Part shown: positions 1-64,000 of the stretch, one piece after another
Layout: each line of letters opens with the position of its first letter
Position numbering within the stretch: the stretch's first letter is position 1
Position numbers and translations under genes: made by a program
Virus record (IMG/VR): IMGVR_UViG_3300027573_000779
Coordinates: 62,001-126,000 of that record
DNA length: 64,000 nucleotides
Direction: 5' to 3' (one strand)
Notes under the pieces: generated by a model
Seen by the model: only the letters and a program-made list of their open reading frames with translations
The model's database searches: none
What the model was told of the DNA's origin: nothing

Positions 1-1
1 T

Positions 2-586
2 GCTGGAGGCGCGGCGTTAGTAAGCGCGGCAGGAAAGAGGCTAAGTCTTCTTTTTAATGTTACCGGACATCACCTTTTCCTTTGTTCTCAGGTTAGAGAT
101 AAGATGGCTAAAGGGCCAATGGCACAAGCGGGAGGAAAAACAGCTAGCGGAGGCAACGCTCCAAAGTTTTATAGTTCGCTTATTTGCGAGATTAAAAGAC
201 CTTGGTCAGACAGATGGATTTACGAAAATCCTTCAGACAAAGACAGTAAAATTATTGGTAGAATGGTAGAAATCAAACTTGATAAAACGCCAAATGAAAA
301 AACAGGAGTTACCGTTATGTATCCTGTTAAATATGGGCTGAAGGGTGGCGTTTGGCGTGCCCATGAAGCCATGACTGTTGCTCAAAGCTGTGACATAGTT
401 AAACAAGCTAAGGCTTGGTATAACATTGAAGAATCATTTTTCGAAGATATGAAAACCAAAGGGATTAAGCTTGATTCTGATAAATTTCAAGGGGAACGGG
501 CGCTTAGAGATTGTTTTGATACCAATCCAGATTTAGTGGAATATGTTTTAACTCAAGGGAAGATAATCTGGCAGGCCAAAAAATGA
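2..586 (+). CDS. recA: RecA/UvsX-like recombinase, C-terminal part (5' truncated by window)
   Basis: Frame is open from position 2; translation includes LCSQVRDK...TASGGNAPKFYSS, matching the RecA NQxRxK...GGxAxKFYxS motifs, followed by KAWY and KFQG. Confidence 0.8.
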   Translation, partial: AGGAALVSAAGKRLSLLFNVTGHHLFLCSQVRDKMAKGPMAQAGGKTASGGNAPKFYSSLICEIKRPWSDRWIYENPSDKDSKIIGRMVEIKLDKTPNEKTGVTVMYPVKYGLKGGVWRAHEAMTVAQSCDIVKQAKAWYNIEESFFEDMKTKGIKLDSDKFQGERALRDCFDTNPDLVEYVLTQGKIIWQAKK

Positions 587-996
587 GGCTTTTTAATGTT
601 AAAGGAAAACTAGTCTATTTAAATGTTAAAAAGTATTTGATAGATTGGGACTCTGCCAGCAGGTCAAAACTGCAAACCAGAGTTAAAAAGTTCCTTAAAC
701 CGTTTTGGGAAAAACACTTATGTTATGAAGAGTTTCCCGTATATGGCAGTAGATTAAAAGTGGATTTTCTTAATGCTACTAAACGTATAGCCGTAGAGGT
801 TCAGGGCGTTCAACATGATAACTTTAATGAGTTCTTTCATAAAAACCGGCTTAATTATTTTTTTTCAATTAAGCGCGATGTTAAGAAACTTAACTGGTTG
901 GAAACGAACAAATTTAAAGTTTTAGAATTTACAGAGGAAGACGTTGAACAATTAACTTATGATTTTGTTTTGCAGAAGTTTGAAATTTATTTATGA
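583..996 (+). CDS. Vsr/DUF559-like PD-(D/E)XK endonuclease
   Basis: EEFPV...LKVDFL...IAVEVQGVQH motif; ATGA overlap with upstream gene. Confidence 0.7.
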   Translation: MRLFNVKGKLVYLNVKKYLIDWDSASRSKLQTRVKKFLKPFWEKHLCYEEFPVYGSRLKVDFLNATKRIAVEVQGVQHDNFNEFFHKNRLNYFFSIKRDVKKLNWLETNKFKVLEFTEEDVEQLTYDFVLQKFEIYL

Positions 997-2510
997 CAAC
1001 AGACGAAGGAAAAGAAACAACACCCTTATATTCGATAAGGATAGAAAAACATGTATTAGGCGGGTTAATTAAAAACCCAAAATCGTTAGTAGACATTACC
1101 GGCTTTGTTAAAAGCAGTGATTTTTTTGTTAAACCACACCAAGTTATTTTTGGTGTTTTGGAAAATTTAATTCTAACTAACACCCAGTTCGATGAAGTTA
1201 CACTCGCTCAAAGGATTAATGATTTGGGCGTTAAGTTTAAAGATAATATTAACATCTTTGATTACATTCAAACACTCGCATTTACTCAAATTACTCCCAA
1301 TGGCACCCTAAAGGCCGCTAAAGAGTTAATAAAGCTTCGAATCAAAAGAGAGATTTGTGCTACCGCTGATTCAATCAAAAACTATCTTCACGACACTCAA
1401 GAAGAAGATATTGATAAGATAATTGCTGAAGCTGACGCTATTTATAACAGAAACATTACAAGTTACAGTCTTCAGGATGAGCCGGTAGATGTATTTGAAG
1501 GTCTGGCTGACCTAATCGAAGAGAGGGGAAATTCTCCTATAGATGAAATCGGTTATCCTACTTTGTATCCAGAGTTTAACAGGCTTTTTGGAGGAGTGAG
1601 GCCGGGAAATATTTATGCAATAGTTGCAAGGCCGGGACAAGCAAAGTCAACTATGATAAGCGATATGTGTTATGGCATAGCCAAACTAACACGTTTTAAA
1701 ATTCCGGTTTTAATTCTAGATACTGAAATGAACACGACAGATGTTCGTTTTAGATTAGCTTCATCTATCACAGGGGTACCATTTTGGCATTTAGAAACAG
1801 GTAATTGGCGCAAGAACACAGAAATGTTTCAAAAGGTAAGGACAGTTCTAAAAGACCTAGAAGCGTTTAACTTTTTTCACTATCAAGTAGCTAATAAAAA
1901 CATTGATGAAATTGTTTCAATTATTAGACGTTGGTATTATTTAAAGGTTGGAAGAGGCAATAGATGTATTGTTGCTTATGATTACATTAAACTAACAGGG
2001 GAAAACGTAGCTCAAAATTGGGCAGAACATCAAGCTATTGGTGAAAAGATTAATAAGTTAAAACGTCTTTCAGATGAAATTCATTGCCCTATTATTACCG
2101 CAATGCAGCTTAATAGAACGGGCGAGAACTTTAATAAGAATAGTAAAGATGTTACCGATGATTCTTCAGCAATTTCTCTTTCTGATAGACTTCAATGGTT
2201 CGCCAGTTTTGTAGCTATTTTGCGTAGAAAAACATTAGATGAAATTGAAGATGATGGGATTGAGTTTGGTACTCACAAGCTAATTCCTACAAAAACCCGT
2301 TTCCAAGGCAAAGACGCTGCCGGTCATCAAGATTTGGTTCTTAGACCAACACCAGACGGCAAAAAGAGATATGTTAATAATTACCTAAACTACGATATAG
2401 CTAATTTTAAGGTTACTGAGAAAGGTTCTTTAAGAGATGTTGTAGAAGCACAAAAACTTAAGTATAACTTTAATAAAGATGATAAAAAGCCAGACGCAAC
2501 CCTTGAGTAA
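993..2510 (+). CDS. dnaB: DnaB-like replicative helicase
   Basis: N-terminal EKHVLGGL/DFFVKPHQVIF; Walker A ARPGQAKST; LDTEM; YDYIKL; AMQLNR. Confidence 0.93.
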   Translation: MTTDEGKETTPLYSIRIEKHVLGGLIKNPKSLVDITGFVKSSDFFVKPHQVIFGVLENLILTNTQFDEVTLAQRINDLGVKFKDNINIFDYIQTLAFTQITPNGTLKAAKELIKLRIKREICATADSIKNYLHDTQEEDIDKIIAEADAIYNRNITSYSLQDEPVDVFEGLADLIEERGNSPIDEIGYPTLYPEFNRLFGGVRPGNIYAIVARPGQAKSTMISDMCYGIAKLTRFKIPVLILDTEMNTTDVRFRLASSITGVPFWHLETGNWRKNTEMFQKVRTVLKDLEAFNFFHYQVANKNIDEIVSIIRRWYYLKVGRGNRCIVAYDYIKLTGENVAQNWAEHQAIGEKINKLKRLSDEIHCPIITAMQLNRTGENFNKNSKDVTDDSSAISLSDRLQWFASFVAILRRKTLDEIEDDGIEFGTHKLIPTKTRFQGKDAAGHQDLVLRPTPDGKKRYVNNYLNYDIANFKVTEKGSLRDVVEAQKLKYNFNKDDKKPDATLE

Positions 2511-2511
2511 G

Positions 2512-3399
2512 ATGGGCGTTCGAGAAGTCCTAGTTAGCCTAGGCTTTAACCCCTCTGACTTTGGTGATTATTATCGGATGAGACCTATTTATAGGGCTTC
2601 TGATAATAACACCTCTTTATCTGTTCATAAAAGAACGGGTAAATGGACAGATTTTGGTTTAGATAAAAAGGGCGACCTTGCCGAACTGGTTAAGATTTGT
2701 CTTAATTTAAGTAACATTGAGGAGGCTGAAGGTTATTTGGGAAACAATTTCCAAACTCAAAGGGAGTCATTAGTTATTAAATCGCGCCAAACTTTTGACA
2801 AAGATATTGTTACAAGTTTGAAGCCTATTTATGGTTATTGGGAAGGAAGGGGAATTTCTTCGATGACTTTAAAACTGTTTCAAGGTGGATTATGTGGTTT
2901 TGGGCGCATGAGGAATAGGTTTGTTTTTCCTATTTTTGACAGTAAAGGAACAGTTATTGGTTTTTGTGGAAGGGATATTACAGATAAGTCTAAGATTAAA
3001 TGGAAAATATTAGGTCAAAAAAACAACTTTTTGTATCCACTTAATGTTAACGAACAAGAAATAATTAAAGCAAAAAAGATAGTAATTGTTGAGTCAATAG
3101 GTGATATGCTCAGACTATGGGAATTAGGGGTTAAGTTTAGTATGGTTTTGTTTGGGGTTTCTTTAAGTATTGCGCAACTTAATAAACTTATTCAATTGGA
3201 CCCCGATGAAGTTTTAATAGGTCTCAATAATGAACCTACAAATAACAATATTGGGAATTTCGCGGCTGAAAAAATAAAAAGAATTCTGCTTAGGCACTTT
3301 GACCGCAAACAAGTCAGAGTAACTTTACCAATTCAAAAGGATTTTGGAATAATGAATTATCCTGAAATTGTAGAATGGAAACAGATTTATAACGTATAA
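2512..3399 (+). CDS. dnaG: DnaG-like primase (Toprim)
   Basis: RNRFVFPI...VIGFCGR...KWK, then VIVESIGD Toprim motif; follows helicase. ATG 2512 chosen over 2479 to avoid overlap. Confidence 0.85.
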   Translation: MGVREVLVSLGFNPSDFGDYYRMRPIYRASDNNTSLSVHKRTGKWTDFGLDKKGDLAELVKICLNLSNIEEAEGYLGNNFQTQRESLVIKSRQTFDKDIVTSLKPIYGYWEGRGISSMTLKLFQGGLCGFGRMRNRFVFPIFDSKGTVIGFCGRDITDKSKIKWKILGQKNNFLYPLNVNEQEIIKAKKIVIVESIGDMLRLWELGVKFSMVLFGVSLSIAQLNKLIQLDPDEVLIGLNNEPTNNNIGNFAAEKIKRILLRHFDRKQVRVTLPIQKDFGIMNYPEIVEWKQIYNV

Positions 3400-3402
3400 C
3401 AC

Positions 3403-3852
3403 ATGAACGATAAATTCAAACTTGCTGTTATTGGCTCGCGCTCTTTCACCGACAAAGAACGGCTTTATAAAATTCTAGACAAGAACATAGATAAGATTTC
3501 AGTTATTGTCAGTGGCGGAGCAAAAGGGGCAGATACTTTAGCTCATAATTGGTGCGAAGAAAGAGGGGTTCCCATTATCATTTTCTACCCTAGATGGCAC
3601 AAACTAGACGGCACCTTTGATAGAGGCGCGGGATTTAGAAGGAACAGGTTAATTATAAAACAGGCCGATAAGGTGCTCGCGATGTGGGACGGGGTGAGCA
3701 AAGGTACTCTTAATAGTATCGAAATTGCTAAAGAGCTTAAGAAGCCTATCAAAATTTTAACATTTACACCTAAGGTTGAGACCAAAACTGAACCTGAAAG
3801 CGAACTTAAAAATGGACAAAAAGAAACTCAAACTGTCAGCAAGCAGGATTAA
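3403..3852 (+). CDS. SLOG-family (YspA/DUF2493-like) protein
   Basis: AVIGSR, IVSGGAKGAD, AGFRRN, WDGVSKGT motifs. Confidence 0.8.
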   Translation: MNDKFKLAVIGSRSFTDKERLYKILDKNIDKISVIVSGGAKGADTLAHNWCEERGVPIIIFYPRWHKLDGTFDRGAGFRRNRLIIKQADKVLAMWDGVSKGTLNSIEIAKELKKPIKILTFTPKVETKTEPESELKNGQKETQTVSKQD

Positions 3853-4804
3853 AACCCTTAAAACTTGTTCTTGGATTTATTGGTGTAATTACATCCTTAA
3901 GTTACCTAATGGAGGAAATGATGGCTCTTCAAAGGGCGCCGTAGTTCATTTAGTTTTAGAGCTTCTTTTAAAACCTAAACATCGTAAACATTTTAATTCA
4001 ATTATAAAAGAAAACCATATTTATGGGTCAAAAGTAATTAAAAGATTAGTTATAAAACATGCTAACAGGTTAAGAGTGGGAGATGAAAATAACCTTGCCG
4101 ACATTAACAAAATGACGATGACGGCGCTCAATTTGGATTTCTTTTGTAAAGGGGCGGACAGAATAGTTCCCGAAGAAGAATTCACAATTGAAACCGAAGA
4201 TTACAAAATTACAGGCTTCATTGATAAGCTGGCTCATTACGGTAAGAGCAAGATGACCATTACAGATTATAAAACCAGCAAGAGGCAATTTGAAGGAGAT
4301 GATATAGATGGGAACATTCAGGCTTTTATGTATTCCCTTTATGTCTATAAAAAATACGGAGTTATTCCAGAAGTGACTTTTTTGTTTTTAAAGTTTCCCG
4401 AAGCGCCTGAAATTAAACCCAAAACTTGCACTCAAGAGGAGCTTTCCGGTTTTGAGAGTTATTTAACTTATCTCAAGGACTATTTGGCGAATTTTGACAT
4501 TTATAAAGCTACCGCTAATTATGCTGCCGATAATCCCGATATGAAGTGGCTATGTGGTTTTGCAAGAACCAAAGGTGAGCTTAAAAAAGATGGCTCTGTA
4601 AAGTGGCAGTGCCCGTTAAAATACGAGACGAACTATTATGCGCTAATTGATTTAAAAACCGAAGAAGTTCTTAAAACTAGTTTAAAAAGAAAAGATTTGG
4701 TTGAAAAAGAAGGGACCAAGGTTCATTTTTTAAGATATTTTGGTTGTCCAAAATACGGCAACAAACTCACTTATAAGTTTAAAAATACAGAATCAAAATT
4801 TTAA
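3812..4804 (+). CDS. PD-(D/E)XK exonuclease, Cas4/RecB-like
   Basis: LSASRIK..C, GAVVH, GFIDKL...ITDYKT, QAFMY and C-terminal cysteines. Start at ATG 3812 inferred. Confidence 0.8.
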   Translation: MDKKKLKLSASRIKTLKTCSWIYWCNYILKLPNGGNDGSSKGAVVHLVLELLLKPKHRKHFNSIIKENHIYGSKVIKRLVIKHANRLRVGDENNLADINKMTMTALNLDFFCKGADRIVPEEEFTIETEDYKITGFIDKLAHYGKSKMTITDYKTSKRQFEGDDIDGNIQAFMYSLYVYKKYGVIPEVTFLFLKFPEAPEIKPKTCTQEELSGFESYLTYLKDYLANFDIYKATANYAADNPDMKWLCGFARTKGELKKDGSVKWQCPLKYETNYYALIDLKTEEVLKTSLKRKDLVEKEGTKVHFLRYFGCPKYGNKLTYKFKNTESKF

Positions 4805-4807
4805 ATC

Positions 4808-4837
4808 TTGATTAGTTTACCAAGACTCGACTATTAT
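4808..4837 (+). promoter_or_regulatory. Candidate sigma-70-type promoter
   Basis: TTGATT-N18-TATTAT in an intergenic gap, 7 nt before ATG 4845. Confidence 0.45.
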
Positions 4838-4844
4838 TAGAATA

Positions 4845-5600
4845 ATGAACGTTTTACCTCTTTTTAAAAGTCATCATAGCCTAGGAAGAAGCATTTTGAC
4901 TCTTAAAGAGGCAGGCAAAACAAAACCCGGATTTCCCACTTCAATAATCGATTTAGTCAAAGAGAACAACATTAAAACCCCCTTTCTGATTGAAGACAGC
5001 GCCTCTGGATTTATTGAAGCTTATGAGAACTTTAAAAAGATTGGCGTAAATGTTGTTTTTGGATTTCGGGTAACAGCCACAGACGATTTAACGCTTAAAA
5101 ACGAAAGCGAACTTAGTAAGGAACACAAAATTGTAGTTTTACTTAAAAATCCAAAGGGGTATGATAACTTAATAAAGGTAATCACCAAAGCCTCAGTTGA
5201 CGGCTTCTATTACATTCCTAGAATTGACTATAAGAACTTGCGGGAGTTATGGTCTGAAAATTTAGCGCTAGCAATTCCTTTTTATGATAGTTTTTTGTAT
5301 CGAAATATTATCCTAGGAGGTTGTTGTGTTCCTGATTTAACAGGTTTTAATCCGGTTTTTTTTATGGAAGATAATTGTCTTCCGTTTGACTGGTTAATAC
5401 AAGAAGCTATTGAGAAATACACTGGAAACAATTTTAGGAAATTAGCCGCTAAAAGTATTTATTACAACACCAGAAAAGACTTTAAAGCCTATCTTACGAA
5501 CAGGTGTATAAATAATAGGAGCACGTTAGATAAACCCGAAATGGAACATCTTTCCTCTGCCGAATTTTGTTTTGAAAGCTGGAAGGAAAAAAATGTTTGA
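4845..5600 (+). CDS. Stand-alone PHP domain of DNA polymerase III alpha
   Basis: KSHHSLGRSIL, GFIEAY, VLLKNPKGYDNLIK, DGFYYIPRID match the DnaE N-terminus; metal-binding histidines look degenerate. Confidence 0.85.
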   Translation: MNVLPLFKSHHSLGRSILTLKEAGKTKPGFPTSIIDLVKENNIKTPFLIEDSASGFIEAYENFKKIGVNVVFGFRVTATDDLTLKNESELSKEHKIVVLLKNPKGYDNLIKVITKASVDGFYYIPRIDYKNLRELWSENLALAIPFYDSFLYRNIILGGCCVPDLTGFNPVFFMEDNCLPFDWLIQEAIEKYTGNNFRKLAAKSIYYNTRKDFKAYLTNRCINNRSTLDKPEMEHLSSAEFCFESWKEKNV

Positions 5601-6069
5601 TTTTGAAACCCAACTCAAGGTTGGAGAAACAGGAGAAGCTTTCTTTCTAAAATGCTACAAAGGCACCAAATCTGACAGCAGACAATATGATATAATTCTT
5701 GAAAATGGAGATACAGTTGAACTAAAGACTGATACTTACGATATGAACGAAACACCAAACTTTTTTATGGAGCAGTTTGGTAATGTTAAGAATGTTCCAG
5801 ATTCATTAGGTGGCGCTTGGAGGGCAAAGAGAGACAGGGTTAATTATTTTGTTTACTATTTTTCAAGCAATAGAACTTTTTTTTGGTTTGAACCGAATAA
5901 GCTTTGTAAGTTTTTAGATACTAATTTGAAAAAGTTTTTTAAAAAATTCATCAAAAATACTTCTTGGACCGCAGTAGGATATTTAGTCAAACGAAAAGAA
6001 ATTGAACATTTGTGTGTTTTAAAAGAAACTTTTAACCAATATGGACGAAAAATTGATATAATTACGTGA
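5593..6069 (+). CDS. Putative PD-(D/E)XK-type phage endonuclease
   Basis: GETGE...YDI...TVELKTD...NFFME pattern. Confidence 0.55.
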   Translation: MFDFETQLKVGETGEAFFLKCYKGTKSDSRQYDIILENGDTVELKTDTYDMNETPNFFMEQFGNVKNVPDSLGGAWRAKRDRVNYFVYYFSSNRTFFWFEPNKLCKFLDTNLKKFFKKFIKNTSWTAVGYLVKRKEIEHLCVLKETFNQYGRKIDIIT

Positions 6070-6875
6070 AAAGTTTTGGGCTATTAGATTTAAACGAAGA
6101 TTTGCTTCTTAAGCGTTATCAAGCTGGAGAAAGCATGAACGCTTTAAGGTATGAGTTCCATTGCGGTGCAACTACCTTAAAAACATGGTTGACAAATCGC
6201 GGCTGTCAAACACGAGATTTAATCTTGTCGCATCGCAAGGCTAACTTTGACGAAACTTATTTTGTCCAAATTGACAGTCATGAAAAAGCCTATTGGTTGG
6301 GGTTCTTGTATGCAGACGGAAACATTTATCAAAACAAATTGCAGCTTGGTTTGGCGCTGAAAGATAAAGGACATATCTCTCTGTTTCAGGAACATATTGC
6401 ATCTAATCACAAACTATACAAAGATAGAGACAGTTATAAATTGGTAATCAGGAGTCAAAAGTTAGTAGATTCCTTGGGTGAATTGGGATGTTTGCCTAGA
6501 AAATCATTTACTCTAAAATTTCCAACTAAAAGACAGGTTCAAAATCAATTTATAAATAGTTTTTTGTTAGGGTATTTTGATGGAGATGGATGTATAAGTA
6601 TTAGAAGCGCGGAATGTTGTTGGGTTTTTTCTTTAGTAGGGACCAAAGAATTTCTTGAAACTGTTAAGGCAATCTTAGTTCCTGTTGTGGATTCTAAAGT
6701 GTCTCTTTTTAAAGAAGCTCGCAGCTTTAATAATGTATGGGTGTTATCTGTTGGAGGAGGATTTAAAACGGAAAAGGGAAAGATTAAGTTACGTAAACTT
6801 TACGAATTTCTATATGAAAAATCAGATTTTTGTCTTCAAAGAAAAAGGGAAAAGTTTGAAAAAGTTCTTAACTAA
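6066..6875 (+). CDS. Free-standing double-motif LAGLIDADG homing endonuclease
   Basis: KAYWLGFLYADGNI and SFLLGYFDGDGCI motifs; N-terminal HTH-like segment. Confidence 0.88.
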   Translation: MKSFGLLDLNEDLLLKRYQAGESMNALRYEFHCGATTLKTWLTNRGCQTRDLILSHRKANFDETYFVQIDSHEKAYWLGFLYADGNIYQNKLQLGLALKDKGHISLFQEHIASNHKLYKDRDSYKLVIRSQKLVDSLGELGCLPRKSFTLKFPTKRQVQNQFINSFLLGYFDGDGCISIRSAECCWVFSLVGTKEFLETVKAILVPVVDSKVSLFKEARSFNNVWVLSVGGGFKTEKGKIKLRKLYEFLYEKSDFCLQRKREKFEKVLN

Positions 6876-6877
6876 AT

Positions 6878-7519
6878 ATGGACGAACATCTTTTAAGATT
6901 TAATAAAGATAAAACTTTTGTTTTTTTGGATTATGAAAGCTTCAATCTTTGTCTTAGTTTTTGCCACAACCTTCCTTGGCAGATTGCTATGATGAAGGTG
7001 GTTAACGGGCAGATTGTAGAAAGTTACGACAGGTATATTAAATGGAAAACCCATCTGAAAATCAGTGATGAAGCGGCCAAGATTACAAAATTTGACCAAA
7101 AGAAATTTGATGCTGAGGCGGTTTCTTCCGAAGAAGTGTATCCTGTTATGAAACAATGGCTTACAGAAGCCGATTATATTGTAGGCCATAATATTCTAGG
7201 CTTTGATATTTATCTTATTAAAGAGTGGTTTTTACTTAATAAGGATAATCCTAGAGAACTGTTTAAAAAGGTTATTTGCACAAACGTAATAGCTAAGGCA
7301 ATAGGTTTGGATATGACCACTCCTGACAAAAATAGACATTTGTTGGAGTTTCAATATCCAATTTTACATACCAGAAAAAGAGGTTTAAAAACCAGACTGG
7401 AGTTTTTGGGCAAGGAATACAAAATTGAGCATGATTATGATAATCTTCACAACGCTCTGGTAGACCTTTCTTTAAACGTTAAGGTTTGGAACAAACAAAA
7501 ATTTTCGATTGAAGTCTAA
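6878..7519 (+). CDS. DEDDh 3'-5' exonuclease (DnaQ/epsilon-like)
   Basis: ExoI FLDYES, ExoII GHNILGFD, ExoIII LHNALVD. Confidence 0.88.
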   Translation: MDEHLLRFNKDKTFVFLDYESFNLCLSFCHNLPWQIAMMKVVNGQIVESYDRYIKWKTHLKISDEAAKITKFDQKKFDAEAVSSEEVYPVMKQWLTEADYIVGHNILGFDIYLIKEWFLLNKDNPRELFKKVICTNVIAKAIGLDMTTPDKNRHLLEFQYPILHTRKRGLKTRLEFLGKEYKIEHDYDNLHNALVDLSLNVKVWNKQKFSIEV

Positions 7520-7536
7520 AGTGTGTAAAATAAGAT

Positions 7537-7737
7537 ATGGCGAGTTTGGATTTTGCATACGACCTGTTAGAACGTTTAAATGATGAAAAGATGAGCTACA
7601 CTCTTGTTGTTCTCCAAAAGGGAAAAAAACGATTTAAAGCAGATATTTTTCATAACGTCCGCGAACCTTTAGTTAAAGAAGCTATGTCAGAAGCCTTAGG
7701 TAAAGCTAAAAAACACGTCAAGTCCAAGACAAAATAA
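7537..7737 (+). CDS. Small hypothetical protein
   Basis: Fills the gap between exonuclease and DnaE; preceded by the GTGTAA motif. Confidence 0.6.
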   Translation: MASLDFAYDLLERLNDEKMSYTLVVLQKGKKRFKADIFHNVREPLVKEAMSEALGKAKKHVKSKTK

Positions 7738-7745
7738 CCCACTTT

Positions 7746-10361
7746 ATGCAAATAAATTCGATTGACGAATTCTTGAAAGAATTCGAACCTCTGGATTTTC
7801 CTAAACTTGGATATATTCGTTTACCTAAATTCGAACTTACAGAAGAGGATAAAAAAGAATATAGCCTTCAAAAAGATATTTCTTCAGAAGACCTATTACA
7901 CCATCTAGTAGAATATTTCTACAAACTTAAAAAAGAAAAAGGTTTAATTCCTCTTGATAAGGAGGACATTTATCGCGCCCGAATCAAGGAGGAAATGGAC
8001 ATTTTTAAAAAACTTTATTTTGTAGATTATATCCTGCTTATTTTCTCAATTCTTAAGTTTTGCCAAAACAAGAATATAATGAACTCTCCTTCTCGTGGTT
8101 CTTGTGGAGGTTCATTAGTTTTATATGTTATTGGGGTTACTTCTTTGGACCCTATTAAACATGGACTGCTTTTTGAGCGTTTCGTCTCTGCGGCTCGAAC
8201 TGAAATTAAGGAGCTTGATGGGAAACTTTATATTGCATCATCGTTTCTTCCTGATGTTGATATTGATTCAGACACCAGTTACAAACCATTAATCAATGAG
8301 TATTTAAACCAAAGGTTTGCGCACAAAACCTGCCGGATGCTGAATCTTAACCACATGAAAAGCAGACTTCTTATTAAAGAAGTTGGAAAAATTGTAGGCG
8401 GCAAAAGCGAAGTAGAAATGAATACTATTTCATCCCTAATTCCAACCTCTTTTGGAATACCAAAGGAGCTTAGTAAAGCTTATGAGGAAATAAAGGAGTT
8501 AAAGGAATGGTGTGATAAAAACAAAGAGAGCTATGAAATTGCGCTTGCTCTTCAGGAATTGATTAAAAACAAATCGGTTCACGCCTCTGGTATTTTTATA
8601 AGTGAAAACAGGCTTGATGAAACCTTACCTACTGAACTTACAAAAGATAAAGAAAAAGTCACTTCTTTTGACATGAAGTCTTGTGAAAAGCTAGGTATTA
8701 AGGTTGATAATTTAGGTCTTAAAAATCTTGCTGCTATTGCGCATTGTTTAAAATTGGTGGGTCAGGAACTTCATACAGTAGACGTAAATCACCCATCAGT
8801 TTATACTTATTTAAACAACAGCACGAATTATCATGGTGTTTTCCAATGTGAAGAAGGCAGCGGAAAAGACATTCTTTATAAAAGCAAACCAAAGAACATT
8901 GATGAAATTGCTGTCGCTATTGCTCTTAACCGGCCCGGATGTATCAAATTTGTAGACCGGTATATTGAGAACAAGCTTAGCGGAAATTATAAGATTGAGC
9001 CACGCGTTAAAGACATTCTTGAGCCGACTTTTGGGGTTATTATTTTTCAGGAACAAATTATAAAACTTTGTATTCGGATGGCTGGTTTTACTCCCCAACA
9101 AGCAGATGGGGTGCGCAAAGCGGTAGGCAAAAAAAACATGGATAAAGTTTTGGAATACAAACCTAAATTTATCGAGGGAGCTTTGAAAAATGAGTTTGCC
9201 AAAGAACTAACTGAAGAAATTTGGCAGGTTTTTGAAGATAGCGGCAACTATCTTTTTAACGCCAGTCATGCGGTTGGTTATGCTTATTTAACAGCTATAA
9301 CGGCCTATCTTAAAGCTAATTATCCAAAAGAATTCTTTTTATCTCTATTTATTCATTCTGAAAATGAACAATCTCAAATAGAAGAGATTTCAAAAATTTA
9401 CAGCGAGCTTAAAGATTTTAATATTAAACTTCTCCCGCCAAACCTATTGAAATCCCAAAGCAGTTTCAGTATCGAAAACGGAAATATAAGATTTGGTCTT
9501 TCGGCTATCAAGGGGAACGGGAAAGAAGCTGTTGAAAAGTTAAATGATTTCAGGAGCGTATATTCCAACAAGTTTGAGTTATTTCAAGCCGCCGAAGAAG
9601 CGGGCCTGTCTAAGGGGATTGTTTGTGCGTTAATCCAAGCTGGCGCTTTATCCGACTCTTTAGACCAAGGCAGAAGCTTGGTGGTTTTAGAAGCTCAACT
9701 TTGGAAGATTTTAAGTGACAGAGAAAAGAAAATAGCGATGCAGCTTGGTCAAAGTTATAATTTTGACCTTTGTTCTATCATCAAACAGATGAAGGTAATG
9801 ACCAATGAAAAAGGCAAACCTTTAATTAAAGAATCAAGGTATGAAACTATAAAAACCGACGCTGACCCATATTTTAAAATTTATAATAAAAACAAACGCA
9901 ACGAACAGTTCGCTAATTGGTTTTATGAAACCTCTCTTTTGGGTTATAGTTATTATAACAGCTTAAAGAATGTTTTTAAAGACCAGTTCCCAACTCTTCA
10001 AAGTATTGAGGAAGTTATAGCAGAAGCTCCCGAAAAGGATGTTTTCTTTACCGGTATTGTTCAGGAAACTGTTAATGCCGTTGCTAAAAACGAGAAAAAG
10101 ACCCGCTATTTTAAAGCTTCTATTAAAGACGAACATAACAAAATTGATGTTCTTTTATTTAACTTTTATATCGATAGATGTAAGGAAGAGAACCTGAAAC
10201 TCCCCGAAGAAGGAAACATCGTAATAGTCGAAGGAACCAAGAAAAAAGACGCTGTATTCGCTGACAAAATTATCATCCAAGATTATAAAATTTATATGAA
10301 GCTAAGTGATATTAAAAAAGACGAAGATAGTAAAAAAACACTTGAGAAAACACCCAATTAA
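7746..10361 (+). CDS. dnaE: DNA polymerase III alpha catalytic core (lacks PHP domain)
   Basis: SRGSCGGSLV, LLFERF, PDVDID, HASG, KVDNLGL, FQEQ, YLFNASHAVGY, IRFGLSAIKG, C-terminal OB fold. Confidence 0.95.
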   Translation: MQINSIDEFLKEFEPLDFPKLGYIRLPKFELTEEDKKEYSLQKDISSEDLLHHLVEYFYKLKKEKGLIPLDKEDIYRARIKEEMDIFKKLYFVDYILLIFSILKFCQNKNIMNSPSRGSCGGSLVLYVIGVTSLDPIKHGLLFERFVSAARTEIKELDGKLYIASSFLPDVDIDSDTSYKPLINEYLNQRFAHKTCRMLNLNHMKSRLLIKEVGKIVGGKSEVEMNTISSLIPTSFGIPKELSKAYEEIKELKEWCDKNKESYEIALALQELIKNKSVHASGIFISENRLDETLPTELTKDKEKVTSFDMKSCEKLGIKVDNLGLKNLAAIAHCLKLVGQELHTVDVNHPSVYTYLNNSTNYHGVFQCEEGSGKDILYKSKPKNIDEIAVAIALNRPGCIKFVDRYIENKLSGNYKIEPRVKDILEPTFGVIIFQEQIIKLCIRMAGFTPQQADGVRKAVGKKNMDKVLEYKPKFIEGALKNEFAKELTEEIWQVFEDSGNYLFNASHAVGYAYLTAITAYLKANYPKEFFLSLFIHSENEQSQIEEISKIYSELKDFNIKLLPPNLLKSQSSFSIENGNIRFGLSAIKGNGKEAVEKLNDFRSVYSNKFELFQAAEEAGLSKGIVCALIQAGALSDSLDQGRSLVVLEAQLWKILSDREKKIAMQLGQSYNFDLCSIIKQMKVMTNEKGKPLIKESRYETIKTDADPYFKIYNKNKRNEQFANWFYETSLLGYSYYNSLKNVFKDQFPTLQSIEEVIAEAPEKDVFFTGIVQETVNAVAKNEKKTRYFKASIKDEHNKIDVLLFNFYIDRCKEENLKLPEEGNIVIVEGTKKKDAVFADKIIIQDYKIYMKLSDIKKDEDSKKTLEKTPN

Positions 10362-10370
10362 AATTACAAT
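10342..10370 (+). promoter_or_regulatory. Candidate sigma-70-type promoter
   Basis: TTGAGA-N17-TACAAT, 11 nt before ATG 10382. Confidence 0.55.
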
Positions 10371-10381
10371 ATTAATAACTT

Positions 10382-10951
10382 ATGTTACAATTCTTTAAGC
10401 CCACTTCTCGCAATTCAGGGTCAGCCTGTTCTTTTTCAAACGATACCGAAAGAGAAGGATTTTATCTCTCAATGGTAAAACAAGCCTCATGGGATGCCGA
10501 AACCAAAAGAGGGAAGTTCTTTTCAAACAAGAAGAATCCCGAAGCCTCGGTTTCAGCTAAACTAAGCCTTACTGAGGTTGGTGGATTTTTAAATGTTTTA
10601 GAGAAAAACAAAAAGCTTCATTCTGTTCATAGCACTGATAAGCAAACCGTTATTATCGATTTCAGTCCTTACTTGAAGGAAAACGTGCAGATAGGTTTTA
10701 GTCTCTCTGTCAACAAAACAGCAGGCGAACAAAAAACATCCTTTCTTATTGGGTTCAACTTGGATGAAGGAAGAGTTATTAGGGAATACTGCGTAGCTTT
10801 TCTCCAACGTCAGTTTGCCGTTTTGGACGCTGTTGACACTGCTTATAGGGCTAAAGGTCAGGAGTGGAAGAAGAACAACCCTCCCGCTCAAACAGAACCA
10901 GTAGCACCCGTAGTTCCTCAGGAAGATGAATCTAATTTAGACAACGTGTAA
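10382..10951 (+). CDS. Hypothetical protein, possibly ssDNA-binding
   Basis: Beta-rich body with a Pro-rich, acidic C-terminal tail (PQEDESNLDNV), next to the polymerase. Function is inferred. Confidence 0.4.
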   Translation: MLQFFKPTSRNSGSACSFSNDTEREGFYLSMVKQASWDAETKRGKFFSNKKNPEASVSAKLSLTEVGGFLNVLEKNKKLHSVHSTDKQTVIIDFSPYLKENVQIGFSLSVNKTAGEQKTSFLIGFNLDEGRVIREYCVAFLQRQFAVLDAVDTAYRAKGQEWKKNNPPAQTEPVAPVVPQEDESNLDNV

Positions 10952-12921
10952 TGGAAAAGATTAAGGTTTTAATCCATACAGATTTTACCTTGGCCTTTAC
11001 TGGCTTTGGTAAGTTTATTAAGGGCCTGCTGAAGTATCTTCATGCTACGGGCAAGTATGAAGTTGTTCATTATTGTATGAACATGCAGCAAAACAACATT
11101 GACTTGAAAAGAACTCCATGGAAGTCAATTGGTTGTTTGCCTGATAATCAGCAGGAACTTAATAATATTTTAGCTCAGTTTCGGCCTGAAGAACGAGACC
11201 CTAAATTCAGGGAAATGTGTTATGGCTCATATTTCTTAGACAAAGTTATTTCTGAGGAAAAACCTGATATCTATTTTGGTATTCAAGATATTTGGGGGGT
11301 CCAATTCGCCGTTGGGCGCAAGTGGTTTAAAGACTTAACATCTGTAATTTGGACAACTCTTGATTCACTCCCGCTTTTGCCTGTTGCAGTTGAAAACGCT
11401 CCCTTGATTAAAAACTATTGGATGTGGAGTGATTTTGCAACCAAGGAAATGCACAGGTTGGGACACAAACATGTTCAAACCATGCACGGCTGTTTTGAGA
11501 CCAGACACTTTTTTAGATTGCCAGATGAACATCGAAAAAAGTTGCGCCAGTTTCATCAAATTCCCGAAAGCGCTTTTATTATAGGATTTGTATTTAGAAA
11601 CCAACTTCGAAAGTCGGTTCCAAATTTACTTGAAGGTTACCAGTTATTTAAAAAGCAAAATCCTAACGTTAATAGTCGCCTTCTTCTTCATACTTTCTTT
11701 GGTGAAGGTTGGAACATTCATAAACTAGCTGACGAATATGGAGTTTCCAAGGATGAAATCTTAACTACTTATATTTGTAGAGCTTGTAAGAATTATGAAG
11801 TTAAGCCTTTTACAGGACATGATTTGAATTGCCGTTTTTGCGGTGCTGAAAAGTCACAAATTACAACTAATGTAGGAGAAGGAATTTCTGAAGAACAACT
11901 TAATCATGTTTACAACTTAATGGATGTTTATTGTCATCCGTTTACCAGTGGAGGACAAGAACTTCCTATCCAAGAAGCCAAACTTACTGAACTAATTACT
12001 TTGGTGACTAATTATAGTTGTGGGGAAGAGAGTTGTTATCCCGAAGCAAAATCTCTTCCCTTGGAATGGACAGAATATAGAGAGCACGGAACAGAATTCC
12101 GTAAAGCATCAACTACCCCGGCATCAATTGCAAAACAACTAACTCATGTTCTAAAAATGAGCAAAAAAGATGTTAATGCTTGGGGCGTTCAGGCACGTAA
12201 ATGGACTCTTCAGAACTTTTCCGTTGAAGCTATTGGGCGCAAAGTTGAACAATTTATTGATGCTGTTCCACGCATTAAAAATCAGAATGTTTTTGACCTG
12301 TCTAAAAATCCAAAAGCTATTGTTCCTTATATTGCTGATAATAAAGAGTGGGTTAAAACGCTTTATTCTGAAATTCTAAAAACCCAAGTTTTAGATTCAG
12401 ATTCGGGACTTAATTATTGGTTAAATGAACTTAACGTTAACAAAAAACCAAGAGAACCAATTGAGGGTTATTTCAGGCAGGTTGCCGAACAGGAAAACCT
12501 AAAGACTAAGGGTTTCGACCTTGAAACTTGGCTGGACCCCGAAGACAAAGGTAAAAGGGTTCTACTAACTATTCCAGAAAGTATTGGGGATGTGTTCCTT
12601 TGTACTTCGCTTTTTGAATCTATTAAGGAAGCTTATCCAGAATATTCATTGTATGTGGCGACCAAACAAGAGCACTTTCCTATCCTAGACTGTAATCCCT
12701 ACATAAAGAAATGTTTGCCTTATATCCCTCAAATGGATTCACAGGTTTGGTTGGAAGGTATGTGGGAAAGCAAAGGGTTTTTTGAAGTGGCATATTTGCC
12801 TTTCATTGGAACTCAAAGATTTTTAGATTATCTTTGGAACGGTAATAGTCGCATACAATACGATATTAGAACTAGACATATAAAGTGGACCAGTAGCGAC
12901 CCCGTTGAAAGGAAGACATAG
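10951..12921 (+). CDS. Multidomain glycosyltransferase (GT4-like, Zn ribbon, DUF4214-like, GT9 N-terminal half)
   Basis: TGFG, RNQLRK, HPFTSGGQELPIQEA (GT-B/GT4); CRAC...CRFC insert; LYSEIL...GLNYW; SIGDVFL...ILDCNPYI. Confidence 0.8.
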   Translation: MEKIKVLIHTDFTLAFTGFGKFIKGLLKYLHATGKYEVVHYCMNMQQNNIDLKRTPWKSIGCLPDNQQELNNILAQFRPEERDPKFREMCYGSYFLDKVISEEKPDIYFGIQDIWGVQFAVGRKWFKDLTSVIWTTLDSLPLLPVAVENAPLIKNYWMWSDFATKEMHRLGHKHVQTMHGCFETRHFFRLPDEHRKKLRQFHQIPESAFIIGFVFRNQLRKSVPNLLEGYQLFKKQNPNVNSRLLLHTFFGEGWNIHKLADEYGVSKDEILTTYICRACKNYEVKPFTGHDLNCRFCGAEKSQITTNVGEGISEEQLNHVYNLMDVYCHPFTSGGQELPIQEAKLTELITLVTNYSCGEESCYPEAKSLPLEWTEYREHGTEFRKASTTPASIAKQLTHVLKMSKKDVNAWGVQARKWTLQNFSVEAIGRKVEQFIDAVPRIKNQNVFDLSKNPKAIVPYIADNKEWVKTLYSEILKTQVLDSDSGLNYWLNELNVNKKPREPIEGYFRQVAEQENLKTKGFDLETWLDPEDKGKRVLLTIPESIGDVFLCTSLFESIKEAYPEYSLYVATKQEHFPILDCNPYIKKCLPYIPQMDSQVWLEGMWESKGFFEVAYLPFIGTQRFLDYLWNGNSRIQYDIRTRHIKWTSSDPVERKT

Positions 12922-14096
12922 TGAATTTAATCGAGCGATACGCATTATCTTGTGGAGTTAAAATTGGAGAACCTTACATCTTCGAAAAGTTTTTCCCTTT
13001 ATCTATTGACAAGTATATAACTTTACATACAACCAGCAAAGAGGCCAAAAACTATGACTATTTTCAAGAAGTAGTTGATATTCTTTTCCCGATTTTAGAT
13101 AAGGAGAAAATTGGAATTATTCAACTTGGCACTCCCGAAGACAAGCCTATTTTTGGCGCTTATCGCCTCTGTGGTCAAACCGACATCAACCAAGCCGCAT
13201 ATGTTGTGAAACACGGTTTACTCCATATGGGTGTTGATAGCTTTCCTGTTCATATTGCTGGTCACTATAATAAACCCATTGTTGCCCTTTATTCAACAAA
13301 TTGGGCCGCTAACGTTTGTCCTTATTGGGGTGAAAAAGAAAAACAGACGCTTTTTGAGCCAGACCGAAGCAAACGAAAGCCTTCATTTTCAAACGTTGAA
13401 AGACCAAAGACAATCAACGAAATAAAACCCGAAGATATTGCGGAAGCAGTTTGTAAACATTTAAATCTTCCGTTTGATTATCCTTATAAGACTGTTTATG
13501 CTGGCGAAGGATTCGGAACGGCGAACGTTGAATGTATTTTGAATCAAGTAATAAATCCCGCCCAGTTTAATCTTTCCAATATAATTGTCAGGCTGGATTT
13601 GGAATTTAATCAAGAACCCCTTCCCGCCCAATTGTCACAAAGTCAATGTGTTTTGGTTACCAAACAACCTATTGAGCCGGGAATTCTTCAAACTTTTAAA
13701 CCTAATATTTTGGAAATAAACTATGAAATTACCAAACATGGTTCGCCAGACTTTATAAAGTTTGTAAGACAGTTGGGTATTAAGTATAATTTGTTTTCTT
13801 ATTTGGATGAAGAAGAACTTAATAAACAAAAAAGTTACTTCATGGATTTTGGAGTCATTTTTAAGCAAGATGTAGGTCGCCCGAAAGAGCTTGACAAAAT
13901 TCCCACATCTGAGTTATTCTATAAATCAACGAAGTTCACCCTGAGCAAGGGCAAGATTTATCCAAGCTATTATGCAGTTTTAAATGATTTACCCATAGAA
14001 GGAATTGGAAACCATGTGGCCACAATTCCAAACGAGAACCATTTAAACGAGCTTTGGAAAGAAAGCAGGCATTTGAGATTTTTTGTTAAGAAATAA
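12921..14096 (+). CDS. GT9 (heptosyltransferase-like) C-terminal-domain protein
   Basis: IIQLG, LCGQTDINQAAYVV, GVDSFPVHIA, PIVALY. Confidence 0.75.
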   Translation: MNLIERYALSCGVKIGEPYIFEKFFPLSIDKYITLHTTSKEAKNYDYFQEVVDILFPILDKEKIGIIQLGTPEDKPIFGAYRLCGQTDINQAAYVVKHGLLHMGVDSFPVHIAGHYNKPIVALYSTNWAANVCPYWGEKEKQTLFEPDRSKRKPSFSNVERPKTINEIKPEDIAEAVCKHLNLPFDYPYKTVYAGEGFGTANVECILNQVINPAQFNLSNIIVRLDLEFNQEPLPAQLSQSQCVLVTKQPIEPGILQTFKPNILEINYEITKHGSPDFIKFVRQLGIKYNLFSYLDEEELNKQKSYFMDFGVIFKQDVGRPKELDKIPTSELFYKSTKFTLSKGKIYPSYYAVLNDLPIEGIGNHVATIPNENHLNELWKESRHLRFFVKK

Positions 14097-14098
14097 TT

Positions 14099-14821
14099 AT
14101 GTATTATCCTCCTCCATTTTTAAGAAAAAGAAATGATTTAGGCTTGATTGACGATGGTTCTGTAATCTATGTTTATAAACCAGATGGAACTATTGATTGG
14201 CGCAGAATGGTTAAGCCTGAACATTTGGTTCCAAACAAAAGACTGACAGAAGAAAAGGATATCACTAAGCTAAGTGATGACAAGTTATTGATTGTTTTGG
14301 CAGGAATTAGGGATTTAGCGGCAGTTCGTGGTTATTGCGGCTTTCGTTTTATTTGTAATACAGCAACCGACATATTTGTTTCTGTTATTTGTGAAATAAT
14401 TTGGATAGGTAACTATGAACAGGGGGTTGTTCGTAGTTTTGAGGCTTATTCAAATATAGAAACCTCTGCAATGGCCGACGCTACACCCGAAAATACAGAA
14501 GGGTTTGGCATGAAATATTTGACGGCAACTGCGGAAAACCGCGCCTTTGTTCGTTGTGTGAGAAACTTCCTTAATATTGGTGTGGTTGGAGAGGAAGAAG
14601 TTTCAAGCGTTGTTAGCCCAACTCCTATTAGCAACAACCCATCGGCTTTTATTGTGCTTCAAGAACTGATGACTAAAAAGAAACTTTCTTTTTTTGATAT
14701 TAAAGCAAAGCTTGTAGAAGACAAATATCCAGAAGTTGATAAGGTTGAGAAACTTGAAGACATTTCTCAAGTAAAAGTTTTTGAGTTGATTAAGAAAATT
14801 CAAGAAGCTAAAAAGCACTAA
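14099..14821 (+). CDS. Hypothetical protein, possible Rad52-like single-strand annealing fold
   Basis: AMADA...TAENRAFVRCVRNFLNIG resembles the AxxRAxxRA helix of annealing proteins. Confidence 0.4.
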   Translation: MYYPPPFLRKRNDLGLIDDGSVIYVYKPDGTIDWRRMVKPEHLVPNKRLTEEKDITKLSDDKLLIVLAGIRDLAAVRGYCGFRFICNTATDIFVSVICEIIWIGNYEQGVVRSFEAYSNIETSAMADATPENTEGFGMKYLTATAENRAFVRCVRNFLNIGVVGEEEVSSVVSPTPISNNPSAFIVLQELMTKKKLSFFDIKAKLVEDKYPEVDKVEKLEDISQVKVFELIKKIQEAKKH

Positions 14822-17800
14822 CCATAACTAATGGAAGATGCATATTCGAATTATTTTTAACAACAATTTTAGCAATTTTTCTATCTTCGTTTAGAAAATA
14901 ACAAACGCCTTCCAGATAGTTAAATTTGGCTCGCTGAATGTAATTGTGCATGTCATTTTGATAAAAAATAAAATTTGACATGAGACCGAATCCTTGATAG
15001 GACCAGTTGCCGCGATTTACTAAATCAACCGTCATATCAGTGCCAACTTGAGTATAAATGCTACCGCTAACGCTGAAAGCTTGCACTGTAACACTGATAC
15101 TTGAGTTGGTATTTTTATAAATTTTAATTCTGTCTTTGTCATTACTATAGGTTCCAAGCTTCATTTCTCCAACTTTAGCTTGATTGCTGGTTCCTTCTCC
15201 TTCACTGAAACGAGTTGTATGATAACCGTCTTGACACAAAATACAAATTACATTAACATGTTCGTTTCCGTTTAGTCTAGCTGACCATTGACCACTAGTG
15301 GCTCTCATTACATAATAAGGTGTTTTTACGTCATAATTTAGGGCGCTATATTCAGGATATTCTGTTCCGCCATAAACAGCATTTACTGTGCTTAAAGTAT
15401 ACCATGGCTGATTTTGCGCATTATGAATGACTTTATTAGGATTATTATAATGAAAAAACCTTCTCCATTTATTGTTCCTAATATAAACTTTTTCTTCACC
15501 CCCCACCAAAGAAAATTGAACATACATAATATTTGATGGCAAGTATTGCAAGAAAGTCCCATCAACAATGTTTCTTCTGGTTCCATTAACGACAACCGAT
15601 GAATTAAAAACTGTTTTCCCTCCCGGCGTTTCCTGCATTCCTAATTGATTAGTATTATAGGGTGTCCAAATATAAACCTGTTCATCGTTTGTGTCTGCAC
15701 CAGTAACAAGAGTTTCGACTCCCAAACATTCTTCTATAACCGAATTAGCATTAGCAAATCGATTGTTTGGTACTATCATTGGGACCTCAAGCCCCATTCC
15801 TTCAGTTAGGTTTCCAAGGCTGTCTCTGCTTACAGTATTCCGAATGCCTATGTAACCAGTCATGTAGTTAGAAAACCACTCTTCGTTTGTATAAGAATTG
15901 TTATAAACAAAAGTTGATGATTCTATTCTGTTTCCATAAGGGGGAGCATGATTTAAATTAGAATTAGTTATAGTGGTTGTACCCGTGACCTCTTTCTCAA
16001 TATAATAACAATTATGATTTGAAGCCATAAAAGCCAGTTGGTAAGGATTATTGTGAAGTTGGTCTGCTACTTCATTTACAATATTTCTTCCTCCTGATAA
16101 TGGCAGTTTGTTTAAATTAATTAATATACTATTTTCATCAATACCAGACGTTAAAAAAGAACTGCTTCTAGTAAATTTAAATTTGTGTCGGACACCATTT
16201 AAATGCGACCAGTATCCACTTAGAGTAAACAATTCTGTATCTGGCAACGCGAAATTCCCAAGATTTTGCCCTCTAATACTTAAATTCCCAGTTAAAAAAG
16301 CATAAAACCTAAAGGCGTTGTCTGTAAATGGAGTTTTATACGAAGTTACTTCTGGCGGCAATGTGTCATAAACGACAATATTGTCGGGATTAGGGAAAAA
16401 GCCGCCATCTTGACGTTTGATATAAACAGGACCGCTAAAAGACCCCTCTGTTGGAGTATAGCCCTCAAACTTCATGGAAGAATTCCAGTCTTCAGTTCCT
16501 ATAAGTTTAGTTCTTGTGGTTTGTACTGGGAGTCCGTTCATCGTAATCCAAAAATAAACAGTGCTCCCATCAATGGTGCTGTCTAGAATTGAAGGATTAA
16601 GATTATGAGCATATCCATAAAAATATTCATTATTAGCAAACCGCGCATTAACAGTATTACTTGAATTATAAATGCCGCTTGTGATTAGCGCTATTGGGTC
16701 AAAAAAGTTTGCTGTATATTCTGTTTTTGCAGTCCCGGCATCTGTATGATAGTCAATTTTAACTAATTCAGTAGTAATTTCTGGAGGAATAGTTACTCTA
16801 ATTCCGGTTGAACTAGTGGTTCCAAGTCCGCCAGTTCTCCAACTTAAGTTGCTATTATCATAAAAACTAACTGTGTCAACATTATAAATATTTGAGCCTC
16901 TGATTGTTCCAGTATTGTTTAAAGGAATTCCGAAGTCGGGAACAATATCTGTTATAGTACTTAAAGGACTAAATTTTGTTGCTGAAATGCCGGTTTTATT
17001 TCGTTTTTCTGAAACAACGGTAATATAATCAGCTACAAAACTGCTTCCATAATTCGGCACTTGAGCTACAATTTCCTGCGAAGAATTAACATACATCTTG
17101 TTACAAACTCCAGTGCCTACCAAAACTTTTGAAATTTGAGAAAATCCGTTTCCTTCAATAGTTATATAATCACCCTGTCTTCCTTCGGTTGGAGTAAAGG
17201 AGCTAACAGTAATATTTAAAGTTGTAAAAGTAAAATTTGTTGCACTAATAGCCTGTTTCTGAACTGTAGGAATTGCTAGGGTGATAGGACCAGTAGTAGA
17301 AGTTAATGGAACATAAAATCTTACTAATGTTTCAGTGACTAAAAATGGCTTAACCCATTCTCCGTTGCCCACCTTAGCAAGCTCAATATAACGAAGATTA
17401 GTACCCACTACATCAACCAAGGTTCCAGCGCCCCCGGCTGAAGGACTAAAACTAGTAATAGTGGGATTGGCATCTACCATACTTTGGGTTGCCATAACCA
17501 CTTCCGAAACCTGAGTCACCGCTATCGTTTCAGTAATGATACCTCCTTCTGCAACACTTATTTCTTTGGAAGTAGCCAAACCTGAACCAATAAAAAACTC
17601 TTTTGTAACATTGTTTTGGTTGTTACACAAAATTTTCACTGCTGTTAAATAACCCGTTGGAGCTAATTTGTTTGTTACTCTAAAGGTTGTAAATTGTGAG
17701 CTTATTTGTCTTTGCCCCCTGACTATTCTGCTAGGAACAATTAAACCCCCTTGGACTAAAGGTTGAATGAAGTATTCTGGCGCTATATCAGCTTGAAAAT

Positions 17801-18302
17801 TCCAAGAAACATTACTAAACTTATACCAATTTGTAGATTCAGTAATTAAACTCTGAAAGCCTACGTCATTAGCGTGTAAAACCCCAGATGTATTAAAAGC
17901 AGGAGTGGCTGCAACCGGAACCGGATTTATAGCTCCCCCCAATTCCTCAAAAAAAGAGATTTCACAATTTGCTTGAATTGGAGCAGTTGGTTTAATGTTT
18001 AAACTATATGAAGTTAAATAACCACTATTAAACGTAAGACCTGCAAAGTTACCTGCAAAAGACCTGTTTTCGTCCCGAATGATATATTCAGTCATAATAT
18101 CACTCCCGGTGAGCCAATATGAAAGACGAAGTTTTCCTACGATACCGTTTGTAAAACTGAAATCATTATTAATAGTTGTGTCTAATAAATATTTAGGAAT
18201 AAGTTCGGCGCTAACTGACAAATCGGCGTTTGTGGCCACCACCAACCTGTTATTTAAATAAACTGGCAAATTCTGAAATGTATGATATAAATTGTTAGCC
18301 AT
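14808..18302 (-). CDS. Virion protein: tail-tube-like N-terminus plus IPT/TIG (Ig-like) repeats
   Basis: PTITSFSPSAGGAGTLVDVVGTN, VSSFTPTEGRQGDYITIEGNGF and TITDIVPDFG repeats; N-terminal GYLTSYSL motif shared with the tail tube gene. Confidence 0.7.
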   Translation of the reverse strand: MANNLYHTFQNLPVYLNNRLVVATNADLSVSAELIPKYLLDTTINNDFSFTNGIVGKLRLSYWLTGSDIMTEYIIRDENRSFAGNFAGLTFNSGYLTSYSLNIKPTAPIQANCEISFFEELGGAINPVPVAATPAFNTSGVLHANDVGFQSLITESTNWYKFSNVSWNFQADIAPEYFIQPLVQGGLIVPSRIVRGQRQISSQFTTFRVTNKLAPTGYLTAVKILCNNQNNVTKEFFIGSGLATSKEISVAEGGIITETIAVTQVSEVVMATQSMVDANPTITSFSPSAGGAGTLVDVVGTNLRYIELAKVGNGEWVKPFLVTETLVRFYVPLTSTTGPITLAIPTVQKQAISATNFTFTTLNITVSSFTPTEGRQGDYITIEGNGFSQISKVLVGTGVCNKMYVNSSQEIVAQVPNYGSSFVADYITVVSEKRNKTGISATKFSPLSTITDIVPDFGIPLNNTGTIRGSNIYNVDTVSFYDNSNLSWRTGGLGTTSSTGIRVTIPPEITTELVKIDYHTDAGTAKTEYTANFFDPIALITSGIYNSSNTVNARFANNEYFYGYAHNLNPSILDSTIDGSTVYFWITMNGLPVQTTRTKLIGTEDWNSSMKFEGYTPTEGSFSGPVYIKRQDGGFFPNPDNIVVYDTLPPEVTSYKTPFTDNAFRFYAFLTGNLSIRGQNLGNFALPDTELFTLSGYWSHLNGVRHKFKFTRSSSFLTSGIDENSILINLNKLPLSGGRNIVNEVADQLHNNPYQLAFMASNHNCYYIEKEVTGTTTITNSNLNHAPPYGNRIESSTFVYNNSYTNEEWFSNYMTGYIGIRNTVSRDSLGNLTEGMGLEVPMIVPNNRFANANSVIEECLGVETLVTGADTNDEQVYIWTPYNTNQLGMQETPGGKTVFNSSVVVNGTRRNIVDGTFLQYLPSNIMYVQFSLVGGEEKVYIRNNKWRRFFHYNNPNKVIHNAQNQPWYTLSTVNAVYGGTEYPEYSALNYDVKTPYYVMRATSGQWSARLNGNEHVNVICILCQDGYHTTRFSEGEGTSNQAKVGEMKLGTYSNDKDRIKIYKNTNSSISVTVQAFSVSGSIYTQVGTDMTVDLVNRGNWSYQGFGLMSNFIFYQNDMHNYIQRAKFNYLEGVCYFLNEDRKIAKIVVKNNSNMHLPLVMVSAF

Positions 18303-18305
18303 ATT

Positions 18306-19172
18306 TTAATAATACCTGCTTATTACAGTTTTACTTTTTGAATATTGCCCCACATCATTATTAAGGACCGAAGAGCGCACAATTCCTTTACTAATAAAAA
18401 CAGATGGATTTCTATCTAAGACTCCAGATATGGGAAAAAACACAATTTCATAATCAGACCCTTCAAATCCGGGGACGGGAGTAAGATTTAACGCTGTTTC
18501 GGGAGAAAAATCTACTGTATTAAACCCGCTATAAACATCATGAGTCACTTCAACAATTTCTTCAGCACCGCCATATTTAACCTCTACCGCCTCTGATTCT
18601 CCAACAATTGTCACAGGTATCCAATTAGCGCTAAACGAATAACTACAGTTAATTAAGTTTATCGTGGGTAAAGCTCTATATTCCAACGCATTTCCTACGT
18701 AAGGCTTTGATACACAAAGGGCTGTAGAATAATAGTGAGCTATTCCACTTGAATTGGTTATATTATGGTTAGTACTGTTTGATTTAGCGGTCAATATTCC
18801 TGATGTAGGATGAAAACTTATTAAACTTGCATTAACTTGGATTGGCTCATGTTCAACGGCATTGATTTGATAGGAACTTAGATAATAACGTCCAGTCACT
18901 TGTCCTATCGAAATTTCGAATTGATAGTCTTGGTCTGAACTGTTTAGATTCTTAATAAAGTTAAGATAGCTAAAAAAAGGCTCTTTGGCTGGTTCCATGA
19001 AATAAGAAAGACTCAAACTGCTTTGGGCAACCCCTTCATAAGAGTAAGAATAAGGGCGCATAAACCCCAAAGCCCTTATTGGCATTACCCTTGTATCAGA
19101 AGAAAGCGAAGCGGAAGTAGCCAAAATACCTGTTCCGTTAACCCTTACCTCACAATTCTCGAAAGAAATCAT
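18306..19172 (-). CDS. Tail-tube-like structural protein
   Basis: YYLSSYQI and SYSFSANWIPV motifs align by eye with 49747-50853. Confidence 0.5.
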   Translation of the reverse strand: MISFENCEVRVNGTGILATSASLSSDTRVMPIRALGFMRPYSYSYEGVAQSSLSLSYFMEPAKEPFFSYLNFIKNLNSSDQDYQFEISIGQVTGRYYLSSYQINAVEHEPIQVNASLISFHPTSGILTAKSNSTNHNITNSSGIAHYYSTALCVSKPYVGNALEYRALPTINLINCSYSFSANWIPVTIVGESEAVEVKYGGAEEIVEVTHDVYSGFNTVDFSPETALNLTPVPGFEGSDYEIVFFPISGVLDRNPSVFISKGIVRSSVLNNDVGQYSKSKTVISRYY

Positions 19173-19197
19173 CCTTTTTCCTTTAAAATTTTACACA

Positions 19198-20049
19198 TTA
19201 AAAGTCCACAAACCCTCGCAATTGTAAAGAAAGAATTATATTATCATTAATGCTACTGGTAAAACTATAATTTATAAGTTCCAGATTACCAAAGGTATAC
19301 GTCTTAATCAATTGGTCGGTTCGATAATCGTTGCAGGTTATAGTAAATTCTTTTACTGTTTTGGTGTTTAATATATTAAGAAGAGTTTTAAAAGTATATC
19401 TACCCAATTCCATCTGAGCGGAAAAGCTTACCGTAATTGGAGGGGTTGAATCCACTCTTAAAGGGGCAAGTTGACCCATTATATAAATCGGTGTTCTTGG
19501 GACCTCAAGGTTTAAATCAAAAGAAATAAGCCGATTATTGGTTAAATCATCCAAAGTAATTGTGATTGAGCCGCGATTTGGAATCAAAAAACTGTAATTA
19601 GCTGGAGTTAAACTGGCGCTTGCAAGCTCAGTTCTTTCACTTTCGACCATTTGGCCGAATGTTTCATAACCGTTAAAACTAGTGGTTATTTCTGGTATTT
19701 GATTGTCAGTATACTTAAGATTGTAAGAAGTTAAGTAAAGAGGGTTAAAAATCAGACCGTCTCCCGCCGCTTCAGCATTTTCCACAAAAACCAAATGTCC
19801 TGTTGCAGGATTAGCGCCAGTAAAACCAATAAACTGGTCAGAATTAACCAAAAACGATTGAGTGGTCAATCTCCCCAAAGATTGACCCCGAAGCATTGTG
19901 GAAGTTCTTTCAAGCCCCAGATGGAGAATTGGACCATAAGAGGCGTTTATTTCTGGCTGTATGCTTTGCAATCCAGCAATTTCCTGATGATTTAAGTAAA
20001 ATCTTTGGTTTTCTCTACTTACCTTATAATTAATGAACAAATCACTCAC
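19198..20049 (-). CDS. Tail-tube-like structural protein
   Basis: LYLTSYNL and ISFDLNLEVPRTPIYIMG motifs align by eye with 49747-50853. Confidence 0.55.
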   Translation of the reverse strand: MSDLFINYKVSRENQRFYLNHQEIAGLQSIQPEINASYGPILHLGLERTSTMLRGQSLGRLTTQSFLVNSDQFIGFTGANPATGHLVFVENAEAAGDGLIFNPLYLTSYNLKYTDNQIPEITTSFNGYETFGQMVESERTELASASLTPANYSFLIPNRGSITITLDDLTNNRLISFDLNLEVPRTPIYIMGQLAPLRVDSTPPITVSFSAQMELGRYTFKTLLNILNTKTVKEFTITCNDYRTDQLIKTYTFGNLELINYSFTSSINDNIILSLQLRGFVDF

Positions 20050-20057
20050 ATATTAAT

Positions 20058-20088
20058 TTACACGCCAATAGCGTTCCAAATTGTGTAA
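20058..20088. promoter_or_regulatory. Back-to-back GTGTAA motifs (candidate divergent late promoters)
   Basis: TTACAC at 20058-20063 (minus strand) and TGTGTAA at 20082-20088 (plus strand) in the 60-nt gap between divergent operons. Confidence 0.65.
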
Positions 20089-20109
20089 AATATTAAGAAG
20101 GTAAAAGGT

Positions 20110-20643
20110 ATGTCGTTGTATAACATTGCTGATTTCAATTCCAGCGCCCATTACTTTAAAAATGATATTGTGTGGGGTGGGGAAGAAGGTAAGCCAAATT
20201 ATTATTATTGTCTTATCGAGCATGATGCTGGTTCGTATACCTTTTCTACTGAAGTTGAGACTGGGACGCGATGGGGGGGCATTGTTACAATTAATGATGT
20301 AGCTACTCCCCATTTTCTATGGGTGGGTTCTTATGCTACTGCTATTCGTTTGCAACCAAAGGTAAAAGTTATTAAATTTGGTGATTCATACGAGCAAAGA
20401 ACACCAGACGGCATTAACTCTTCATTAATTGAGATTGATTATATTTTTGGCAATCGAGATATAAGGGAAGCTCAGGCCATTCTTCACTTCCTGAAAGAGT
20501 GTGGCGGCAGTACAATGTTTGTTCATACCCCTAGCGCCCCCTACGATTCTCAACGTAAGTTTGTTTGCCGCACATGGGACCACACCTTTGACTTTATTAA
20601 CAATTTTACAATTAGAGCCAAATTTGATGAGGTAGTTGCGTAA
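20110..20643 (+). CDS. Minor tail protein, lambda gpM-like (distal tail)
   Basis: PKVKVIKFGDSYEQRTPDGIN...AILHFL...FVCRTW...AKFDEV. Confidence 0.85.
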   Translation: MSLYNIADFNSSAHYFKNDIVWGGEEGKPNYYYCLIEHDAGSYTFSTEVETGTRWGGIVTINDVATPHFLWVGSYATAIRLQPKVKVIKFGDSYEQRTPDGINSSLIEIDYIFGNRDIREAQAILHFLKECGGSTMFVHTPSAPYDSQRKFVCRTWDHTFDFINNFTIRAKFDEVVA

Positions 20644-21662
20644 TGTTAAAATCTGAAGCAAGAGAAAGTATTAAGAAACTAAATGCGGATTTAATGTCTT
20701 TAAATCCAAGCGCTCTCATTACTATGTTTGAAATTGATGTTACCGATATAGCTTTTGATTTGGGTATTGATGTAGGAGAAAATACGGTTTTTAGGTTTCA
20801 CAATGTTCCTTCTCTTTTTAGTACTGATATTTTTTGGAAAGGAATAAGATATAGTCCCGCGCCCGTCAGAGCAGAAGGATTTGAACTAAACGCTAAAGGT
20901 ATTGTTGCCGCTCCAAAATTAAGTATTTCTTCAAATGAGGAGGGAATTGTTGCTTTGGCGACTTTGAAATCTTACTTAAGAGATTTAAATGATTTAGTGG
21001 GCGCAAGAGTGACCAGAAGAAGGACTTTAGCTAAATATATTGATGATGTTAATTTTATTCCCAATGAATTTGCGGCTGAAAGACCTTATGGATTTGCTCA
21101 GGATTGGAACGCCGAGTTTCCTCCCGATGTTTATTATATTTATCGAAAATCTAATGAAAATAAGTTTTTATTAGAATATGAATTAGGCTCGCCCATTGAC
21201 GTTCAAGGTATTCAGTTACCCAATCGATTAGTTAGCAAACAAAGATGTTTGTGGCAATATAGAGGAAACGGTTGTTTTTGGGAGAATGTAAACAACTATC
21301 TTGAAAATCCAGAAGTCTTTGAAAACTGTGGTGAATCAGTTTTCCCGCAACATGGTGCTCCCCCAGTAGCCAATACTCAAGACCAACTTATTATAGATTC
21401 TCTTGAAGTTGATGAATTGGTTTATAAAGGTCTTTGGAATTCTCTTACGACTTATGTTAAAGGCGATTATGTTTATTTAAAAAAAGATGGTATTAGTTTT
21501 TATTTTGCTTCTAAACAAAACAGTAACTTAAACCACCCTCCACCAAATAAAGATTACTGGATGGAAGACCAGTGCTCAAAAACTGTTAGAGGGTGTAAAC
21601 TACGCCATGGCACTTCTCTTCCTTATGGCGGATTTTATACCGTCCACAAATATGAAGGATAA
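20643..21662 (+). CDS. Minor tail protein, lambda gpL-like
   Basis: DLVGARVTRRRTLAKYID, CLWQYRGNGC, DQCSK..RGCKLR, LPYGGF. Confidence 0.9.
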   Translation: MLKSEARESIKKLNADLMSLNPSALITMFEIDVTDIAFDLGIDVGENTVFRFHNVPSLFSTDIFWKGIRYSPAPVRAEGFELNAKGIVAAPKLSISSNEEGIVALATLKSYLRDLNDLVGARVTRRRTLAKYIDDVNFIPNEFAAERPYGFAQDWNAEFPPDVYYIYRKSNENKFLLEYELGSPIDVQGIQLPNRLVSKQRCLWQYRGNGCFWENVNNYLENPEVFENCGESVFPQHGAPPVANTQDQLIIDSLEVDELVYKGLWNSLTTYVKGDYVYLKKDGISFYFASKQNSNLNHPPPNKDYWMEDQCSKTVRGCKLRHGTSLPYGGFYTVHKYEG

Positions 21663-21663
21663 C

Positions 21664-22407
21664 ATGTTAAGAACCACTTCATTAAACGAAATTAAACAAT
21701 ACGCTATTTTATCTAAACCTGAAGAATGTTGTGGTTTGGTTCTTGAAACTCTTACGGGTGTTAAAATTTGGCCAACTGAAAACTGTTCTGAATATGATAG
21801 AACTAAAACTTTTAAGATTCACCCTTTTGAAGTTATAAAAATTGAAGACCAAGGAAAACTAATTGGAATTTATCACTCCCATAACTCACCTTCTAAAGAA
21901 AGGATATTTTCGGAACTTGATATTCGTAATGCCCAAATACATAAAATAATGTCTATTGTTTATAACACTGTTGAGGAACAGTTTTGTTTTCTTACTGAAA
22001 CCAGCCAATTAAAGTATCTTGGGCGCAAGTTTTTGATTGGTCAAAACGATTGCTTCTCTTTAATTCATGATTATTTTAAAAATGAATTAAAAATAGAACT
22101 AGGAAATTATCCTAGAGATAACAAATGGTTTATTAAAAACCCAACCATCTGGCTAGACAATGTAGAAAAAGGGGGATGTAAAATAGTTTTTAAAGGTAGT
22201 GCTTTGGAAGAATTTGCGCTTAAAAAGTATGATATTTTATTAAGTGATGGACCAATTGAAGGAGTTCCATGCCATGGGGCGCTTTATATAGGCAACGGAA
22301 TGGTTCTTCACCATCCTAGAAACAAACTTTCCACCCTTGAACCTTTACATCAAACTCTAGCAGAAAGAATTCTTTTTGTAATTCGACATAAACATTATGG
22401 TAACTAA
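21664..22407 (+). CDS. Tail assembly protein, lambda gpK-like (JAB plus NlpC/P60)
   Basis: PEECCG, YHSH, DCFSLIHDY, HGALYIGNGMVLHH. Confidence 0.9.
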   Translation: MLRTTSLNEIKQYAILSKPEECCGLVLETLTGVKIWPTENCSEYDRTKTFKIHPFEVIKIEDQGKLIGIYHSHNSPSKERIFSELDIRNAQIHKIMSIVYNTVEEQFCFLTETSQLKYLGRKFLIGQNDCFSLIHDYFKNELKIELGNYPRDNKWFIKNPTIWLDNVEKGGCKIVFKGSALEEFALKKYDILLSDGPIEGVPCHGALYIGNGMVLHHPRNKLSTLEPLHQTLAERILFVIRHKHYGN

Positions 22408-23068
22408 AATTAAACTACATGGACATTTAGGAGACGCTATAGGTAAAGATTGGAAGCTGGCAGTTAAAAGCGTCAAAGAAGCCATTCATGCGATTAATAC
22501 CATAACTAAAGGTAAATTGTATCGCTATTTACTTAAAAAAGATTCTGAAGGGGCGCAATATAAGATTCTTATAAATGAGACCCCGGTTAGTCATTCCGTT
22601 AATAAAATTGATAGTAAAAATTGGGAAGAGGCCAAAAAAACTGAACTTGTAATGGAGATAAAAAATTTAAAAAGTATAGATATTGTTCCTATTATTGAAG
22701 GCGCGGACTCAGATTTTTTGTCTGTTTTATTAGTTATAGTTGGAGTAGTCTTAATTGTCGTTGGTTTATTGACTGGAGGCGTTCTTACGGCTGTTGGTGT
22801 TACTTTAGTAATAGGAGGCATAACAATGCTTCTTTCGCGTCCTCCCGAAATACCTAAACCAGATGATATTCAAAACATAGGTGGGGGAAGGTCTTACTTT
22901 TTTAATGGGGCTGTCAATATAACTACTGAGGGCGGACCTGTGCCTTTAGGTTATGGTGAATGCATTATTGGCAGTCAGGTTTTATCACAAGGTTTTGGAG
23001 TGGGGATTAGAACTGATTCCTTACCAAGATGGGAATATCCAGAAACAGTTCTTTATCCGATAACATAA
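22397..23068 (+). CDS. Tail assembly protein, lambda gpI-like
   Basis: IKLHGHLG, hydrophobic stretch, SYFFNGAVN..EGGPVPLGYG. Confidence 0.88.
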   Translation: MVTKIKLHGHLGDAIGKDWKLAVKSVKEAIHAINTITKGKLYRYLLKKDSEGAQYKILINETPVSHSVNKIDSKNWEEAKKTELVMEIKNLKSIDIVPIIEGADSDFLSVLLVIVGVVLIVVGLLTGGVLTAVGVTLVIGGITMLLSRPPEIPKPDDIQNIGGGRSYFFNGAVNITTEGGPVPLGYGECIIGSQVLSQGFGVGIRTDSLPRWEYPETVLYPIT

Positions 23069-23069
23069 C

Positions 23070-26000
23070 ATGGGCGCTCGAAGTGCATTAGAAGGACTTT
23101 ATTTTACCAAAGAAACATTTGATGATGGGACCAACACCGTTCTTCCTCAAAAGTTTACCACCGTGGTAAGTGTGGAAACTCTTGATTTACTCTCAGAAGG
23201 AGAGATACAGGGGCTAGTAGAAGGAAACTATTCATTTGTCGGAAGTGTCGGCAATGTAGGGTACACAAGTTATACTTTTAATGAATTTCCTGCTCTATAT
23301 GTAAACATGGGTATAGAAGGAACAAGCACTATTCCAACTTACGTTCGTTCAATCTATTTCAACGATATTCCTATTGTGAACGAAGAAGGACAACTTAACT
23401 TTGCTAATATTGACATCGTTCATACTAAAGGGCTTCCAGCCGGAAGTGATTTAACAGATTTAAGTACTCAATATTTAGCAAAACTAATTGGAGAGCAGTT
23501 GCGAGGTTGCGATATTGAAGCTTTTAAAGACGGAAAATTAATTGAAGACGAACAATTAAATATTTATTATGAACCTATTGGTTACCCTGATACTATAAAT
23601 GATAAAAACAATCACGCTACAAAACATGCTAAAGATGAAAAATTAATTCAGCCTTCAAAATATGCAAACCAAGTCTTTATAAAAGGAAAGGATTTGCAAA
23701 AATTAAAACCTTGGCCAATTCAACTTAAAAACTATACCAGTGTCTATCAACCAACTTTTAATGACAATATTAAAATCTACAAAATCCTGAACCGCGAATG
23801 TTTGGGTTGTTTCGTTAATTTAAAAGTTACTACGTTACAGGAAGGAATTGCTCAGGACGACGATGAGGATAGAAAAAAAGAAATTGATGCATTTTTTGGG
23901 AGTGTTGAACTTGACCAAAAATATAGAAAAATTGGCGACATAGTTAATTCAACCGTTTACATAGGTTTAAGTTATAGACCGCTTTTTGAAACGACCAGCA
24001 CCACAATAGACCCAAGAAGCAATTGGTTAGACGCTAAAATTGTCACCCTTACTGGCCGAACCATTAATGGTATTGTGGTTCCAACCAAACTAGACTTTCA
24101 AAACGAATATCCTCAATTTGATGATTTGTTTGATGATGATGATTTTATAGGTTGGGAAGTTTTAGTTTTTAGAATTACCAAAGATTCAGTTAATTCACAT
24201 ATCAGGAATTCAGTTGTAGTTGATAGTATTTCTGAAATGTATGGAACTAGATTCACTTATCCTTATGCAGCTTTAGTTAAATCAAAATTCAGTTCAGAAT
24301 ATTTTCAACAAATTCCCGAACGCGCCTTTAGAGTGCGACTTTTAAAAGTTAAAGTTCCAAGTAATTATAATGTAATTTTAAGAACTTATGATGAATCTGG
24401 CGGACCTTGGGATGGAACTTTTAAAGATGATAAAGAATGGAGTAATAATCCAGCTTGGTGTTATTATGATTTATTAACCAACCCTAGATATGGATTAGGG
24501 AAGTATATTGGTGAAGATTTTATTGATAAATGGACGCTATATGAAATAGCTAAATACTGTGATACTTTAGTTGATGATGGTTATGGGGGCGTTGAACCCA
24601 GATTTACTTTTAATTGGTGGTTTACTACCAGAGAAGAGGCTTACAAGGTTTTAGCTGACTTAACCAGCGTTTTTAGAGCGATGATTTATTATGGGTTTGG
24701 CACCATTTACACAATTCAAGATGCGCCTAAAGAAGCTGTTTATACATTTACCAACGCCAATGTAGAAGAGGGGCAGTTTAATTATAGTTCAAGCAGTAAA
24801 AAAGAAAGATATACTGTTGCGGTTATTCGTTATAATGACCCAAACAATATGTTTAGGCCAGCTTACGAACACATTGAAGACGTTGATGGTATTCGAAAAT
24901 ATGGAATTCGGGAAACTAACGCCACCGCTTTTGGTTGTTCCAGTAGAGGACAGGCTGTAAGACTGGGGAAATGGCTTCTTTTAACTAATATTTTAGAAAC
25001 TGAAATTCTAACTTTTACTGCGGGACACGAAGGTTCAATTTTAAGACCGGGAGATGTTATTTCGGTTTTTGATATTAATCGAAAGGCTCATCGATATGCA
25101 GGCAGAACAGTTTCTATTACTGAATCGGGGGGCAATACAACCGTTGTGTTGGATTCGGCGGTTACGGGTTTAATATCAGGCAGAGCTTATAGGTTTTCTA
25201 TTTTAGTTCCAACTTATTATTACGAGCCTTCTACAGTAACAGATTTAGATTTTTCTAATAGCGCTGAAATTCGCAGAAGTCCAATTCAGACTTTTAACAT
25301 AACTGGCGCAAGTTATAATTCAGCAACCACCAGTATAACCTTTACTGGCACTATTAACACTTCAGATTATCAACTAATTCAAAACATGATTTGGAGTTTG
25401 GATATTACTGACGATGAAACTTATGCGGAAGAAGATAAAAATTTTATAAGAGATAATGTTGATTTTTATAGAATAATTAGAATTTCTGAAAAAGACGACC
25501 ATAAATATGAAGTTGGGGCCGTTCAGTATGTCGAAGATAAATATGACAAAATTGAAGAGGGCATAGGGTTTGAAGTTTATATTCCAGAAGTTCAAAGTAT
25601 TCCTCCTTCTCCTAATGCATCTTTGGTTCTTCAAACGACCGAAGAAAACAAAATTAATAATGTAACTATTACTGCCGGTATTACTGGGGGATACTCGGAT
25701 GCTACCAGCATTGAGGTTTACATGAAAGCCGACAGTAATTTTGATGATAATAGTGTTCCTCACAGAGACTATAAGGTGGGCAAGTTTTTTGGAGTAGGAG
25801 CGGTTAATGTCGCCAAATTAATTCCTCAGGACAATAATAAAGATTATTTTATTCGGGTTTATACCAAAAACGACAAGTATGGCACTTATTCATCCACTCC
25901 TGCTACAGGAAAAATCTCTTATGTTGGTGGATTTGATGTAACTAAAATGAATATTTCAAGCCTTCAAATTCAGCAAGACTATACTGGATTTTCAGGCAAA

Positions 26001-27035
26001 GGGTTGATGACTAGTGAATATAATCCAGTTTTTACTTGGCAAGTAGGTGGTCTTTATGGGCCGGATTTGGTTAATGCTGAAAGAGCTTATTCATGTAGAG
26101 TTACAATTCGTCCTCCTCAGTATGCTTATAGTGGTTCAGTGGCGCGAAGCGGTCTTTATTGGGAACAAACCGGCATTAAAAGCACCAATGGATATTTCTC
26201 ATATCAGTTTCCTTTTGCTCTTAATAGTATAGTGCCGCAAGGTCCCCATAAACATTATGATATTGTAGTTGAAGCCCATGATGTAAATGGAAATACCTCT
26301 GCTGGCGGGAATATTAGCAATCAAAGCGGAACCTTTTATACAGGTTTTCATCAGTTTGATGTTGCTACCTTTTTAAAGCCAATTGATTCAGGCATTCAGC
26401 TTTCAAACAACATTATTACTTATGAATTTTCAGGCCAAGCAACGGGGGTTGATTTAAGTAGTGGTATTAATTTTCAAACCGAACAGTTTTTAGGTCCAAA
26501 TGGAGAAGTTGTTATTAACTTTCTTTCTGGAACACTGTCGCCAGACTTAAGAGGTTGTTTTATTTATGTAAGTTCGGGAGCTTTTCCTAAACGTGAAGCT
26601 GCGGCAGCTTGTTCTACTGGTTCAGTAATTCCGGCGACTGGAAACATTTTTGTTTATCGATACCAGTTTAAAGATTTAGACGTTAATACTCCTACAATTT
26701 ACCATCCTTACGCGGGAAGGATGATAAGAGGATATCCGACTGGTTTCATATCGCTGGCCTTTTATGATGCTTTTGATGAAGTAAAGCTGGAAAGAACCAA
26801 TGACAGGGAAGCTACTATAACGGGTTTATTTATGTCCAATAACGCTATTATTACAAATCGGCCCTATGTGGGCAGTGTAAATATAAGCGAAAAGGCAACT
26901 TTTAAAGACTTTAGAAACTCAAGTCCTTATAATGATATGATGGTTGTAAACTATGGGACACCAGCTAACCCAATTTATAGATTGGTTACTATAGACGCAA
27001 GCGGAAATCATGTGGTGGTAATGAGCAACATTTAA
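23070..27035 (+). CDS. Tail tip / host specificity protein, lambda gpJ-like
   Basis: DLLSEGEIQGLV, WDGTFK..WSNNPAWCYYDLLTNPRYGLG, AFGCSSRGQAVRLGKW, LRPGDVI. Confidence 0.93.
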   Translation: MGARSALEGLYFTKETFDDGTNTVLPQKFTTVVSVETLDLLSEGEIQGLVEGNYSFVGSVGNVGYTSYTFNEFPALYVNMGIEGTSTIPTYVRSIYFNDIPIVNEEGQLNFANIDIVHTKGLPAGSDLTDLSTQYLAKLIGEQLRGCDIEAFKDGKLIEDEQLNIYYEPIGYPDTINDKNNHATKHAKDEKLIQPSKYANQVFIKGKDLQKLKPWPIQLKNYTSVYQPTFNDNIKIYKILNRECLGCFVNLKVTTLQEGIAQDDDEDRKKEIDAFFGSVELDQKYRKIGDIVNSTVYIGLSYRPLFETTSTTIDPRSNWLDAKIVTLTGRTINGIVVPTKLDFQNEYPQFDDLFDDDDFIGWEVLVFRITKDSVNSHIRNSVVVDSISEMYGTRFTYPYAALVKSKFSSEYFQQIPERAFRVRLLKVKVPSNYNVILRTYDESGGPWDGTFKDDKEWSNNPAWCYYDLLTNPRYGLGKYIGEDFIDKWTLYEIAKYCDTLVDDGYGGVEPRFTFNWWFTTREEAYKVLADLTSVFRAMIYYGFGTIYTIQDAPKEAVYTFTNANVEEGQFNYSSSSKKERYTVAVIRYNDPNNMFRPAYEHIEDVDGIRKYGIRETNATAFGCSSRGQAVRLGKWLLLTNILETEILTFTAGHEGSILRPGDVISVFDINRKAHRYAGRTVSITESGGNTTVVLDSAVTGLISGRAYRFSILVPTYYYEPSTVTDLDFSNSAEIRRSPIQTFNITGASYNSATTSITFTGTINTSDYQLIQNMIWSLDITDDETYAEEDKNFIRDNVDFYRIIRISEKDDHKYEVGAVQYVEDKYDKIEEGIGFEVYIPEVQSIPPSPNASLVLQTTEENKINNVTITAGITGGYSDATSIEVYMKADSNFDDNSVPHRDYKVGKFFGVGAVNVAKLIPQDNNKDYFIRVYTKNDKYGTYSSTPATGKISYVGGFDVTKMNISSLQIQQDYTGFSGKGLMTSEYNPVFTWQVGGLYGPDLVNAERAYSCRVTIRPPQYAYSGSVARSGLYWEQTGIKSTNGYFSYQFPFALNSIVPQGPHKHYDIVVEAHDVNGNTSAGGNISNQSGTFYTGFHQFDVATFLKPIDSGIQLSNNIITYEFSGQATGVDLSSGINFQTEQFLGPNGEVVINFLSGTLSPDLRGCFIYVSSGAFPKREAAAACSTGSVIPATGNIFVYRYQFKDLDVNTPTIYHPYAGRMIRGYPTGFISLAFYDAFDEVKLERTNDREATITGLFMSNNAIITNRPYVGSVNISEKATFKDFRNSSPYNDMMVVNYGTPANPIYRLVTIDASGNHVVVMSNI

Positions 27036-27036
27036 A

Positions 27037-28341
27037 ATGATTACAAGGTATGCAGGCGATAGATATGTTGGGCTTACAGGAGATGTAAAGCCAACGGGTC
27101 TGCTTTCTGGCGCTTTATTTCTCGAAATACCGACTTTACATCGATATGCTTATTTACCTGAAAGTGGATGGCTTCTTCTTCCTGGGGGGTCAGGCAGTAG
27201 TGTCACTTACGTTGTTTCTGGTTCGGGCGTTCATTATATCCTTTCTGGGACTGGCATTGATGACCCAACAATAGTTAGAACGACTGGAACTCAAACAATT
27301 AGTGGTTTAAAAAACTTTACCTATTATCCTACTTATTTTTTAAGTCCCGGTATTAGTATTGGCAACAATGTACAAAGAGGGCCTTTCGATGTTAGATACG
27401 GATGGATTAATCCTCCTTCTGGATTAACTATTACCAAAACTTTTGATTATGCTTTTAATCTTTGGGATAATACAGATTATTTAACTTTTGAGGTTTATGC
27501 TTTTACTTACATAAGTGGTACTAAAATTTACAGTCCCGGTTTGTCTGGCGCTTATAGCGGAACAGGTAGTTTTGATTGGTTTAAAGTAGACCTTACTTGG
27601 TCGGGAGCGCCGGGGGCTAGTGGATATAAAGTGGTTTTTGGCGGCGATAATACCAACAATAGATTTAGAGACTATTATATTCAAACAGGCACAACTGGCC
27701 TGACTTATGGAACCTCGGGAGATGTTTTGACCTATGAAAGCCCAATAGTAGTCACTCCGCAAATTTCTTCAGGAATTGATTTATACATTGATGGTTCGGG
27801 CGACCTTCATACGGTAAAAGATATTTATTGTAGAAACATTTACGCTTTAAACCTAACTGGTTTAACTGGTGGAACTACTATAATTACCAGTGGAAGTTTC
27901 CCCTCTGGTGGCGTTAGTGGCGATATTTTTATTAAAAACCATGAAGGAACCGGAAGCGGCTATTGGACCGCTTTTCCTTTAAAAAGCAATTTAGTTCTTT
28001 GTTCTGCCTATACTCCTTCGGGCACTGGGGTTGATGTGGCCGAATATCCTGTTCCTTATGGGTTAGAAGGTACTAATAGTGTTACTTGGAACATTCGAAG
28101 AGCTACTTTTAGGGTTCAACAGTCGGGATTAACTTCTGCTGTGATGTTACAAAAATCTACCGGAATAGGAGTTTTTGAACCAGTAAATATTCATGTTCTT
28201 ACCTTAACAAGCGGCCTTTATGAGACCTATTTAACTACAGGAATGGGAACTTTAAATAGTAATGATAAGGTAAGATTTGCTGTAACTAATACTGGCTCAA
28301 GCGCAAATTGGACAATTACAATGGAACTTTCAAATAAATAA
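27037..28341 (+). CDS. Tail fibre-like structural protein
   Basis: Follows J; VRTTGTQTISGLKNF fibre motif; very rich in SG/TG dipeptides. Confidence 0.6.
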   Translation: MITRYAGDRYVGLTGDVKPTGLLSGALFLEIPTLHRYAYLPESGWLLLPGGSGSSVTYVVSGSGVHYILSGTGIDDPTIVRTTGTQTISGLKNFTYYPTYFLSPGISIGNNVQRGPFDVRYGWINPPSGLTITKTFDYAFNLWDNTDYLTFEVYAFTYISGTKIYSPGLSGAYSGTGSFDWFKVDLTWSGAPGASGYKVVFGGDNTNNRFRDYYIQTGTTGLTYGTSGDVLTYESPIVVTPQISSGIDLYIDGSGDLHTVKDIYCRNIYALNLTGLTGGTTIITSGSFPSGGVSGDIFIKNHEGTGSGYWTAFPLKSNLVLCSAYTPSGTGVDVAEYPVPYGLEGTNSVTWNIRRATFRVQQSGLTSAVMLQKSTGIGVFEPVNIHVLTLTSGLYETYLTTGMGTLNSNDKVRFAVTNTGSSANWTITMELSNK

Positions 28342-28343
28342 TT

Positions 28344-29309
28344 ATGGCTCAATTTACACAATATGATTCAACTGACGCAAGTGCGCCGACACTTAGCGGT
28401 ACTGTTGGTACTTTAATAACTGTTTTGGATGCCGTTCTAGTTAATGGGTATGGAAGTAAAAGCCCTGCGGGATGGACAAAACCATATTCAGGAACTAACA
28501 AAGCGGCTTATAGAGCGGGAGCGGGACTTCTTCATTATTCGAGAATTCAAGATGATGGTCCCGGTGTTCATGGCGGCAGAGAAGCAAGACTTACTAACTA
28601 TATTACAATGAGTGATGTAGATACTGGAACAGGACAAAATCCTACAAATTATAATGCTGCTGGATATGGATATGCAACTATTAGAAAAAGCGCAAGCGCT
28701 GATTCAACTACAAGAACTTGGAGGGTATTCGCAGACAATAGAACGGTTTATATTTTTATCCAAACAGGAGACGTAGCTAGTCGATGGCACGGTTTTTCTT
28801 TTGGAGAATTTTATAGCAATATAACTTACGATAGCGCTAGAACTTATGTGGTTGGGAATATTCAAGAAGCGGGAACCACTGGAGACTATAATGGATTGGC
28901 CCTCCATCATAAAATTAATCAAACCTCTAACTGTTTTAGTTTTTGTAGAGGTTATACAGGGGTAGGTGCGCCTGTTTTAGGGGGTATGTCTGGAGACCGG
29001 AGCGTTTCTCCTTCTAGTGGATTGCACTTAGAAGGAGGAGTTCCATGGCCTAATCCGATTGACGGAGGAGTTTATTTAGCCCCTTTGTATTTGTACGAAC
29101 AAAGCAATAGGGTTATTCGGGGTACATTAAGAGGATTTTGGCATTTTTGTCACGCTGTAAGCAACGTTAATGATGGAGATACTTTTACTGGCTCTGGAGC
29201 TTTGTCGGGTAAAACCTTTTATGTTGTTAAAAATACGGTTTTGCGTTCGGATGGTGGAGGTCCCGGAGTTTATATAATAGAAACAAGCAACACTTTGGAT
29301 ACAAACTAA
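28344..29309 (+). CDS. Tail-fibre-associated protein (paralog A)
   Basis: DASAPTLSGTVGTLITVLDAVLVNGYG N-terminus; tandem paralog of next gene. Confidence 0.6.
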   Translation: MAQFTQYDSTDASAPTLSGTVGTLITVLDAVLVNGYGSKSPAGWTKPYSGTNKAAYRAGAGLLHYSRIQDDGPGVHGGREARLTNYITMSDVDTGTGQNPTNYNAAGYGYATIRKSASADSTTRTWRVFADNRTVYIFIQTGDVASRWHGFSFGEFYSNITYDSARTYVVGNIQEAGTTGDYNGLALHHKINQTSNCFSFCRGYTGVGAPVLGGMSGDRSVSPSSGLHLEGGVPWPNPIDGGVYLAPLYLYEQSNRVIRGTLRGFWHFCHAVSNVNDGDTFTGSGALSGKTFYVVKNTVLRSDGGGPGVYIIETSNTLDTN

Positions 29310-30256
29310 TGAGAATAATAACCTACCAAGACACAAGTGCGCCGACCTTAAGTAGTTCGGCAGGAAGCTTAATAACTGTTTTGGACGCTGTTTTAGTTAA
29401 TGGTTTTGGTTCAACAAGCCCTTTGGGTTGGACTAAACCATATTCTGGAACTAATCAGGCAAAATATCGGATGGGTGCAGGTATTATGCATTATCTTCTT
29501 GTTGCTGATGATTCAACTTCAGGAAGTGCCACAATAGCAGCCTGTGCAGGATTTGAAACCTCAGATAGTATTAGTTCTGGCACAGGGCGCTATCCCGCTG
29601 TAGGTCAAGGAATAAGTTCTTTAGGATGGGTTTCGTGTGTTAAATCAACCGTTGCTTCGGCTCCTTGGTATATTATAGGAGATGAAAGGAGTTTTACTCT
29701 TGTAACTTATTTTAGTGGAACCGATGGTGGTGATGCTAGATGTTTTCATTTTGGAGAATATTACAACTATGGTTCCCCTTTTACCTATCGTGGAAATATA
29801 GTCGGACAAAGTTCATTTAGCACCAGCCAATCATTTGAAAGCCTCCACGCGGTAAATGTAATAAACACTACAGCCGCCATAGCTGGAAGTTTTGTTTGTA
29901 GGCCAGCTACCGGTAACCCCACATCTGTAAATGTTGGCAGAATTGGGGATAGGAGTCGCGGAGGTTATGACGCGGCTTCAAATAACATAGGAGTTGTTCC
30001 CTTCCCAAATTCATCAGATGGAGGAATTTATTTGGCCCCAATTAGAATAACCGACCCAACAACAACTCCCGTTGGTGGGATTTTGGGTCATTTAAGAGGT
30101 ATATGGCATCAGGTTCATCCTAGTCTTTCATTAGTTCATAAAGGTGTCTATCAAGGGTCGGGAGCTTTGGCGGGAAAGAGTTTTATTATGCTCTACAGTA
30201 GTATAGTTGTTGGGAACCATGTTTTTGAAATCAGCGATAATGTAGACACTAATTAA
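29309..30256 (+). CDS. Tail-fibre-associated protein (paralog B)
   Basis: DTSAPTLSSSAGSLITVLDAVLVNGFG; shares GWTKPYSGTN, DGGxYLAP and GSGALxGK with the previous gene. Confidence 0.6.
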   Translation: MRIITYQDTSAPTLSSSAGSLITVLDAVLVNGFGSTSPLGWTKPYSGTNQAKYRMGAGIMHYLLVADDSTSGSATIAACAGFETSDSISSGTGRYPAVGQGISSLGWVSCVKSTVASAPWYIIGDERSFTLVTYFSGTDGGDARCFHFGEYYNYGSPFTYRGNIVGQSSFSTSQSFESLHAVNVINTTAAIAGSFVCRPATGNPTSVNVGRIGDRSRGGYDAASNNIGVVPFPNSSDGGIYLAPIRITDPTTTPVGGILGHLRGIWHQVHPSLSLVHKGVYQGSGALAGKSFIMLYSSIVVGNHVFEISDNVDTN

Positions 30257-30258
30257 CT

Positions 30259-30759
30259 ATGCCTAACCAACCAATCTCAGGAAAAGCACGAATTGGATAT
30301 ATTGCGGTTTTGAGTCAAACAGCAGTAAGTATGCCTATTTTAAGACCCCTTAGGTTGCGTTGCATCCAAGCTGGCAACACTTATATGATATTAGGAGGAA
30401 GAGATAATACTGAAGGGAATTCACTTCAACCATGTTTAAAAATAGAATCTCAGGGGTATTATCAATTTAGATGGGGAAGAAGTGGGACCGTTCAAAGTAT
30501 CTCTGTAGACGTAAAACAAGCAGTTAATTTGTCTCCAAGACCTTCACTTTACGTTTATCCTAATACTGATATTGGGGTAACCGGGGTTTCTGGTTATGGG
30601 TATGAAGTTTTTGCAGCAAGCGGCGCAGGATGGGTAACAATTGGGCCTGTGCCGGTAACTGGCACTGGAATTGGTGCTGTTAAAGTGGAATTAAGGGCTA
30701 ATTATGATGGTCAATATAATAGTGCTCCCTGCTATTGGGACCATTTGGCAACTAGTTAA
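30259..30759 (+). CDS. Hypothetical structural protein (beta-sandwich-like)
   Basis: Tightly packed in operon; resembles the C-terminal domain of 37995-40706. Confidence 0.5.
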   Translation: MPNQPISGKARIGYIAVLSQTAVSMPILRPLRLRCIQAGNTYMILGGRDNTEGNSLQPCLKIESQGYYQFRWGRSGTVQSISVDVKQAVNLSPRPSLYVYPNTDIGVTGVSGYGYEVFAASGAGWVTIGPVPVTGTGIGAVKVELRANYDGQYNSAPCYWDHLATS

Positions 30760-30762
30760 TTT

Positions 30763-30951
30763 ATGGCAGAAAGTCAATTTAATAATTGGGTAGATGGGGC
30801 GCTTTTTCTTGATACTGGAGGCGATAATAACTTTGCGATGTGGTTTCAGGGTGCGCCAGTTTTCGACCTAAACGCCGAAGGCCAAGAGGAAGAAGAAGGA
30901 GGCGAAACTTTCATTAATGTTTCCAATAGGCGGCGCTGTGCTTTCTTTTAA
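30763..30951 (+). CDS. Small hypothetical protein
   Basis: Two WxxGAxxF-type motifs, also at the N-terminus of 40710-41231. Confidence 0.5.
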   Translation: MAESQFNNWVDGALFLDTGGDNNFAMWFQGAPVFDLNAEGQEEEEGGETFINVSNRRRCAFF

Positions 30952-30987
30952 TACTTTTCTCCCAAAAATTGTGTAAACACTCTTGAT

Positions 30988-31347
30988 ATGCAAGATTTTA
31001 ATGTGGAATTTTCTAATTCTATTGCTAAATGGCTTTTGGCCAAATCCAGCATATTAAATCCCAAAGTGGGCAGTTTTAATAAACTTTCTGCTATTTTTCT
31101 AAAAGGCAAGACTATTGAAGAAGGGGTGGCTTATGTTCTAAAATATATCCAGTCGCTTCATGAAAAAACAAAGGGTTTGGGTTTTGAGTTAGTCATTAAA
31201 GGCAAACAAGAAGAACTTGTTTATCCTATTGAGGAACTAAAAGCGGCGCAAGAAGAACTTAAAGCTTTAAATATCCAACAATTTAATTTTCCAGTTAGCG
31301 ATTTATACTTAGAACTCCCAAATCACGAACTTTGGTTTTCTTTTTAA
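30988..31347 (+). CDS. Hypothetical protein
   Basis: ORF preceded by TGTGTAA at 30970. Confidence 0.6.
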   Translation: MQDFNVEFSNSIAKWLLAKSSILNPKVGSFNKLSAIFLKGKTIEEGVAYVLKYIQSLHEKTKGLGFELVIKGKQEELVYPIEELKAAQEELKALNIQQFNFPVSDLYLELPNHELWFSF

Positions 31348-31370
31348 ATGTGTAATAATAAGGAACTTAT

Positions 31371-31721
31371 ATGAGCGAAAAACTTAATCAACTTAAGACT
31401 ATGATAGCGACATCTCAAGAAAATTTAAAAAAAATGCAGGCGGAAATGCCTGAAGATGACCGCATGAATAAAATGATGAAGGAAATGTATCGTTACATGG
31501 ACTATGTCATGGGCTATATCTATGAAATGGAGGCATCAGGATATAAACAGTGGGAAAGACATAATGTTGGGCACATCCCATCCGTGAAAGGTGCGGGTAA
31601 AATGCAAGCTGTTTTGGAAGCTCTTGGCCTTGATGATGATTATGAAGTTTATAAACCCATGATTTCTGTAGCTAAGACTAAGCGTGGGATGGAAATTGAG
31701 GCTAGTTATACAAAGAAATAA
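31371..31721 (+). CDS. Hypothetical protein
   Basis: ORF preceded by TGTGTAA at 31349 and an AAGGA ribosome-binding site. Confidence 0.65.
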   Translation: MSEKLNQLKTMIATSQENLKKMQAEMPEDDRMNKMMKEMYRYMDYVMGYIYEMEASGYKQWERHNVGHIPSVKGAGKMQAVLEALGLDDDYEVYKPMISVAKTKRGMEIEASYTKK

Positions 31722-33361
31722 TGAAACAACCAAAATATAAAATATTATTTTCAAGCACGGTTAAACCTATCGTTAGCGCCGAAAAGGATAAATATTTATC
31801 TATAGCTTCCCTTAATGAGCTTCGTTCGTTCCTTCCTGATTTAGATATAGAAGGCAATGTAGATGTTCTTCCGATATCATTTAACGCCTGTGTTGTAAAC
31901 AGGAGAAACAAAAATTTTCATGGCGTTGATACAACTATAGCTTTACAAATAGTTAAAAAGTTCCCTACAAAATATGTAAATATTGAACACTCAAGGGATA
32001 AGGTAGTTGGAACTATTATTAGCGCTAGTTTTTCTGAGTTCGGCACCGACAAACCTCTTACAGAAGAGGATATTAAAGATACTAAAAAACCATTTAATAT
32101 CACTCTATCTGGAATTATCTGGAGAGTAGTTAGTGAAGAATTGGCTGATAAAATAGAAGAGTCAAACGACCCCGCAAGTCCTTATTATGCAAAGATTTCC
32201 GCAAGTTGGGAGCTTGGTTTTTATGATTATGTAATAGCTAAATTACCCAAAAACAAGAAAAATCTGGAAGACGCTATCGAGATTATAAAAGACGAAGAAA
32301 AGATTCAAGAACTGGAAACCTCAATGAAAGCTGGCGCTCTTGAAGATGTTGAACTTTGCACATTGCCCGTAGGAGATGTTTTAGCTTATGGGATTGGATT
32401 AACTGAAACTCCCGCCGCTGATGTTCAGGGAATAGCTGTTCCCGAAGAAAATGTTCCCAAGGTAGTTAAAGCTGAAGTCACTTGCCAAGATTTAGTTGAT
32501 GATATAACCAGAGCGGGGGGCACAGTAGTCAACCCAATTTTTACCACCACCAACACAACTACAGGAGCAATTCAATTAATTTATCATCAAGTAGGCGAAG
32601 ACATGGCTGAAAACACTAAAAAACTAAGCAAGATAATTGATAATAAAGTTACAGAAGTAATTAGCCGCGAAATTCTACATCTACAAAATACTAGTTCCCA
32701 TATTAATAATTTAAATGTAAAAAAGGATAGCTTGACTATGAAGATTAAGGACGTTAAAGATATTACGGATGAAGCTCTGAAGACTATTACTGCCTCAGAA
32801 ATTACTGATTTCATCTCCGAACAACTAAAACAAGCTAATGAGCAGTATGTTACTGAAAAGAACGCCGCTCAGGAAGCTGCCAATAAAGCTAAGGCCGACT
32901 ACGAAGGTCTTTTAGCTGAAAGTAACACCCTCAAAACTAAACTGGCCGAAATTGAAAAGTCGTTGAATGACTTTAAGGAACAGGCCAAAGCTCGTGAGCT
33001 TCAGGAGAATTTTAATACCCATATGGGTCTTATTTCTGATAAATATGAACTTGATGACGAAACTCGGAAATTGGTTGCTTCCCAAATTCAAGGGCTTAGC
33101 AACGAAGATTTTGTACCTTATGAAAAGAATCTTTCGGTCCTTTTAAAAGGTAAAGAAAAGAAAGCTCAAACGGTTGTAGCATCTACTGATACTAAACCCA
33201 ATCCCGACACTATTGTTAGTGACGCAATTGATAAAGGAGCTAAAGACAAAGTTGTTGTTCCTGCTACCCCATCAAATCAACCTACACTGGAAGACAAATG
33301 GAAGGCAAGTTTTGGGCCTGAAGGATGGATAATTGGTGGAAACAGTAGAAAACACAACTAA
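31721..33361 (+). CDS. Prohead protease fused to scaffold protein
   Basis: N-terminal VNIEH..VVG and SASWE (His/Ser protease-like); C-terminal coiled coil; sits two genes before the major capsid gene. Confidence 0.7.
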   Translation: MKQPKYKILFSSTVKPIVSAEKDKYLSIASLNELRSFLPDLDIEGNVDVLPISFNACVVNRRNKNFHGVDTTIALQIVKKFPTKYVNIEHSRDKVVGTIISASFSEFGTDKPLTEEDIKDTKKPFNITLSGIIWRVVSEELADKIEESNDPASPYYAKISASWELGFYDYVIAKLPKNKKNLEDAIEIIKDEEKIQELETSMKAGALEDVELCTLPVGDVLAYGIGLTETPAADVQGIAVPEENVPKVVKAEVTCQDLVDDITRAGGTVVNPIFTTTNTTTGAIQLIYHQVGEDMAENTKKLSKIIDNKVTEVISREILHLQNTSSHINNLNVKKDSLTMKIKDVKDITDEALKTITASEITDFISEQLKQANEQYVTEKNAAQEAANKAKADYEGLLAESNTLKTKLAEIEKSLNDFKEQAKARELQENFNTHMGLISDKYELDDETRKLVASQIQGLSNEDFVPYEKNLSVLLKGKEKKAQTVVASTDTKPNPDTIVSDAIDKGAKDKVVVPATPSNQPTLEDKWKASFGPEGWIIGGNSRKHN

Positions 33362-33393
33362 TAACAATAAATTTTAAGGAGAAATAAAGAATT

Positions 33394-33945
33394 ATGCCAA
33401 ATATTAAACCATTTCGTACGGTAAATGAGTACGATGTACTTAACCTCTTCGCTTACAGTGGCACTTTGCCTGTCGTGGCTGGAACATTTGTAAGAATTTT
33501 GAGTGGGTGGGAACCGGGACAAGAACTCTCTGAACTAGGTTCAGTGGGTGCTTCCTACGCAAACACAGTGTCTCTCCGCTATGGTATCGCAGCCAAGGTG
33601 GGTATGACAAATCTAACGGGCTATTCTTCAATCGGCATGTTGCTTAACGATGTGCGCGAACTTGATGAAAATGGCGAAAAACTGATTTTTAAACCTCGTA
33701 AAGCTGCTGAAATGCAATGCGTGATAAGTGGACTGGCTGTTCCAATTGCTACTGCGGGTATCTTCCTGTATAGCGGCATTAACGGAACTCCGGTTGCTGG
33801 CAACCCCGCCTATTCTACTGGCGACGGTCAGCTTTCGACAACTCCAAGTCCTTCTTCGGGTCAACATGCGGTTGCCGAACGAGTTGGAACGTTCCTCGGA
33901 CCTAAGAGCAGCAACGGTTTCGCGTTGTTTAAGCTGGAGCTTTAA
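33394..33945 (+). CDS. Capsid decoration/cement protein
   Basis: Between scaffold and capsid genes; Gly-rich beta protein; strong AAGGAG ribosome-binding site. Confidence 0.6.
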   Translation: MPNIKPFRTVNEYDVLNLFAYSGTLPVVAGTFVRILSGWEPGQELSELGSVGASYANTVSLRYGIAAKVGMTNLTGYSSIGMLLNDVRELDENGEKLIFKPRKAAEMQCVISGLAVPIATAGIFLYSGINGTPVAGNPAYSTGDGQLSTTPSPSSGQHAVAERVGTFLGPKSSNGFALFKLEL

Positions 33946-33980
33946 TTCTAACAGAAAGATTTAAATAATAAGGATTTTAT

Positions 33981-35096
33981 ATGAAATTAAAACTTAAAGC
34001 CACACAAGAACAAATCGAGCTTATTAAGATGATAGGTTCTCGTAATCTTACGGAATCTCGTAAAGCTCAAGACATGTTGGCAGCTTTCATTGCAGAAGTC
34101 ATTAGCAAAGTACTTGCTCAAGCCGGTACCGCTTCTCTAATTTATACTGACAGCACTTTTAACGAGGATGATGACCCGTCAATTCCTCTGGAACTTTTCT
34201 ATGACCAAAATGAAACTCAATGGGTTACTGTTTGGTCTCAAGCAATTGCTGGTGGTTTGCCAACCTCCCAAGTTTCGGGAGTTGCTGAACTTAAAGTAAG
34301 CACTTATCGCCTTGATAGCGCGGTTAGTTTTGCTAAGAAATATGCGAGAAAGTCTCGCCTTGACGTAATTTCTAAAGCCGTGGAACGCATGGCACAGGAA
34401 ATTTTGGTTAAACAGGAACGTAATGCTTGGGCAGTTATTATGCGAGCGGTTTCCGAAGCTAGAACTAACGGAAATCTTCACATTTTAGAATGTCTAACTG
34501 AAAACGTATTCCAGTTGGATGACATGAATACACTCATGACTCTTATCCGACGCTTCAATACTTCATGGGCTAGCGGCACTCCTACTTCTTTGGACTCTTT
34601 TGGTCTTACTGACCTATTTGTAAGTCCTGAGATTAAGGAACAGATTCGCGCCTTTGCGTATGAGCCGATGAACACTCGGGCTGGCACTATGACTTCTAGC
34701 GGCGCTACTGCGGTTCCTCTTCCTGATTCTATTAGGGAGCAGATTTATCGCAATGTAGGAACTTCTGAGATTTATGGAGTTAATATCCATGACCTTAATG
34801 AACTTGGCCTTAGCCAAAAGTATAACACGTTGTTTCAAACCTTTGCGGGCGCTTTGGGAGTTGGTAAAAATTCCACTGAGTTTGTAAGTGCCAACGATGA
34901 AGCGCTTATTGGTTTTGACCTTGGAAGAGAATGTTTCATTCGTCCTCTGGCTCAGAACGCTGATAACGGCGGAACCGTAGTGTCTCACCCTGATGACCAA
35001 TGGGTTATTAGAAGTGAGAAGGCTGGTTTTTATACCGCAATTGAGGAAGGGCGTCTCTGCCTTGATGGACGTGGTGTTTGCGCCTTGGTTGTCTAA
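33981..35096 (+). CDS. Major capsid protein (HK97-fold expected)
   Basis: 371 aa after protease and decoration genes; LTDLFVSPE motif; strong ribosome-binding site; followed by a terminator. Confidence 0.8.
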   Translation: MKLKLKATQEQIELIKMIGSRNLTESRKAQDMLAAFIAEVISKVLAQAGTASLIYTDSTFNEDDDPSIPLELFYDQNETQWVTVWSQAIAGGLPTSQVSGVAELKVSTYRLDSAVSFAKKYARKSRLDVISKAVERMAQEILVKQERNAWAVIMRAVSEARTNGNLHILECLTENVFQLDDMNTLMTLIRRFNTSWASGTPTSLDSFGLTDLFVSPEIKEQIRAFAYEPMNTRAGTMTSSGATAVPLPDSIREQIYRNVGTSEIYGVNIHDLNELGLSQKYNTLFQTFAGALGVGKNSTEFVSANDEALIGFDLGRECFIRPLAQNADNGGTVVSHPDDQWVIRSEKAGFYTAIEEGRLCLDGRGVCALVV

Positions 35097-35118
35097 TTTT
35101 TAGATAATATCACAACTT

Positions 35119-35148
35119 AGAGGTAGAAGAAATTCTACCTCTTTTTTT
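35119..35148 (+). terminator. Intrinsic terminator
   Basis: AGAGGTAGAA-GAAA-TTCTACCTCT then T run. Confidence 0.9.
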
Positions 35149-35199
35149 GTTCTCTAAATTTAATTGCGTGTGTAACACTTCATAGGAAAAAGGCAATTT

Positions 35200-35535
35200 A
35201 TGCGAAGAAAAAAGGAACTAAAACAAATAGACGGTAAAGAAGAACGGCACGAACCCTCTTCACTAGAACAAATTTGGGGCGACTCGGGACTAAGTAAATA
35301 TAACACTTTTGATGTTAATACTTATAAGCAAAATCTGGCCGAAATGACTAAAGCGGACCTACAATCTCACGCTGTTAGAGTTAATATTATTCCAATAGAT
35401 GATAGAGAACAGCTAGTAAAAAGACTTGTTCGCGAATTTAATCGGCACGTTGGTAGTTTTCAACAGCCAGTTGTTAAGAAAAATGAAGTAAAACCAACAA
35501 AAGAAGTTTTTAAAATTCTAAGTGAAGGTAGATAA
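35200..35535 (+). CDS. Hypothetical protein
   Basis: Preceded by TGTGTAA at 35169 and AGGAAAAAGG. Confidence 0.65.
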   Translation: MRRKKELKQIDGKEERHEPSSLEQIWGDSGLSKYNTFDVNTYKQNLAEMTKADLQSHAVRVNIIPIDDREQLVKRLVREFNRHVGSFQQPVVKKNEVKPTKEVFKILSEGR

Positions 35536-35565
35536 GTGTAATCATTAATGGAGATTTTATAATTT

Positions 35566-36090
35566 ATGGCATCACTATTTTCATTTGCTGAAGACAACGG
35601 AGCCGCATTCGGAACCCCTGCTACAGGAAGCACAAGAACATGGTTCAGGACCGAATCTAACTGGAAAAACGTTGATGACTCAACAACGGCTTACAGTTCT
35701 TCACCAATCACAGCAGGCAATAACTCTTATGGTAAATACCAGTTTGGAGTTATTACAGGTACTTTTAATCAAGTAAGTAACGGTAAATTTGGACATACTA
35801 CAGGCACTTTTGGGGCCGGTATTACTTTAGTAGGTAGAGTTGACTCAGGTTATACTACTCCTGCTACAACCGCCCTAGGAAGCGCAACAAACATCACTGT
35901 GCCAAGCGGTCTAACAGATGCGGCTTTTACTGTTACTTTTGCGGGTAATGGTCCTCAGTATGCTAATAGTTCAACGTTGGCAGTTACGGGATACAGTATG
36001 TACCTAATTTCTCAACTTCAAACTACAACGGGAGCTTCGCCGGGCGACACCAGTACCGCTACCCTCACATTGCAGTACGACGAATCGTAA
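35566..36090 (+). CDS. Probable virion structural protein (Thr/Gly-rich beta sandwich)
   Basis: Composition and ending LQTTTGASPGD...LQYDES; has its own GTGTAA motif and terminator. Confidence 0.55.
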   Translation: MASLFSFAEDNGAAFGTPATGSTRTWFRTESNWKNVDDSTTAYSSSPITAGNNSYGKYQFGVITGTFNQVSNGKFGHTTGTFGAGITLVGRVDSGYTTPATTALGSATNITVPSGLTDAAFTVTFAGNGPQYANSSTLAVTGYSMYLISQLQTTTGASPGDTSTATLTLQYDES

Positions 36091-36122
36091 AAGTCTCTGG
36101 AAATCAACAACTTACAAATATT

Positions 36123-36151
36123 AACCCTCGAAAAGTTTTGAGGGTTTTTTT
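36123..36151 (+). terminator. Intrinsic terminator
   Basis: AACCCTCGAAA...TTTTGAGGGTT then T run. Confidence 0.75.
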
Positions 36152-36152
36152 A

Positions 36153-36181
36153 TTGACAAAAGTTGAAACTTTAAATATTTT
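36153..36181 (+). promoter_or_regulatory. Candidate sigma-70-type promoter of HNH gene
   Basis: TTGACA-N17-TATTTT. Confidence 0.55.
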
Positions 36182-36190
36182 TATTATCAA

Positions 36191-37078
36191 ATGATAAGTG
36201 CTGACAATCCTTATTTAAGCCAAAAAGAGTATTTCGAAAAATTATACGTAGAAGAAAAGAAAAGTTCTTGGGAAATTGCAAAACTTTTAGATATTTCACA
36301 AAACTCTGTAATGTGTATTTTAAAAGCTCATAATATCCCAAGACGCTCTTATAAAGAAAACAAAATGCCAGTCCCTAAAGGCTCTAATCTTTCAGAAGCT
36401 CACAAACAAGCTCTTTCTAAATCACATATCGGAAAAATTGTTTTAAATCCCGAAACAGGTCGCGGCTACAATTTCAGTCAAATTGAAGTTGAATGTGGCT
36501 TTTGTAAGACAAAAATCTTTAAAAAGAAATGCCACACCGAACAACACAAAGTTTTCTTTTGCAATCACAAATGTCACGCTGGTTATAAAAAGGGCAAACC
36601 AAGTCTACACTATGCACGTAAAAGCGTTGCTTGCACTGAATGCGGCGAAACTTTAATAAGAAAACGATGCGAAATTAACAAAAATAAGAACGGGCGCTTC
36701 TTTTGTGACCAAATTTGTGCTGGTATCTGGAAATGCAAAAACCTCACAGGAGACAAGGTTTATAATTACAGAGGCGGCTACGAGAAATGGGAAAATTATG
36801 GCCCATCTTGGCCTTGGGCGCGGAAACAAGCCCTAGAAAGAGATAATCATACTTGTCAAAACTGCGGCAAAACTAAACAAGACTTAGGTAAGGAACCAGA
36901 CGTTCATCACAAAATCCCCTTCAGATTCTTTGGTCTAGAACGCCACGAAAAGGCTAACAGGCTATCTAATTTAGTCTGCTACTGTCCCAAATGCCACAAA
37001 GATATTGAAGAACGCGACCTTCCAATGATTGAAAATTACGCAAAAATCGTTAGAGGAATTCACCTTCCAAAAGTATAA
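36191..37078 (+). CDS. HNH homing endonuclease with HTH, NUMOD3-like and Zn-finger domains
   Basis: EIAKLLDIS HTH; LSEAHKQALS; two CxxC...FCxxxC units; CQNCG...DVHHKIP...NRLSNLVCYCPKCH. Confidence 0.88.
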   Translation: MISADNPYLSQKEYFEKLYVEEKKSSWEIAKLLDISQNSVMCILKAHNIPRRSYKENKMPVPKGSNLSEAHKQALSKSHIGKIVLNPETGRGYNFSQIEVECGFCKTKIFKKKCHTEQHKVFFCNHKCHAGYKKGKPSLHYARKSVACTECGETLIRKRCEINKNKNGRFFCDQICAGIWKCKNLTGDKVYNYRGGYEKWENYGPSWPWARKQALERDNHTCQNCGKTKQDLGKEPDVHHKIPFRFFGLERHEKANRLSNLVCYCPKCHKDIEERDLPMIENYAKIVRGIHLPKV

Positions 37079-37100
37079 TACTTGGTAAACATAATACCAT

Positions 37101-37493
37101 ATGCAATTCAAATATCTTTTCGAGGCTCTTTTAAAAGACGAGTCGGTTATCAAACAAAACCAAGAAGACAAATCCGCTACTACAAAAGGGAAGAATTGTT
37201 TTTATGACGTTATGCAAAACATGGACAACCTTGTGGCCTTTGGTATGTTTAATCAAGAAAAAGACGAATCTTATGCTGTAGATTTAACCACTGGGCGCTT
37301 TGTTGTTAATGGAGCTTCTTTTTTTGTTCATGACGAACCCCTTTCAAACATTCGTCTTATTTACTTTAAGCGCAATTTTATTACTTTAAACTTACTAGAG
37401 AACCAAGAGGTCCGCGATGCGACCTATCATTTTGGTTTTCAAGCTAATCTTCCAAACGGCAGCAACTTTCAGCGAGTTATGGTTTTGCATTAG
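37101..37493 (+). CDS. Hypothetical phage protein
   Basis: VDLTTGRFVVNG, RLIYFKRN, YHFGFQ. Confidence 0.6.
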   Translation: MQFKYLFEALLKDESVIKQNQEDKSATTKGKNCFYDVMQNMDNLVAFGMFNQEKDESYAVDLTTGRFVVNGASFFVHDEPLSNIRLIYFKRNFITLNLLENQEVRDATYHFGFQANLPNGSNFQRVMVLH

Positions 37494-37544
37494 AGCTTCC
37501 ATAGTTTTCTAGTGTAAAACGTACCAGCTTAACTCAAAGAAAAT

Positions 37545-37572
37545 GGCCAAGAAGCAATTCTTGGCTTTTTTT
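37545..37572 (+). terminator. Intrinsic terminator
   Basis: GGCCAAGAA-GCAA-TTCTTGGCT then T run. Confidence 0.85.
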
Positions 37573-37624
37573 GTGTAATAGATAAAGAGAGGCAATACCA
37601 TGCTCCCCAACAATACAATGAATT

Positions 37625-37993
37625 ATGGCATATCAAGCGACAATTTTAAGTAGGATAACACAGTTCGGCACCACTCAGATTATTGCTGAATTTGTTGATA
37701 ATCAAGGAGTTATGCCGCGAAGAGTCGCAACTAGGGTTTGGAACAAAGAAAATGTTACTAATCCAGAACTAATTGTGGCGCGGAATGAAGTTATAGCTCA
37801 GTTAACAGCAGAATACGATGAACTTACTGAAAAAAATTCTAACATGACTACTTTTAAAGAAAAGTTGACTCAATATCTCGATACAAAAATATTAGAAATT
37901 ACAGAACAATATTTAGCCGACCTTCAAAACTATAACTTAAACGAAAAACAAATAGCAATAGCTTTAAAAGTAAGATTTAAATGGGAAGTTTAA
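37625..37993 (+). CDS. Hypothetical protein
   Basis: First gene after TGTGTAA at 37572. Confidence 0.6.
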   Translation: MAYQATILSRITQFGTTQIIAEFVDNQGVMPRRVATRVWNKENVTNPELIVARNEVIAQLTAEYDELTEKNSNMTTFKEKLTQYLDTKILEITEQYLADLQNYNLNEKQIAIALKVRFKWEV

Positions 37994-37994
37994 T

Positions 37995-40706
37995 ATGGCA
38001 AATTTAATAGCTTATCAAGACGGTAATTGGTCAGACCCTAATACATGGTATGTATTAGAAAATATGAGCGTGGGTATGATATGCAACATCGCGCCATCTA
38101 CATCATCCACTCAAAGAACTTATGCATCTTTTCCCTTTACTCCTCAATCTGGCGACTATGATGGTTTTGCTGTTCGATTTTTCCAAAAAAACAACAATGC
38201 TTCAACAGGAATGTATACAGGCGCAATCCTTCAAGTGGGGACCTCTGGCGAAATTGTAAGATATACTGGATTTGTTGAACATTTACCTAATACTTCAAAT
38301 GTTACAAACGCTTATGCTGGTCCTAGGTTTTTTAAATTTCAAACCCCAATTAATTTTACAGGTGGAACAAGCTACGTTATAAGTCTTAGAGCTTCAGCGT
38401 CTTCTCTTATTACTTTTGGTGGCTCTGGCACTTTATCTAATTTTGGTATTGGTTTGCGCCGAATGGCAACCCAAGCTCCAGCTAGCGGAGATATCTTGTT
38501 TATTATGGGAGAACAACAAGGAACCGGAGCTTTAAGTAATAGAGTTGTTACATATGATTTAACTTCAGGAGTTCCTTATGGTCCTGATAGAATTAACAAC
38601 GCGGACCAGTTAAGTATTTCGATTTCAAAAGGAGGAATTTTAAACTTCCCTCCTTCTGGTAATACCGGATATTATTTAAAATGGAGAGGATGTTTGTATA
38701 ACCATCCCGAAGGCGTAATTAACGTTGGAACGCCAGCAACAGGAATTCCTTCGGGTAGTACTGCAATTTTAGAACCCGATGGAATTACAGCAGCAGGAGA
38801 AGCTTATTTGTGTAACGGAGAATATGCAACTTTAAATCTTTGCGGTTCTCCTAAAACTTATTGGACAACACTTAAAAGTCATTATGGAGGGCGTGGACTA
38901 GCAACTCAAGTTAATACTGGAATTTCTTTTAGAGTATATACTGGATATGGACAAGATTTAACAACACTGTCGCCTAACAGTTATATTTATATTGATAATT
39001 CCAGTTTTGCTGTTCCAAAACAATTAACTACTGTTTCTGGCGCTTTAAGTGGTTTGTTATATAGCGTTGCTAGTACTACTGTAGCTGAAACAAGTGCTGG
39101 ATGGGCACCTTATACAAGTGGCGACCCCATTACTATAGAAGTAAATAATGCAAGTGGCTGGATATCGGGAGACACTCTTATTTTTAGTGAACTTGAATTA
39201 AATCGAAGAGAAATAAGAACCATTACTAACGTTAGTGGCAGTTTTATTACACTTAATTCAGGTTTTCTATATGCTCATATGGGGTCCGGTCATGTTGAAA
39301 GTCACGTAGCAAACGTTAGTAGGAACGTAACCTTTGGACGTGTCGTTGCTGCTACAGGAGGATGTTATAAACTATTACCTTCTGGAATTATAAACTTTAA
39401 AAATACATATTTTTCTCTTTTGGATACTGTTGTAAGCAGCACAAGAAAAGATATATATGAATATAATTCAGGATTTTTAATGGAAGGATGTGGTTGGAGC
39501 GGAAGAAGCAATAATATAACGTTTTTAAATTTTCCAAGCGACCAAAGAGGGGAACTTACAACTATAATTAAAAATAACATTATAGCTCACGCTAGCGCTA
39601 GCGCCAGTTCCACAATAGTTTATAGCGCCGTTGCTTCCAGTGAAAACAAAGGTGGAATTCAGTTCATCAATAACTTATTTTTAGGGGCAGCAGGGGGATT
39701 TTCTTTAAATAGAAATAACTGGCTCATTTCTGGAAACATTTTTTATCGTGGCAATATAACTTTTGCTAACGATTCTTTTCATAACGCAAATCAATTTTCA
39801 AATAACGCTTTTATTGGACTTGCTGAAAGTAGTAATTTTCCTATTAATTCAGTTTTTGAAAACTGTATGTTTAGATGGGAAACAGAAAGTGTCCCTATAA
39901 CAATAGGTAACACTTATAATAATTGCATGTTTCAGAGTAAAGGCTTAATTGAAACTTCTTTTAATAACGAGTTTGTTAAAAATACTTTTTTAAATTGTAA
40001 ATTTGCCTCTTTTCCATGGTCAGGCATTACAACGATACAAACAACTTCTACTCAAACCAATTTATACGACAACAAATTTGTTAATTGTGATTTTTCGTAT
40101 TTGTCGGGTAATAACTATATCGGAGCTACGAATGATATTAGTATTAGTGCAACTGGTACAATTTATCCAAAATTTGAATTTAACAATTGTGTTTTTAATG
40201 CGGCAACCCCAATATCGCTTAGTTTAGACAACTTTAATAAAGATTCAATTTTATCTTTTGTTAACTATAACAAAATAACCGGAAATAATTACATTTATAA
40301 AGCTTGGGGAGTTTTATCTACAGACACAACAATTGTATGGTCTACAAGCCCTTCAATGCGAATGACCCCAATAAGTAATAATAATAGATTACAAACTACT
40401 TCATTTTTTGTTCCCGTTCGAAGTGGCCAAAAAGGAAGCGCGGCTGTTCGTGTCAGACAGTCTTCAAATAGTGACGGAATTGAATATAATGGTGCAGTTC
40501 CTATTCTTGTTTTTCAAGAAAACATACCAATGGGTATTACTGGGGACATCATTATAGCTTCGGGAACTGCTGGTCTTTTTGGTACTTGGCAAATTTTGAC
40601 AGGACAAAGCTCCACTGCGCCTCAAGACGGAGTTATGAAGTTTGCTGTAACTTGCGGAGGACCAGCTTACAGTCAAGGTTGGGTTAATGTTGATGATTGG
40701 AGATAA
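37995..40706 (+). CDS. Virion protein with parallel beta-helix (pectin-lyase-like) region
   Basis: GNWSDPNTW N-terminus; repeated FxNCxF/IxNN strands; beta-sandwich C-terminus. Confidence 0.65.
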   Translation: MANLIAYQDGNWSDPNTWYVLENMSVGMICNIAPSTSSTQRTYASFPFTPQSGDYDGFAVRFFQKNNNASTGMYTGAILQVGTSGEIVRYTGFVEHLPNTSNVTNAYAGPRFFKFQTPINFTGGTSYVISLRASASSLITFGGSGTLSNFGIGLRRMATQAPASGDILFIMGEQQGTGALSNRVVTYDLTSGVPYGPDRINNADQLSISISKGGILNFPPSGNTGYYLKWRGCLYNHPEGVINVGTPATGIPSGSTAILEPDGITAAGEAYLCNGEYATLNLCGSPKTYWTTLKSHYGGRGLATQVNTGISFRVYTGYGQDLTTLSPNSYIYIDNSSFAVPKQLTTVSGALSGLLYSVASTTVAETSAGWAPYTSGDPITIEVNNASGWISGDTLIFSELELNRREIRTITNVSGSFITLNSGFLYAHMGSGHVESHVANVSRNVTFGRVVAATGGCYKLLPSGIINFKNTYFSLLDTVVSSTRKDIYEYNSGFLMEGCGWSGRSNNITFLNFPSDQRGELTTIIKNNIIAHASASASSTIVYSAVASSENKGGIQFINNLFLGAAGGFSLNRNNWLISGNIFYRGNITFANDSFHNANQFSNNAFIGLAESSNFPINSVFENCMFRWETESVPITIGNTYNNCMFQSKGLIETSFNNEFVKNTFLNCKFASFPWSGITTIQTTSTQTNLYDNKFVNCDFSYLSGNNYIGATNDISISATGTIYPKFEFNNCVFNAATPISLSLDNFNKDSILSFVNYNKITGNNYIYKAWGVLSTDTTIVWSTSPSMRMTPISNNNRLQTTSFFVPVRSGQKGSAAVRVRQSSNSDGIEYNGAVPILVFQENIPMGITGDIIIASGTAGLFGTWQILTGQSSTAPQDGVMKFAVTCGGPAYSQGWVNVDDWR

Positions 40707-40709
40707 TAA

Positions 40710-41231
40710 ATGGACTTTTATTGGAAAGATGGAATTCCGTTTATATACCAACAGAAAAGCGATTTAGGGCGCTATGTTTATTGGTTTGAAGGCAGTCCTT
40801 TCTTAACCACTCCTTCTACCGGCACTTTAACTCAATACATGTTTCCAATTGCCGATGTTTCAGGCTCTTGGACTCAATCTCCTCTTTATTCTAAAGTTAA
40901 TGAATATTACGCTGATGATTTAAATTATATACAGTCTCAGCCAGTACCGGTTAACAACGGAACTGAACTGTTATTAGGAACGGCGGGGAACATTCCTTCT
41001 TCTTTAACCGGTCATGTTCTAAGATATCGCTACGAAAAAAACATGAATTCGAGCACTGGAATTAATTTAACTATAGGTTTGTATCAAGGAAATACCCTCA
41101 TAAAAGAAGCAACTCACTCCAATCTCCAAAAGGGATGGGTCGATGGAGTGATGACTTTAACAACTGGAGAGGCGGCAACTATAACTAACTATACCAATTT
41201 AAGAGTTAGGTTAATAGCTATTACTGGATAA
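40710..41231 (+). CDS. Hypothetical structural protein
   Basis: C-terminal domain (PLYSKV...ITNYTNLRVRL) is paralogous to the C-terminus of 41233-43443. Confidence 0.55.
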   Translation: MDFYWKDGIPFIYQQKSDLGRYVYWFEGSPFLTTPSTGTLTQYMFPIADVSGSWTQSPLYSKVNEYYADDLNYIQSQPVPVNNGTELLLGTAGNIPSSLTGHVLRYRYEKNMNSSTGINLTIGLYQGNTLIKEATHSNLQKGWVDGVMTLTTGEAATITNYTNLRVRLIAITG

Positions 41232-41232
41232 A

Positions 41233-43443
41233 ATGGCTACACGTTTTTATTTCGAAAATACAAATTTCACTACTTTTTCTCCTCAGTTTAGTGGTTTTTG
41301 GGCTTATACCAGCGAAGCTGGTCGTTATAATCTAGTTGATTATAAATCAAACAACCCGTTAATAACTGGAACAACTATTGGTCCCACATGGAACGGCGCT
41401 GGTCTTGACCGTCAATATATTACAGAACCTTTATCTGCTCAAACCATTAATGGGACAGTTACTGGTCAGTTAATGGTTCGTGAGTACAACCCCGGCGATA
41501 ACGTTAATAGGTTAGTTACTTGTATTAAGGCAATTGATGGAAGCGGCAACTTAAGAGGTAGGGTTTTAACTACTGGTAACTATAGTAATACTACTACAGA
41601 ATTTGTTAATAACGTTAGTCATAGAAATAAAATCATTGCAACAAATACTTCATTAACCAGTGTTGCAATTCAAAGCGGCGACCGTCTTGTTATTGAATTG
41701 GGTTATACAGAAGCAGCAGGAGCAACCCCCGAAGCATCTGCTCTTTGGGGTTCCTTAACTTCTCTTGCTGATTTACCCGCAGATGAAACACAAACAACTT
41801 TAGGTATACCTTTTATTGAGTTTAGTATTGATGTAGTTCGCTTAAAAGCTAGAACTCAAAACGGTTTAGCTAAAATCGTCGCTCAAAAAAGGCAAGAGCA
41901 AACAGGTTTAGCCGCAATCATCAATCTAAGAAGTAATAGCCAAACAGGTTTGGCGAGGATTTTTAATACTTTAAGGAACGGTCAAACAGGTATTGCGCGA
42001 ATTTTAAACACTTCACAGCGTTCTCAAACAGGTGTTGCTAGAATTTTACTTTCTAAAAATAATTATCAAACGGGTATCGCTCGAATTTTTAATACTTTAA
42101 GAAATGGACAAACGGGGCGTGCAAGAATTTTAACTTCTTCCCTTCAATACCAGACCGGTGTTGCGAGAATTTTTAATACCGTTAGGTTTAGTATTAGCGG
42201 CAAAGCATCTATTGATACCGATACAACAACAATTCAAAATCACCAAACCGGCAAGGCTAGGATATTTAATACAATTAGAAATTATCAAACCGGCGTTGCG
42301 AGAATTTTTAACACTTTAAGAAACGGCCAGACCGGTGTTGCTAGAATTTTAGTTTCTAAAAATAATTATCAAACGGGCATTGCTAGAATATTTAATACCT
42401 TAAGAAAAGAGCAAACGGGCAAAGGCTTTATCGTCCCCAATCTTACCGCTTCTGTTTCTTGGATTAGGTTTGAATTTCCTGCTGGAAATTCAACAACTAA
42501 CAATCAAACCGGTGTTGCGAGAATTTTTAAAGCTTTACAAAACAGTTTAAATGGTATCGCTAGGATTTTTAAAACCATTCAACAAACTCAAACTGGACGA
42601 GCAAGAATAGTTTTTAGATATACAAATACACAAACCGGTGTTGCTAGAATTAAAGTTACAAGGAAAGAAAGTGGGGGATGGTGGTATTGGGGAAGAGATA
42701 TCCCCGGAGGAAATTACGTGCGTGCTAATAGTTTCCAAGACGCTTTAGAAAAACAACAAGCATTAGCTGATGAAGCGAGCGATATTTATTGGACAACAGA
42801 AAATCCAAACGGAGCTATTGATTTAAGTTATATTTATATTCAAAAATATTATCCACTTTTCCCTATAAACCACCAAGAATATTACGAAATTGAAGTTTAT
42901 AATGACGAAGAAGGCGTTGAGTATCATTATCTTTTTAATTCTGTTAATGATATTTATCCAAGACTTCTTGACATTTACGGAAGCCATTGGTTATTTGCTG
43001 GAGCTTTCTTTCCTGTCCAATACGGTAAAGCGAGCATTAGAAGTCCTTTTAAAGCTTATCCAATCCAAGACATAAATAGCGGGACTTGGAACACAACCCC
43101 TCTTTATAGTAAAATTTGGGAAGAAACGCCCGTTACTAATGATTATATTATATGTTCCCAAAATCCAAACAACGACACTTGTGAAATGCTTTTAAGTCCT
43201 TTAATGTCAGGTCATTACAGTTCTTTAAAATTAAACTATGTATACAAAAAACAAGAAACTAACTTTTATCAAATTAATTTAACAGTTCAGCTTTTTGAGG
43301 GGGCTGTTAAAAAACACGAAACAATATTACCTTTAATTTCTGGTTTGTGGACAACAGGAAGTGTTTCTTTAACCGCTCACGAAATCAAAAGTATAACAAA
43401 TTTCTCTGATTTAAGAGTAAAGTTTGTAGCAAATAGAGTATAG
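41233..43443 (+). CDS. Fibre-like protein with 14-aa QTGxARI repeats
   Basis: About 19 repeats between globular N- and C-terminal domains. Confidence 0.65.
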   Translation: MATRFYFENTNFTTFSPQFSGFWAYTSEAGRYNLVDYKSNNPLITGTTIGPTWNGAGLDRQYITEPLSAQTINGTVTGQLMVREYNPGDNVNRLVTCIKAIDGSGNLRGRVLTTGNYSNTTTEFVNNVSHRNKIIATNTSLTSVAIQSGDRLVIELGYTEAAGATPEASALWGSLTSLADLPADETQTTLGIPFIEFSIDVVRLKARTQNGLAKIVAQKRQEQTGLAAIINLRSNSQTGLARIFNTLRNGQTGIARILNTSQRSQTGVARILLSKNNYQTGIARIFNTLRNGQTGRARILTSSLQYQTGVARIFNTVRFSISGKASIDTDTTTIQNHQTGKARIFNTIRNYQTGVARIFNTLRNGQTGVARILVSKNNYQTGIARIFNTLRKEQTGKGFIVPNLTASVSWIRFEFPAGNSTTNNQTGVARIFKALQNSLNGIARIFKTIQQTQTGRARIVFRYTNTQTGVARIKVTRKESGGWWYWGRDIPGGNYVRANSFQDALEKQQALADEASDIYWTTENPNGAIDLSYIYIQKYYPLFPINHQEYYEIEVYNDEEGVEYHYLFNSVNDIYPRLLDIYGSHWLFAGAFFPVQYGKASIRSPFKAYPIQDINSGTWNTTPLYSKIWEETPVTNDYIICSQNPNNDTCEMLLSPLMSGHYSSLKLNYVYKKQETNFYQINLTVQLFEGAVKKHETILPLISGLWTTGSVSLTAHEIKSITNFSDLRVKFVANRV
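41851..42660 (+). repeat. Coding tandem repeat, 42-nt / 14-aa period
   Basis: For example QTGLARIFNTLRNG QTGIARILNTSQRS QTGVARILLSKNNY. Confidence 0.9.
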
Positions 43444-43446
43444 TAT

Positions 43447-46400
43447 ATGTCAACCAGATTATATTTAAATTGGAACGAATCGGGGTATAATGCATCCCTA
43501 AGTAAATATTACTCTGGATGGCAATCCGGCTCAAGTAGATTTTCAGTATATGGTTTGGTGCAAAAAGAAGGTATTACAGACAGATATGCTCCCAATCATT
43601 TAGACTTTCCTATAACTACCGGATTTATTCCGTTTGCTATGTCGAAAGCTCTCTCCGAACCCTTAGTTTCGGGAGTTTATAATACTGGATTGTTTTCTGG
43701 AATATCTACTTATTTATGTGGAAAAACCGGGACTTTTGCTATTCAGGTTGGTATTTATAATTTCGATGGGAGTCAGTTAAAAAGCGAAATTTTTCCTGTA
43801 ACAACCGGAAGAAACATAGTTATAACAGATTCTGTTCAAGGAAAATATCTTACAGATATTTTCCCAAACACAGGTTTGCATTCTGGTTTTACGGCAGATA
43901 GAGGAGATAGACTTGGAATAGTCTATGGTTTTTATAATAGAACTAATAGTACTAGTAATTTTCATTTTGAATCAGCCGCAACTACAAACATTGGAGATTT
44001 TTCATTTAGCGAAACCCCCGCAGAAGTATTCGATTTACCACAGTTAGGTACTTTTAAAAATCCTTGGATTGAATTTTCTAATAATTTTCAATTTGTTAAA
44101 ATAAAAAACATACAAGGAAAAGCGGCTATTAGCAGAGGAGCTAGGGATATAAGAGGAACTGCTAGAATTGCTACTCCTCCTTATTATTATGAAAATACCA
44201 CTCCGATAATATTGCCATATTACGGAGGAGGTTCGACCTATCCTTCAACAATTAATGTCACTGGTTTGGATTCAAGTAAAACTTCAGTGACCGTTTGGAT
44301 TAATGGATTTGCTTATACTAATCCTAGAAACGTAGAAATATTGTTGGTTTCTCCTAGTGGAAGAAATATTGTTTTGATGGGTGACAATTCACCGTCAACA
44401 ACTTCAGTTAGCGGTTTAAATTTAACTTTTAACCAAAGTTCTCCTCATATAATGGGAGCTAGTAAGAGGTTATCTGGCGTATCTTATCTCCCTACACTTA
44501 ATAATGAGTCTCGATTTTTCCCTCCTGCTTATTCTGGTATTATTGACAATACAATAGCTAATTCAAATTTGAATGTTGTTTCTGGAGACGACCCCAATGG
44601 AACTTGGTCGTTGTATGTTCTAACCCAAGACGCAAGAATTGGAGGAATTAAATCTTGGGGGCTTTCTTTTGCTAACAATGCAGCTCAAGTTGCTCATTTT
44701 TCATTAAGTGGAAGTTTTGGCCCATTAACCGTTCCAGAAACACAAAGCGGCAGAGCAAGAATTAAAGTTACTAGAACTCCAACTACAAATTGGATGTATA
44801 GTATAAAGACAGGAGGGGGCGACCCTGAAATTACTGATTTTGTTTCTGGATATTCATTCGGAGAAGCTATTTTAAAATCAACGGGAACTTATGAATATAT
44901 CTATCCATATGCTATTGTAGGAGACTTTCTCCAATCTTTTAGTGGTGTTGGTGGCAATAGAAATCATATAGAATTTTACTTTTCTGACCCAGAATGGGGG
45001 TCAGCGGTTTATTTAAGGAACGAACAACCCATTTTCCCCACTAACGATGGTCTGTTTTGGAGCAATGGTAATCAAGCCTACGAAATAACAGCGGGAGCAT
45101 TACACAATTCTGGTATTTGGGAATTACAACGACTTCTTTTTCCGGCGCAAATTGGTTTAGCTAAAATTATCAAATTAAACGTTAATAACCAAACCGCAGT
45201 TGCTAGGATTTTTAATACGGTTAGATGGTCTATTAACGGTGTAGCGCGAATTGCTGGCGCGGGAGCACAATCTTACGACCAATTAGGCAAAGCTAGAATA
45301 AGCACTACCACACAAAGAACTCAAACTGGTTTAGCGCGAATTTTAACCACCAGCCAAAGAACACAAACCGGCATTGCTCGAATTCTTAATACCAGCCGTT
45401 GGTCTCAAACCTGCATTTCTAGAATTAAGGTTACTACAACTCAAACTCAAAGTTGTAGGGCTAGAATTCAGGTTACAACTCGCAATAGTCAAACAGGTCT
45501 TGCTAGAATTAAGGCTACAAGTTCTCGCGTTCAAACAGGGTTGGCACGAATTTTAAACACTACACGAAATACCCAAACCGGTTTATCTAGGATTAAAACT
45601 ACAAGTAATTGGAGCCAAACTTGTAAAGGTAGAATTAAAGTTTCTACTTCCAATATTCAAACTGGCGTTGCTAGAATCAGAGTTTCAACAAATAGAACTC
45701 AAACCGCTTTAGCTAGGATTTTAAATACAAGCAGAACAAGTCAAACTGGTCGCGCAAGAATTCGGACAACAACACAGAATAGCCAAACTGGGGTTGCGAG
45801 GATTAAAGCCGCAACCAGTCGCTCTCAAACCGGTTTAGCAAGAATTTTAAATACTTCTAGATTTACTCAAACTGGCGTTGCTAGGATTAAAAATACAATT
45901 TCATGGACCCATACTGGCGTTGCTTACATTGCTGCTCTTGGAAGTCAGATTAGAGTTCAACTTGGTAAAGCTCGCATACTTAATACTGTTAGATATAGTC
46001 AAACTGGCAAGGCTAATATTAAACATATTAGGAGCTACACGCAAACTGGTATTGCTAGAATTCGCTGCACAATAAATAGAACTAATTCTGGTTTGGCGCG
46101 AATCAAAGCTTCAATATCTCAAAGTCAACTTTGCGTTGCTAGAATTAAGACTACAAGTTCTTTTAGCTGCCAAGGCAAGGCAAGAATTCAAAGAGCTTCT
46201 CAATGGACCGTTAACGGCCTAGCTAGGGTTAAAGTAACCGACAATAATTCTCAAACTGGCGTTGCAAGAATCAAGGCTACAACTCAGAATTCTACTCAAG
46301 GTAAAGGAAGAGTTCTCCGCACAATTCAGCAATCTCAAACTGGTAAGGGTTATATTACTGTATCGGCGGCTTCGAACCGGACCCAAACAGGTATTGCTAG

Positions 46401-46911
46401 AATTCTAAGAAGTTCAACTCAAAATCAGCTTTGTGTTGCTAGGATTAAAACTACTCAAAATAACAATGTTAATTGTGTAGCCCGAATTAAAACTACAAGT
46501 AGTAGAATAATTACTTGTATTTCAAGAATCTCTAAGTCTAGCACCCAAAATCAAACCGGTGTTGCTAGAATCAGAACTAGCACCAGAAATAGTATTTCTT
46601 GCTTAGCTAGAATCAAAACCACTACTTTAAACTCAACAACAGGTAAAGGTAGGATTCAAACTACTTCTAGACATAGCAATACTGGATTAGCAAAAATTAG
46701 AGTTTTAAAGACCCAAACTCTTACGGGTATAGCTAGAATTTTCGGAACTCAAAGAAGAACGACAACCGGTTTAGCTTTTATATTCCCTTATAGTATTACA
46801 GAATTACCTAAAAAGGAAATTATTGCTACTATTTTGGGTCAAAAAGTGACGGGTCCTCAAGGTGTCAGAATTGGACTAATTATCAAGGAGGTTATTGTTA
46901 GGGTTCCATAG
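43447..46911 (+). CDS. Fibre-like protein with proprotein-convertase P-domain and QTGxARI repeats
   Basis: YPSTINVTG...ILLVSPSG...NGTWSLYV...IKSWGLSF (P-domain); roughly 40 repeats. Confidence 0.7.
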   Translation: MSTRLYLNWNESGYNASLSKYYSGWQSGSSRFSVYGLVQKEGITDRYAPNHLDFPITTGFIPFAMSKALSEPLVSGVYNTGLFSGISTYLCGKTGTFAIQVGIYNFDGSQLKSEIFPVTTGRNIVITDSVQGKYLTDIFPNTGLHSGFTADRGDRLGIVYGFYNRTNSTSNFHFESAATTNIGDFSFSETPAEVFDLPQLGTFKNPWIEFSNNFQFVKIKNIQGKAAISRGARDIRGTARIATPPYYYENTTPIILPYYGGGSTYPSTINVTGLDSSKTSVTVWINGFAYTNPRNVEILLVSPSGRNIVLMGDNSPSTTSVSGLNLTFNQSSPHIMGASKRLSGVSYLPTLNNESRFFPPAYSGIIDNTIANSNLNVVSGDDPNGTWSLYVLTQDARIGGIKSWGLSFANNAAQVAHFSLSGSFGPLTVPETQSGRARIKVTRTPTTNWMYSIKTGGGDPEITDFVSGYSFGEAILKSTGTYEYIYPYAIVGDFLQSFSGVGGNRNHIEFYFSDPEWGSAVYLRNEQPIFPTNDGLFWSNGNQAYEITAGALHNSGIWELQRLLFPAQIGLAKIIKLNVNNQTAVARIFNTVRWSINGVARIAGAGAQSYDQLGKARISTTTQRTQTGLARILTTSQRTQTGIARILNTSRWSQTCISRIKVTTTQTQSCRARIQVTTRNSQTGLARIKATSSRVQTGLARILNTTRNTQTGLSRIKTTSNWSQTCKGRIKVSTSNIQTGVARIRVSTNRTQTALARILNTSRTSQTGRARIRTTTQNSQTGVARIKAATSRSQTGLARILNTSRFTQTGVARIKNTISWTHTGVAYIAALGSQIRVQLGKARILNTVRYSQTGKANIKHIRSYTQTGIARIRCTINRTNSGLARIKASISQSQLCVARIKTTSSFSCQGKARIQRASQWTVNGLARVKVTDNNSQTGVARIKATTQNSTQGKGRVLRTIQQSQTGKGYITVSAASNRTQTGIARILRSSTQNQLCVARIKTTQNNNVNCVARIKTTSSRIITCISRISKSSTQNQTGVARIRTSTRNSISCLARIKTTTLNSTTGKGRIQTTSRHSNTGLAKIRVLKTQTLTGIARIFGTQRRTTTGLAFIFPYSITELPKKEIIATILGQKVTGPQGVRIGLIIKEVIVRVP
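45148..46783 (+). repeat. Coding tandem repeat, 42-nt / 14-aa period
   Basis: For example QTGLARILTTSQRT QTGIARILNTSRWS QTCISRIKVTTTQT. Confidence 0.9.
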
Positions 46912-46937
46912 TTAATTTCAGTGTAAAATTAAAAGAT

Positions 46938-47279
46938 ATGGCAGACATTTATGATATTAGTGTAATTCAGGGCGAAAACATCTATTTGAGGGTTGTAGCT
47001 CTAGATGTTAACCAAAACCCTATTGATTTAACTAACTACACAGTGTCGGGCTATGCCAAGTACCGTTATACTGATACAGGAATAGTTTTAAACTTAAGAC
47101 CCGCAATTCACAGTAGTTATATAAGTGGCTACATTGATATTAACGTGCCGGAAACCGGGACCGCCCCTCTTCCTGTAATGCAAGGGGTTTATGATATTGA
47201 AATTCACAACCCTTTTACCAGTTATACCACAAAAGTTATAAAAGGTCTTTTTAATGTAGAACCGGAGGCGACAAGATGA
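46938..47279 (+). CDS. Small Ig-like virion protein (BppU N-terminal-like)
   Basis: IQGE...PIDLTNYTV...GVYDIEI...KGLFNVEPEATR. Confidence 0.6.
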   Translation: MADIYDISVIQGENIYLRVVALDVNQNPIDLTNYTVSGYAKYRYTDTGIVLNLRPAIHSSYISGYIDINVPETGTAPLPVMQGVYDIEIHNPFTSYTTKVIKGLFNVEPEATR

Positions 47280-47773
47280 AATTAGTAGATATTGTAGATG
47301 CACTATATCGTGAATTGGAAAATCCAACAGATATTTCCATAGCTGCTATCCATTTCTGGATGGAATCAAACTTAGGAAACTTAAATATAGCTGTAAACAC
47401 CGATTATAGCTTTAATACCTCCACAAGACAAATAAACGATAATGGCGGGAATGAGATATCAAATTTAGAAGATATTGCTATTTATAAACAACTTTATAAA
47501 GTTCATCGTGCTAAAGTCTTGGTTAGGCGTCATTTGGGAGCAGCAAGCACCGAAAGTATTATTCAAATTGATTCAGACGGTAGCTCAATTCGAAAGGTGA
47601 ATAAAACAACTTTAGCCGCCGAATACCGCCAACTTCTAAAAAATGAAGAGGATACATTAGACAATTTGGTTAAAAATTATGGTCATAATAGTACTCTACC
47701 TCTGCAAGTGGTTGGAGATGATACGGTTGCGGCTTATGAAGACGTTTTAGACCCCAATCCAAGAATAAGATAA
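47276..47773 (+). CDS. Putative head-tail adaptor
   Basis: Helical protein at the start of the neck gene block; positional inference. Confidence 0.45.
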   Translation: MKLVDIVDALYRELENPTDISIAAIHFWMESNLGNLNIAVNTDYSFNTSTRQINDNGGNEISNLEDIAIYKQLYKVHRAKVLVRRHLGAASTESIIQIDSDGSSIRKVNKTTLAAEYRQLLKNEEDTLDNLVKNYGHNSTLPLQVVGDDTVAAYEDVLDPNPRIR

Positions 47774-47774
47774 A

Positions 47775-48209
47775 ATGGCAGATTTGGTTTCAACGGCAGA
47801 CAGAACAGCGTTTATTAGTGGTTTAATTAATCACTTTGATACGTTTAAAGCTCCAATTATAGTTCATAAAGAACCTTTGACTCAGGTGGTGAACGAGAAT
47901 CAAAATCCTTTTATGGGATATGGGCCAATTGAGACTGATGTAACTTATGTTCCAGTTAGCGGCACTTTTTACGCAATAAAAGTTACTCATGATAGTATAA
48001 ACAATAATAATCTACCAATTATTAACACTCAACTGCCAACCAACACTATAAGAGTTAAGGTCTCTGGAGACGCAAAAAACTACATTTCTCAAGGCAAAAC
48101 AACAGCAATTACTTTCTTGGGCGAAATGTATAATCAAATCAGCGTCCCAATGCCCAAAAACTTTCTTGGATTTATTTTTTATTATTACGATTTAACTAAA
48201 GTTGAATAA
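47775..48209 (+). CDS. Putative head closure/stopper protein
   Basis: Size and position in neck block. Confidence 0.4.
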   Translation: MADLVSTADRTAFISGLINHFDTFKAPIIVHKEPLTQVVNENQNPFMGYGPIETDVTYVPVSGTFYAIKVTHDSINNNNLPIINTQLPTNTIRVKVSGDAKNYISQGKTTAITFLGEMYNQISVPMPKNFLGFIFYYYDLTKVE

Positions 48210-48211
48210 AC

Positions 48212-48835
48212 ATGGCAAAATATACAACAATCAACATTAATGTCTTAAATAAAGCAATTCAAAAAACTGCTAAATCTAGGACTAATTTTATGTTTAACGC
48301 TGCTAGAACAAAATTTGTGGCCGCTAAACAGAATATGTTGCGTGAGTTTGATGAGCATCCCGTTACTCAAGAATTGAAAGCTGGTCCTGAAGCAGAAGGA
48401 AACCCAAGTGGCACTTTAGGTGGACGCGCCAATCTTTATGCTTTTATTGGTTTTCCTGCCGAAACAGAACCAACAGAGATTATAAGAAGTGCCTTAGAAA
48501 GCTTTGTTAATATCTTAAATAACCCTACAATAACCTTTGGTTACAGGTCCGCGACATTTAGTTTTTCTGTCGTATATCCTTCTTTAACAGAGATTTATAA
48601 AGCGACCCCTTCACCTTTTAGTAGCAAAAGTTGGGTTAAAGGGATTGAAGATGGCATGTGGGGATTAACTCATTATTTAAATGGACTATATACAAACCCT
48701 CCAAAAGACTTTAGTGATTGGTCTAGGTCGGGACCTGCTATTGAATCTAAGTCCCAAGTAAGAGCAGATTCGTTTGAAGCTCGCCCTTATATGAAAGAAA
48801 TTCTTGAACATTTTGTAGCAAGAGTCAGCACATGA
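48212..48835 (+). CDS. Putative neck/tail completion protein
   Basis: Position; C-terminal ARPYM motif typical of HK97 gp10-like proteins. Confidence 0.45.
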   Translation: MAKYTTININVLNKAIQKTAKSRTNFMFNAARTKFVAAKQNMLREFDEHPVTQELKAGPEAEGNPSGTLGGRANLYAFIGFPAETEPTEIIRSALESFVNILNNPTITFGYRSATFSFSVVYPSLTEIYKATPSPFSSKSWVKGIEDGMWGLTHYLNGLYTNPPKDFSDWSRSGPAIESKSQVRADSFEARPYMKEILEHFVARVST

Positions 48836-49686
48836 GACCTCAATATGCCAATAGATTAATTTCAAGTTTTAACCTCTGGTTTAATAATACTCTTTTGAGG
48901 GAGGGGCAGGCTTATCAAACCACAACCTCTATCTTTTACCCAATTGGACAGGTTTACTATGGACTTTATACCTATGCAACTCCTTACAATCAATTCGTTT
49001 CAGATTATTCAGTAACGGGCGCGACGATTATCACTGGGGTTTATTTAAACGGAACCTTTGTTTCAACTGGCGTAAGTGGTTTAAAGGCAATAGATTACGA
49101 AAACGGCAGGGTTCATTTTACTGGCCAATTACCCTCAACCATTAGAGTTAGCGGCACTTTTTCCTTTAAAGAATTTAATGTTCAAATAACCGAAGAACAA
49201 GAAGAAAAGCTCCTTTTTGAAACAAAGTATAGCCCGCGTCCAAAACTAGGACAAGCTCCAACAGGTTTATGGGCAAGCACTTGGACCTATCCTATTATCT
49301 TTTTAAAGAACGTTGCAAGCGACAATAAACCGTTTGCTTTTGGAGGACAAGATGACTCAATTTATCAAATTTCCGCAATGATACTAGCTGACAGCCAATT
49401 TAACTTAGATGCTTTAAGCTCATTATTTGTGGATAAAACAAGAACAATATTAGGAATGTTAAATGAAAACGAATATCCGTACAATGTCTATGGTAGTTTT
49501 AAAACAGGACTATATAACTATACTGGCCTTGTTGCTAATAAAGATTATTCTTTTATAAATGATATCCATATATCTAAGTTCCAACCCAGTATTTATAGTC
49601 AGATGAAATTAGTGAATCCCGGCATTCATTTTGGTGTAATTGATTTTGAGATTAGTAAGGTAAGATATCCTAGACTAGGAACTTAA
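48832..49686 (+). CDS. Putative tail terminator protein
   Basis: Immediately before the tail tube gene; YPIIFL...PFAFGG. Confidence 0.45.
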   Translation: MRPQYANRLISSFNLWFNNTLLREGQAYQTTTSIFYPIGQVYYGLYTYATPYNQFVSDYSVTGATIITGVYLNGTFVSTGVSGLKAIDYENGRVHFTGQLPSTIRVSGTFSFKEFNVQITEEQEEKLLFETKYSPRPKLGQAPTGLWASTWTYPIIFLKNVASDNKPFAFGGQDDSIYQISAMILADSQFNLDALSSLFVDKTRTILGMLNENEYPYNVYGSFKTGLYNYTGLVANKDYSFINDIHISKFQPSIYSQMKLVNPGIHFGVIDFEISKVRYPRLGT

Positions 49687-49746
49687 AATTACTGTTCTCA
49701 TATTAATAAAACAGTTGTAATTAAACTTAGAAAACAGGACTAATTT

Positions 49747-50853
49747 ATGGCAAGAAACAGAGTTATTTATCAATCAGAGGGTGTATTTGCTGGTCAAAGA
49801 ACCCCTTGCACCGGTGTTAATCATACTGGCGCGGCTGATGTAAAAGAAATTTATCGTGTCCAAAGCGCGAATTATTCATTCAACCTTGGAAAACGAGACG
49901 TTAATCAATTTGGTGAACTCGCCGCAATCGATAGGATTCTAGTTGACCCTCCTACCGTTTCGCTCGATTTTACCTATTTGCTGGCCAATGTCTATAATGA
50001 ACAGGCATTGGGAATGACAGTTGGGATAAGCACTAATCCTACATCTAATGCTTTTTCAGGCATTTTTGCGGGTGCCACCGACGAAAAAGCTTACTGGGTT
50101 AAGACGGTTGCCTATGGTACTGACCTTCACGGTCTACCGTCTACTGGTTATGTTTTCGGCGCAATTGGTTTTGGTAACGGGTATATTAGCTCGTACAGTA
50201 TTGACGCTGCCGTAGGAGATTTCCCAAGAGCGAGCGTTCGTGTTGACTGCTCAAACATGAAGTTTGACAACTGGCTCAGCACCGACGAAGCAAAACAAAG
50301 CCCTTGTGTTAATAAAGAAAATGGAACACTCATTGCCGCAGATACTTATAGACTTCCTTCTGGAACGTCTACAACTTCTGCCCTTGACCAAACCACCGTT
50401 CTTCGTCCCGGTGACGTAGTTATGACTTGGGATAATGCCGCTGCGGCCACTATGGGCACGGCTATTAACGATGCCAAAATTCAAAGTTTCACTTTGTCTA
50501 GTGATATTTCTAAGACTCCGTTGAATAAGCTTGGAAGCAAGTTTGCATATTCGCAAGAAACCAACTTCCCAGTTACTGCCAGCCTTCGAATTACTGCTGC
50601 TGTGGGTGATATGAACACCGGTTCTCTTACCCAACTTCTGGAATCTACTGGAGTTAATACTGTGGGTGTCAAAATTTTTGCTCCTACGGGTTCTACCGTT
50701 AACTTCGGCTTTGACCTTAAGGGTGCTCAGCTTGATAGCCAAGAATATAGCTCCAGTATCGGTGATAGCAAAACTGTAACTATGAACTTCAGTGTTCCTA
50801 TTGCAGGCGCTAACGACCTTACTCGTGGTATTTTCCTAAGCGGAAGAGTCTAA
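49747..50853 (+). CDS. Major tail tube protein
   Basis: RVQSANYSF...DVNQFGEL; precedes chaperones and tape measure; followed by a strong terminator. Confidence 0.75.
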   Translation: MARNRVIYQSEGVFAGQRTPCTGVNHTGAADVKEIYRVQSANYSFNLGKRDVNQFGELAAIDRILVDPPTVSLDFTYLLANVYNEQALGMTVGISTNPTSNAFSGIFAGATDEKAYWVKTVAYGTDLHGLPSTGYVFGAIGFGNGYISSYSIDAAVGDFPRASVRVDCSNMKFDNWLSTDEAKQSPCVNKENGTLIAADTYRLPSGTSTTSALDQTTVLRPGDVVMTWDNAAAATMGTAINDAKIQSFTLSSDISKTPLNKLGSKFAYSQETNFPVTASLRITAAVGDMNTGSLTQLLESTGVNTVGVKIFAPTGSTVNFGFDLKGAQLDSQEYSSSIGDSKTVTMNFSVPIAGANDLTRGIFLSGRV

Positions 50854-50874
50854 TCCTGTTGTAAAATAAACTAG

Positions 50875-50907
50875 ATAAGCCCGAAGAAATTCGGGCTTAT
50901 TTTTTTT
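50875..50907 (+). terminator. Intrinsic terminator
   Basis: ATAAGCCCGAA-GAAA-TTCGGGCTTAT then T run. Confidence 0.92.
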
Positions 50908-50966
50908 GTTCTTTTTTTGGGAAACCTTGTGTAAAGATTAGTAGGTAAAAGGTCAGTTCCAAGGTT

Positions 50967-51281
50967 ATGGACATAAATAGTGAAAATCTGAAAGATTATA
51001 TTCTCTTTCATGTAACTAGAAAGATAACAAATCTTTATAAACATATACTTTTTATTCTGGAAGATTTGCGCGATGAAAAGTATTCAATGCAAGACCCAAA
51101 GAGTTATTCGCAAACCAGAAAACGGGTTTTGGATTTAGGAAATGACGCCATAAGAGAAATTAACGAACATTTTAAACATTTAGAGGTACAAATTAATGAA
51201 AACAAAACCCAATATCCAATCGGTGATTCGGGAACGTTTGTGTTTGCAAAGTCTTCAAAAAACAATGGAAGAAAAGTTTAG
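50967..51281 (+). CDS. Hypothetical protein
   Basis: Preceded by TGTGTAA at 50928 and AGGTAAAAGG. Confidence 0.6.
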   Translation: MDINSENLKDYILFHVTRKITNLYKHILFILEDLRDEKYSMQDPKSYSQTRKRVLDLGNDAIREINEHFKHLEVQINENKTQYPIGDSGTFVFAKSSKNNGRKV

Positions 51282-51429
51282 GGTGACGCCCAAGCTCGAA
51301 TATATTAAATCTACAGCTTTTTTAATTAAATTTAAAAACTGGGATGATAGCACTAAAAAAGACTTTATTAAAAATTTAGGCGGAAAGGTAAATTTTAAAC
51401 AAACACAGGAGTTTTTAAATACATTATGA
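51265..51429 (+). CDS. Small hypothetical protein
   Basis: Fills the gap; ATGA overlap with next gene; start uncertain. Confidence 0.4.
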   Translation: MEEKFRVTPKLEYIKSTAFLIKFKNWDDSTKKDFIKNLGGKVNFKQTQEFLNTL

Positions 51430-52151
51430 AAAAATTGCACGAGTTCACGGTATATAAGGAAACCGAAATAGAAGTTACGGTAAAGGATGAAAACGATAAG
51501 GACGTAGTAAAAAAGGAAAAGAAACGCGAGCCTTTTAAGTATTTTATCGCTAAACCTACCCGAAATCAAATTGATGAAGCAGACTTTTTCTATGCTCAAA
51601 AGTTTAATGAGGCGGCTAAAGCAGGACTTTTAACTAGAGCCTTGCTCGCTAAACGTTATTCAAACGATGGCGGCTCAATGAGTGAACCGGATAAAGAACA
51701 GTATGTATCGCTTTATACCGCCCTTTTTACCAAGGAAAATGAATATAAATCTTTAGCCGGTTTGCCGGAAGATAAGCAGGACAAGGAGAAAATAAAGAAA
51801 GTTACAGAAGAAATTATTGAGCTTCAAAAAGAAATTCAAGATTTTGAAGCTACCCAAATGAGTCTTTACGACCAAACTGCCGAAAGTTGGGCTAGGAATA
51901 AAACTATTCTTTGGTGGGTTCTTTTCCTGTCATATAAGTATACTGACGGCGAAAATTTTGAACCTGTTTTTAAAGGCCAGATTTTTGAGGAAAAAGACGC
52001 TGTTTATGGGGAAATTTGGGATTCAGAGGATAGTTTTCAGTTGGAAGTTGTTAATAAATTTGTCTTCTTTGTTAGTTTTTGGTATACAGGTCGCGCCAAT
52101 AAGCCAGAAGATTTTGCCGAAATAGCTAAAAGATTTGAACCAGAGTCCTAA
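51426..52151 (+). CDS. Putative tail assembly chaperone (gpG-like)
   Basis: Charged helical protein between tube and tape measure genes. Confidence 0.55.
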   Translation: MKKLHEFTVYKETEIEVTVKDENDKDVVKKEKKREPFKYFIAKPTRNQIDEADFFYAQKFNEAAKAGLLTRALLAKRYSNDGGSMSEPDKEQYVSLYTALFTKENEYKSLAGLPEDKQDKEKIKKVTEEIIELQKEIQDFEATQMSLYDQTAESWARNKTILWWVLFLSYKYTDGENFEPVFKGQIFEEKDAVYGEIWDSEDSFQLEVVNKFVFFVSFWYTGRANKPEDFAEIAKRFEPES

Positions 52152-52172
52152 AAATAAACTAACGTCCTGTTC

Positions 52173-52201
52173 GGCCCTTACCTAAAGTAGGGGCTTTTTT
52201 T
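52173..52201 (+). terminator. Intrinsic terminator
   Basis: GGCCCTTAC-CTAAA-GTAGGGGCT then T run. Confidence 0.8.
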
Positions 52202-52204
52202 GTA

Positions 52205-53221
52205 GTGAATAAACTAGATGAAATTAAACATAAAATTGCTCTTGCTGATATTTTAGTAGGTTATTCCACAGTAATATTTAATAATCAAACCATCTATATC
52301 AAACATTTTACCTTTCAAGAACACCTAAAAGTTGAACAAGAATATGAAACAAGCTTTGAAATAGCTGTTAAAAAGGGCGTTCCAACCATTGAAGACAAAA
52401 TAAAAGAACTTATTAAAGAAAAAGAGTGGACCGACGAAGAAGAAAAACAGTTCCAAAAACTTCCTCAAGATATAGGTATTTTAAAAGATACCAAGAAAAA
52501 ATTCTTCTTGGAAAAAGACGTGGAAAGAATTGATAAAAATATTAAGGCTGAAGAGGAGAAATTGCAAAAATTGGAGACTAAAAGAAACAGCCTATTAGGT
52601 TACACCGCAGAAACTTACGCAACAAAAAAAACTAACGAACTGTTTGTTTTTCATACCTTTAGAAATCAATTAGAACTAGATAAAACTTTATATTCTTGGG
52701 AAGAGTTTAATGAGTTGGATGAAAGTCAAATGGGCGATTTAATTAATCTTTTTAATAAAGATTGCGTTAGATTTGCCCCTCAAGAGATGAAAAAAACAGC
52801 TATTTTAAACTCTCACATGCAAATGATTTATTTGGCGGGAGAAGATTTGTGGAACTTTTATGGTAAGCCGGTAGTTCAATTTACCGCCCGTCAAAGCGAG
52901 CTTTATAGCCTAGGACGTTATTTTAAAGGACTTATTTCGGACTTAAAAGATAAGGTCACTAGCGATGTTTTAGACGACCCGGATAAACTAATTCAATATG
53001 TAGACTCTCAAAAAGCCGCTGAAACCCTTGGAACCGCCAAAATTCCTGAAGGAAAAGAATCAATTGGAGGAGGAACGGCTATTGTGGGAGCTTCCACTGA
53101 AGATTTAAAGAAATTAGGCTTAGATAAAGAAAAGGGCGCTGATAGTTTGGCTGAAGAAGCTGGAAAGAAAGGCGGCTCTTTAAATATGGAAGATTTATTA
53201 AAATTACACGGTTTGGTGTAA
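52205..53221 (+). CDS. Putative tail assembly chaperone (gpT-like)
   Basis: Directly before tape measure; FYGKPVVQFT..Q..L and DDPDKL motifs. Confidence 0.55.
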   Translation: MNKLDEIKHKIALADILVGYSTVIFNNQTIYIKHFTFQEHLKVEQEYETSFEIAVKKGVPTIEDKIKELIKEKEWTDEEEKQFQKLPQDIGILKDTKKKFFLEKDVERIDKNIKAEEEKLQKLETKRNSLLGYTAETYATKKTNELFVFHTFRNQLELDKTLYSWEEFNELDESQMGDLINLFNKDCVRFAPQEMKKTAILNSHMQMIYLAGEDLWNFYGKPVVQFTARQSELYSLGRYFKGLISDLKDKVTSDVLDDPDKLIQYVDSQKAAETLGTAKIPEGKESIGGGTAIVGASTEDLKKLGLDKEKGADSLAEEAGKKGGSLNMEDLLKLHGLV

Positions 53222-53241
53222 TATTATAAGAAGGATTAAGG
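53216..53241 (+). promoter_or_regulatory. GTGTAA motif and ribosome-binding site of tape measure gene
   Basis: GTGTAATATTATAAGAAGGATTAAGG immediately before ATG 53243. Confidence 0.6.
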
Positions 53242-53242
53242 T

Positions 53243-56200
53243 ATGGCCAATGATGGAGTAAGAGTACCTGTAGTACTAGAGTGGAATCAAGCGATTCAAG
53301 ACTCTATAGCACAGGCACGAAGAATCCCGCCAGTTAACGTTAGAGTTAATACTGGCCGGATTGGAGATGGTTTTAAACACGCGTCTAAAGAGGCCGAACA
53401 GTTTGAACGAGCCTTAGCTAGCGCCCAAACCCGCGTTTTAACCCTCGGGGCGTCTTTCGGCGCTCTGTTCGCAATTCAAAGAGGCTTTAAAGCCTTAATC
53501 CAAACAACCATTGATGTTGAAAAGCAGCTTAAAGACATTAATGTTATTTTGGGAGTAAGCACAAGCAGTCTTAGCACCTTTTCTGAGCAACTGTTTGGTA
53601 TAGCTAAAAATACCGGCCAAAGCTTTGAAACAGTAGCTAAAGCCGCCTTGGAATTTAGCCGCCAAGGTCTTGGAGTTCAAGAAACTTTAAAAAGAACCAA
53701 TGACGCCCTTATTTTAACCCGCCAAACTGGATTAGATGCCGCTGAAGCAACCGACGCTATCACTGCCGCTATTAACAGCTTTAGTCAAGCTGCTCTGACT
53801 TCAAGCGATATTGTTAATAAGTTTGCTAAGGTTGACCAAAACTTTGCAGTTAGTTCCGCTGACTTAGCAGAAGCTATTAAACGGGTGGGTTCTAGCGCTG
53901 AAGAAGCGGGAGTAGGAATTGATGAACTTATTGCTTTAGTTACCTCTGCCCAACAAATAACTCAACGTGGCGGTGCTGTAATTGGTAACGCTTTTAAGAC
54001 TATTTTTACTCGTACAGCCAGACCCCAAGTGCTTAATGACCTTGAACAACTTGGAATTACTGTCAGAAACGCTCAAGGAGATATTCTCCCGGCTGTTCAA
54101 ATCCTCACAAATTTGGCGAACAGTTATGATAATTTAAGTCAGGCCCAACAATCTGCCGCCGCTGAACTTGTAGGGTCTGTTTATCAAATTAACATTTTAA
54201 AAGCTTCTTTAAAAGATTTGGGTAAAGAACACTCGTTTTACTCTAAGGCTCTCAATGACTCTTCAACCGCAACTGACGAAGCTGTTCAACGTAACGAAGC
54301 TTTAAATACAACTCTAGCGGCTTTAATTAATAGAACTAAAGAAAACGTAAGGCAGTTTTCGGCTAATGTGGGACAGGACACTTTTGGCCCTTCAATTCGA
54401 AGAGTTGCTGGTCTTGCTAATGGTTTCTTGGAAAATGCTAATAACATTTTAGGTGCCGATAAAGCTGAAGTGGCTTTTAAAGAAATTGGTTCAGTTCTTG
54501 GAAAAGGACTGGTTAGGGGTTTTGGACAGTTCTTACAAGGTCCGGGTTTGGCGCTGATTGGTGTTGCACTGTTTAAATTTGCCAGTCAGTTCGCAAGGCT
54601 GGCAACAGAAGCTTATAAACTTTTGACTGACCTTAACAAAAGCACTGACCAAAGGGCCGCTATTGAGTCTCGCGTTTTAGGCGTTTTAAGACAAGAGCCT
54701 AATATTTATAGCCAAATACTAGGAAATAGTTTAAGTGTTGTTCAGGCACAAGAAAAGGTTCTTCAAATTATAACGGCACAAAATGCAGCCTTAAACGCCC
54801 AAAAAGCAATAGCTTCACAACTAACATCCACCCTCATTAATACTGGCGCAGTAGGAGTCAATCCTAAGACTAGGGAAGTGGTGACCAATCCAGCTTTAAA
54901 AAAAACACGCTCAGAAGGTAGCATTCCGAACTTTGCGGTAAATATTTTGGACGCTCAAAAGGAAATTGAAGGCGCTTATAAAGCTAAATACATTCCCGGC
55001 CAAGTGCGCCAAGTGGGAGACGCAGTAATTAATAATGCAGAAAGTATTAAAACTAGCGCCGCACACCCCCAAGAAAAAGCTATAGTGCCGCCTCAAGGCA
55101 GCGAAGCGGGACAAAAATACAAAGAAGCTTATCGAACTATTTATGGTAAAAGCCCTTATGGGGATGCAATTACCAAGGGGAGAAACGCTTTTCAGGTTCA
55201 GTGGATGAAGTCAATCGGCGCTAAAAGAGGGTTGGATTTAACTAATCCAGATAATATTTTAGTGCTTGCAAAACAGTTCAGAGAAACCTATGGGTCACAA
55301 CAGGGGCTGTTGCCATTTAATAAAGGAAAGGTGCCAAGTTTTGCCTCTAGTTTAACTTTATCAACTTCAAAAAACTTTGTTAAACTCGCAAAAGAAAGGG
55401 GTGTCAAAATTGTCAGAGAAGACCAGAGGGTTCCCCAAGGTAGTGCTTTTTATATTCGTTCTGGCGCAGAAGGAAAGAAAATAGTTCTTCCAAAAAAGAC
55501 TCCTATTGATGTTCTTGCTCATGAAGTAGGACACGACCTTTCATATGATTACTTAAATATATACTCTCCAAGACTTTTAAAAGAACAATCAGCTAACATC
55601 GAAGCCTTAAAAAGAATTCCCACAGAAAAAGAAAGACAGGGATATCGTGAAACACTAAGTCCTGCAACTAAAACATATAAAATTGGAATATTAAGAGGTA
55701 TTTTGAAGGATTTTGCTCCTAATATAGACGACGAAAGTATTTTTATTAATGAACTCAGAAAGCAGGAAGGCAAACATTCTGATAGATATTCCCCCGTAAT
55801 AAGAGCGCACAGTACCGCTTTGCGTGCTTTGATAAAAGATATAGGACCAAAAAAAGTAAAAGAGATATTGTCACAATTGCCCGAAATAGACAAAACCGAT
55901 TTAAAAAGAAAACCTTACGCTTCGGGGCACGTTCCAAACTTCAACCTCTTCAGTAAGGTTTCTACTGAAGACGAAGCTAACCGAATGGTTAAAGTCTCTT
56001 CGGTTAACGCGCTGAAGCCTTATTTGAAGAAATCAGAAGGTGATGTGCCAAATTTTGCCTCAGGGCGCGTCCCGAACTTTGCTTCTAGTTTATCTCTTTC
56101 AACTAGTAAAAAACTATTAAGGGAAGCTAAAAAAACAGGAATAAAAACACTAAGAACCAACGAACCAATACCTTATTATGATATTCCTTCGAGTTCGGTT

Positions 56201-59200
56201 CGCGCTCCAAAAGGAACTTCTTTTGATGTTATTGCGCACGAACTTGGTCACGGATTTTCTTATCAGGAAAACCCCCTTCTGGAAAGAGTGCGTTCAGATA
56301 TAAAATCAGAAGTGGGCGCTAATACTGAAATTTTAAACAGATTATCAGGAAAAGAAAAGAAATCATTTGCTAAACAAATGCTTAATCCTTTTAAAACCTA
56401 CAAGATAACATCTTTAGTTGATTCTTTAAGAGGACTGGTTCCCCTACCTGAGATGGTCAAAATCATTGGACAACACAGAATAAGAACCAAAGATTTAGGA
56501 AAAAGAGCCGGGGATTTAGGTAATTATAGTGATTTTAGAAAATCTCAATCACAAGTTCTAAGAGACATTGTTAAGACAGTGGGACCACAAAAAGTTAAAG
56601 AGCGCATTTCGAATCTTTCACCGGTTAATAAACAAGACTTAAAGGCGCGTTATTTTGCTTCAGGGCGAGTGCCCAACCTTGCCAAAAGTTCCTACTCTTT
56701 GGTTCATAGTACAACTCCACAGTTGGCTAAGACAATAGAGTCAGAGGGCCTTAAACCTAGAAGAAAAGAGGGCTTTGAAAAGGGGTATTTTTCGCAACAT
56801 GTTACTAACTTTGAGAAACTTGCTGAAGAAGTCAGAGCAAGCGAGTTTCCTGATTTGCCTAGTAGACTAAACTCGGTTTATTTAACTCCAGAAAGTCGAA
56901 AATTTAATAGGTTTGGAACGCATTTTAAAGTTGCCCCAAATAAAGAAAGCTATATTTTCAACTTAAAAAAGATAGATAAAGCTTTTGATTTAGCGGGTCC
57001 TTATGGGACGAGCACTGTTCCAAATACTAAATTACGCGAACTTGCTCGTGAATATTTCCAATCCGGCATTCCTTTAAATAGACAAAATCTAAATAAAGTT
57101 TTAGAAAAAGAGAAAGAAAATACGGGTTATGACTATGGAGACAATCCTTTTTTTGAAATCCTGACGCCGGGACCAGTTTCAGCTAAAAAAATAAAAAGGC
57201 TTAACTCAAAAGGCGCGGTTCCAAACTTTAATATTGATGTTAATGGTATTTTTTCACAACTTCCTGAGCGTGAACGCGTTGTAATAGAAGAACACGCCGA
57301 TGGATTAAAATTGGGCGAAATTGCAAAGAAATATAATATTTCAAGAAATAAAGCAAGCTCTATTTTCAATCGCGGACGTAATAGTTTTATAAAGCAATAC
57401 GGTTTGGCTAAAAAGGGTTTTGGAGAGTTCGCGGCACAAGGTAAAATCCCAAACTTTGCTAAAATCTACAAACTTCGCACTGGATTTCCTGAACATATTT
57501 TAAAACAAATTCAATCATTACATGGTAAACAATTACGAATATTTCCGACTAAGGACCACTTTCCTAAAGAGTTGCGAAACGATATTATAAAGTATGGAGA
57601 AAACAATATTCCCAAGTTTGACCCAAACTTAATAATCGACAGTAATGAAATTATTGAAGTTGAACACGATGATAATATTCGAGGACTTCATGGAACCAAT
57701 ATTGAGAAAATTGTAGTAAAGAAAACAACGCCTTATTTAGACCAACATCTGGCAATTGCCAAAGATGGCGGTATTAAGAGTATTTGGCACACTTTAAATC
57801 CAGACAGGTTTAATAAACCACAAAATCCTAGAAATAGAATTTATAGTCAGGGCCAAGTGCCGAATTTTGCTTCTTCATTTTCTAATATCAGTTTAGCAAA
57901 AGCTCCACATAATTCTACTGCGATAAGAAGACTGGGAATACCAAAAACCGGCAGTTATGCTTCCTATTACTTTGACAGGAATAAACACATAAACATAAGT
58001 TTCATTGAATCTAACCAAAAAGGGGACGCTTTTAGGTTATTTAAAGCTTTGGGGCGCACCGCCCGTAGAATTAAGCGTCCAATTATAAGTGAAACTCTAG
58101 TCAAATCGTCCAAACAACCTGACGAAAACCAAACTAATTGGGAACAACTTTTAGTAAGATATCCTCAATTACGCTACCGGGACTTACCAAACGCTTCAAC
58201 CAATGGGGTTTTTCGGCCAAATCTTCTAGGAAGTGAAGAACGAAGCTTTAACACCTTTGAAGAACTAAAAACTATAGTAAACCAAGTTCCTTCAGATATT
58301 TTCAAAAAAAACCTTAGAACAGGATTCACAAGTGTCGGCAACCTCTCCACTACTTTTAAAAACAAAGGGCAAGCGCCAAATTTTGCTTACATTCCATTCA
58401 TTTCTCCTCTTGTCGGGCGCGTGGTGACTAATTTGGTGCATTCTGGCGAAGGTTTTAGTATGGCGGCTTTAAAACCTGCTTTTAATTTTGCTAAGGAAAA
58501 GGGCATAAAACAAACGATTAAAAATATTATTTTAGACAAACCGGCGCACCAAGGAACTTTTTTTGGTTTTAACGAAGAAGGAAGAGAAGACTTCGGCTTG
58601 TCCGAATTTGGTTTTCGAAAAATGTTTGGTTTGGAACCTAGAATTCCACCAAATCCAGAAGTTAAACTCCGTCAAATTCCGGGCAAGAAAAACACCTATG
58701 CAATAGGTGGAAGAAATCCACTACAAAATTTTGGAGTTAATCTAACAACAAAAACTCCTCAAAATGTTAGATATCGCCCTCAAGACCCAAATACAATTAG
58801 AAGTTTGTTTAGGAGTCCAGATTTCGGAGCTTTTAACCTAGATGCCAACACCAAAAACAGAAAAATTCGCTATTCTGACACTTGGGATTTTGCACTCCAT
58901 GGGAGCGAAAAGTTGAATTTTAAGGAATTAAAAGACGAACTAAAAAGACGTTTTATTAGACAGCCCGAACTTGAATCTATCAAAGATGAATTTAAATTAA
59001 ACGTTCTTCCAAAAGTTTTAAAACAAAACCCTTTAAAAACAATTAAGGATATTAAAGAACTTTTTCCCAAAAACAGACTTAAGAGTGTTTTGAATCCTGC
59101 GAATCTTGTTTTCCAAGGTAATGCGGGAGCCAGTCTTTTTACTAATGAGCCGGTTCATTCTTATGGTAGTTCACAGTTAACAAAACTGTTTAGGAAGCTA

Positions 59201-62200
59201 GTAAACAGTGTCTCGTCACCAGCAACATTCGTAGGCCAAGTTACAAATCCCGATGACAAAAAACTTCTTTTTGATAGTCTTACTGACCTTGCAAATAGCG
59301 ATATAGACCTTCAAAAAACCAAAGCTACGCCTGCCGCCAAATTTTTAGGTACAAAATATAAACAAAACAAATTAAAAGAATCATTTATAACACTTCAGGA
59401 TAGATTGTATAATAGATTCAATTTTAATCCTTCTTCAAAACGTGATTTTAGTAATCGCAAGGACGCTTTTCCAATTGGCAAGCCGGGAATCAACATTTTT
59501 TCGGCTATAGAAAAATATGGTAGAGCCAAAGGTGAAGTGCCAAATTTTGCTTCCTCTTTGCCTTTATCAACCGCCAAAGAATTATTAGCTCTAGCCAAAG
59601 AAAGAAAGATTCGCATTACTAGAGATAAAGAACTTGGAGCTTTTCATAGATTTTCAGAAAGAAGAATTAATCTTCCTAAAGGCGAATCAATTGAAACTTT
59701 CGCGCATGAATTGGGTCACAGTTTATCTACCGATAATTTTTATAAATTTGCTAATGCAAATCGGATAGAAAGAGAAGTAATGGCTAATCAAGAGATTGTC
59801 CAACGACTGGTTGACCCAAAAGAACAAGAAACATTTAAAACAAACACTCTTGAATCTTTTAAATCTTATAAAAGCGGAATAATACTAGAACGGGTTTGGC
59901 CACAATTGCAAATTCCAGAAGAAAAACGCAATCAATATATTGAAATTCAACAAAAAGAATTTAAAAAAACTCAGAGAAGTAAAGGTATAAGTCCAGAGCA
60001 TCGAAGTAGCGCTGCTGTATTACGAAAACTTGTTAAAGATTTTGGGCCAAAAACCATAAAACAACTTATTAGTTCCACTCCCCGCGACGAGAGGGAAGCT
60101 TTAAAACTGCGCTATTCTTTTGGAAAAATCCCTAGTTTTGCCGTAATGAGTCCGCAGGAAAAAGCCTTTAAAGATATCGCTTTAAGACTAAATTCAGAAA
60201 AACATATAGGATATGGCCCACAAAAATATTTTTTACCATTTTTGTCTGATAAAACCGTAAATCCCTATCAATCATTATATTATAGCACCCCATACGAACA
60301 ACAACAAACAAAAAAAGAAGAAGTTGAAAAGAAACTAATAAATTTTATTCCCGAAGGTAAAAATTTCCTAAGACCATATAACAATATTCTACAGCAAGCC
60401 CCCGCTGTTAAAGATGCTTACAGGTTTGTAAGAAACCTTTTTGGTGATTTTGCTGGTCGTGGTTCTGGCGACCCTCTTGAGCGTTCTGCAAACAACTATT
60501 TGAAGATAATGCGTGGTTTACAAAAAACCGGTGTTTTTAAAGAAATAAACAAACTGTCGCCGCAACAATTATTAAGAGGAGGGATAAAATCAGGTAATCT
60601 TTCTCTATACGGTTTTGGGGGAGACCCCCTTCCTGAATCAAAATTCAAAACAAGAGCTTTGGAGTCTGGCAATCGCGACCTTGTGGCTAACGACCCATTA
60701 TATTCGTTTCATCAAAGGTTTGAAAGTAAAAAAGAAGAATTAAAACTAAGAAAACAGTTTAAAGCTTTTACAAGCTCCTTTGTAAACTCTGTTTCTAAAT
60801 TCAGGAACATTCCAAGAATAAAAAATAAACTTGAAGAAATAACTGGCGGTGACCATACAAGACTAGCCCTAACTGCAAAAAAATATATTCCGCCTGAAAT
60901 TTATGAACGTTTAGCTTACCTAAGCAAAACCTTTGTAAATACAAAACGGCAGGCTTATAATCTTGGTGTAGACATTGATTCTCCATTTTACTTTCGTGGA
61001 CAAAGTAGAAGCGAAGCGGCAATTTTAGACAAACTTAAAGAATTTACCTCTTTGGGATTTGCAAGTCAGACAGATAGATTAGGCGTTACTTTAAATAATA
61101 ATCCATTGTTTGCTGCTGCTTTTGGCGTTACTTCCGGCAAAGAGTTTGGAAAACCGGGGTTATTGGGAATTTATAGAAAAAAACAAATCGACAGTAGAGA
61201 ACCAAGAAGGCTAGGAGAAAACATCTCTTCTGGCAGGCTTAGAATAGATGACCTGTTTGGTTTTATTGATTTGGCGGCTCAAAAATTTGTTCCAGCGTCT
61301 TCTCTAAGTAAAGTATATGGTCCAGAACACGCGCCCTCTTCTGAAATTCTGGAGAAAACCAAATCTTTGCTAAGTAAAGAAGATTACGACATAATAAAAT
61401 CTCAAAGTTTACATAAAGATTATAATCCAAACACACAATTAACTCTTACAAGAGGATTAGATGTTCGTAGAGGAAAGAAAATATCAGACTACCGTGGTCC
61501 AAGTCAAACTAACCCCAATCTTGGCGAACTTTCTTTTAAAGAGTTGCTTGACTATCTAAAACACTCAATAGATACTACCCAACCGGGAGTTATTCCAACA
61601 GGTGGGCCAGAAAGTTCTTTTGCAAATGTCAGTTCTGACGCTATTTTAGTTAAAAACCGAAAAACCGCTAAAGAATTAGAAAATAAACCCGTTCAAAAAG
61701 AGGGACAGGCGCATTTCCAAAGGCTGGTCAGTCAATCAGAATTATTCGGATACGACAGACTACAAAACCTTTTTGATAACCCAAATCTTTCAACAGAAAG
61801 AAAAAACAAACTGTTGAGAAGCGGAATCGTTGTTAATCTTCCTGAAATTAGAGGGCAAATTGGATATAGAACGGCAGCACCCGAACGCGAATACCCAATT
61901 TTAACATCAACCCCAAAAACTTCTGGACCTGTAAATATTGGCAGATTATTTGCTGTTTCGCCTTATATATTCAAAAAATCAGGTTATTCAAAAGGAAAGT
62001 TGCCAAACTTTGCAAAAGCTCCGCAATTTTCTCAACTTCAATTAAAAGAAATTTTGGGCGGCTCAACTGAAGCTAGAAAAGCTGTTTTCCAAGACAGTCA
62101 ATTTGTTTTAAAATACGGAAAATCTTCTGGTCACGCTATAAATGAATTTGTTTCAAATAGATTATTTAATGCTTTTGGCGAAAACGTGCCCGAAGCTCAA

Positions 62201-64000
62201 TTAATTGACACTCCTCAAGGTAAAGCCTTTCTGTCTAAATTCATCCAAAGTCAATCTTTTGGAGAACTGTATGATAAAGGAGATATTAATACAAGACAAA
62301 GATTAATTCAAGGAGTTAAACCTTCTTTTGCGGCTCATGCGGCCTTTGCTAATTGGGACGCATTTGGCGATTGGAATCCAGCAGGAGCCAATGTAAGACT
62401 AGATTCAAATAATAGACAGTTTTTTGTGGACTTGGGTGGGGCTTTAGCTTATAGAGGTTTGGGCGCACCTAAACCCAATTTTGGTCCAGAAGTGCCCGAA
62501 CTGCGTTCTCTTATTGATTATGCATCTAATCCTTATGCTAAAGCCGCTTTTAAATTTCAACCAGAAGAGCTAAAATCTAATGTTGCCGATTTTCTAAAAA
62601 GAACTCCGTCAAATTTAAGCGGTTTGTTAGAGTCTTTAAATAGTGAAACCCAAGGGGACCCACATATCACTAAAGCACTAAAACAAATTCCTAATCGTTT
62701 AAATTATCTTAGAAACTTTATTAAATCCAAAGGTTCTATCCCAAATTTCGCGTTCTTTTCAGGAATAGCTTCTGTCGCGCAATCACTTACAGGAGCTAAA
62801 AAACTTCCAAAACAAAACATTCGTGCTAACATTACTCCCGAAGAAATGGAGGCAATCTATTTTAATTACGCTAAAACCATTTATAATCCTCAAAAAGGAA
62901 AAATCCCAGTAGGTTTAAATTATTTTGCGAACAAGGCTTTCAATTCCGCGATGTTTGAACATCAAGGCTCTTATGTTTTTGGTTCTCACGATAACGAGTT
63001 GTTCCTTCCAACTCACTTTGCTCCAAAAAGCTTAAAGGGCGGATTTGCGGCGCAAAAAGCATTAAGTGAATATTCTAATGTAATGTATGCCGTAACTCAG
63101 GAAATGACCCCAATGCTAGAAAGACTTGGGTTCAGTGTGGCTAAATCTGGAGTTAAAGTTCCCTTCAGGGGCGGAACTGCATTAAAAGACTTTTTGGTTT
63201 CTGATAAACTGCGAACCCCAATGTTTCTTACCAATTTCCTTTCTCAAATGAAACAGGGAGCGGGTTCTAAATACGTTAAACAATATTTAACAAGAGAAGA
63301 CCAAGCTAAATTTAGTCATTATTATCCTTATGGTGGGGGAACTCCGGGCGAAGATGAAGCTATTGAATACTTAAGAAACAGAGGAATTACAGCTAATCAG
63401 GGCAAAATTCCTTCGTCTAATGCGTATTTAAAAGCTAAGTTAACGCACGTCCCCAATTTTGCTCTTCTTGACTCTCTTAGGAGTTTAATTGATGTTCAAA
63501 ACAATAAGTTTTTGGGTTCGAAATTACCCAATACACTTGGAGAAATTTACCCTGTTATAAGGGACCAATTTCCTAAAATAGGACCAATCTTAAAGGGAAT
63601 TAACCCTAGATTACTACTAGATGATATTAATGTTGATAGTGGGACATTATATCGAGGTTTTGCTAGAGCTGTGCGCTCAAAAACATATGACGGTCCTTTT
63701 AGAGCATATGACAGTCCTATTAAACCCTCCGAAACCGTCACAGGTGAACTTGACTTTTTATATAACTTTACGCACGCTTTAAATAGAGGCCAACCGTTAA
63801 AATTCCAAAAAGCCTCGCTAGAAGCCCTGTTCCAAATTGGCGCTCAAGCAAAACAAGAAGGGATAACTGATAAAGTAGGTATCAATACAAATAGCGACCC
63901 ATTTTTTAGAAACCTCGGAAACCCGCAACAACATAGAGATTTTGCACGAAACTTTTTAAATTTAGATAAATCAAAACCCAATCAATCCTTTATTCAAAAA
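53243..64000 (+). CDS. Giant tape measure protein fused to an array of enzyme-like modules (3' truncated; absent from ORF track)
   Basis: Hand translation from ATG 53243 shows no stop in 3586 codons. First ~560 aa are TP901-type tape measure (AALEFSRQG, NFAVSSADLAEAIKRVGS, GAVIGNAFKTIFTR); the rest is modules separated by GxVPNFA linkers. Confidence 0.93.
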   Translation, partial: MANDGVRVPVVLEWNQAIQDSIAQARRIPPVNVRVNTGRIGDGFKHASKEAEQFERALASAQTRVLTLGASFGALFAIQRGFKALIQTTIDVEKQLKDINVILGVSTSSLSTFSEQLFGIAKNTGQSFETVAKAALEFSRQGLGVQETLKRTNDALILTRQTGLDAAEATDAITAAINSFSQAALTSSDIVNKFAKVDQNFAVSSADLAEAIKRVGSSAEEAGVGIDELIALVTSAQQITQRGGAVIGNAFKTIFTRTARPQVLNDLEQLGITVRNAQGDILPAVQILTNLANSYDNLSQAQQSAAAELVGSVYQINILKASLKDLGKEHSFYSKALNDSSTATDEAVQRNEALNTTLAALINRTKENVRQFSANVGQDTFGPSIRRVAGLANGFLENANNILGADKAEVAFKEIGSVLGKGLVRGFGQFLQGPGLALIGVALFKFASQFARLATEAYKLLTDLNKSTDQRAAIESRVLGVLRQEPNIYSQILGNSLSVVQAQEKVLQIITAQNAALNAQKAIASQLTSTLINTGAVGVNPKTREVVTNPALKKTRSEGSIPNFAVNILDAQKEIEGAYKAKYIPGQVRQVGDAVINNAESIKTSAAHPQEKAIVPPQGSEAGQKYKEAYRTIYGKSPYGDAITKGRNAFQVQWMKSIGAKRGLDLTNPDNILVLAKQFRETYGSQQGLLPFNKGKVPSFASSLTLSTSKNFVKLAKERGVKIVREDQRVPQGSAFYIRSGAEGKKIVLPKKTPIDVLAHEVGHDLSYDYLNIYSPRLLKEQSANIEALKRIPTEKERQGYRETLSPATKTYKIGILRGILKDFAPNIDDESIFINELRKQEGKHSDRYSPVIRAHSTALRALIKDIGPKKVKEILSQLPEIDKTDLKRKPYASGHVPNFNLFSKVSTEDEANRMVKVSSVNALKPYLKKSEGDVPNFASGRVPNFASSLSLSTSKKLLREAKKTGIKTLRTNEPIPYYDIPSSSVRAPKGTSFDVIAHELGHGFSYQENPLLERVRSDIKSEVGANTEILNRLSGKEKKSFAKQMLNPFKTYKITSLVDSLRGLVPLPEMVKIIGQHRIRTKDLGKRAGDLGNYSDFRKSQSQVLRDIVKTVGPQKVKERISNLSPVNKQDLKARYFASGRVPNLAKSSYSLVHSTTPQLAKTIESEGLKPRRKEGFEKGYFSQHVTNFEKLAEEVRASEFPDLPSRLNSVYLTPESRKFNRFGTHFKVAPNKESYIFNLKKIDKAFDLAGPYGTSTVPNTKLRELAREYFQSGIPLNRQNLNKVLEKEKENTGYDYGDNPFFEILTPGPVSAKKIKRLNSKGAVPNFNIDVNGIFSQLPERERVVIEEHADGLKLGEIAKKYNISRNKASSIFNRGRNSFIKQYGLAKKGFGEFAAQGKIPNFAKIYKLRTGFPEHILKQIQSLHGKQLRIFPTKDHFPKELRNDIIKYGENNIPKFDPNLIIDSNEIIEVEHDDNIRGLHGTNIEKIVVKKTTPYLDQHLAIAKDGGIKSIWHTLNPDRFNKPQNPRNRIYSQGQVPNFASSFSNISLAKAPHNSTAIRRLGIPKTGSYASYYFDRNKHINISFIESNQKGDAFRLFKALGRTARRIKRPIISETLVKSSKQPDENQTNWEQLLVRYPQLRYRDLPNASTNGVFRPNLLGSEERSFNTFEELKTIVNQVPSDIFKKNLRTGFTSVGNLSTTFKNKGQAPNFAYIPFISPLVGRVVTNLVHSGEGFSMAALKPAFNFAKEKGIKQTIKNIILDKPAHQGTFFGFNEEGREDFGLSEFGFRKMFGLEPRIPPNPEVKLRQIPGKKNTYAIGGRNPLQNFGVNLTTKTPQNVRYRPQDPNTIRSLFRSPDFGAFNLDANTKNRKIRYSDTWDFALHGSEKLNFKELKDELKRRFIRQPELESIKDEFKLNVLPKVLKQNPLKTIKDIKELFPKNRLKSVLNPANLVFQGNAGASLFTNEPVHSYGSSQLTKLFRKLVNSVSSPATFVGQVTNPDDKKLLFDSLTDLANSDIDLQKTKATPAAKFLGTKYKQNKLKESFITLQDRLYNRFNFNPSSKRDFSNRKDAFPIGKPGINIFSAIEKYGRAKGEVPNFASSLPLSTAKELLALAKERKIRITRDKELGAFHRFSERRINLPKGESIETFAHELGHSLSTDNFYKFANANRIEREVMANQEIVQRLVDPKEQETFKTNTLESFKSYKSGIILERVWPQLQIPEEKRNQYIEIQQKEFKKTQRSKGISPEHRSSAAVLRKLVKDFGPKTIKQLISSTPRDEREALKLRYSFGKIPSFAVMSPQEKAFKDIALRLNSEKHIGYGPQKYFLPFLSDKTVNPYQSLYYSTPYEQQQTKKEEVEKKLINFIPEGKNFLRPYNNILQQAPAVKDAYRFVRNLFGDFAGRGSGDPLERSANNYLKIMRGLQKTGVFKEINKLSPQQLLRGGIKSGNLSLYGFGGDPLPESKFKTRALESGNRDLVANDPLYSFHQRFESKKEELKLRKQFKAFTSSFVNSVSKFRNIPRIKNKLEEITGGDHTRLALTAKKYIPPEIYERLAYLSKTFVNTKRQAYNLGVDIDSPFYFRGQSRSEAAILDKLKEFTSLGFASQTDRLGVTLNNNPLFAAAFGVTSGKEFGKPGLLGIYRKKQIDSREPRRLGENISSGRLRIDDLFGFIDLAAQKFVPASSLSKVYGPEHAPSSEILEKTKSLLSKEDYDIIKSQSLHKDYNPNTQLTLTRGLDVRRGKKISDYRGPSQTNPNLGELSFKELLDYLKHSIDTTQPGVIPTGGPESSFANVSSDAILVKNRKTAKELENKPVQKEGQAHFQRLVSQSELFGYDRLQNLFDNPNLSTERKNKLLRSGIVVNLPEIRGQIGYRTAAPEREYPILTSTPKTSGPVNIGRLFAVSPYIFKKSGYSKGKLPNFAKAPQFSQLQLKEILGGSTEARKAVFQDSQFVLKYGKSSGHAINEFVSNRLFNAFGENVPEAQLIDTPQGKAFLSKFIQSQSFGELYDKGDINTRQRLIQGVKPSFAAHAAFANWDAFGDWNPAGANVRLDSNNRQFFVDLGGALAYRGLGAPKPNFGPEVPELRSLIDYASNPYAKAAFKFQPEELKSNVADFLKRTPSNLSGLLESLNSETQGDPHITKALKQIPNRLNYLRNFIKSKGSIPNFAFFSGIASVAQSLTGAKKLPKQNIRANITPEEMEAIYFNYAKTIYNPQKGKIPVGLNYFANKAFNSAMFEHQGSYVFGSHDNELFLPTHFAPKSLKGGFAAQKALSEYSNVMYAVTQEMTPMLERLGFSVAKSGVKVPFRGGTALKDFLVSDKLRTPMFLTNFLSQMKQGAGSKYVKQYLTREDQAKFSHYYPYGGGTPGEDEAIEYLRNRGITANQGKIPSSNAYLKAKLTHVPNFALLDSLRSLIDVQNNKFLGSKLPNTLGEIYPVIRDQFPKIGPILKGINPRLLLDDINVDSGTLYRGFARAVRSKTYDGPFRAYDSPIKPSETVTGELDFLYNFTHALNRGQPLKFQKASLEALFQIGAQAKQEGITDKVGINTNSDPFFRNLGNPQQHRDFARNFLNLDKSKPNQSFIQK
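54917..63463 (+). repeat. Dispersed in-frame linker repeat G-x-[VILA]-P-[NS]-[FL]-[AN]
   Basis: Copies start at 54917, 55325, 55925, 56039, 56063, 56663, 57212, 57440, 57851, 58367, 59531, 60122, 61994, 62732 and 63443 (THVPNFA), with a degenerate copy at 63401. Confidence 0.92.

What the first reader, a model, noticed from the sequence alone, without database searches (positions are those of the whole stretch)
7522..53221. Recurrent (T)GTGTAA motif upstream of late genes: candidate phage-specific promoter
Seen in or at intergenic gaps at 7522, 19191(-), 20058(-), 20082, 30970, 31349, 35169, 35536, 37512, 37572, 46921, 50928 and 53216, with variants at 32715 and 49714. It follows gene orientation, often lies just after a terminator, and has no -35 box. 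Several copies are only 8-11 nt from the start codon with no Shine-Dalgarno (genes at 7537, 20049, 30988, 46938). Established: T4-type late promoters are a single short box read by a phage sigma factor. Inference: late promoter, some producing leaderless mRNAs.
Basis: partly seen in the sequence, partly recalled or inferred. Interest (0 to 1): 0.62.

Follow-up and report, generated by a model that had tools for sequence, protein, structure and literature searches.

The report
Phage sigma-type GTGTAA promoter box
A strict six-base box, GTGTAA, marks the middle and late promoters of an uncultured 209-kb marine phage; it is probably read by the phage's own sigma factor and is often placed so that the mRNA begins at the start codon.

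Summary
The window's total count is at chance (31 against 31.7 expected). But 13 copies lie in or against the 1,130 nt of intergenic DNA, and all point at a gene start.

Unbiased counting makes GTGTAA the most enriched hexamer upstream of genes in this genome (24 observed, 2.2 expected). The same holds in three relatives with 37-44% GC (22 vs 1.0, 12 vs 0.9, 11 vs 0.4).

- The box is never closer than 8 nt to a start codon, and 8 nt is the commonest distance.
- The ninth base after the box is a purine in 25 of 25 sites and is usually preceded by T, which looks like a start site.
- There is no -35 element.
- Boxes 13 nt or more from the start codon are followed by a Shine-Dalgarno-like sequence; close boxes are not.

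Outside the window the genome has one sigma-70-family gene (233 aa, sigma-2 and sigma-4 domains, a Cys4 insert). It has over 1,000 metagenomic relatives and none in cultured phages.

At one orthologous gene junction, 38 of 40 relatives keep the exact box. No RNA data were available, so start sites and the sigma assignment remain inferred. This is a new member of a known kind.

The parts
7523..7528 (+). GTGTAA box, 8 nt before the ATG at 7537 (66-aa gene, followed by DNA polymerase III alpha at 7746-10361). No Shine-Dalgarno sequence; predicted leaderless.
19191..19196 (-). GTGTAA box, 18 nt before the ATG at 19172 (288-aa gene). The leader carries a GGA/AGG Shine-Dalgarno-like sequence.
20058..20063 (-). 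GTGTAA box, 8 nt before the GTG at 20049 (283-aa gene). It is one half of a back-to-back divergent pair.
   Evidence: the same divergent pair occurs in G001 and G004
20083..20088 (+). GTGTAA box, 21 nt before the ATG at 20110 (minor tail protein, first gene of the lambda-like tail-tip cluster 20110-30256). The leader carries a doubled AAGGT.
21593..21598 (+). GTGTAA box inside the 3' end of gene 20643-21662, 8 nt before the ATG at 21607 (266-aa gene).
30971..30976 (+). GTGTAA box, 11 nt before the ATG at 30988. No Shine-Dalgarno sequence.
31350..31355 (+). GTGTAA box, 15 nt before the ATG at 31371. The leader carries AAGGA.
35119..35142 (+). Intrinsic terminator (10-bp stem plus a run of T) ending the preceding operon, 28 nt upstream of the next box.
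35170..35175 (+). GTGTAA box, 24 nt before the ATG at 35200. The leader carries a Shine-Dalgarno-like sequence.
35536..35541 (+). GTGTAA box directly after the stop codon of gene 35200-35535, 24 nt before the ATG at 35566.
37512..37517 (+). GTGTAA box followed 27 nt later by a terminator hairpin. It could make a short RNA or act as an attenuated promoter; its function is open.
37545..37566 (+). Intrinsic terminator whose run of T continues straight into the next box.
37573..37578 (+). GTGTAA box, 46 nt before the ATG at 37625.
46921..46926 (+). GTGTAA box, 11 nt before the ATG at 46938. No Shine-Dalgarno sequence.
50873..50902 (+). Intrinsic terminator (13-bp stem), 26 nt upstream of the next box.
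50929..50934 (+). GTGTAA box, 32 nt before the ATG at 50967.
53216..53221 (+). GTGTAA box whose TAA is the stop codon of gene 52205-53221. It lies 21 nt before the ATG at 53243, the start of the 5,468-aa tape measure gene. The leader carries a doubled AAGG.
   Evidence: the orthologous 6,037-aa gene in G004 also has the box

Best explanation
GTGTAA is the core of the phage's own middle and late promoters. It occupies about -14 to -9 relative to the inferred transcription start, which is a purine nine bases after the box.

Its TAA most likely stands for the first half of a -10 hexamer, and its GTG for an upstream extension. Such a box would need no -35 element, as in extended -10 promoters and T4 late promoters.

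It is most likely read by host core RNA polymerase carrying the phage's single sigma-70-family protein. That protein is 233 aa, has sigma-2 and sigma-4 domains and a conserved Cys4 insert, and is encoded at genome 142461-143162, outside the window.

In most relatives the sigma gene is first expressed from an ordinary TATAAT promoter. Sigma then switches on the boxes in front of replication, packaging, head and tail operons.

Where the box lies 8-11 nt from the start codon, the transcript begins at or within 3 nt of the AUG and is translated without a leader. Where it lies further away, the leader carries a Shine-Dalgarno-like AAGG or AGGA.

Shown here: the placement, orientation, strictness and conservation of the box, and the existence of the sigma. 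Inferred: the start site, which protein reads the box, and leaderless translation.
For: Enrichment:
- GTGTAA is the most enriched hexamer in the 40 nt before gene starts in this genome: 24 observed, 2.15 expected.
- The same is true in 79 neighbourhoods of relatives (120 vs 9.7) and in the long relatives G001, G004 and G008 (22 vs 1.03, 12 vs 0.87, 11 vs 0.44).

Orientation and strictness:
- Non-coding copies point at a gene start rather than a gene end 65:6 over three genomes.
- All six bases are needed. The exact box gives 69 vs 4.5 expected, and no single-mismatch variant exceeds 2.8x.

Geometry over 61 sites:
- No site lies closer than 8 nt to the start codon, and 13 lie at exactly 8 nt.
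- The ninth base after the box is a purine in 25 of 25 sites here, in 42 of 48 sites that are not at 8 nt, and in 85 of 97 distinct sites in relatives. T precedes it.
- Nothing is conserved at -35.

Position equivalent to a -10 element:
- In front of the sigma operon, relatives carry either TATAAT 5-10 nt from the ATG or GTGTAA 8 nt from it. Two genomes carry the two fused.
- Relatives with the most divergent sigma have GTGTATAAT instead.

Conservation: the junction between the large terminase gene and the next gene keeps the exact box in 38 of 40 distinct relatives, while the flanks differ.

Sigma:
- Pfam Sigma70_r2 scores 25.4 bits against a cut-off of 24. TIGR02937 gives E = 2e-10.
- The top 50 Foldseek matches are all sigma factors.
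- The sigma-4 domain aligns at Z 9.3, rmsd 1.9 A over 68 residues. The sigma-2 domain aligns at Z 7.8, rmsd 2.8 A over 80 residues.
- The genome has no paralogue, no T7-like RNA polymerase and no beta subunit.

Class separation: sigma-70-type TTGACA-N16-TATAAT promoters cluster in the small-gene arms (0-40 and 150-200 kb). The boxes cluster at 60-150 kb, in front of tail, tape measure, packaging and replication genes.

Shine-Dalgarno split: 22 of 29 distant boxes have one, against 3 of 32 close boxes.
Against: - No transcript data exist. No RNA run was listed, so no start site has been observed.
- The pairing of sigma and box rests on co-occurrence, and the relatives were found through the sigma itself, so no sigma-less control genome exists.
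- The box carries only about 12 bits. Fifty-two of the genome's 79 copies do not point at a gene start from non-coding DNA, and coding copies are at most mildly depleted. Context must therefore add specificity. The flanks are richer in A and T: 0.81 against 0.65.
- The sigma keeps a sigma-4 domain, yet no -35 element is seen.
- In some relatives the only recognisable signal in front of the sigma operon is the box itself. This leaves open how sigma is first made there.
- Three of the sites at 8 nt have GTG starts, which are poor for leaderless translation.
- The host is unknown, because the titles of the genome bins that hold homologues disagree.
Confidence: 0.65

Rival explanations
1. The box is a promoter element, but host RNA polymerase reads it with a host sigma factor (primary or alternative). 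A phage activator might help, for example the conserved zinc-ribbon protein encoded just upstream of the sigma gene. The phage sigma would then serve another gene set.
For: - TAA could be a weak start of a -10 hexamer, and divergent relatives have GTGTATAAT, which contains a perfect host-type -10.
- Some relatives have only the box in front of the sigma operon, so something else must read it first.
- The zinc-ribbon gene is always paired with the sigma gene.
Against: - The second half of a host -10, especially T at -7, is not conserved.
- The strict GTG has no counterpart in the genome's own TTGACA/TATAAT promoters, which occupy different regions.
- The genome offers no other motif class that the conserved sigma could serve. 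GTGTAA is the top motif wherever the sigma occurs.
Confidence: 0.2
2. The box acts in RNA rather than DNA, as a processing site, a ribosome-loading signal or a translational operator in front of late genes.
For: It follows gene orientation and lies close to start codons, in some genes at the place a Shine-Dalgarno sequence would occupy.
Against: - The distance to the start codon ranges from 8 to 46 nt, and distant sites carry their own Shine-Dalgarno-like sequence.
- Three copies lie just downstream of strong terminators, where little RNA should arrive.
- Back-to-back divergent pairs sit in short intergenic gaps.
- The box is interchangeable in position with TATAAT at an orthologous promoter.
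- A T-purine pair at a fixed distance is a start-site feature.
Confidence: 0.07
3. The box is a chance or compositional by-product, for example of AT-rich intergenic DNA or of TAA stop codons.
For: The window's total count equals the shuffle expectation. Two copies overlap stop codons, at 53216 and 10946.
Against: - Enrichment upstream of genes is 11- to 25-fold in genomes of 37-44% GC.
- The orientation ratio is 65:6.
- Intergenic copies number 29 against a simulated 6.1 +/- 2.6.
- No one-mismatch variant is clearly enriched.
- The exact box is kept at an orthologous junction in 38 of 40 relatives.
Confidence: 0.01

Closest known systems
T4-type late promoters (TATAAATA, read by gp55 with gp33 and the sliding clamp gp45). 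From established knowledge; not tested here.
   Same: A single short box in the -10 region with no -35 element. It is read after the host-type early promoters and stands in front of virion genes.
   Different: - The sequence differs: GTGTAA, not TATAAATA.
- The sigma here has both sigma-2 and sigma-4 domains and a Cys4 insert, whereas gp55 is a truncated sigma.
- The sigma has no detectable similarity to any cultured-phage protein.
- Whether a clamp or a co-activator is needed is unknown.
- The box also serves replication genes.
phiEco32 / phage 7-11 promoters read by a phage sigma-70-family factor (tAATGTAtA and TGATGT; PMC4331800).
   Same: - A single-element promoter read by a phage-encoded sigma-70-family factor with two domains.
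- It drives middle and late genes.
- The sigma gene itself lies behind both a host-type and a phage-type promoter, as in this genome and in L034.
- Both boxes share a TGTA core.
   Different: - The consensus differs.
- There is no sequence match between the sigmas by tblastn against 50,697 phage records.
- This phage is a roughly 209-kb siphovirus-like marine phage.
- The precise 8-nt placement that would give leaderless mRNAs has not been described for those phages, as far as the paper read here shows.
Extended -10 promoters of sigma-70 (TGnTATAAT). From established knowledge.
   Same: A G/T-containing extension upstream of the -10 makes -35 unnecessary. Divergent relatives carry GTGTATAAT.
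   Different: The TG abuts the TA with no spacer base. The downstream half of the hexamer is not conserved, being only rich in A and T. The extra 5' G is invariant.

Membership tests
Sigma-70 family sigma factor (ECF-like, two-domain): the protein proposed to read the box | Sigma-2 domain (region 2) | tested here: met
   - Pfam PF04542 scores 25.4 bits against a cut-off of 24.
- The domain aligns to pro-sigma-K sigma-2 at Z 7.8, rmsd 2.8 A over 80 residues.
- The region 2 sequence is nearly invariant in 19 homologues.
Sigma-70 family sigma factor (ECF-like, two-domain): the protein proposed to read the box | Sigma-4 helix-turn-helix domain | tested here: met
   - By structure the feature is met. 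Residues 151-228 align to sigma-H, SigD, SigR and sigma-E region 4 at Z 8.1-9.3 and rmsd 1.8-2.0 A.
- By sequence the match is below threshold: PF08281 scores 13.9 bits.
Sigma-70 family sigma factor (ECF-like, two-domain): the protein proposed to read the box | Score above the curated family cut-off of TIGR02937 (sigma70-ECF) | tested here: inconclusive
   The score is 40.6 bits against a cut-off of 42.9, with E = 2e-10, and the match spans both domains.
Sigma-70 family sigma factor (ECF-like, two-domain): the protein proposed to read the box | Binds core RNA polymerase and directs initiation at a specific promoter | not testable with these tools
   This needs biochemistry. No RNA runs were listed.
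T4-type late promoter system (gp55, gp33, gp45) | A single -10-region box with no -35 element | tested here: met
   The position tables for 25 and 61 sites show no conserved column upstream of the box.
T4-type late promoter system (gp55, gp33, gp45) | Consensus TATAAATA | tested here: not met
   The box is GTGTAA, and all six bases are required.
T4-type late promoter system (gp55, gp33, gp45) | A gp55-like truncated sigma that lacks sigma-4 | tested here: not met
   The sigma has a sigma-4 domain. It has no tblastn match to any phage record, T4-like phages included.
Extended -10 sigma-70 promoter | TG at -15/-14, one spacer base, then TATAAT | tested here: not met
   TG directly abuts TA. Positions corresponding to -9 to -7 are only rich in A and T, and T at -7 is not conserved.
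Leaderless mRNA | No Shine-Dalgarno sequence between the promoter and the start codon | tested here: met
   A Shine-Dalgarno-like 4-mer occurs in 3 of 32 sites with the box 8-12 nt from the start, against 22 of 29 sites at 13 nt or more.
Leaderless mRNA | The transcript's 5' end lies at, or within a few nt of, the start codon | not testable with these tools
   This is inferred only, from the hard 8-nt minimum and the purine at the ninth base. No reads were available.

The most novel reading that the evidence does not exclude
A globally distributed, so far uncultured clade of large marine siphovirus-like phages carries its own family of Cys4-containing sigma factors. These factors read a strict GTGTAA box that needs no -35 element. 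Both the host-type early promoters and the phage-type promoters are set 5-9 nt from start codons. Much of the infection programme would then run on leaderless mRNAs, which would imply a host whose ribosomes handle such mRNAs well.
Probability: 0.45. Interest if true: 0.6.

Novelty: new member of a known kind. Interest (0 to 1): 0.5.

Why it matters
Phage-encoded sigma factors with their own one-box promoters are a classic way of timing gene expression. Very few sigma-promoter pairs are known, and nearly all come from phages of laboratory hosts.

Here a pair can be proposed from sequence alone for a clade seen in more than 1,000 metagenomic protein clusters. The six-base box immediately marks the operon starts of the virion and replication modules in those genomes.

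The pair is orthogonal in sequence to sigma-70 promoters, so it could serve as a compact expression switch. The exact spacing also suggests that leaderless translation is used systematically, which hints at the unknown host's biology.

Tried and rejected
- **RNA evidence.** The look-up of sequencing runs listed no RNA run.
- **Close phage relatives.** Megablast of 20 kb against 50,697 phage records found nothing. tblastn of the sigma found nothing either.
- **Relatives through a 371-aa protein.** A scan of viral contigs with the protein at 33981-35096 found none. Relatives were reached through the sigma instead.
- **Host.** The six genome bins that hold a sigma homologue carry discordant titles: Pseudomonadales, Flavobacteriales, Neomarinimicrobiota, Halobacteriovorax, Thiobacillus and Nitrospinales. 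The host stays unknown.
- **A -35 element.** The position tables and a 5-mer count upstream of 61 sites show nothing beyond A/T richness. The apparent TTACA signal is the reverse-strand box of back-to-back pairs.
- **Variant boxes.** No one-mismatch version is clearly enriched.
- **Avoidance of the box inside genes.** There is modest depletion against a Markov-2 model and none against Markov-4, so this is inconclusive.
- **Other RNA polymerases or sigmas.** The genome has no T7-like RNA polymerase, no beta-subunit domain and no sigma paralogue.
- **Sigma with its zinc-ribbon neighbour.** Complex prediction gave no verdict, which is evidence neither way.
- **Literature.** No paper in the held library links GTGTAA to a phage promoter. 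The 'moraphage' lineage of large aquatic phages is a different group, with contractile tails and a family B polymerase.


Full report
**Setting**

The window is bases 62001-126000 of a single 208,933-bp virus record, 37% GC, estimated complete. It encodes:
- a DnaB-like helicase, DNA polymerase III alpha and a lambda-like tail-tip cluster of minor tail proteins and a J-like fibre;
- a 5,468-aa gene with a tape measure domain.

No cultured phage is close to it.

**Observation**

All 13 listed GTGTAA copies are present. The window's total of 31 equals the shuffle expectation of 31.7 +/- 5.4. If the question were only whether the word is frequent, the answer would be no.

The signal lies in the placement:
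- Only 1,130 nt of the window is intergenic. Thirteen copies lie in or against it, all pointing at the next gene start.
- Over the whole genome, non-coding copies point at a gene start rather than a gene end 27:3.
- Intergenic copies number 29, against 6.1 +/- 2.6 in a Markov-1 simulation.

An unbiased count of all hexamers in the 40 nt before every called gene puts GTGTAA first, with 24 observed and 2.15 expected. TTGACA, the sigma-70 -35 word, is also enriched (18 vs 4.0).

**Anatomy**

- All six bases are required. Over four genomes the exact word is seen 69 times against 4.5 expected, and no one-mismatch word exceeds 2.8x.
- Nothing is conserved upstream apart from A/T richness, so there is no -35.
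- In 61 sites from three genomes the box is never closer than 8 nt to the start codon. Thirteen sites sit at exactly 8 nt, and the numbers then tail off to 46 nt.
- The ninth base after the box is a purine in 25 of 25 sites of this genome, or 18 of 18 without the 8-nt sites. It is a purine in 42 of 48 non-8-nt sites over three genomes, and in 85 of 97 distinct sites from relatives. T precedes it in about two thirds of sites. A T-purine pair at a fixed distance is what a transcription start looks like.
- Copies upstream of genes differ from the other copies. Their flanks are richer in A and T (0.81 vs 0.65), and they carry this purine more often (0.90 vs 0.62).

**Leaders**

The table shows how often a Shine-Dalgarno-like 4-mer occurs at -18 to -3.

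| Gene class | Genes with the 4-mer |
|---|---|
| Box 13 nt or more from the start | 22 of 29 |
| Box 8-12 nt from the start | 3 of 32 |
| Genes without the box | 123 of 603 |

This is the split expected if close boxes give leaderless mRNAs and distant boxes give leadered ones.

The host-type promoters of the same genome behave alike. TTGACA-N16-TATAAT matches of 11-12 out of 12 lie mostly 6-9 nt from start codons.

**Which genes carry the box**

- In the window: the operon with DNA polymerase III alpha (7523), two leftward genes (19196, 20063), the tail-tip cluster (20083), several small genes and unassigned large genes of the central module (30971 to 50929), and the tape measure gene (53216).
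- Outside the window: the gene after the large terminase, a 929-aa gene next to a head-decoration homologue, PhoH, a protease homologue, and the sigma operon itself.

Sigma-70-type promoters cluster instead in the small-gene arms at 0-40 and 150-200 kb. Within the window they are at chance. The class is therefore 'middle plus late' rather than strictly late.

Three boxes follow strong intrinsic terminators.

**The sigma factor**

- The genome has one Sigma70_r2 match, in a 233-aa gene at 142461-143162 on the minus strand. It scores 25.4 bits against a cut-off of 24. TIGR02937 gives E = 2e-10, just under its cut-off.
- An AlphaFold model (pLDDT 72) matches only sigma factors in the top 50 Foldseek rows.
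- VIA-align places residues 151-228 on sigma region 4 domains (Z 9.3, rmsd 1.9 A over 68). It places residues 6-88 on a sigma-2 domain (Z 7.8, rmsd 2.8 A over 80).
- Four invariant cysteines lie between the two domains.
- There is no paralogue, no T7-like polymerase and no beta-subunit domain.
- The protein has more than 1,000 cluster-level relatives in metagenomes, many from Tara and JGI marine samples. None carries a cultured-phage name.

**Comparative test**

- In 79 sigma neighbourhoods from viral contigs, with sigma 57-64% identical, GTGTAA is again the top hexamer: 120 vs 9.7, with the distance to the start codon peaking at 8 nt.
- Whole relatives give 22 vs 1.03 (G001, 39% GC) and 12 vs 0.87 (G004, 44% GC). 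A contig whose sigma is only about 43% identical gives 11 vs 0.44.
- Orthologous sites are kept: the divergent pair next to the minor tail gene and the site before the giant tape measure gene.
- At the junction between the large terminase and the next gene, 38 of 40 distinct upstream regions keep the exact box while the flanks differ. The two exceptions, with the most divergent sigmas, read GTGTATAAT.
- In front of the zinc-ribbon and sigma operon, most relatives have TATAAT 5-10 nt from the ATG. A subgroup has GTGTAA 8 nt from it. This genome and L034 have the two fused.

These swaps place the box in the -10 region. They also suggest that its TAA corresponds to the first half of a -10 hexamer, with GTG as an upstream extension.

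**Mechanism proposed**

1. Host holoenzyme transcribes the early arms and, from a TATAAT promoter, the sigma operon.
2. The phage sigma then directs core polymerase to GTGTAA boxes without using a -35 element.
3. Transcription starts at the purine nine bases downstream.
4. Boxes set 8-11 nt from the start codon give leaderless or nearly leaderless mRNAs.

The sequence shows the box's properties and the presence of the sigma.

**Weak points**

- There are no RNA data.
- All relatives were found through the sigma, so no sigma-less control exists.
- The box carries only about 12 bits. Most of the genome's 79 copies lie inside genes, where they are at most mildly depleted.
- The sigma keeps a sigma-4 domain that has no visible target.
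- In some relatives the box is the only signal before the sigma operon.
- The host is unknown.

**Comparison with known systems**

- The system works like T4 late promoters and, more closely, like the single-box promoters of phiEco32 and 7-11, which are read by a phage sigma-70-family factor.
- It is a member of neither family. The consensus differs, the sigma is unrelated by tblastn, and unlike gp55 it has a sigma-4 domain.
- It is not a canonical extended -10, because TG abuts TA and the 3' half of the hexamer is free.

**Verdict**

This is a new member of a known kind: a new phage sigma-promoter pair. Its clade-wide spread and systematic leaderless geometry give it moderate interest.

Noticed in passing
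genome 0-40 kb and 150-200 kb (outside the window); in the window 4808-4844 and 10342-10370: Host-type TTGACA-N16-18-TATAAT promoters lie mostly 6-9 nt from start codons. The early genes therefore also look leaderless. This suggests a host that translates leaderless mRNAs well.
   Followed up: partly
window 53243-64000 (the gene continues to genome 131649): A 5,468-aa gene carries a tape measure domain (PF10145, 93.7 bits, residues 121-307). It also has sub-threshold sigma-70 region 4 and metallopeptidase-like matches. The orthologue in relative G004 is 6,037 aa. If tail length scales with the tape measure, this implies an extremely long tail.
   Followed up: partly
window 37512-37578: A GTGTAA box is followed after 27 nt by a strong terminator hairpin (37545-37566) and then by a second box. 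The first box could make an RNA of about 45 nt or act as an attenuator. The stretch also holds an 11-codon mini-ORF.
   Followed up: no
window 36123-37078: An HNH endonuclease gene (36191-37078) sits between virion genes. It has its own terminator upstream and its own TTGACA-17-TATTTT promoter and no GTGTAA box, which looks like a mobile insertion.
   Followed up: partly
window 20089-20109, 53222-53242, 50935-50966; also G001 and G004: Leaders of the leadered box genes often carry two AAGG(T) copies. The second copy abuts the ATG, which is too close for normal Shine-Dalgarno spacing.
   Followed up: no
genome 143163-143612, minus strand (L001:1753-2202:-): A 149-aa protein with an N-terminal zinc ribbon is encoded directly upstream of the sigma gene in this genome and in nearly all relatives. 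It could be a co-factor or an anti-sigma. The complex prediction gave no verdict.
   Followed up: partly
It occurs nowhere else in the genome, and its meaning is unknown.
   Followed up: partly
window 20050-20109; G001 58299-58363; G004 101967-102032: Back-to-back divergent GTGTAA boxes lie 10-20 nt apart in a short intergenic gap next to the minor tail gene. The arrangement is conserved in three genomes.
   Followed up: partly

What the first reader, a model, noticed from the sequence alone, without database searches (positions are those of the whole stretch)
55925..56083. Empty and near-empty slots in the module array
Seen: two linkers directly in tandem (GDVPNFA-S-GRVPNFA, 56039-56083), preceded by a module of only 31 aa. 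A similar close pair occurs at 63401/63443. Inference: scars of module loss or gain by recombination between linkers, implying ongoing turnover of the array.
Basis: partly seen in the sequence, partly recalled or inferred. Interest (0 to 1): 0.62.

Follow-up and report, generated by a model that had tools for sequence, protein, structure and literature searches.

The report
Doubled linkers in a tape-measure cassette array
The doubled "linker" is real and lies inside a giant phage tail tape-measure protein that carries a string of swappable protein modules separated by one conserved 7-residue motif; near-identical relatives show that modules are exchanged exactly at these motifs, and that such an exchange can leave a doubled linker.

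Summary
Observation confirmed. Window 55925-56083 encodes GHVPNFN, a 31-aa spacer, then GDVPNFA-S-GRVPNFA. It lies between two paralogous HExxH metalloprotease modules of a 5,468-aa tail tape-measure protein (TMP) in a 209-kb metagenomic phage contig.

The motif G-x-[VIL]-P-[NS]-F-[AN] occurs 15 times in the six-frame genome, always in this ORF. It delimits about 17 modules. The same architecture (TMP N-domain, linker-bounded cassettes, TMP C-domain) occurs in at least 279 giant metagenomic TMPs.

Interpretation partly supported. Relatives with 98-99.8% identical TMP N-domains differ by whole cassettes whose breakpoints fall inside linkers. In one pair (P0026/P0027, 98-99% nt identity) a single cassette is swapped, and the doubled linker sits exactly at the swap junction.

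However, in-register exchange normally leaves one linker. Doubled linkers are rare by-products (15 of 955 inter-linker gaps). The linkers of this gene share no DNA similarity beyond what the amino acids require.

What the linker does as a peptide is unresolved; a processing site is my leading guess.

The parts
53243..64000 (+). Giant tail tape-measure protein ORF. It is 5,468 aa in full and continues past the window to contig position 131649. Window residues 1-3586 hold the TMP N-domain and most of the cassette array.
   Evidence: PF10145 PhageMin_Tail scores 93.7 bits against a cut-off of 33.2, at aa 121-307.
55346..55921 (+). Module M02 (aa 702-893), HExxH zincin-like metalloprotease cassette, copy 1.
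   Evidence: It is 34-36% identical to M05 and M11. HEVGH plus a downstream E..AN are conserved. Weak phrog_87 metallo-protease hit.
55925..55945 (+). Linker GHVPNFN, the C-terminal linker of zincin M02.
55946..56038 (+). 31-aa spacer (M03), the 'near-empty slot'. No fold and no relatives.
   Evidence: AF2 pLDDT about 30. No significant similarity in the family or the genome.
56039..56059 (+). Linker GDVPNFA, first copy of the tandem.
56063..56083 (+). Linker GRVPNFA, second copy of the tandem. It is the zincin cassette's own N-terminal linker; linker plus SSLxLSTxK is shared by all three zincin copies.
   Evidence: It shares only 1 of 7 codons with the first copy.
56084..56659 (+). Module M05 (aa 948-1139), zincin cassette, copy 2.
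   Evidence: AF2 core pLDDT 70-90.
59552..60118 (+). Module M11 (aa 2104-2292), zincin cassette, copy 3.
63401..63421 (+). GKIPSSN, a half-decayed linker (front half intact). First member of the second close pair.
63443..63463 (+). THVPNFA, a linker lacking the Gly. Second member of the second close pair.
54917..54937 (+). First linker of the array (GSIPNFA), at the end of the TMP N-domain. The other single linkers start at 55325, 56663, 57212, 57440, 57851, 58367, 59531, 60122, 61994 and 62732, with two more beyond the window.

Best explanation
The region is a junction inside a cassette array embedded in a phage tail tape-measure protein.

The array consists of independently foldable modules. 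Here these are three zincin proteases, a sigma-70 region-4 HTH, a DUF2441-like module and many unknowns. In relatives they include ART-PolyVal, GNAT and kinase-like modules. The modules are separated by a 7-residue peptide motif, G-x-[VI]-P-N-[FY]-[A/N], in disordered segments.

Cassettes are gained, lost and replaced by joins that fall inside this motif. An in-register join leaves one linker. An out-of-register join keeps both the resident linker and the incoming cassette's own linker, giving an exact head-to-tail doublet.

I read GDVPNFA-S-GRVPNFA as such a doublet. The second copy belongs to the zincin cassette M05, because every zincin copy begins G.VP[NS]FA-SSLxLST. The first copy is the C-terminal linker of whatever preceded it. 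Only a 31-aa unstructured stub of that predecessor (M03) remains, or the stub is an orphan spacer. The pair at 63401/63443 is an older or more damaged version in which each copy has lost half of the motif.

Shown: the motif, its restriction to this ORF, the cassette boundaries, and swaps at linkers in near-identical relatives, including one that carries a tandem.

Inferred: that this particular tandem arose in that way, and its age.

Also inferred, at about 0.4: the motif is kept by selection on the peptide as a site read by one common partner. Most likely it is a processing site that frees the modules after the TMP is ejected into the host, with N|F matching the hydrophobic-P1' preference of thermolysin-type zincins.
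For: The motif is specific to the ORF.

Family. At least 279 giant TMPs were found. In 127 of them examined, there are 1,082 linkers.

Cassette boundaries. Module homologies run end to end between linkers and their order is shuffled. Pfam domains in relatives sit between consecutive linkers: ART-PolyVal 647-809 between linkers at 641 and 824, and likewise GNAT and AAA_33.

Recent swaps. P0026 and P0027 are 99.5% and 95.8% identical in protein and 98-99.5% in nucleotides. They differ by one cassette. The tandem GLIPNYN-KKIPNYA is at the left junction, nucleotide identity ends after ...ATTCCTAATTA, and it resumes immediately after the right linker. Clean one-linker indels occur in P0073/74, P0119/121 and P0090/89. 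Of 19 pairs with at least 98% identical N-domains, 16 differ in cassette architecture (biased upward by the 90% clustering of the database).

Codons. The two tandem copies use different codons (1 of 7 identical), as do the two copies at the demonstrably recent P0027 junction. This fits two independent linkers brought side by side, not a fresh duplication.

Spacing. In the first 16 long proteins examined, inter-linker bodies were 0-5 aa or 20 aa and more, with nothing in between; in the larger 127-protein set a few bodies of 9-19 aa also occur.

Structure. The linkers and M03 are predicted disordered.

Decay. Partial decay in the second pair and loss of the linker after M01a in P0002, P0003 and P0004 show that redundant linkers can erode.
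Against: There is no direct evidence at this locus. No relative is closer than 54% in the N-domain, and no read data could be obtained.

Both copies of the tandem are perfect consensus, which could mean that both are needed. In the P0102 lineage a tandem is unchanged in nine variants, so tandems are not necessarily transient.

The linkers of this gene have no DNA similarity beyond coding. Homologous recombination between them is therefore unlikely here, and joins would have to be illegitimate or microhomology-mediated.

For the processing-site idea: 95 of 126 family members with linkers have no HExxH at all, and no zincin gene lies within 10 kb of two such TMPs. The embedded zincin therefore cannot be the universal reader. 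The AF2 model does not dock a linker in the active site.
Confidence: 0.6

Rival explanations
1. The doubled linker is functional in itself. Two (or, in P0005, three) copies raise the efficiency of whatever reads the motif, whether by cleavage or by avidity of docking. The tandem is kept by selection and is not a scar.
For: Both copies match the consensus perfectly while differing at nearly every synonymous position. P0005 has five tandem gaps, including a triple. The tandem is conserved in nine variants of the P0102 cluster that are at least 90% identical, and in P0091/P0092.
Against: Tandems are rare: 15 of 955 gaps, in 9 of 127 proteins. They precede unrelated module types, with no positional rule. 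The second pair in this protein is decaying. One tandem is polymorphic between 98-99% identical phages. Codon differences are equally expected if the two copies have separate origins.
Confidence: 0.2
2. The tandem arose by replication slippage or unequal crossing-over that duplicated one 8-codon unit (G-x-V-P-N-F-A-S). It is unrelated to module gain or loss.
For: The period is an exact 8 codons: GDVPNFAS then GRVPNFAS. In the family, many tandems have a 7-8-residue period, though bodies of 3-5 residues also occur.
Against: Only 15 of 24 nucleotides and 1 of 7 shared-residue codons are identical. Tandem Repeats Finder sees nothing there. A duplication would therefore have to be old and both copies then preserved. 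The one tandem whose origin can be seen (P0027) came with a swapped cassette.
Confidence: 0.12
3. The linker motif is not a processing site. It is an assembly or docking motif, for example a site bound by the tail-assembly chaperones or the tube or tip lumen, and tandem copies simply add binding sites.
For: A closely similar motif, G[YLH][IV][PK][KRT][FY][AS]xGG, lies in the TMP C-terminal domain of this and related proteins. The motif is present whether or not a zincin is present. All linkers within one protein share lineage-specific variants (GxVPNFA here, GLIPNY in P0005/P0026/P0027, GF[IV]PNFA in most), which implies one common reader. Two ORFs upstream of the TMP (241 and 338 aa) are conserved in synteny in related contigs: shown at 41-45% identity for L002, and as similar-sized ORFs upstream of the TMP in L004 and L005. 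In the AF2 model of M16 the C-terminal linker is modelled with pLDDT about 77 against the domain.
Against: There is no evidence that any partner binds it. The irregular spacing of linkers (0 to more than 800 aa) does not fit a periodic tube contact. The modules have the make-up of injected effectors, which argues for release.
Confidence: 0.3

Closest known systems
Polyvalent proteins of phages and conjugative elements (Iyer et al. 2017, PMC5512222)
   Same: One giant polypeptide strings together unrelated effector-type domains and often carries one to five zincin-like metallopeptidase domains proposed to process it. Here there are three HExxH modules, an HTH and a DUF2441-like module. Relatives carry ART-PolyVal (PF18760), GNAT and kinase-like modules.
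   Different: Here the array is inserted inside a tail tape-measure protein. Every module is bracketed by one conserved 7-residue motif. The paper's text never uses the words 'linker' or 'tape measure protein'. Most family members lack any zincin.
P23-45 tail-tape-fused virion RNA polymerase (PMC10770324)
   Same: A giant TMP (5,002 aa) carries a functional globular enzyme that is delivered to the host with the TMP.
   Different: That is a single N-terminal fusion. There is no multi-cassette array, no repeated linker motif and no reported cassette turnover.
MARTX and related autoprocessing multi-effector toxins (PMC3153235)
   Same: Variable effector domains sit between conserved regions and are released by cleavage in the inter-domain linkers. 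The effector repertoire varies between strains (for the reference; the rest is established knowledge).
   Different: MARTX toxins use a dedicated cysteine protease domain activated by a eukaryotic cofactor and cleave after Leu. No such domain or motif is found here. The carrier is a secreted bacterial toxin, not a virion protein.
Polymorphic toxins with a demarcating peptide motif (CdiA VENN, Rhs PxxxxDPxGL); from my own knowledge, not tested
   Same: A short conserved peptide marks the boundary at which variable cassettes are exchanged.
   Different: Those systems have one boundary and one C-terminal toxin with an immunity gene. Here there are up to 27 boundaries in series inside a structural protein, and no immunity genes were seen.

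Membership tests
Phage tail tape-measure protein (TP901 / PhageMin_Tail type) | PF10145 PhageMin_Tail domain above the gathering score | tested here: met
   93.7 bits against a cut-off of 33.2, aa 121-307. Tblastn finds 24-27% identity to annotated TMPs of Bacillus, Lactococcus and Staphylococcus phages.
Phage tail tape-measure protein (TP901 / PhageMin_Tail type) | Long C-terminal region with the usual TMP C-terminal motifs, conserved in relatives | tested here: met
   The 1,663-aa C-terminal part aligns with that of P0003, P0004 and P0005. The motifs ...VPALL.GGEFV... and [FY]A.GG are read directly from the sequence. That these motifs are typical of TMPs rests on my own knowledge.
Phage tail tape-measure protein (TP901 / PhageMin_Tail type) | Sets tail length and sits in the tail tube | not testable with these tools
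   This needs virions. Gene order (two conserved ORFs upstream, tail-like genes downstream in L004 and L005) is compatible.
Polyvalent proteins (Iyer et al. 2017) | Several unrelated effector or enzymatic domains in one polypeptide of a phage or mobile element | tested here: met
   Three zincin modules, a sigma-70 r4 HTH (23.6 bits, just under the cut-off), and a DUF2441-like / phrog_5663 module. ART-PolyVal scores 39 bits against a cut-off of 31.2, and GNAT also hits, in relatives.
Polyvalent proteins (Iyer et al. 2017) | Zincin-like metallopeptidase with HExxH and a downstream Glu | tested here: inconclusive
   HExxH and E..AN are invariant in six aligned modules. Pfam hits sit only at or below threshold (22-23 bits). 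There is no structural match in the PDB.
Polyvalent proteins (Iyer et al. 2017) | Delivered into the host with the DNA and processed there | not testable with these tools
   Inference only.
MARTX-type autoprocessing toxins | Cysteine protease domain that releases the effectors | tested here: not met
   No such Pfam family was found in the protein or in its parts.
DNA-level cassette systems (integron-like) | Conserved DNA recombination site flanking each cassette | tested here: not met
   Codon identity among the linkers equals the random expectation (0.442 against 0.436, P = 0.41). The DNA copies are only 68-92% identical over 25 nt.

The most novel reading that the evidence does not exclude
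These tape-measure proteins are a hot-swappable delivery platform. A conserved peptide 'socket', G-x-[VI]-P-N-[FY]-A, serves at once as the exchange boundary for effector cassettes and as the site at which the ejected polyprotein is cut into free effectors. A very large group of uncultured, mostly aquatic phages would then re-arm its injected arsenal cassette by cassette. Doubled and half-decayed linkers would be the visible footprints of that traffic.
Probability: 0.3. Interest if true: 0.8.

Novelty: new variant of a known kind. Interest (0 to 1): 0.6.

Why it matters
If this reading holds, the tape-measure protein of a large and so far undescribed group of phages is more than a ruler. At least 279 giant members were found here, some up to 7,751 aa. 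In these phages the TMP would also be a modular carrier of injected effectors, with a defined peptide boundary at which modules are exchanged between nearly identical phages.

That would extend the 'polyvalent protein' idea to a virion structural protein. It would also offer a natural, motif-delimited catalogue of candidate anti-host effectors, most of them of unknown fold. And it gives a simple testable hypothesis: cleavage at N|F in the linker.

The doubled linker itself is a minor detail. Its value is as a marker of where cassettes were joined.

Tried and rejected
Searches for close relatives.
- GenBank phages by blastn: no match.
- IMG/VR with the region, with a zincin alignment and with a P0005 segment: nothing.
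- JGI metagenome contigs: only the source contig itself, Ga0208454_1000014.
- Word-based protein search with aa 550-1350: only itself.

Idea that M03 is a remnant of an M14-like module. A BLAST hint (E 0.14; 3e-4 pairwise when the linker is included) did not survive a shuffle and family-wide test without the linker (P = 0.07, not among the top windows). Rejected.

M01a and M16 as homologous 'clasp' halves. hhalign aligns only the linker itself. Rejected.

Programmed -1 frameshift between the two ORFs upstream of the TMP. The frames do not overlap. Rejected.

Fold searches. Neither the zincin model nor the M16 model has a significant PDB match. The ESM Atlas feature search of M16 gave no usable hit.

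Complex prediction of zincin M05 with the linker-bearing segment 886-947: no verdict. This is evidence neither for nor against binding.

PHROGs and Pfam on the neighbouring ORFs were almost blank.

Full-text search for the motif as a word found no relevant paper.

I first read the codon differences between the two tandem copies as proof of great age. I withdrew that.

Full report
**What is there**

The finding lies in one ORF that starts at window 53243 and runs off the window. The window is positions 62001-126000 of a single 208,933-bp contig with 37% G+C. This is JGI metagenome contig Ga0208454_1000014, and it is treated as a virus record.

In the full contig the ORF is 5,468 aa. Its layout is:
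- The N-terminus carries a clear PhageMin_Tail domain (PF10145, 93.7 bits).
- The last approximately 1,660 residues are a long TMP-type C-terminal region shared with relatives.
- Between aa 558 and 3805 lie 17 copies of [KSQE]-G-x-[VIL]-P-[NS]-F-[AN].

The strict pattern has 15 hits in the six-frame translation of the whole contig, all of them in this ORF.

The second 'pair' is GKIPSSN (63401) and THVPNFA (63443). Each keeps only half of the motif.

**Context of the doublet**

The doublet sits between two of three paralogous modules of about 195 aa: M02, M05 and M11. They are 34-36% identical to one another. They keep HExxH and a downstream E..AN. They give threshold-level hits to Reprolysin-type Pfam families and to a PHROG metalloprotease family.

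Each zincin copy begins with linker plus SSLxLST[SA]K. The second linker of the doublet therefore belongs to the M05 cassette.

An AF2 model of aa 885-1151 gives pLDDT of about 30 for the first linker, the 31-aa spacer and the doublet. The zincin core scores 70-90, and the C-terminal linker is again low. The linkers thus behave as flexible joints, and the 31-aa 'module' has no fold. It also has no significant relative.

Other modules are a sigma-70 region-4 HTH, a DUF2441-like / phrog_5663 module, and many unknowns.

**DNA or protein conservation**

The fraction of identical codons at identical residues among the 17 linkers is 0.442. The expectation from the gene's own codon usage is 0.436 +/- 0.034 (P = 0.41).

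The two copies of the doublet share 1 of 7 codons. Repeat finders see only 68-92% identity over 25 nt, and no tandem repeat.

The motif is therefore kept by selection on the peptide. In this gene it offers no stretch of DNA homology suitable for homologous recombination.

**The family**

An exhaustive HMMER search with aa 550-1350 found giant relatives: P0003 (4,233 aa), P0004 (4,244 aa), P0005 (5,354 aa) and others. A word search with the N-domain found at least 279 proteins of 3,000-7,751 aa. They come from JGI, ENA, Logan and TARA data.

In 127 proteins of at least 1,900 aa I counted 1,082 linkers, and 126 of these proteins have three or more. The family consensus is G-F-[IV]-P-N-[FY]-A, with lineage-specific variants shared by all the linkers of one protein.

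The minimal layout has five parts:
- the TMP N-domain;
- a conserved module of about 80 aa (M01a);
- one or more variable modules;
- a conserved module of about 70 aa (M16, or a variant F3);
- the TMP C-domain.

Module homologies run from linker to linker, and module order differs between relatives. Pfam domains in relatives (ART-PolyVal, GNAT, AAA_33) lie between consecutive linkers. This links the array to the polyvalent proteins of Iyer et al. (PMC5512222).

The site itself therefore could not be tested. The family supplies the test instead.

P0026 and P0027 are 99.5% identical over residues 1-965 and 95.8% identical over the rest. Their contigs are 98-99.5% identical in nucleotides. They differ by one cassette between two linkers:
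- P0026 has GLIPNYA plus a 234-aa module.
- P0027 has GLIPNYN-KKIPNYA plus a 121-aa module.

Nucleotide identity stops inside the left linker (after ...ATTCCTAATTA) and resumes directly after the right linker. A doubled linker thus sits exactly at a recent cassette-swap junction, and its two copies also use different codons.

Other near-identical pairs differ by whole cassettes with breakpoints in linkers but keep a single linker. Examples are P0073/74 (+198 aa) and P0119/121 (+203 aa), and P0090/89 also differ in this way.

Of 19 pairs with at least 98% identical N-domains, 16 differ in architecture. This number is inflated, because the database collapses sequences that are at least 90% identical.

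Doubled linkers are rare: 15 of 955 gaps, in 9 proteins. In the first 16 long proteins, inter-linker bodies were 0-5 aa or at least 20 aa, with nothing in between. In one lineage a doublet is unchanged in nine variants that are at least 90% identical.

**Reading**

Cassette turnover at the linkers is real and recent in the family. The usual product is a single linker. A doublet is what remains when the join is out of register and both linkers survive.

The window's doublet has that signature: two consensus copies with unrelated codons, the second integral to the zincin cassette. I cannot date it or show polymorphism.

The 31-aa spacer may be the stub of a lost module or an orphan spacer; nothing identifies it. 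The second pair, with complementary halves decayed, fits erosion of a redundant doublet. So does the loss of the linker after M01a in P0002, P0003 and P0004, where other relatives keep it.

**What the linker does**

This is not settled.

For a processing site:
- The organisation resembles a polyprotein, with disordered context around each motif.
- Shared lineage-specific variants imply a single reader.
- The largest arrays carry intact zincins.
- The aromatic or Leu residue after the invariant Asn suits the P1' preference of thermolysin-type enzymes (established knowledge).

Against a processing site:
- 95 of 126 members with linkers have no HExxH.
- No zincin lies within 10 kb of two such genes.
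- No docking is predicted in cis.

For a docking or assembly motif:
- A near-identical motif followed by GG occurs in the TMP C-domain.
- Two ORFs upstream of the TMP are conserved in the related contigs.
- The C-terminal linker of M16 is modelled with moderate confidence against its domain.

I put processing at about 0.4 and docking at about 0.3.

**Comparison and novelty**

The closest concepts are polyvalent proteins (PMC5512222), the P23-45 TMP-RNA polymerase fusion (PMC10770324) and MARTX-type multi-effector toxins (PMC3153235).

None describes a linker-delimited, multi-cassette array inside a tape-measure protein, and a full-text search for the motif found nothing relevant. The library does not cover subscription journals.

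I therefore class the system as a new variant of a known kind. The doubled linker is a small but informative feature of it.

No alternative genetic code was used. 

Noticed in passing
window 53243-64000 and beyond (contig 115243-131649): The ORF is 5,468 aa, among the largest tape-measure proteins. Family members reach 7,751 aa (P0112), and at least 279 are longer than 3,000 aa, all from metagenomes and none named beyond 'TP901 family tape measure'.
   Followed up: partly
window 54938-55345 (aa 566-701): Module M01 is a fusion of two units (M01a and M01b). In most relatives these are separated by a linker (NPYA..GF[IV]PNF), but P0002, P0003 and P0004 have lost that linker.
   Followed up: partly
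contig about 130510 (aa 5090) and relatives' C-terminal domains: The TMP C-domain carries G[YLH][IV][PK][KRT][FY][AS]xGG, for example GGLIQKFAKGG here and GGYIPKFATGG in P0003. This looks like the array linker followed by GG, and is a possible evolutionary source of the linker.
   Followed up: partly
window 51426-52151 and 52205-53221: The two ORFs (241 and 338 aa) directly upstream of the TMP are conserved in the same order in L002 (41-45% identity); similar-sized ORFs precede the TMP in L004 and L005 (not compared). They have no family hit. By position they are candidate tail-assembly chaperones, but their frames do not overlap, so no frameshift product is expected.
   Followed up: partly
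window 55925, 56663, 60122: The C-terminal linkers of all three zincin modules are off-consensus at one position (PNFN, PNLA, PSFA). The linkers in front of M05 and M11 are consensus PNFA, but M02's is PSFA.
   Followed up: no
linker Val codons across window 55331-63449: GTG encodes 5 of the 9 linker valines, against about 13% of valines in the rest of the gene. Overall codon sharing among the linkers is nevertheless at chance.
   Followed up: partly
contig positions for aa 3728-3805 (just past the window end): The conserved last module M16 (NPLGLAVxNxRDEP) folds confidently (pLDDT 81) into a small alpha/beta domain. It has no PDB or Atlas match, and its function is unknown.
   Followed up: partly
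window 57233-57460: A 76-aa cassette resembles sigma-70 region 4 / LuxR-type HTH (23.6 bits, just under the Pfam cut-off; PHROG sigma-factor families at E 3e-6). It would be a possible injected transcription factor.
   Followed up: no
window 36191-37078 and 43447-46911: An HNH endonuclease ORF (27.4 bits). Separately, a 1,154-aa ORF has a proprotein-convertase P-domain hit (26 bits against a cut-off of 21).
   Followed up: no
P0060, P0023 (relatives): Some family members with the same N-domain have few or no linkers, yet still carry inserted domains (DUF7178 and DUF3293 in P0060). The linker is therefore not obligatory for insertion into the TMP.
   Followed up: no

Follow-up and report, generated by a model that had tools for sequence, protein, structure and literature searches.

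A tape measure gene carrying unrelated modules between copies of one conserved linker

The reading frame and its tape measure scaffold

The window, a 64,000-nucleotide stretch of the IMG/VR contig IMGVR_UViG_3300027573_000779 (208,933 bp; designated L001), ends inside a long gene on the plus strand, the strand of all features given window coordinates here. In frame 2, the last stop codon is at 53237; the 3,587 codons between it and the window end contain no stop, and an ATG lies at 53243. A preliminary description of this DNA had reported at least 3586 codons with no stops between modules. The frame is indeed uninterrupted; following it along the contig to the stop codon, at L001 26405, gave a larger true length of 5,468 aa. 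ORFs in other frames across the region are 60–114 aa long. About 15 unrelated modules, several of them enzyme-like, lie between copies of a conserved linker of seven residues in a single 5,468-codon frame.

It is extremely improbable that this frame is a misassembly, or a set of separate genes joined by sequencing error. The exact protein is recorded from one assembly lineage only (one member sequence, two contigs), as an artifact would be. However, the ORF runs for 16.4 kb without a stop in a genome of 36–37% G+C, and long internal DNA repeats are absent, only the 26-nt linkers being repeated, at 69–88% identity. Moreover, over 100 independent contigs, drawn from many samples, show the same architecture, and the N- and C-terminal parts of the protein are both conserved with relatives.

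The first 564 residues (53243..54934) constitute the N-terminal tape measure scaffold, which is common to 95 of 98 relatives. Pfam family PF10145 (PhageMin_Tail) matches aa 121–307 (1.8e-26, 93.7 bits versus a cut-off of 33.2), ten tape-measure PHROGs match the scaffold (best, phrog_4211, 4.3e-46), and annotated Bacillus phage tape measure genes are 23–26% identical to it. These matches substantiate the earlier assignment of approximately 560 N-terminal residues to a TP901-type tape measure. The C-terminal scaffold (aa 3805–5468, 1,664 linker-free aa; L001 21413–26404) is conserved in 87 relatives and weakly matches tape-measure phrog_934. Hydrophobic segments of the protein are located at aa 4056–4080 and 5244–5263. 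The cargo zone of the L001 protein, with 3,240 residues and 17 linkers, is the largest copy seen in the family.

Directly upstream is a conserved tail gene block (47276..53221) encoding proteins of 165, 144, 207, 284, 368, 104, 241, and 338 aa. The eight genes are syntenic among relatives: each has counterparts in 39–94 of 110 related loci, with the order kept. None had a Pfam, PHROG, or PDB match, and none was recognized as a tube or chaperone gene; judged by position, the 241- and 338-aa genes appear to sit where tail assembly chaperones usually lie. No protease was recognized among the conserved neighbor genes of related loci. A lambda-like tip cluster (gpL-like, J-like fiber) is present in the same window, 23 kb upstream of the tape measure gene rather than downstream.

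The linker and the modules it bounds

Seventeen copies of the linker, G-x-[VIL]-P-[NS]-[FL]-A, were found, all within aa 562–3802 and 15 of them inside the window. A position matrix made from 14 G-x-[VILA]-P-N-F sites was scanned over the full protein, and the 17 sites scored 13.9–36.8, versus 11.3 for the 95th percentile of the best score in 200 shuffles. Three copies are degenerate (PSF at 698, PNL at 1144, and PSF at 2297). Within the window part of the protein, PNFA occurs 10 times, while 0.05 occurrences are expected from composition. A PNF at aa 3078 was rejected as a linker, being part of the kinase-like domain described below. Linker codons differ synonymously (GGT/GGG/GGC/GGA, CCA/CCG/CCC, AAC/AAT, TTT/TTC, and GCT/GCC/GCG/GCA), and selection therefore acts on the peptide, not on the DNA. 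The linker had no match outside the tape measure gene in 74 kb of L001, and none in other genes among approximately 0.5 million ORF residues flanking 110 related genes. In two AF2 models, eight of eight linkers lie in, or at the edge of, segments with pLDDT<50 between confident domains. The preliminary description had counted about 14 modules, each bounded by GxVPNFA and mostly unrelated to one another. Module comparison bears out that most are unrelated, and the linkers do match predicted domain boundaries; their number is 17, and a 624-aa segment (aa 2300–2923) holds at least two domains, so not every domain is linker-separated.

Linker 1 (GSIPNFA, P at aa 562; 54917..54937; score 27.6; pLDDT<50 segment 9–27 of model A6) is followed by core module M1 (aa 565–700, 54935..55342), which has homologues in 56 relatives, clusters with the last module, M15, and has no Pfam or PDB match. 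AF2 predicts a helix, four strands, and a helix in M1, with pLDDT block means of about 50–91 that are highest in the C-terminal helices. Degenerate linker 2 (GKVPSFA; 55325..55345; score 22.6; pLDDT<50 segment 146–164 of A6) leads to zincin-like module A (aa 701–900, 55343..55942). Linker 3 (GHVPNFN; 55925..55945; score 33.3; pLDDT<50 segment 353–368 of A6) is followed by linkers 4 and 5 in tandem (GDVPNFA-S-GRVPNFA; 56039..56083; scores 31.8 and 31.1). Linkers 3, 4, and 5 enclose two mini-segments of 38 and 8 aa (55943..56080), which are predicted to be disordered and hold no domain; they may be what is left of cassettes that were lost. Zincin-like module B (aa 947–1146, 56081..56680) comes next and ends at degenerate linker 6 (GRVPNLA; 56663..56683; score 20.2), while module C (aa 2103–2299, 59549..60139) is located further downstream, between linker 11 (GEVPNFA; 59531..59551; score 34.2) and degenerate linker 12 (GKIPSFA; 60122..60142), whose score of 13.9 is the lowest but exceeds the shuffle percentile.

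Inspection of these three modules confirmed the HExxH motifs noted earlier, HEVGH at aa 760 in module A and HELGH at aa 999 and 2155 in modules B and C, respectively. Alignment supports the presence of three paralogous zincin-like modules: A is 34–35% identical to B and C, HExGH is invariant, and a downstream E..AN.E pattern is present, with Glu 17 and 23 residues past the second His invariant. Module A is predicted by AF2 mostly at pLDDT 70–95, with HExxH in a helix (model residues 216–230) that follows a three-strand sheet (strands at model residues 182–211). Module C matches phrog_87 ("metallo-protease") at aa 2117–2196 (1.3e-9), and module B gave weak Reprolysin, M13, and M4 Pfam matches, all below cut-offs. 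PDB profile search of the zincin-like modules yielded no match; their fold searches were not significant (Foldseek E >= 0.016), though M34, IrrE, and other zincins were listed.

Five further modules occupy the interval between zincin-like modules B and C. M5 (aa 1147–1329, 56681..57229) matches DUF2441 (9e-4, 19.6 bits versus a cut-off of 25) and phrog_5663 (3e-6), and has no relative in the family set. Between linkers 7 (GAVPNFN; 57212..57232; score 26.6) and 8 (GKIPNFA; 57440..57460; score 31.3) lies M6 (aa 1330–1405, 57230..57457), a probable HTH of the sigma-70 region 4 type. The preliminary description had noted a sigma region 4 HTH among the modules; its assignment to M6 is borderline: the PF04545 match has a value of 3.7e-5 but, at 23.6 bits, falls below the 24.1 cut-off, and PHROG sigma-factor families match at 4e-4. 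M7 (aa 1406–1542, 57458..57868) has one relative, in the tape measure protein P0006, and no family match; it ends at linker 9 (GQVPNFA; 57851..57871; score 36.8). M8 (aa 1543–1714, 57869..58384), followed by linker 10 (GQAPNFA; 58367..58387; score 31.2), is 39% identical to a module of L057, which also ends at a linker, and 27% identical to a module of L050. M9 (aa 1715–2102, 58385..59548) matched nothing in Pfam, PHROGs, PDB sequences, or the relatives.

The 624-aa segment M11 (60140..62011) ends at linker 13 (GKLPNFA; 61994..62014; score 32.3; edge of a low-confidence segment of model A5). Its aa 2577–2923 are homologous to segments of the tape measure proteins P0002, P0004, P0009, and P0012, each ending at a linker. 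An FRG, one S, and an ExE are invariant in the five sequences, with an atypical spacing of approximately 250 residues from S to ExE, and the L001 copy has LNNN where relatives have TSS. AF2 confidence for M11 is low, and the candidate region found nothing in the PDB profile search and has no profile or fold support. The ADP-ribosyltransferase proposed earlier was thus not confirmed beyond an FRG...S...ExE pattern, and the region is at most a candidate.

A kinase motif had been noted among the modules. In M12 (aa 2924–3169, 62012..62749), five residues invariant in 23 family members, K2957, E2968, D3039, N3050, and D3063, are all kept, which supports a kinase-like module with all five catalytic residues. 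Significant Pfam or PDB matches were not obtained for M12 (best, HipA_C at 0.057 and choline kinase at 0.41), and AF2 was confident for the N-lobe strands only. Searching 1.84 billion representatives returned 1,670 relatives, most of which match at M12. Relatives of M12 are fused to Phage_Mu_F (four of ten scanned), ADPrib_exo_Tox, and NUDIX domains, and the family would thus occur in MuF-fused injected proteins. Linker 14 (GSIPNFA; 62732..62752; score 32.3; pLDDT<50 segment 593–601 of A5) separates M12 from M13 (aa 3170–3406, 62750..63460). M13 has no Pfam match, but its predicted fold agrees with the GNAT-like motifs noted earlier among the modules: AF2 modeled it at pLDDT 82–97, and among the 50 PDB matches listed by Foldseek most are GNATs or related acyl-CoA transferases (probability up to 0.97, with E only 0.014–0.2 for a query of 841 residues). 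P0002 and P0004 contain modules 43–46% identical to M13, in both cases beginning at a linker.

After linker 15 (THVPNFA; 63443..63463; score 26.2; pLDDT<50 segment 832–841 of A5), the window end cuts M14 (aa 3407–3726, 63461..64000; in full, L001 20219–21178), which has no match. Linker 16 (L001 21161–21181), core module M15 (L001 21179–21412; relatives in 91 of 98 family proteins), and linker 17 (L001 21395–21415) complete the array. Most modules of the L001 copy have no recognizable fold or family.

Relatives of the gene and exchange of modules

The preliminary description had suggested searching metagenomic tape measure genes for the linker. IMG/VR relatives were found with M15 (211) and with M1 (32), and at least 211 IMG/VR contigs contain tape measure genes with the same linker, at 2–12 linkers per protein and with differing module sets; strict linkers number 1–9 per related ORF, with at least two in all but one. 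The family linker consensus, from 433 sites, is A-[SA]-x-G-[FLY]-[IV]-P-N-F-A. A search for a cultured relative of the family found none.

The 410 modules of the family fall into 70 clusters, and relatives' modules include GNAT, HATPase, and PcfJ matches. In modules common to relatives, linker boundaries are kept and the order is changed. The L056 and L060 proteins are 91.5% identical until two residues past a linker and unrelated beyond it; between L052 and L062, a module is transposed between linker pairs. The modules thus behave as cassettes, with exchange points at linkers, and both sets and orders differ among relatives.

A proposed role for the array

The protein has no Cys among its 5,468 aa, versus 0.83% in neighboring genes. 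Cys is likewise absent from 95 of 98 relatives, and the 75,196 module residues of the family include five Cys. Ordinary tape measure proteins have this trait too, and the cargo is therefore under the same constraint as the scaffold. Compared with cargo, scaffold regions have more A/E/L/K/Q/R/M (residues counted) and fewer aromatics. The lengths of scaffold and cargo are not correlated (r = −0.02).

On balance, we favor as somewhat probable a reading in which the tape measure protein of an uncultured siphovirus-type jumbo phage doubles as a cargo carrier, a "polyvalent" effector array delivered via the tail. The conserved scaffold, a PF10145 N-terminus and a C-terminus of ~1,660 residues, encloses an insertion zone that ends in core module M15 and, in the L001 copy, has the paralogous M1 at its start. 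One flexible, strongly conserved linker joins the unrelated globular modules of this zone, which in L001 comprise three zincin-like metallopeptidases, a probable HTH, kinase-like and GNAT-like modules, and several without a match. Sequence and structure prediction establish this architecture, its conservation, the match of linkers to domain boundaries, the exchange of cassettes, the composition, and some of the folds, whereas occurrence in the virion, delivery, cleavage, and targets are inferred. Since a tape measure would fill the tail tube and exit first at infection, the cargo would travel with it. The tail-tube lumen is ~4 nm wide, and three copies of a chain of folded 20–40 kDa domains are hard to fit there, so that the model requires the cargo to be unfolded or extended. 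Probably unfolded, the cargo would reach the host envelope or cytoplasm and then act on targets there, for takeover or counter-defence. The earlier proposal of injected cargo fits the occurrence of M12 relatives in MuF- and ADP-ribosyltransferase-fused phage proteins.

The array could also be a polyprotein for expression only, with cargo excised before or during tail assembly and acting late in the producing cell or packaged elsewhere, so that the scaffold alone enters the tail. We consider this quite unlikely, even though it has no tube-fitting problem, the independence of scaffold and cargo lengths suits it, and tape measure proteins are commonly processed. After excision from mid-chain, two separate parts of the ruler would have to cooperate, the near-absolute exclusion of Cys from the cargo would be hard to explain for ordinary cytoplasmic enzymes, and late timing would be odd for takeover-type domains.

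Alternatively, the modules may serve entry rather than takeover, with the zincins and others digesting or remodeling the cell envelope. Wall-degrading domains in tape measure proteins are established, those of mycobacteriophage TM4 and T5 pb2 reportedly carrying peptidoglycan hydrolase motifs; wall endopeptidases occur among zincin folds, cargo would be first out of the tail, and a Cys-free protein suits the oxidizing periplasm. Yet lysozyme, transglycosylase, M23, and other wall-hydrolase families were not detected anywhere in the protein with Pfam. Moreover, the HTH, kinase-like (with relatives of cytoplasmic type, in MuF, ART, and NUDIX fusions), and GNAT modules would need ATP, acetyl-CoA, or DNA and hence the cytoplasm, and fifteen modules are far more than wall passage requires. 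A role confined to entry is thus unlikely.

If the array is delivered as cargo, a single factor would recognize the linker in all its copies. The likeliest such factor is a site-specific protease releasing the modules; failing that, the linker would be a docking site for the tail lumen or a chaperone. Cleavage at the linker is plausible on indirect grounds, the linkers being flexible, exposed, and highly specific. The zincins cannot be the general processing enzyme, because an HExxH module is present in only six of 99 family members. A tentative alternative, which we rate as possible but doubtful, is that the linker stays uncut and acts as a short docking or hinge element, its copies all binding one partner (the tail-tube lumen, tail assembly chaperones, or other tape measure chains), keeping the tethered domains ordered and soluble, the cargo being one multi-enzyme polypeptide after ejection. 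A binding pocket could account for the invariant P-N-F, and for the Gly fixed three residues before it, as well as a protease could; the motif is confined to tape measure genes, most relatives have no built-in peptidase, and two conserved genes occupy the usual chaperone position. There is also precedent for uncleaved transfer of some polyvalent proteins, namely N4 vRNAP, ArdC, and TraC1 (as cited in Iyer, Burroughs, Anand, de Souza, and Aravind 2017, PMC5512222). On the other hand, tandem linkers eight residues apart and an empty 38-residue segment have no obvious docking use, and the long scaffold regions, where contacts with tube or chaperones should matter most, are linker-free. Taken further, the cleavage reading would make the gene a programmable injection magazine, in which any domain placed between two consensus linkers is threaded into the lumen, ejected before the DNA, and released by dedicated linker cleavage, which the three zincins of L001 may supply in cis. 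The gene would then encode a phage polyprotein governed by a cassette grammar of its own. We offer this as a speculative and rather improbable extension.

Enzymatic elements inside tape measure proteins have parallels in TM4 (Rpf-like motif) and T5 pb2 (peptidase region). Those proteins are said to carry one or two wall-hydrolase motifs acting at entry; unlike the protein studied here, they are not known to have an array, a shared linker, or cytoplasm-type domains. MARTX-type toxins and viral polyproteins are arrays of unrelated effectors in one chain, freed at inter-domain sites by an in-chain protease; they differ in organism, delivery route, and cleavage chemistry, and a built-in protease is absent in most family members here. 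The closest concept is that of polyvalent proteins, in which 2–15 unrelated conflict-type domains (zincin-like MPTase, kinase, GNAT, ART) are joined in one polypeptide, encoded among late or virion genes, and predicted to be coinjected with DNA and possibly autoprocessed by their own peptidase (PMC5512222). The trait is present here, three zincin-like modules, a kinase-like and a GNAT-like module, and a probable HTH being in one ORF, and the M12 family also occurs in polyvalent-type proteins, an indirect link made through M12 relatives. Pfam polyvalent-protein families (MPTase-PolyVal, LPD, PBECR, and others) did not match the whole protein or single modules at E up to 1. Polyvalent carriers are head-packaged or conjugation-transferred, whereas here the carrier would be a tail ruler with a linker and a cassette zone; "tape measure" and "linker" each occur zero times in the text of PMC5512222. 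MuF polymorphic toxins (Jamet et al. 2017, PMC5576092) likewise use a virion structural domain as a chassis for variable toxins or effectors, but that chassis is a head protein, usually with one C-terminal toxin, in contrast to an internal array of up to 15 modules in a tape measure. Phage_Mu_F (PF04233) was not detected in the L001 protein with Pfam, being present only in M12 relatives. Sle1-type effectors of actinobacterial contractile injection systems use a tape-measure-derived platform, which is taken up into a tail-like tube before ejection and whose functional domains differ by species and can be swapped experimentally (PMC13277306, PMC11126660); they belong to bacterial injection systems, each has one functional domain, at its C-terminus, and repeats of a linker are not reported. 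The preliminary description knew of no described system of this architecture. The concept itself has been described (PMC5512222, PMC5576092, PMC13277306), while in our literature search no published account of a universal linker on a tape measure chassis came to light.

If the cargo rides the tape measure, phages would be able to deliver pre-made effectors not only from the head but also by this second, modular route, ahead of the genome. The ~70 module clusters, mostly without assigned function, would then be a catalogue of candidate takeover or counter-defence activities. How at least 3,000 residues of globular domains and a length-setting ruler share a narrow tube is a physical puzzle. Among recently described defence systems are several that detect tape measure proteins during injection or act on them at that stage, and an enzyme-carrying tape measure bears on the conflict with such systems. 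Finally, foreign proteins could perhaps be loaded into phage tails or tail-like particles with the invariant linker as a small, transferable tag.

The tape measure gene and its linker peptide

The last stop codon in frame 2 of the plus strand is located at window position 53237, the tape measure gene begins with an ATG at 53243, and its frame remains open through the end of the window. The source contig, IMGVR_UViG_3300027573_000779, was located in IMG/VR and has 208,933 bp, of which the window covers 62001–126000 and the gene 115243–131649. In the extended locus from the source contig (L001), the gene is closed by a stop at position 26405, and its product is 5,468 residues long. Residues 35–500 matched PF10145 (1.8e-26) and ten tape-measure PHROGs (down to 4e-46), as expected from the preliminary description of a TP901-type N-terminus, and the N-terminal region is ~25% identical to genes annotated as tape measures in phages of Bacillus and Lactococcus. 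The C-terminal 1,664 residues contain no linkers, are common to 87 of the 98 relatives, and include two hydrophobic segments and a weak tape-measure PHROG match.

Between these two parts of the scaffold lies a cassette zone punctuated by the linker, G-x-[VIL]-P-[NS]-[FL]-A. A position matrix built on clear sites was applied to the full 5,468-residue protein and revealed 17 linkers, all within residues 562 to 3802, with scores of 13.9–36.8, where shuffled sequences reached 11.3 at their 95th percentile; three of them are degenerate (PSF, PNL, PSF). In the part of the ORF that falls in the window, PNFA occurs 10 times vs. 0.05 predicted from composition. The single linker-punctuated frame noted earlier is thus confirmed, and extends well past the window. 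Since linker codons vary synonymously between copies, and the DNA copies are only 69–88% alike over 26 nt, the conserved object is the peptide. The same observations argue against repeats or recombination signals in the DNA being the main cause of linker conservation, though microhomology at the linkers may still aid cassette exchange. Because the linkers are the only repeats within the 16.4-kb gene, its repeat structure does not suggest a misassembly. The motif is exclusive to this gene, being absent from all other ORFs in 74 kb of the source contig and, in relatives, from flanking ORFs that total about half a million residues. At window positions 56039–56083, a tandem pair of linkers, 8 residues apart, comes after a 38-residue segment free of domains; this arrangement may be a scar of cassette loss.

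Eight genes upstream of the tape measure gene are syntenic in 39–94 related loci. For this conserved tail block, PHROG and Pfam scans of genes on both sides of the tape measure gene gave nothing usable, and neither the 241- nor the 338-aa neighbour had a significant match in PDB sequence searches. A lambda-like tail-tip block (window 20110–30256) does not directly follow the tape measure gene but lies ~23 kb upstream, and includes genes for a gpL-like minor tail protein (20643–21662; phrog_18, 5.6e-58), a 1,321-aa J-like central fibre (23070–27035; phrog_31, 1e-146), and a neighbouring pair of “tail assembly” paralogues (28344–29309 and 29309–30256). Upstream of the structural region are the replication genes: a DnaB-like helicase (993–2510; phrog_19, 7e-59), a DNA polymerase (7746–10361; phrog_405, 1e-155), and a glycosyltransferase-like gene (10951–12921). 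Taken together, the scaffold matches, the synteny, the tip cluster, and the helicase and polymerase suggest that the phage is large and that its tail is non-contractile and lambda-like. Window 37995–46911, between head-like and tail genes, holds three large ORFs (903, 736, and 1,154 aa), for which neither a PHROG match nor a counterpart in 110 related loci was found. Past the tape measure stop, genes of 284, 929, and 224 aa lie in the opposite orientation (L001 26386–30737, minus strand); repeats of a beta-roll, ice-binding-like kind (PF21300, 2e-6) occur in the 929-aa protein. The same strand inversion follows the tape measure gene in two relatives (L117 and L118), with an Mtd_N receptor-binding domain at this place in L118.

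Domains between the linkers

In the two stretches that were modelled, all eight of these flexible linkers lay within or bordering low-confidence segments (pLDDT <50) that divide confident domains. The earlier claim that each module is bounded by linkers therefore holds for every modelled linker, but not for every domain: the 624-residue segment 2300–2923 comprises at least two domains with no internal linker. Likewise, a 1,057-residue inter-linker segment of P0002, a related giant tape measure protein, contains three recognisable parts.

The three zincin HExxH modules proposed from the sequence are supported as zincin-like modules. They are 200-residue paralogues, 34–35% identical, each exactly bounded by linkers, with an invariant HExGH and invariant Glu residues 17 and 23 positions downstream; one matched phrog_87, “metallo-protease” (1.3e-9). 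An AlphaFold2 model (pLDDT mostly 70–95) placed HExxH in a helix that follows a three-strand sheet. Foldseek matches of a model of the small core module M1 with a zincin were not significant in PDB or BFVD, with M34- and IrrE-type peptidases among the top ones. A PDB sequence search with the zincin profile was empty or insignificant, and no relatives of the module that stand alone turned up in a word-indexed search.

An exhaustive HMMER search with residues 2530–3726 yielded 1,670 relatives, and most of the listed matches aligned to module M12 (residues 2924–3169). Lys, Glu, Asp, Asn, and Asp, arranged as in a kinase-like active site, are invariant in 23 members of this domain family, and all five are kept in M12, which supports a kinase-like reading of the motif reported previously. 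When ten M12 relatives were scanned against Pfam, four contained Phage_Mu_F, and single ones carried an ADP-ribosyltransferase exoenzyme domain, NUDIX, or DUF3626. Since its relatives bear such domains, M12 belongs with the domains of phage proteins for which injection is presumed. The GNAT-like assignment is supported: M13 (residues 3170–3406) was predicted at pLDDT 82–97, and nearly all Foldseek matches were GNAT acetyltransferases (probability up to 0.97, E 0.014–0.2 with a long query). In the case of M6, for which a sigma region 4 HTH had been suggested, a Sigma70_r4 match was seen, but at 23.6 bits it fell below the cut-off of 24.1; M6 is probably an HTH.

The ADP-ribosyltransferase-like module would be residues 2577–2923, the C-terminal part of M11 (M11b). 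Four other giant tape measure proteins contain a homologue of this segment, with FRG, Ser, and ExE invariant, but the motif spacing is atypical, Ser-x-Ser is missing in this copy, the model is poor, and no profile matched. The segment is a candidate ADP-ribosyltransferase that we cannot confirm. No identity could be assigned to M5, M7, M8, M9, M14, or the N-terminal half of M11, and PDB sequence searches with the whole cargo region and with M11b were empty or insignificant.

A family with cassette exchange at the linkers

A protein search revealed other giant tape measure proteins with the linker motif, and IMG/VR relatives were recovered, with alignments, through the two small core modules that border the cargo zone, 32 via M1 and 211 via M15. 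Many relatives, 40–90 kb long, are from freshwater and marine samples. Tape measure ORFs in 110 loci are 1.4–4.5 thousand residues long and contain one to nine strict G-x-[VILAF]-P-N-F sites, at least two in all but one of them, or up to 12 linkers per protein with a looser pattern. The consensus of 433 sites is A-[SA]-x-G-[FLY]-[IV]-P-N-F-A. In its simplest form the protein runs N-scaffold, linker, M1, linker, a ~270-residue module, linker, M15, linker, and C-scaffold. M1 and M15 share one cluster, and of 85 complete proteins, 77 have an M15-type module as the last of the array.

The 410 inter-linker modules of the family form 70 clusters, and the majority of modules of the 5,468-residue protein are unique within the relative set. 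Its cargo of 3,240 residues (median, 592) is the extreme of the sample. Shared modules keep their linker borders while their position in the array changes. Loci L056 and L060 are 91.5% identical over residues 1–1511 and unrelated from two residues past the linker at 1507, so that the mosaic junction falls cleanly at a linker; one module is common to L052 and L062, flanked by different linker pairs. Cluster 1 (~270 aa; e.g., L007 10277–11110), the most frequent cargo module in the family, occurs in 74 of 99 tape measure proteins and is missing from the 5,468-residue protein. Its conserved G..FE / PFDF / DAK pattern resembles, by eye, a PD-(D/E)xK nuclease; Pfam and PDB sequence searches gave no match.

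Cultured phages showed only N-terminal tape-measure similarity, to Firmicutes phages. Neither M1 nor M15 was found in them, and the linker motif is absent from Bacillus phages Staley and LC76P1. Among 185,579 species genomes scanned, a single one matched, on a 64-kb, viral-looking contig of a Marinimicrobia-like MAG, so this is not a prophage family. Given this single match and the absence of M1 and M15 from cultured phages, the lineage appears to be lytic and uncultured.

Residue composition and the proposed fate of the cargo

There is no Cys in the 5,468 residues (window 53243–64000 and L001 to 26404), vs. 0.83% in neighbouring genes; Trp (0.18% vs. 1.1%) and Met (0.59% vs. 1.55%) are also depleted. 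Ninety-five of 98 relatives are Cys-free, and the 75,196 residues of all family modules together include five Cys. Cys is also lacking from two ordinary tape measure proteins of Bacillus phages, whose neighbouring tail genes do contain it. Because Cys exclusion spans both the modules and ordinary tape measure proteins, the enzyme-like cargo is under the ruler's constraint.

A seven-residue exposed motif with three invariant positions suits a site-specific protease or a peptide-binding partner. Cleavage at the linker is the slightly preferred reading, because effector arrays released at inter-domain sites recur, and because the three putative peptidases each directly follow a linker. The built-in zincins are ruled out as a family-wide linker protease, since an HExxH module is present in only 6 of 99 members. 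With the other 93 lacking one, and no protease recognised among the conserved neighbours, it is possible that a trans-acting phage or host enzyme cuts the linker, or that the linker is uncut. The linker also fits the −3/−1 rule of prepilin-peptidase- or signal-peptidase-like sites, in that Gly (−1) directly precedes [FLY] and position −3 is small, but an adjacent hydrophobic helix is absent; that it may be such a site is speculation.

Wall-hydrolase motifs within tape measure proteins are a classical finding. Under the proposal of polyvalent proteins (PMC5512222), large phage proteins that join many conflict domains are injected, perhaps once a zincin-like peptidase has autoprocessed them; the words “tape” and “linker” are absent from the text of that paper. 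The chassis of MuF toxins is a head protein (PMC5576092), while here it is the tape measure. Actinobacterial contractile injection systems have tape-measure-related effectors with exchangeable functional domains (PMC13277306). Full-text searches found no tape measure with an internal linker-delimited effector array, and a search on the linker motif itself gave nothing relevant. Thus, effector-carrying phage proteins are a known idea, and a linker-delimited array inside a tape measure was not found described.

It would be hard to house three chains of folded domains in the tail tube, and this is the main argument for excision of the cargo before tail assembly, which we consider improbable. The shared Cys exclusion argues that the cargo has the ruler's fate: it would be confined in the tail, would cross a narrow channel or an oxidising compartment, and would not act as an ordinary cytoplasmic protein. 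The interpretation proposed in the preliminary description is supported in part, in its effector-type domains and linker boundaries, but not in the ADP-ribosyltransferase. A cargo borne on a tape measure is the best available reading, and one that we hold with moderate confidence: the cargo would be carried in the tail with the tape measure, would exit first at infection, and would act in the host.
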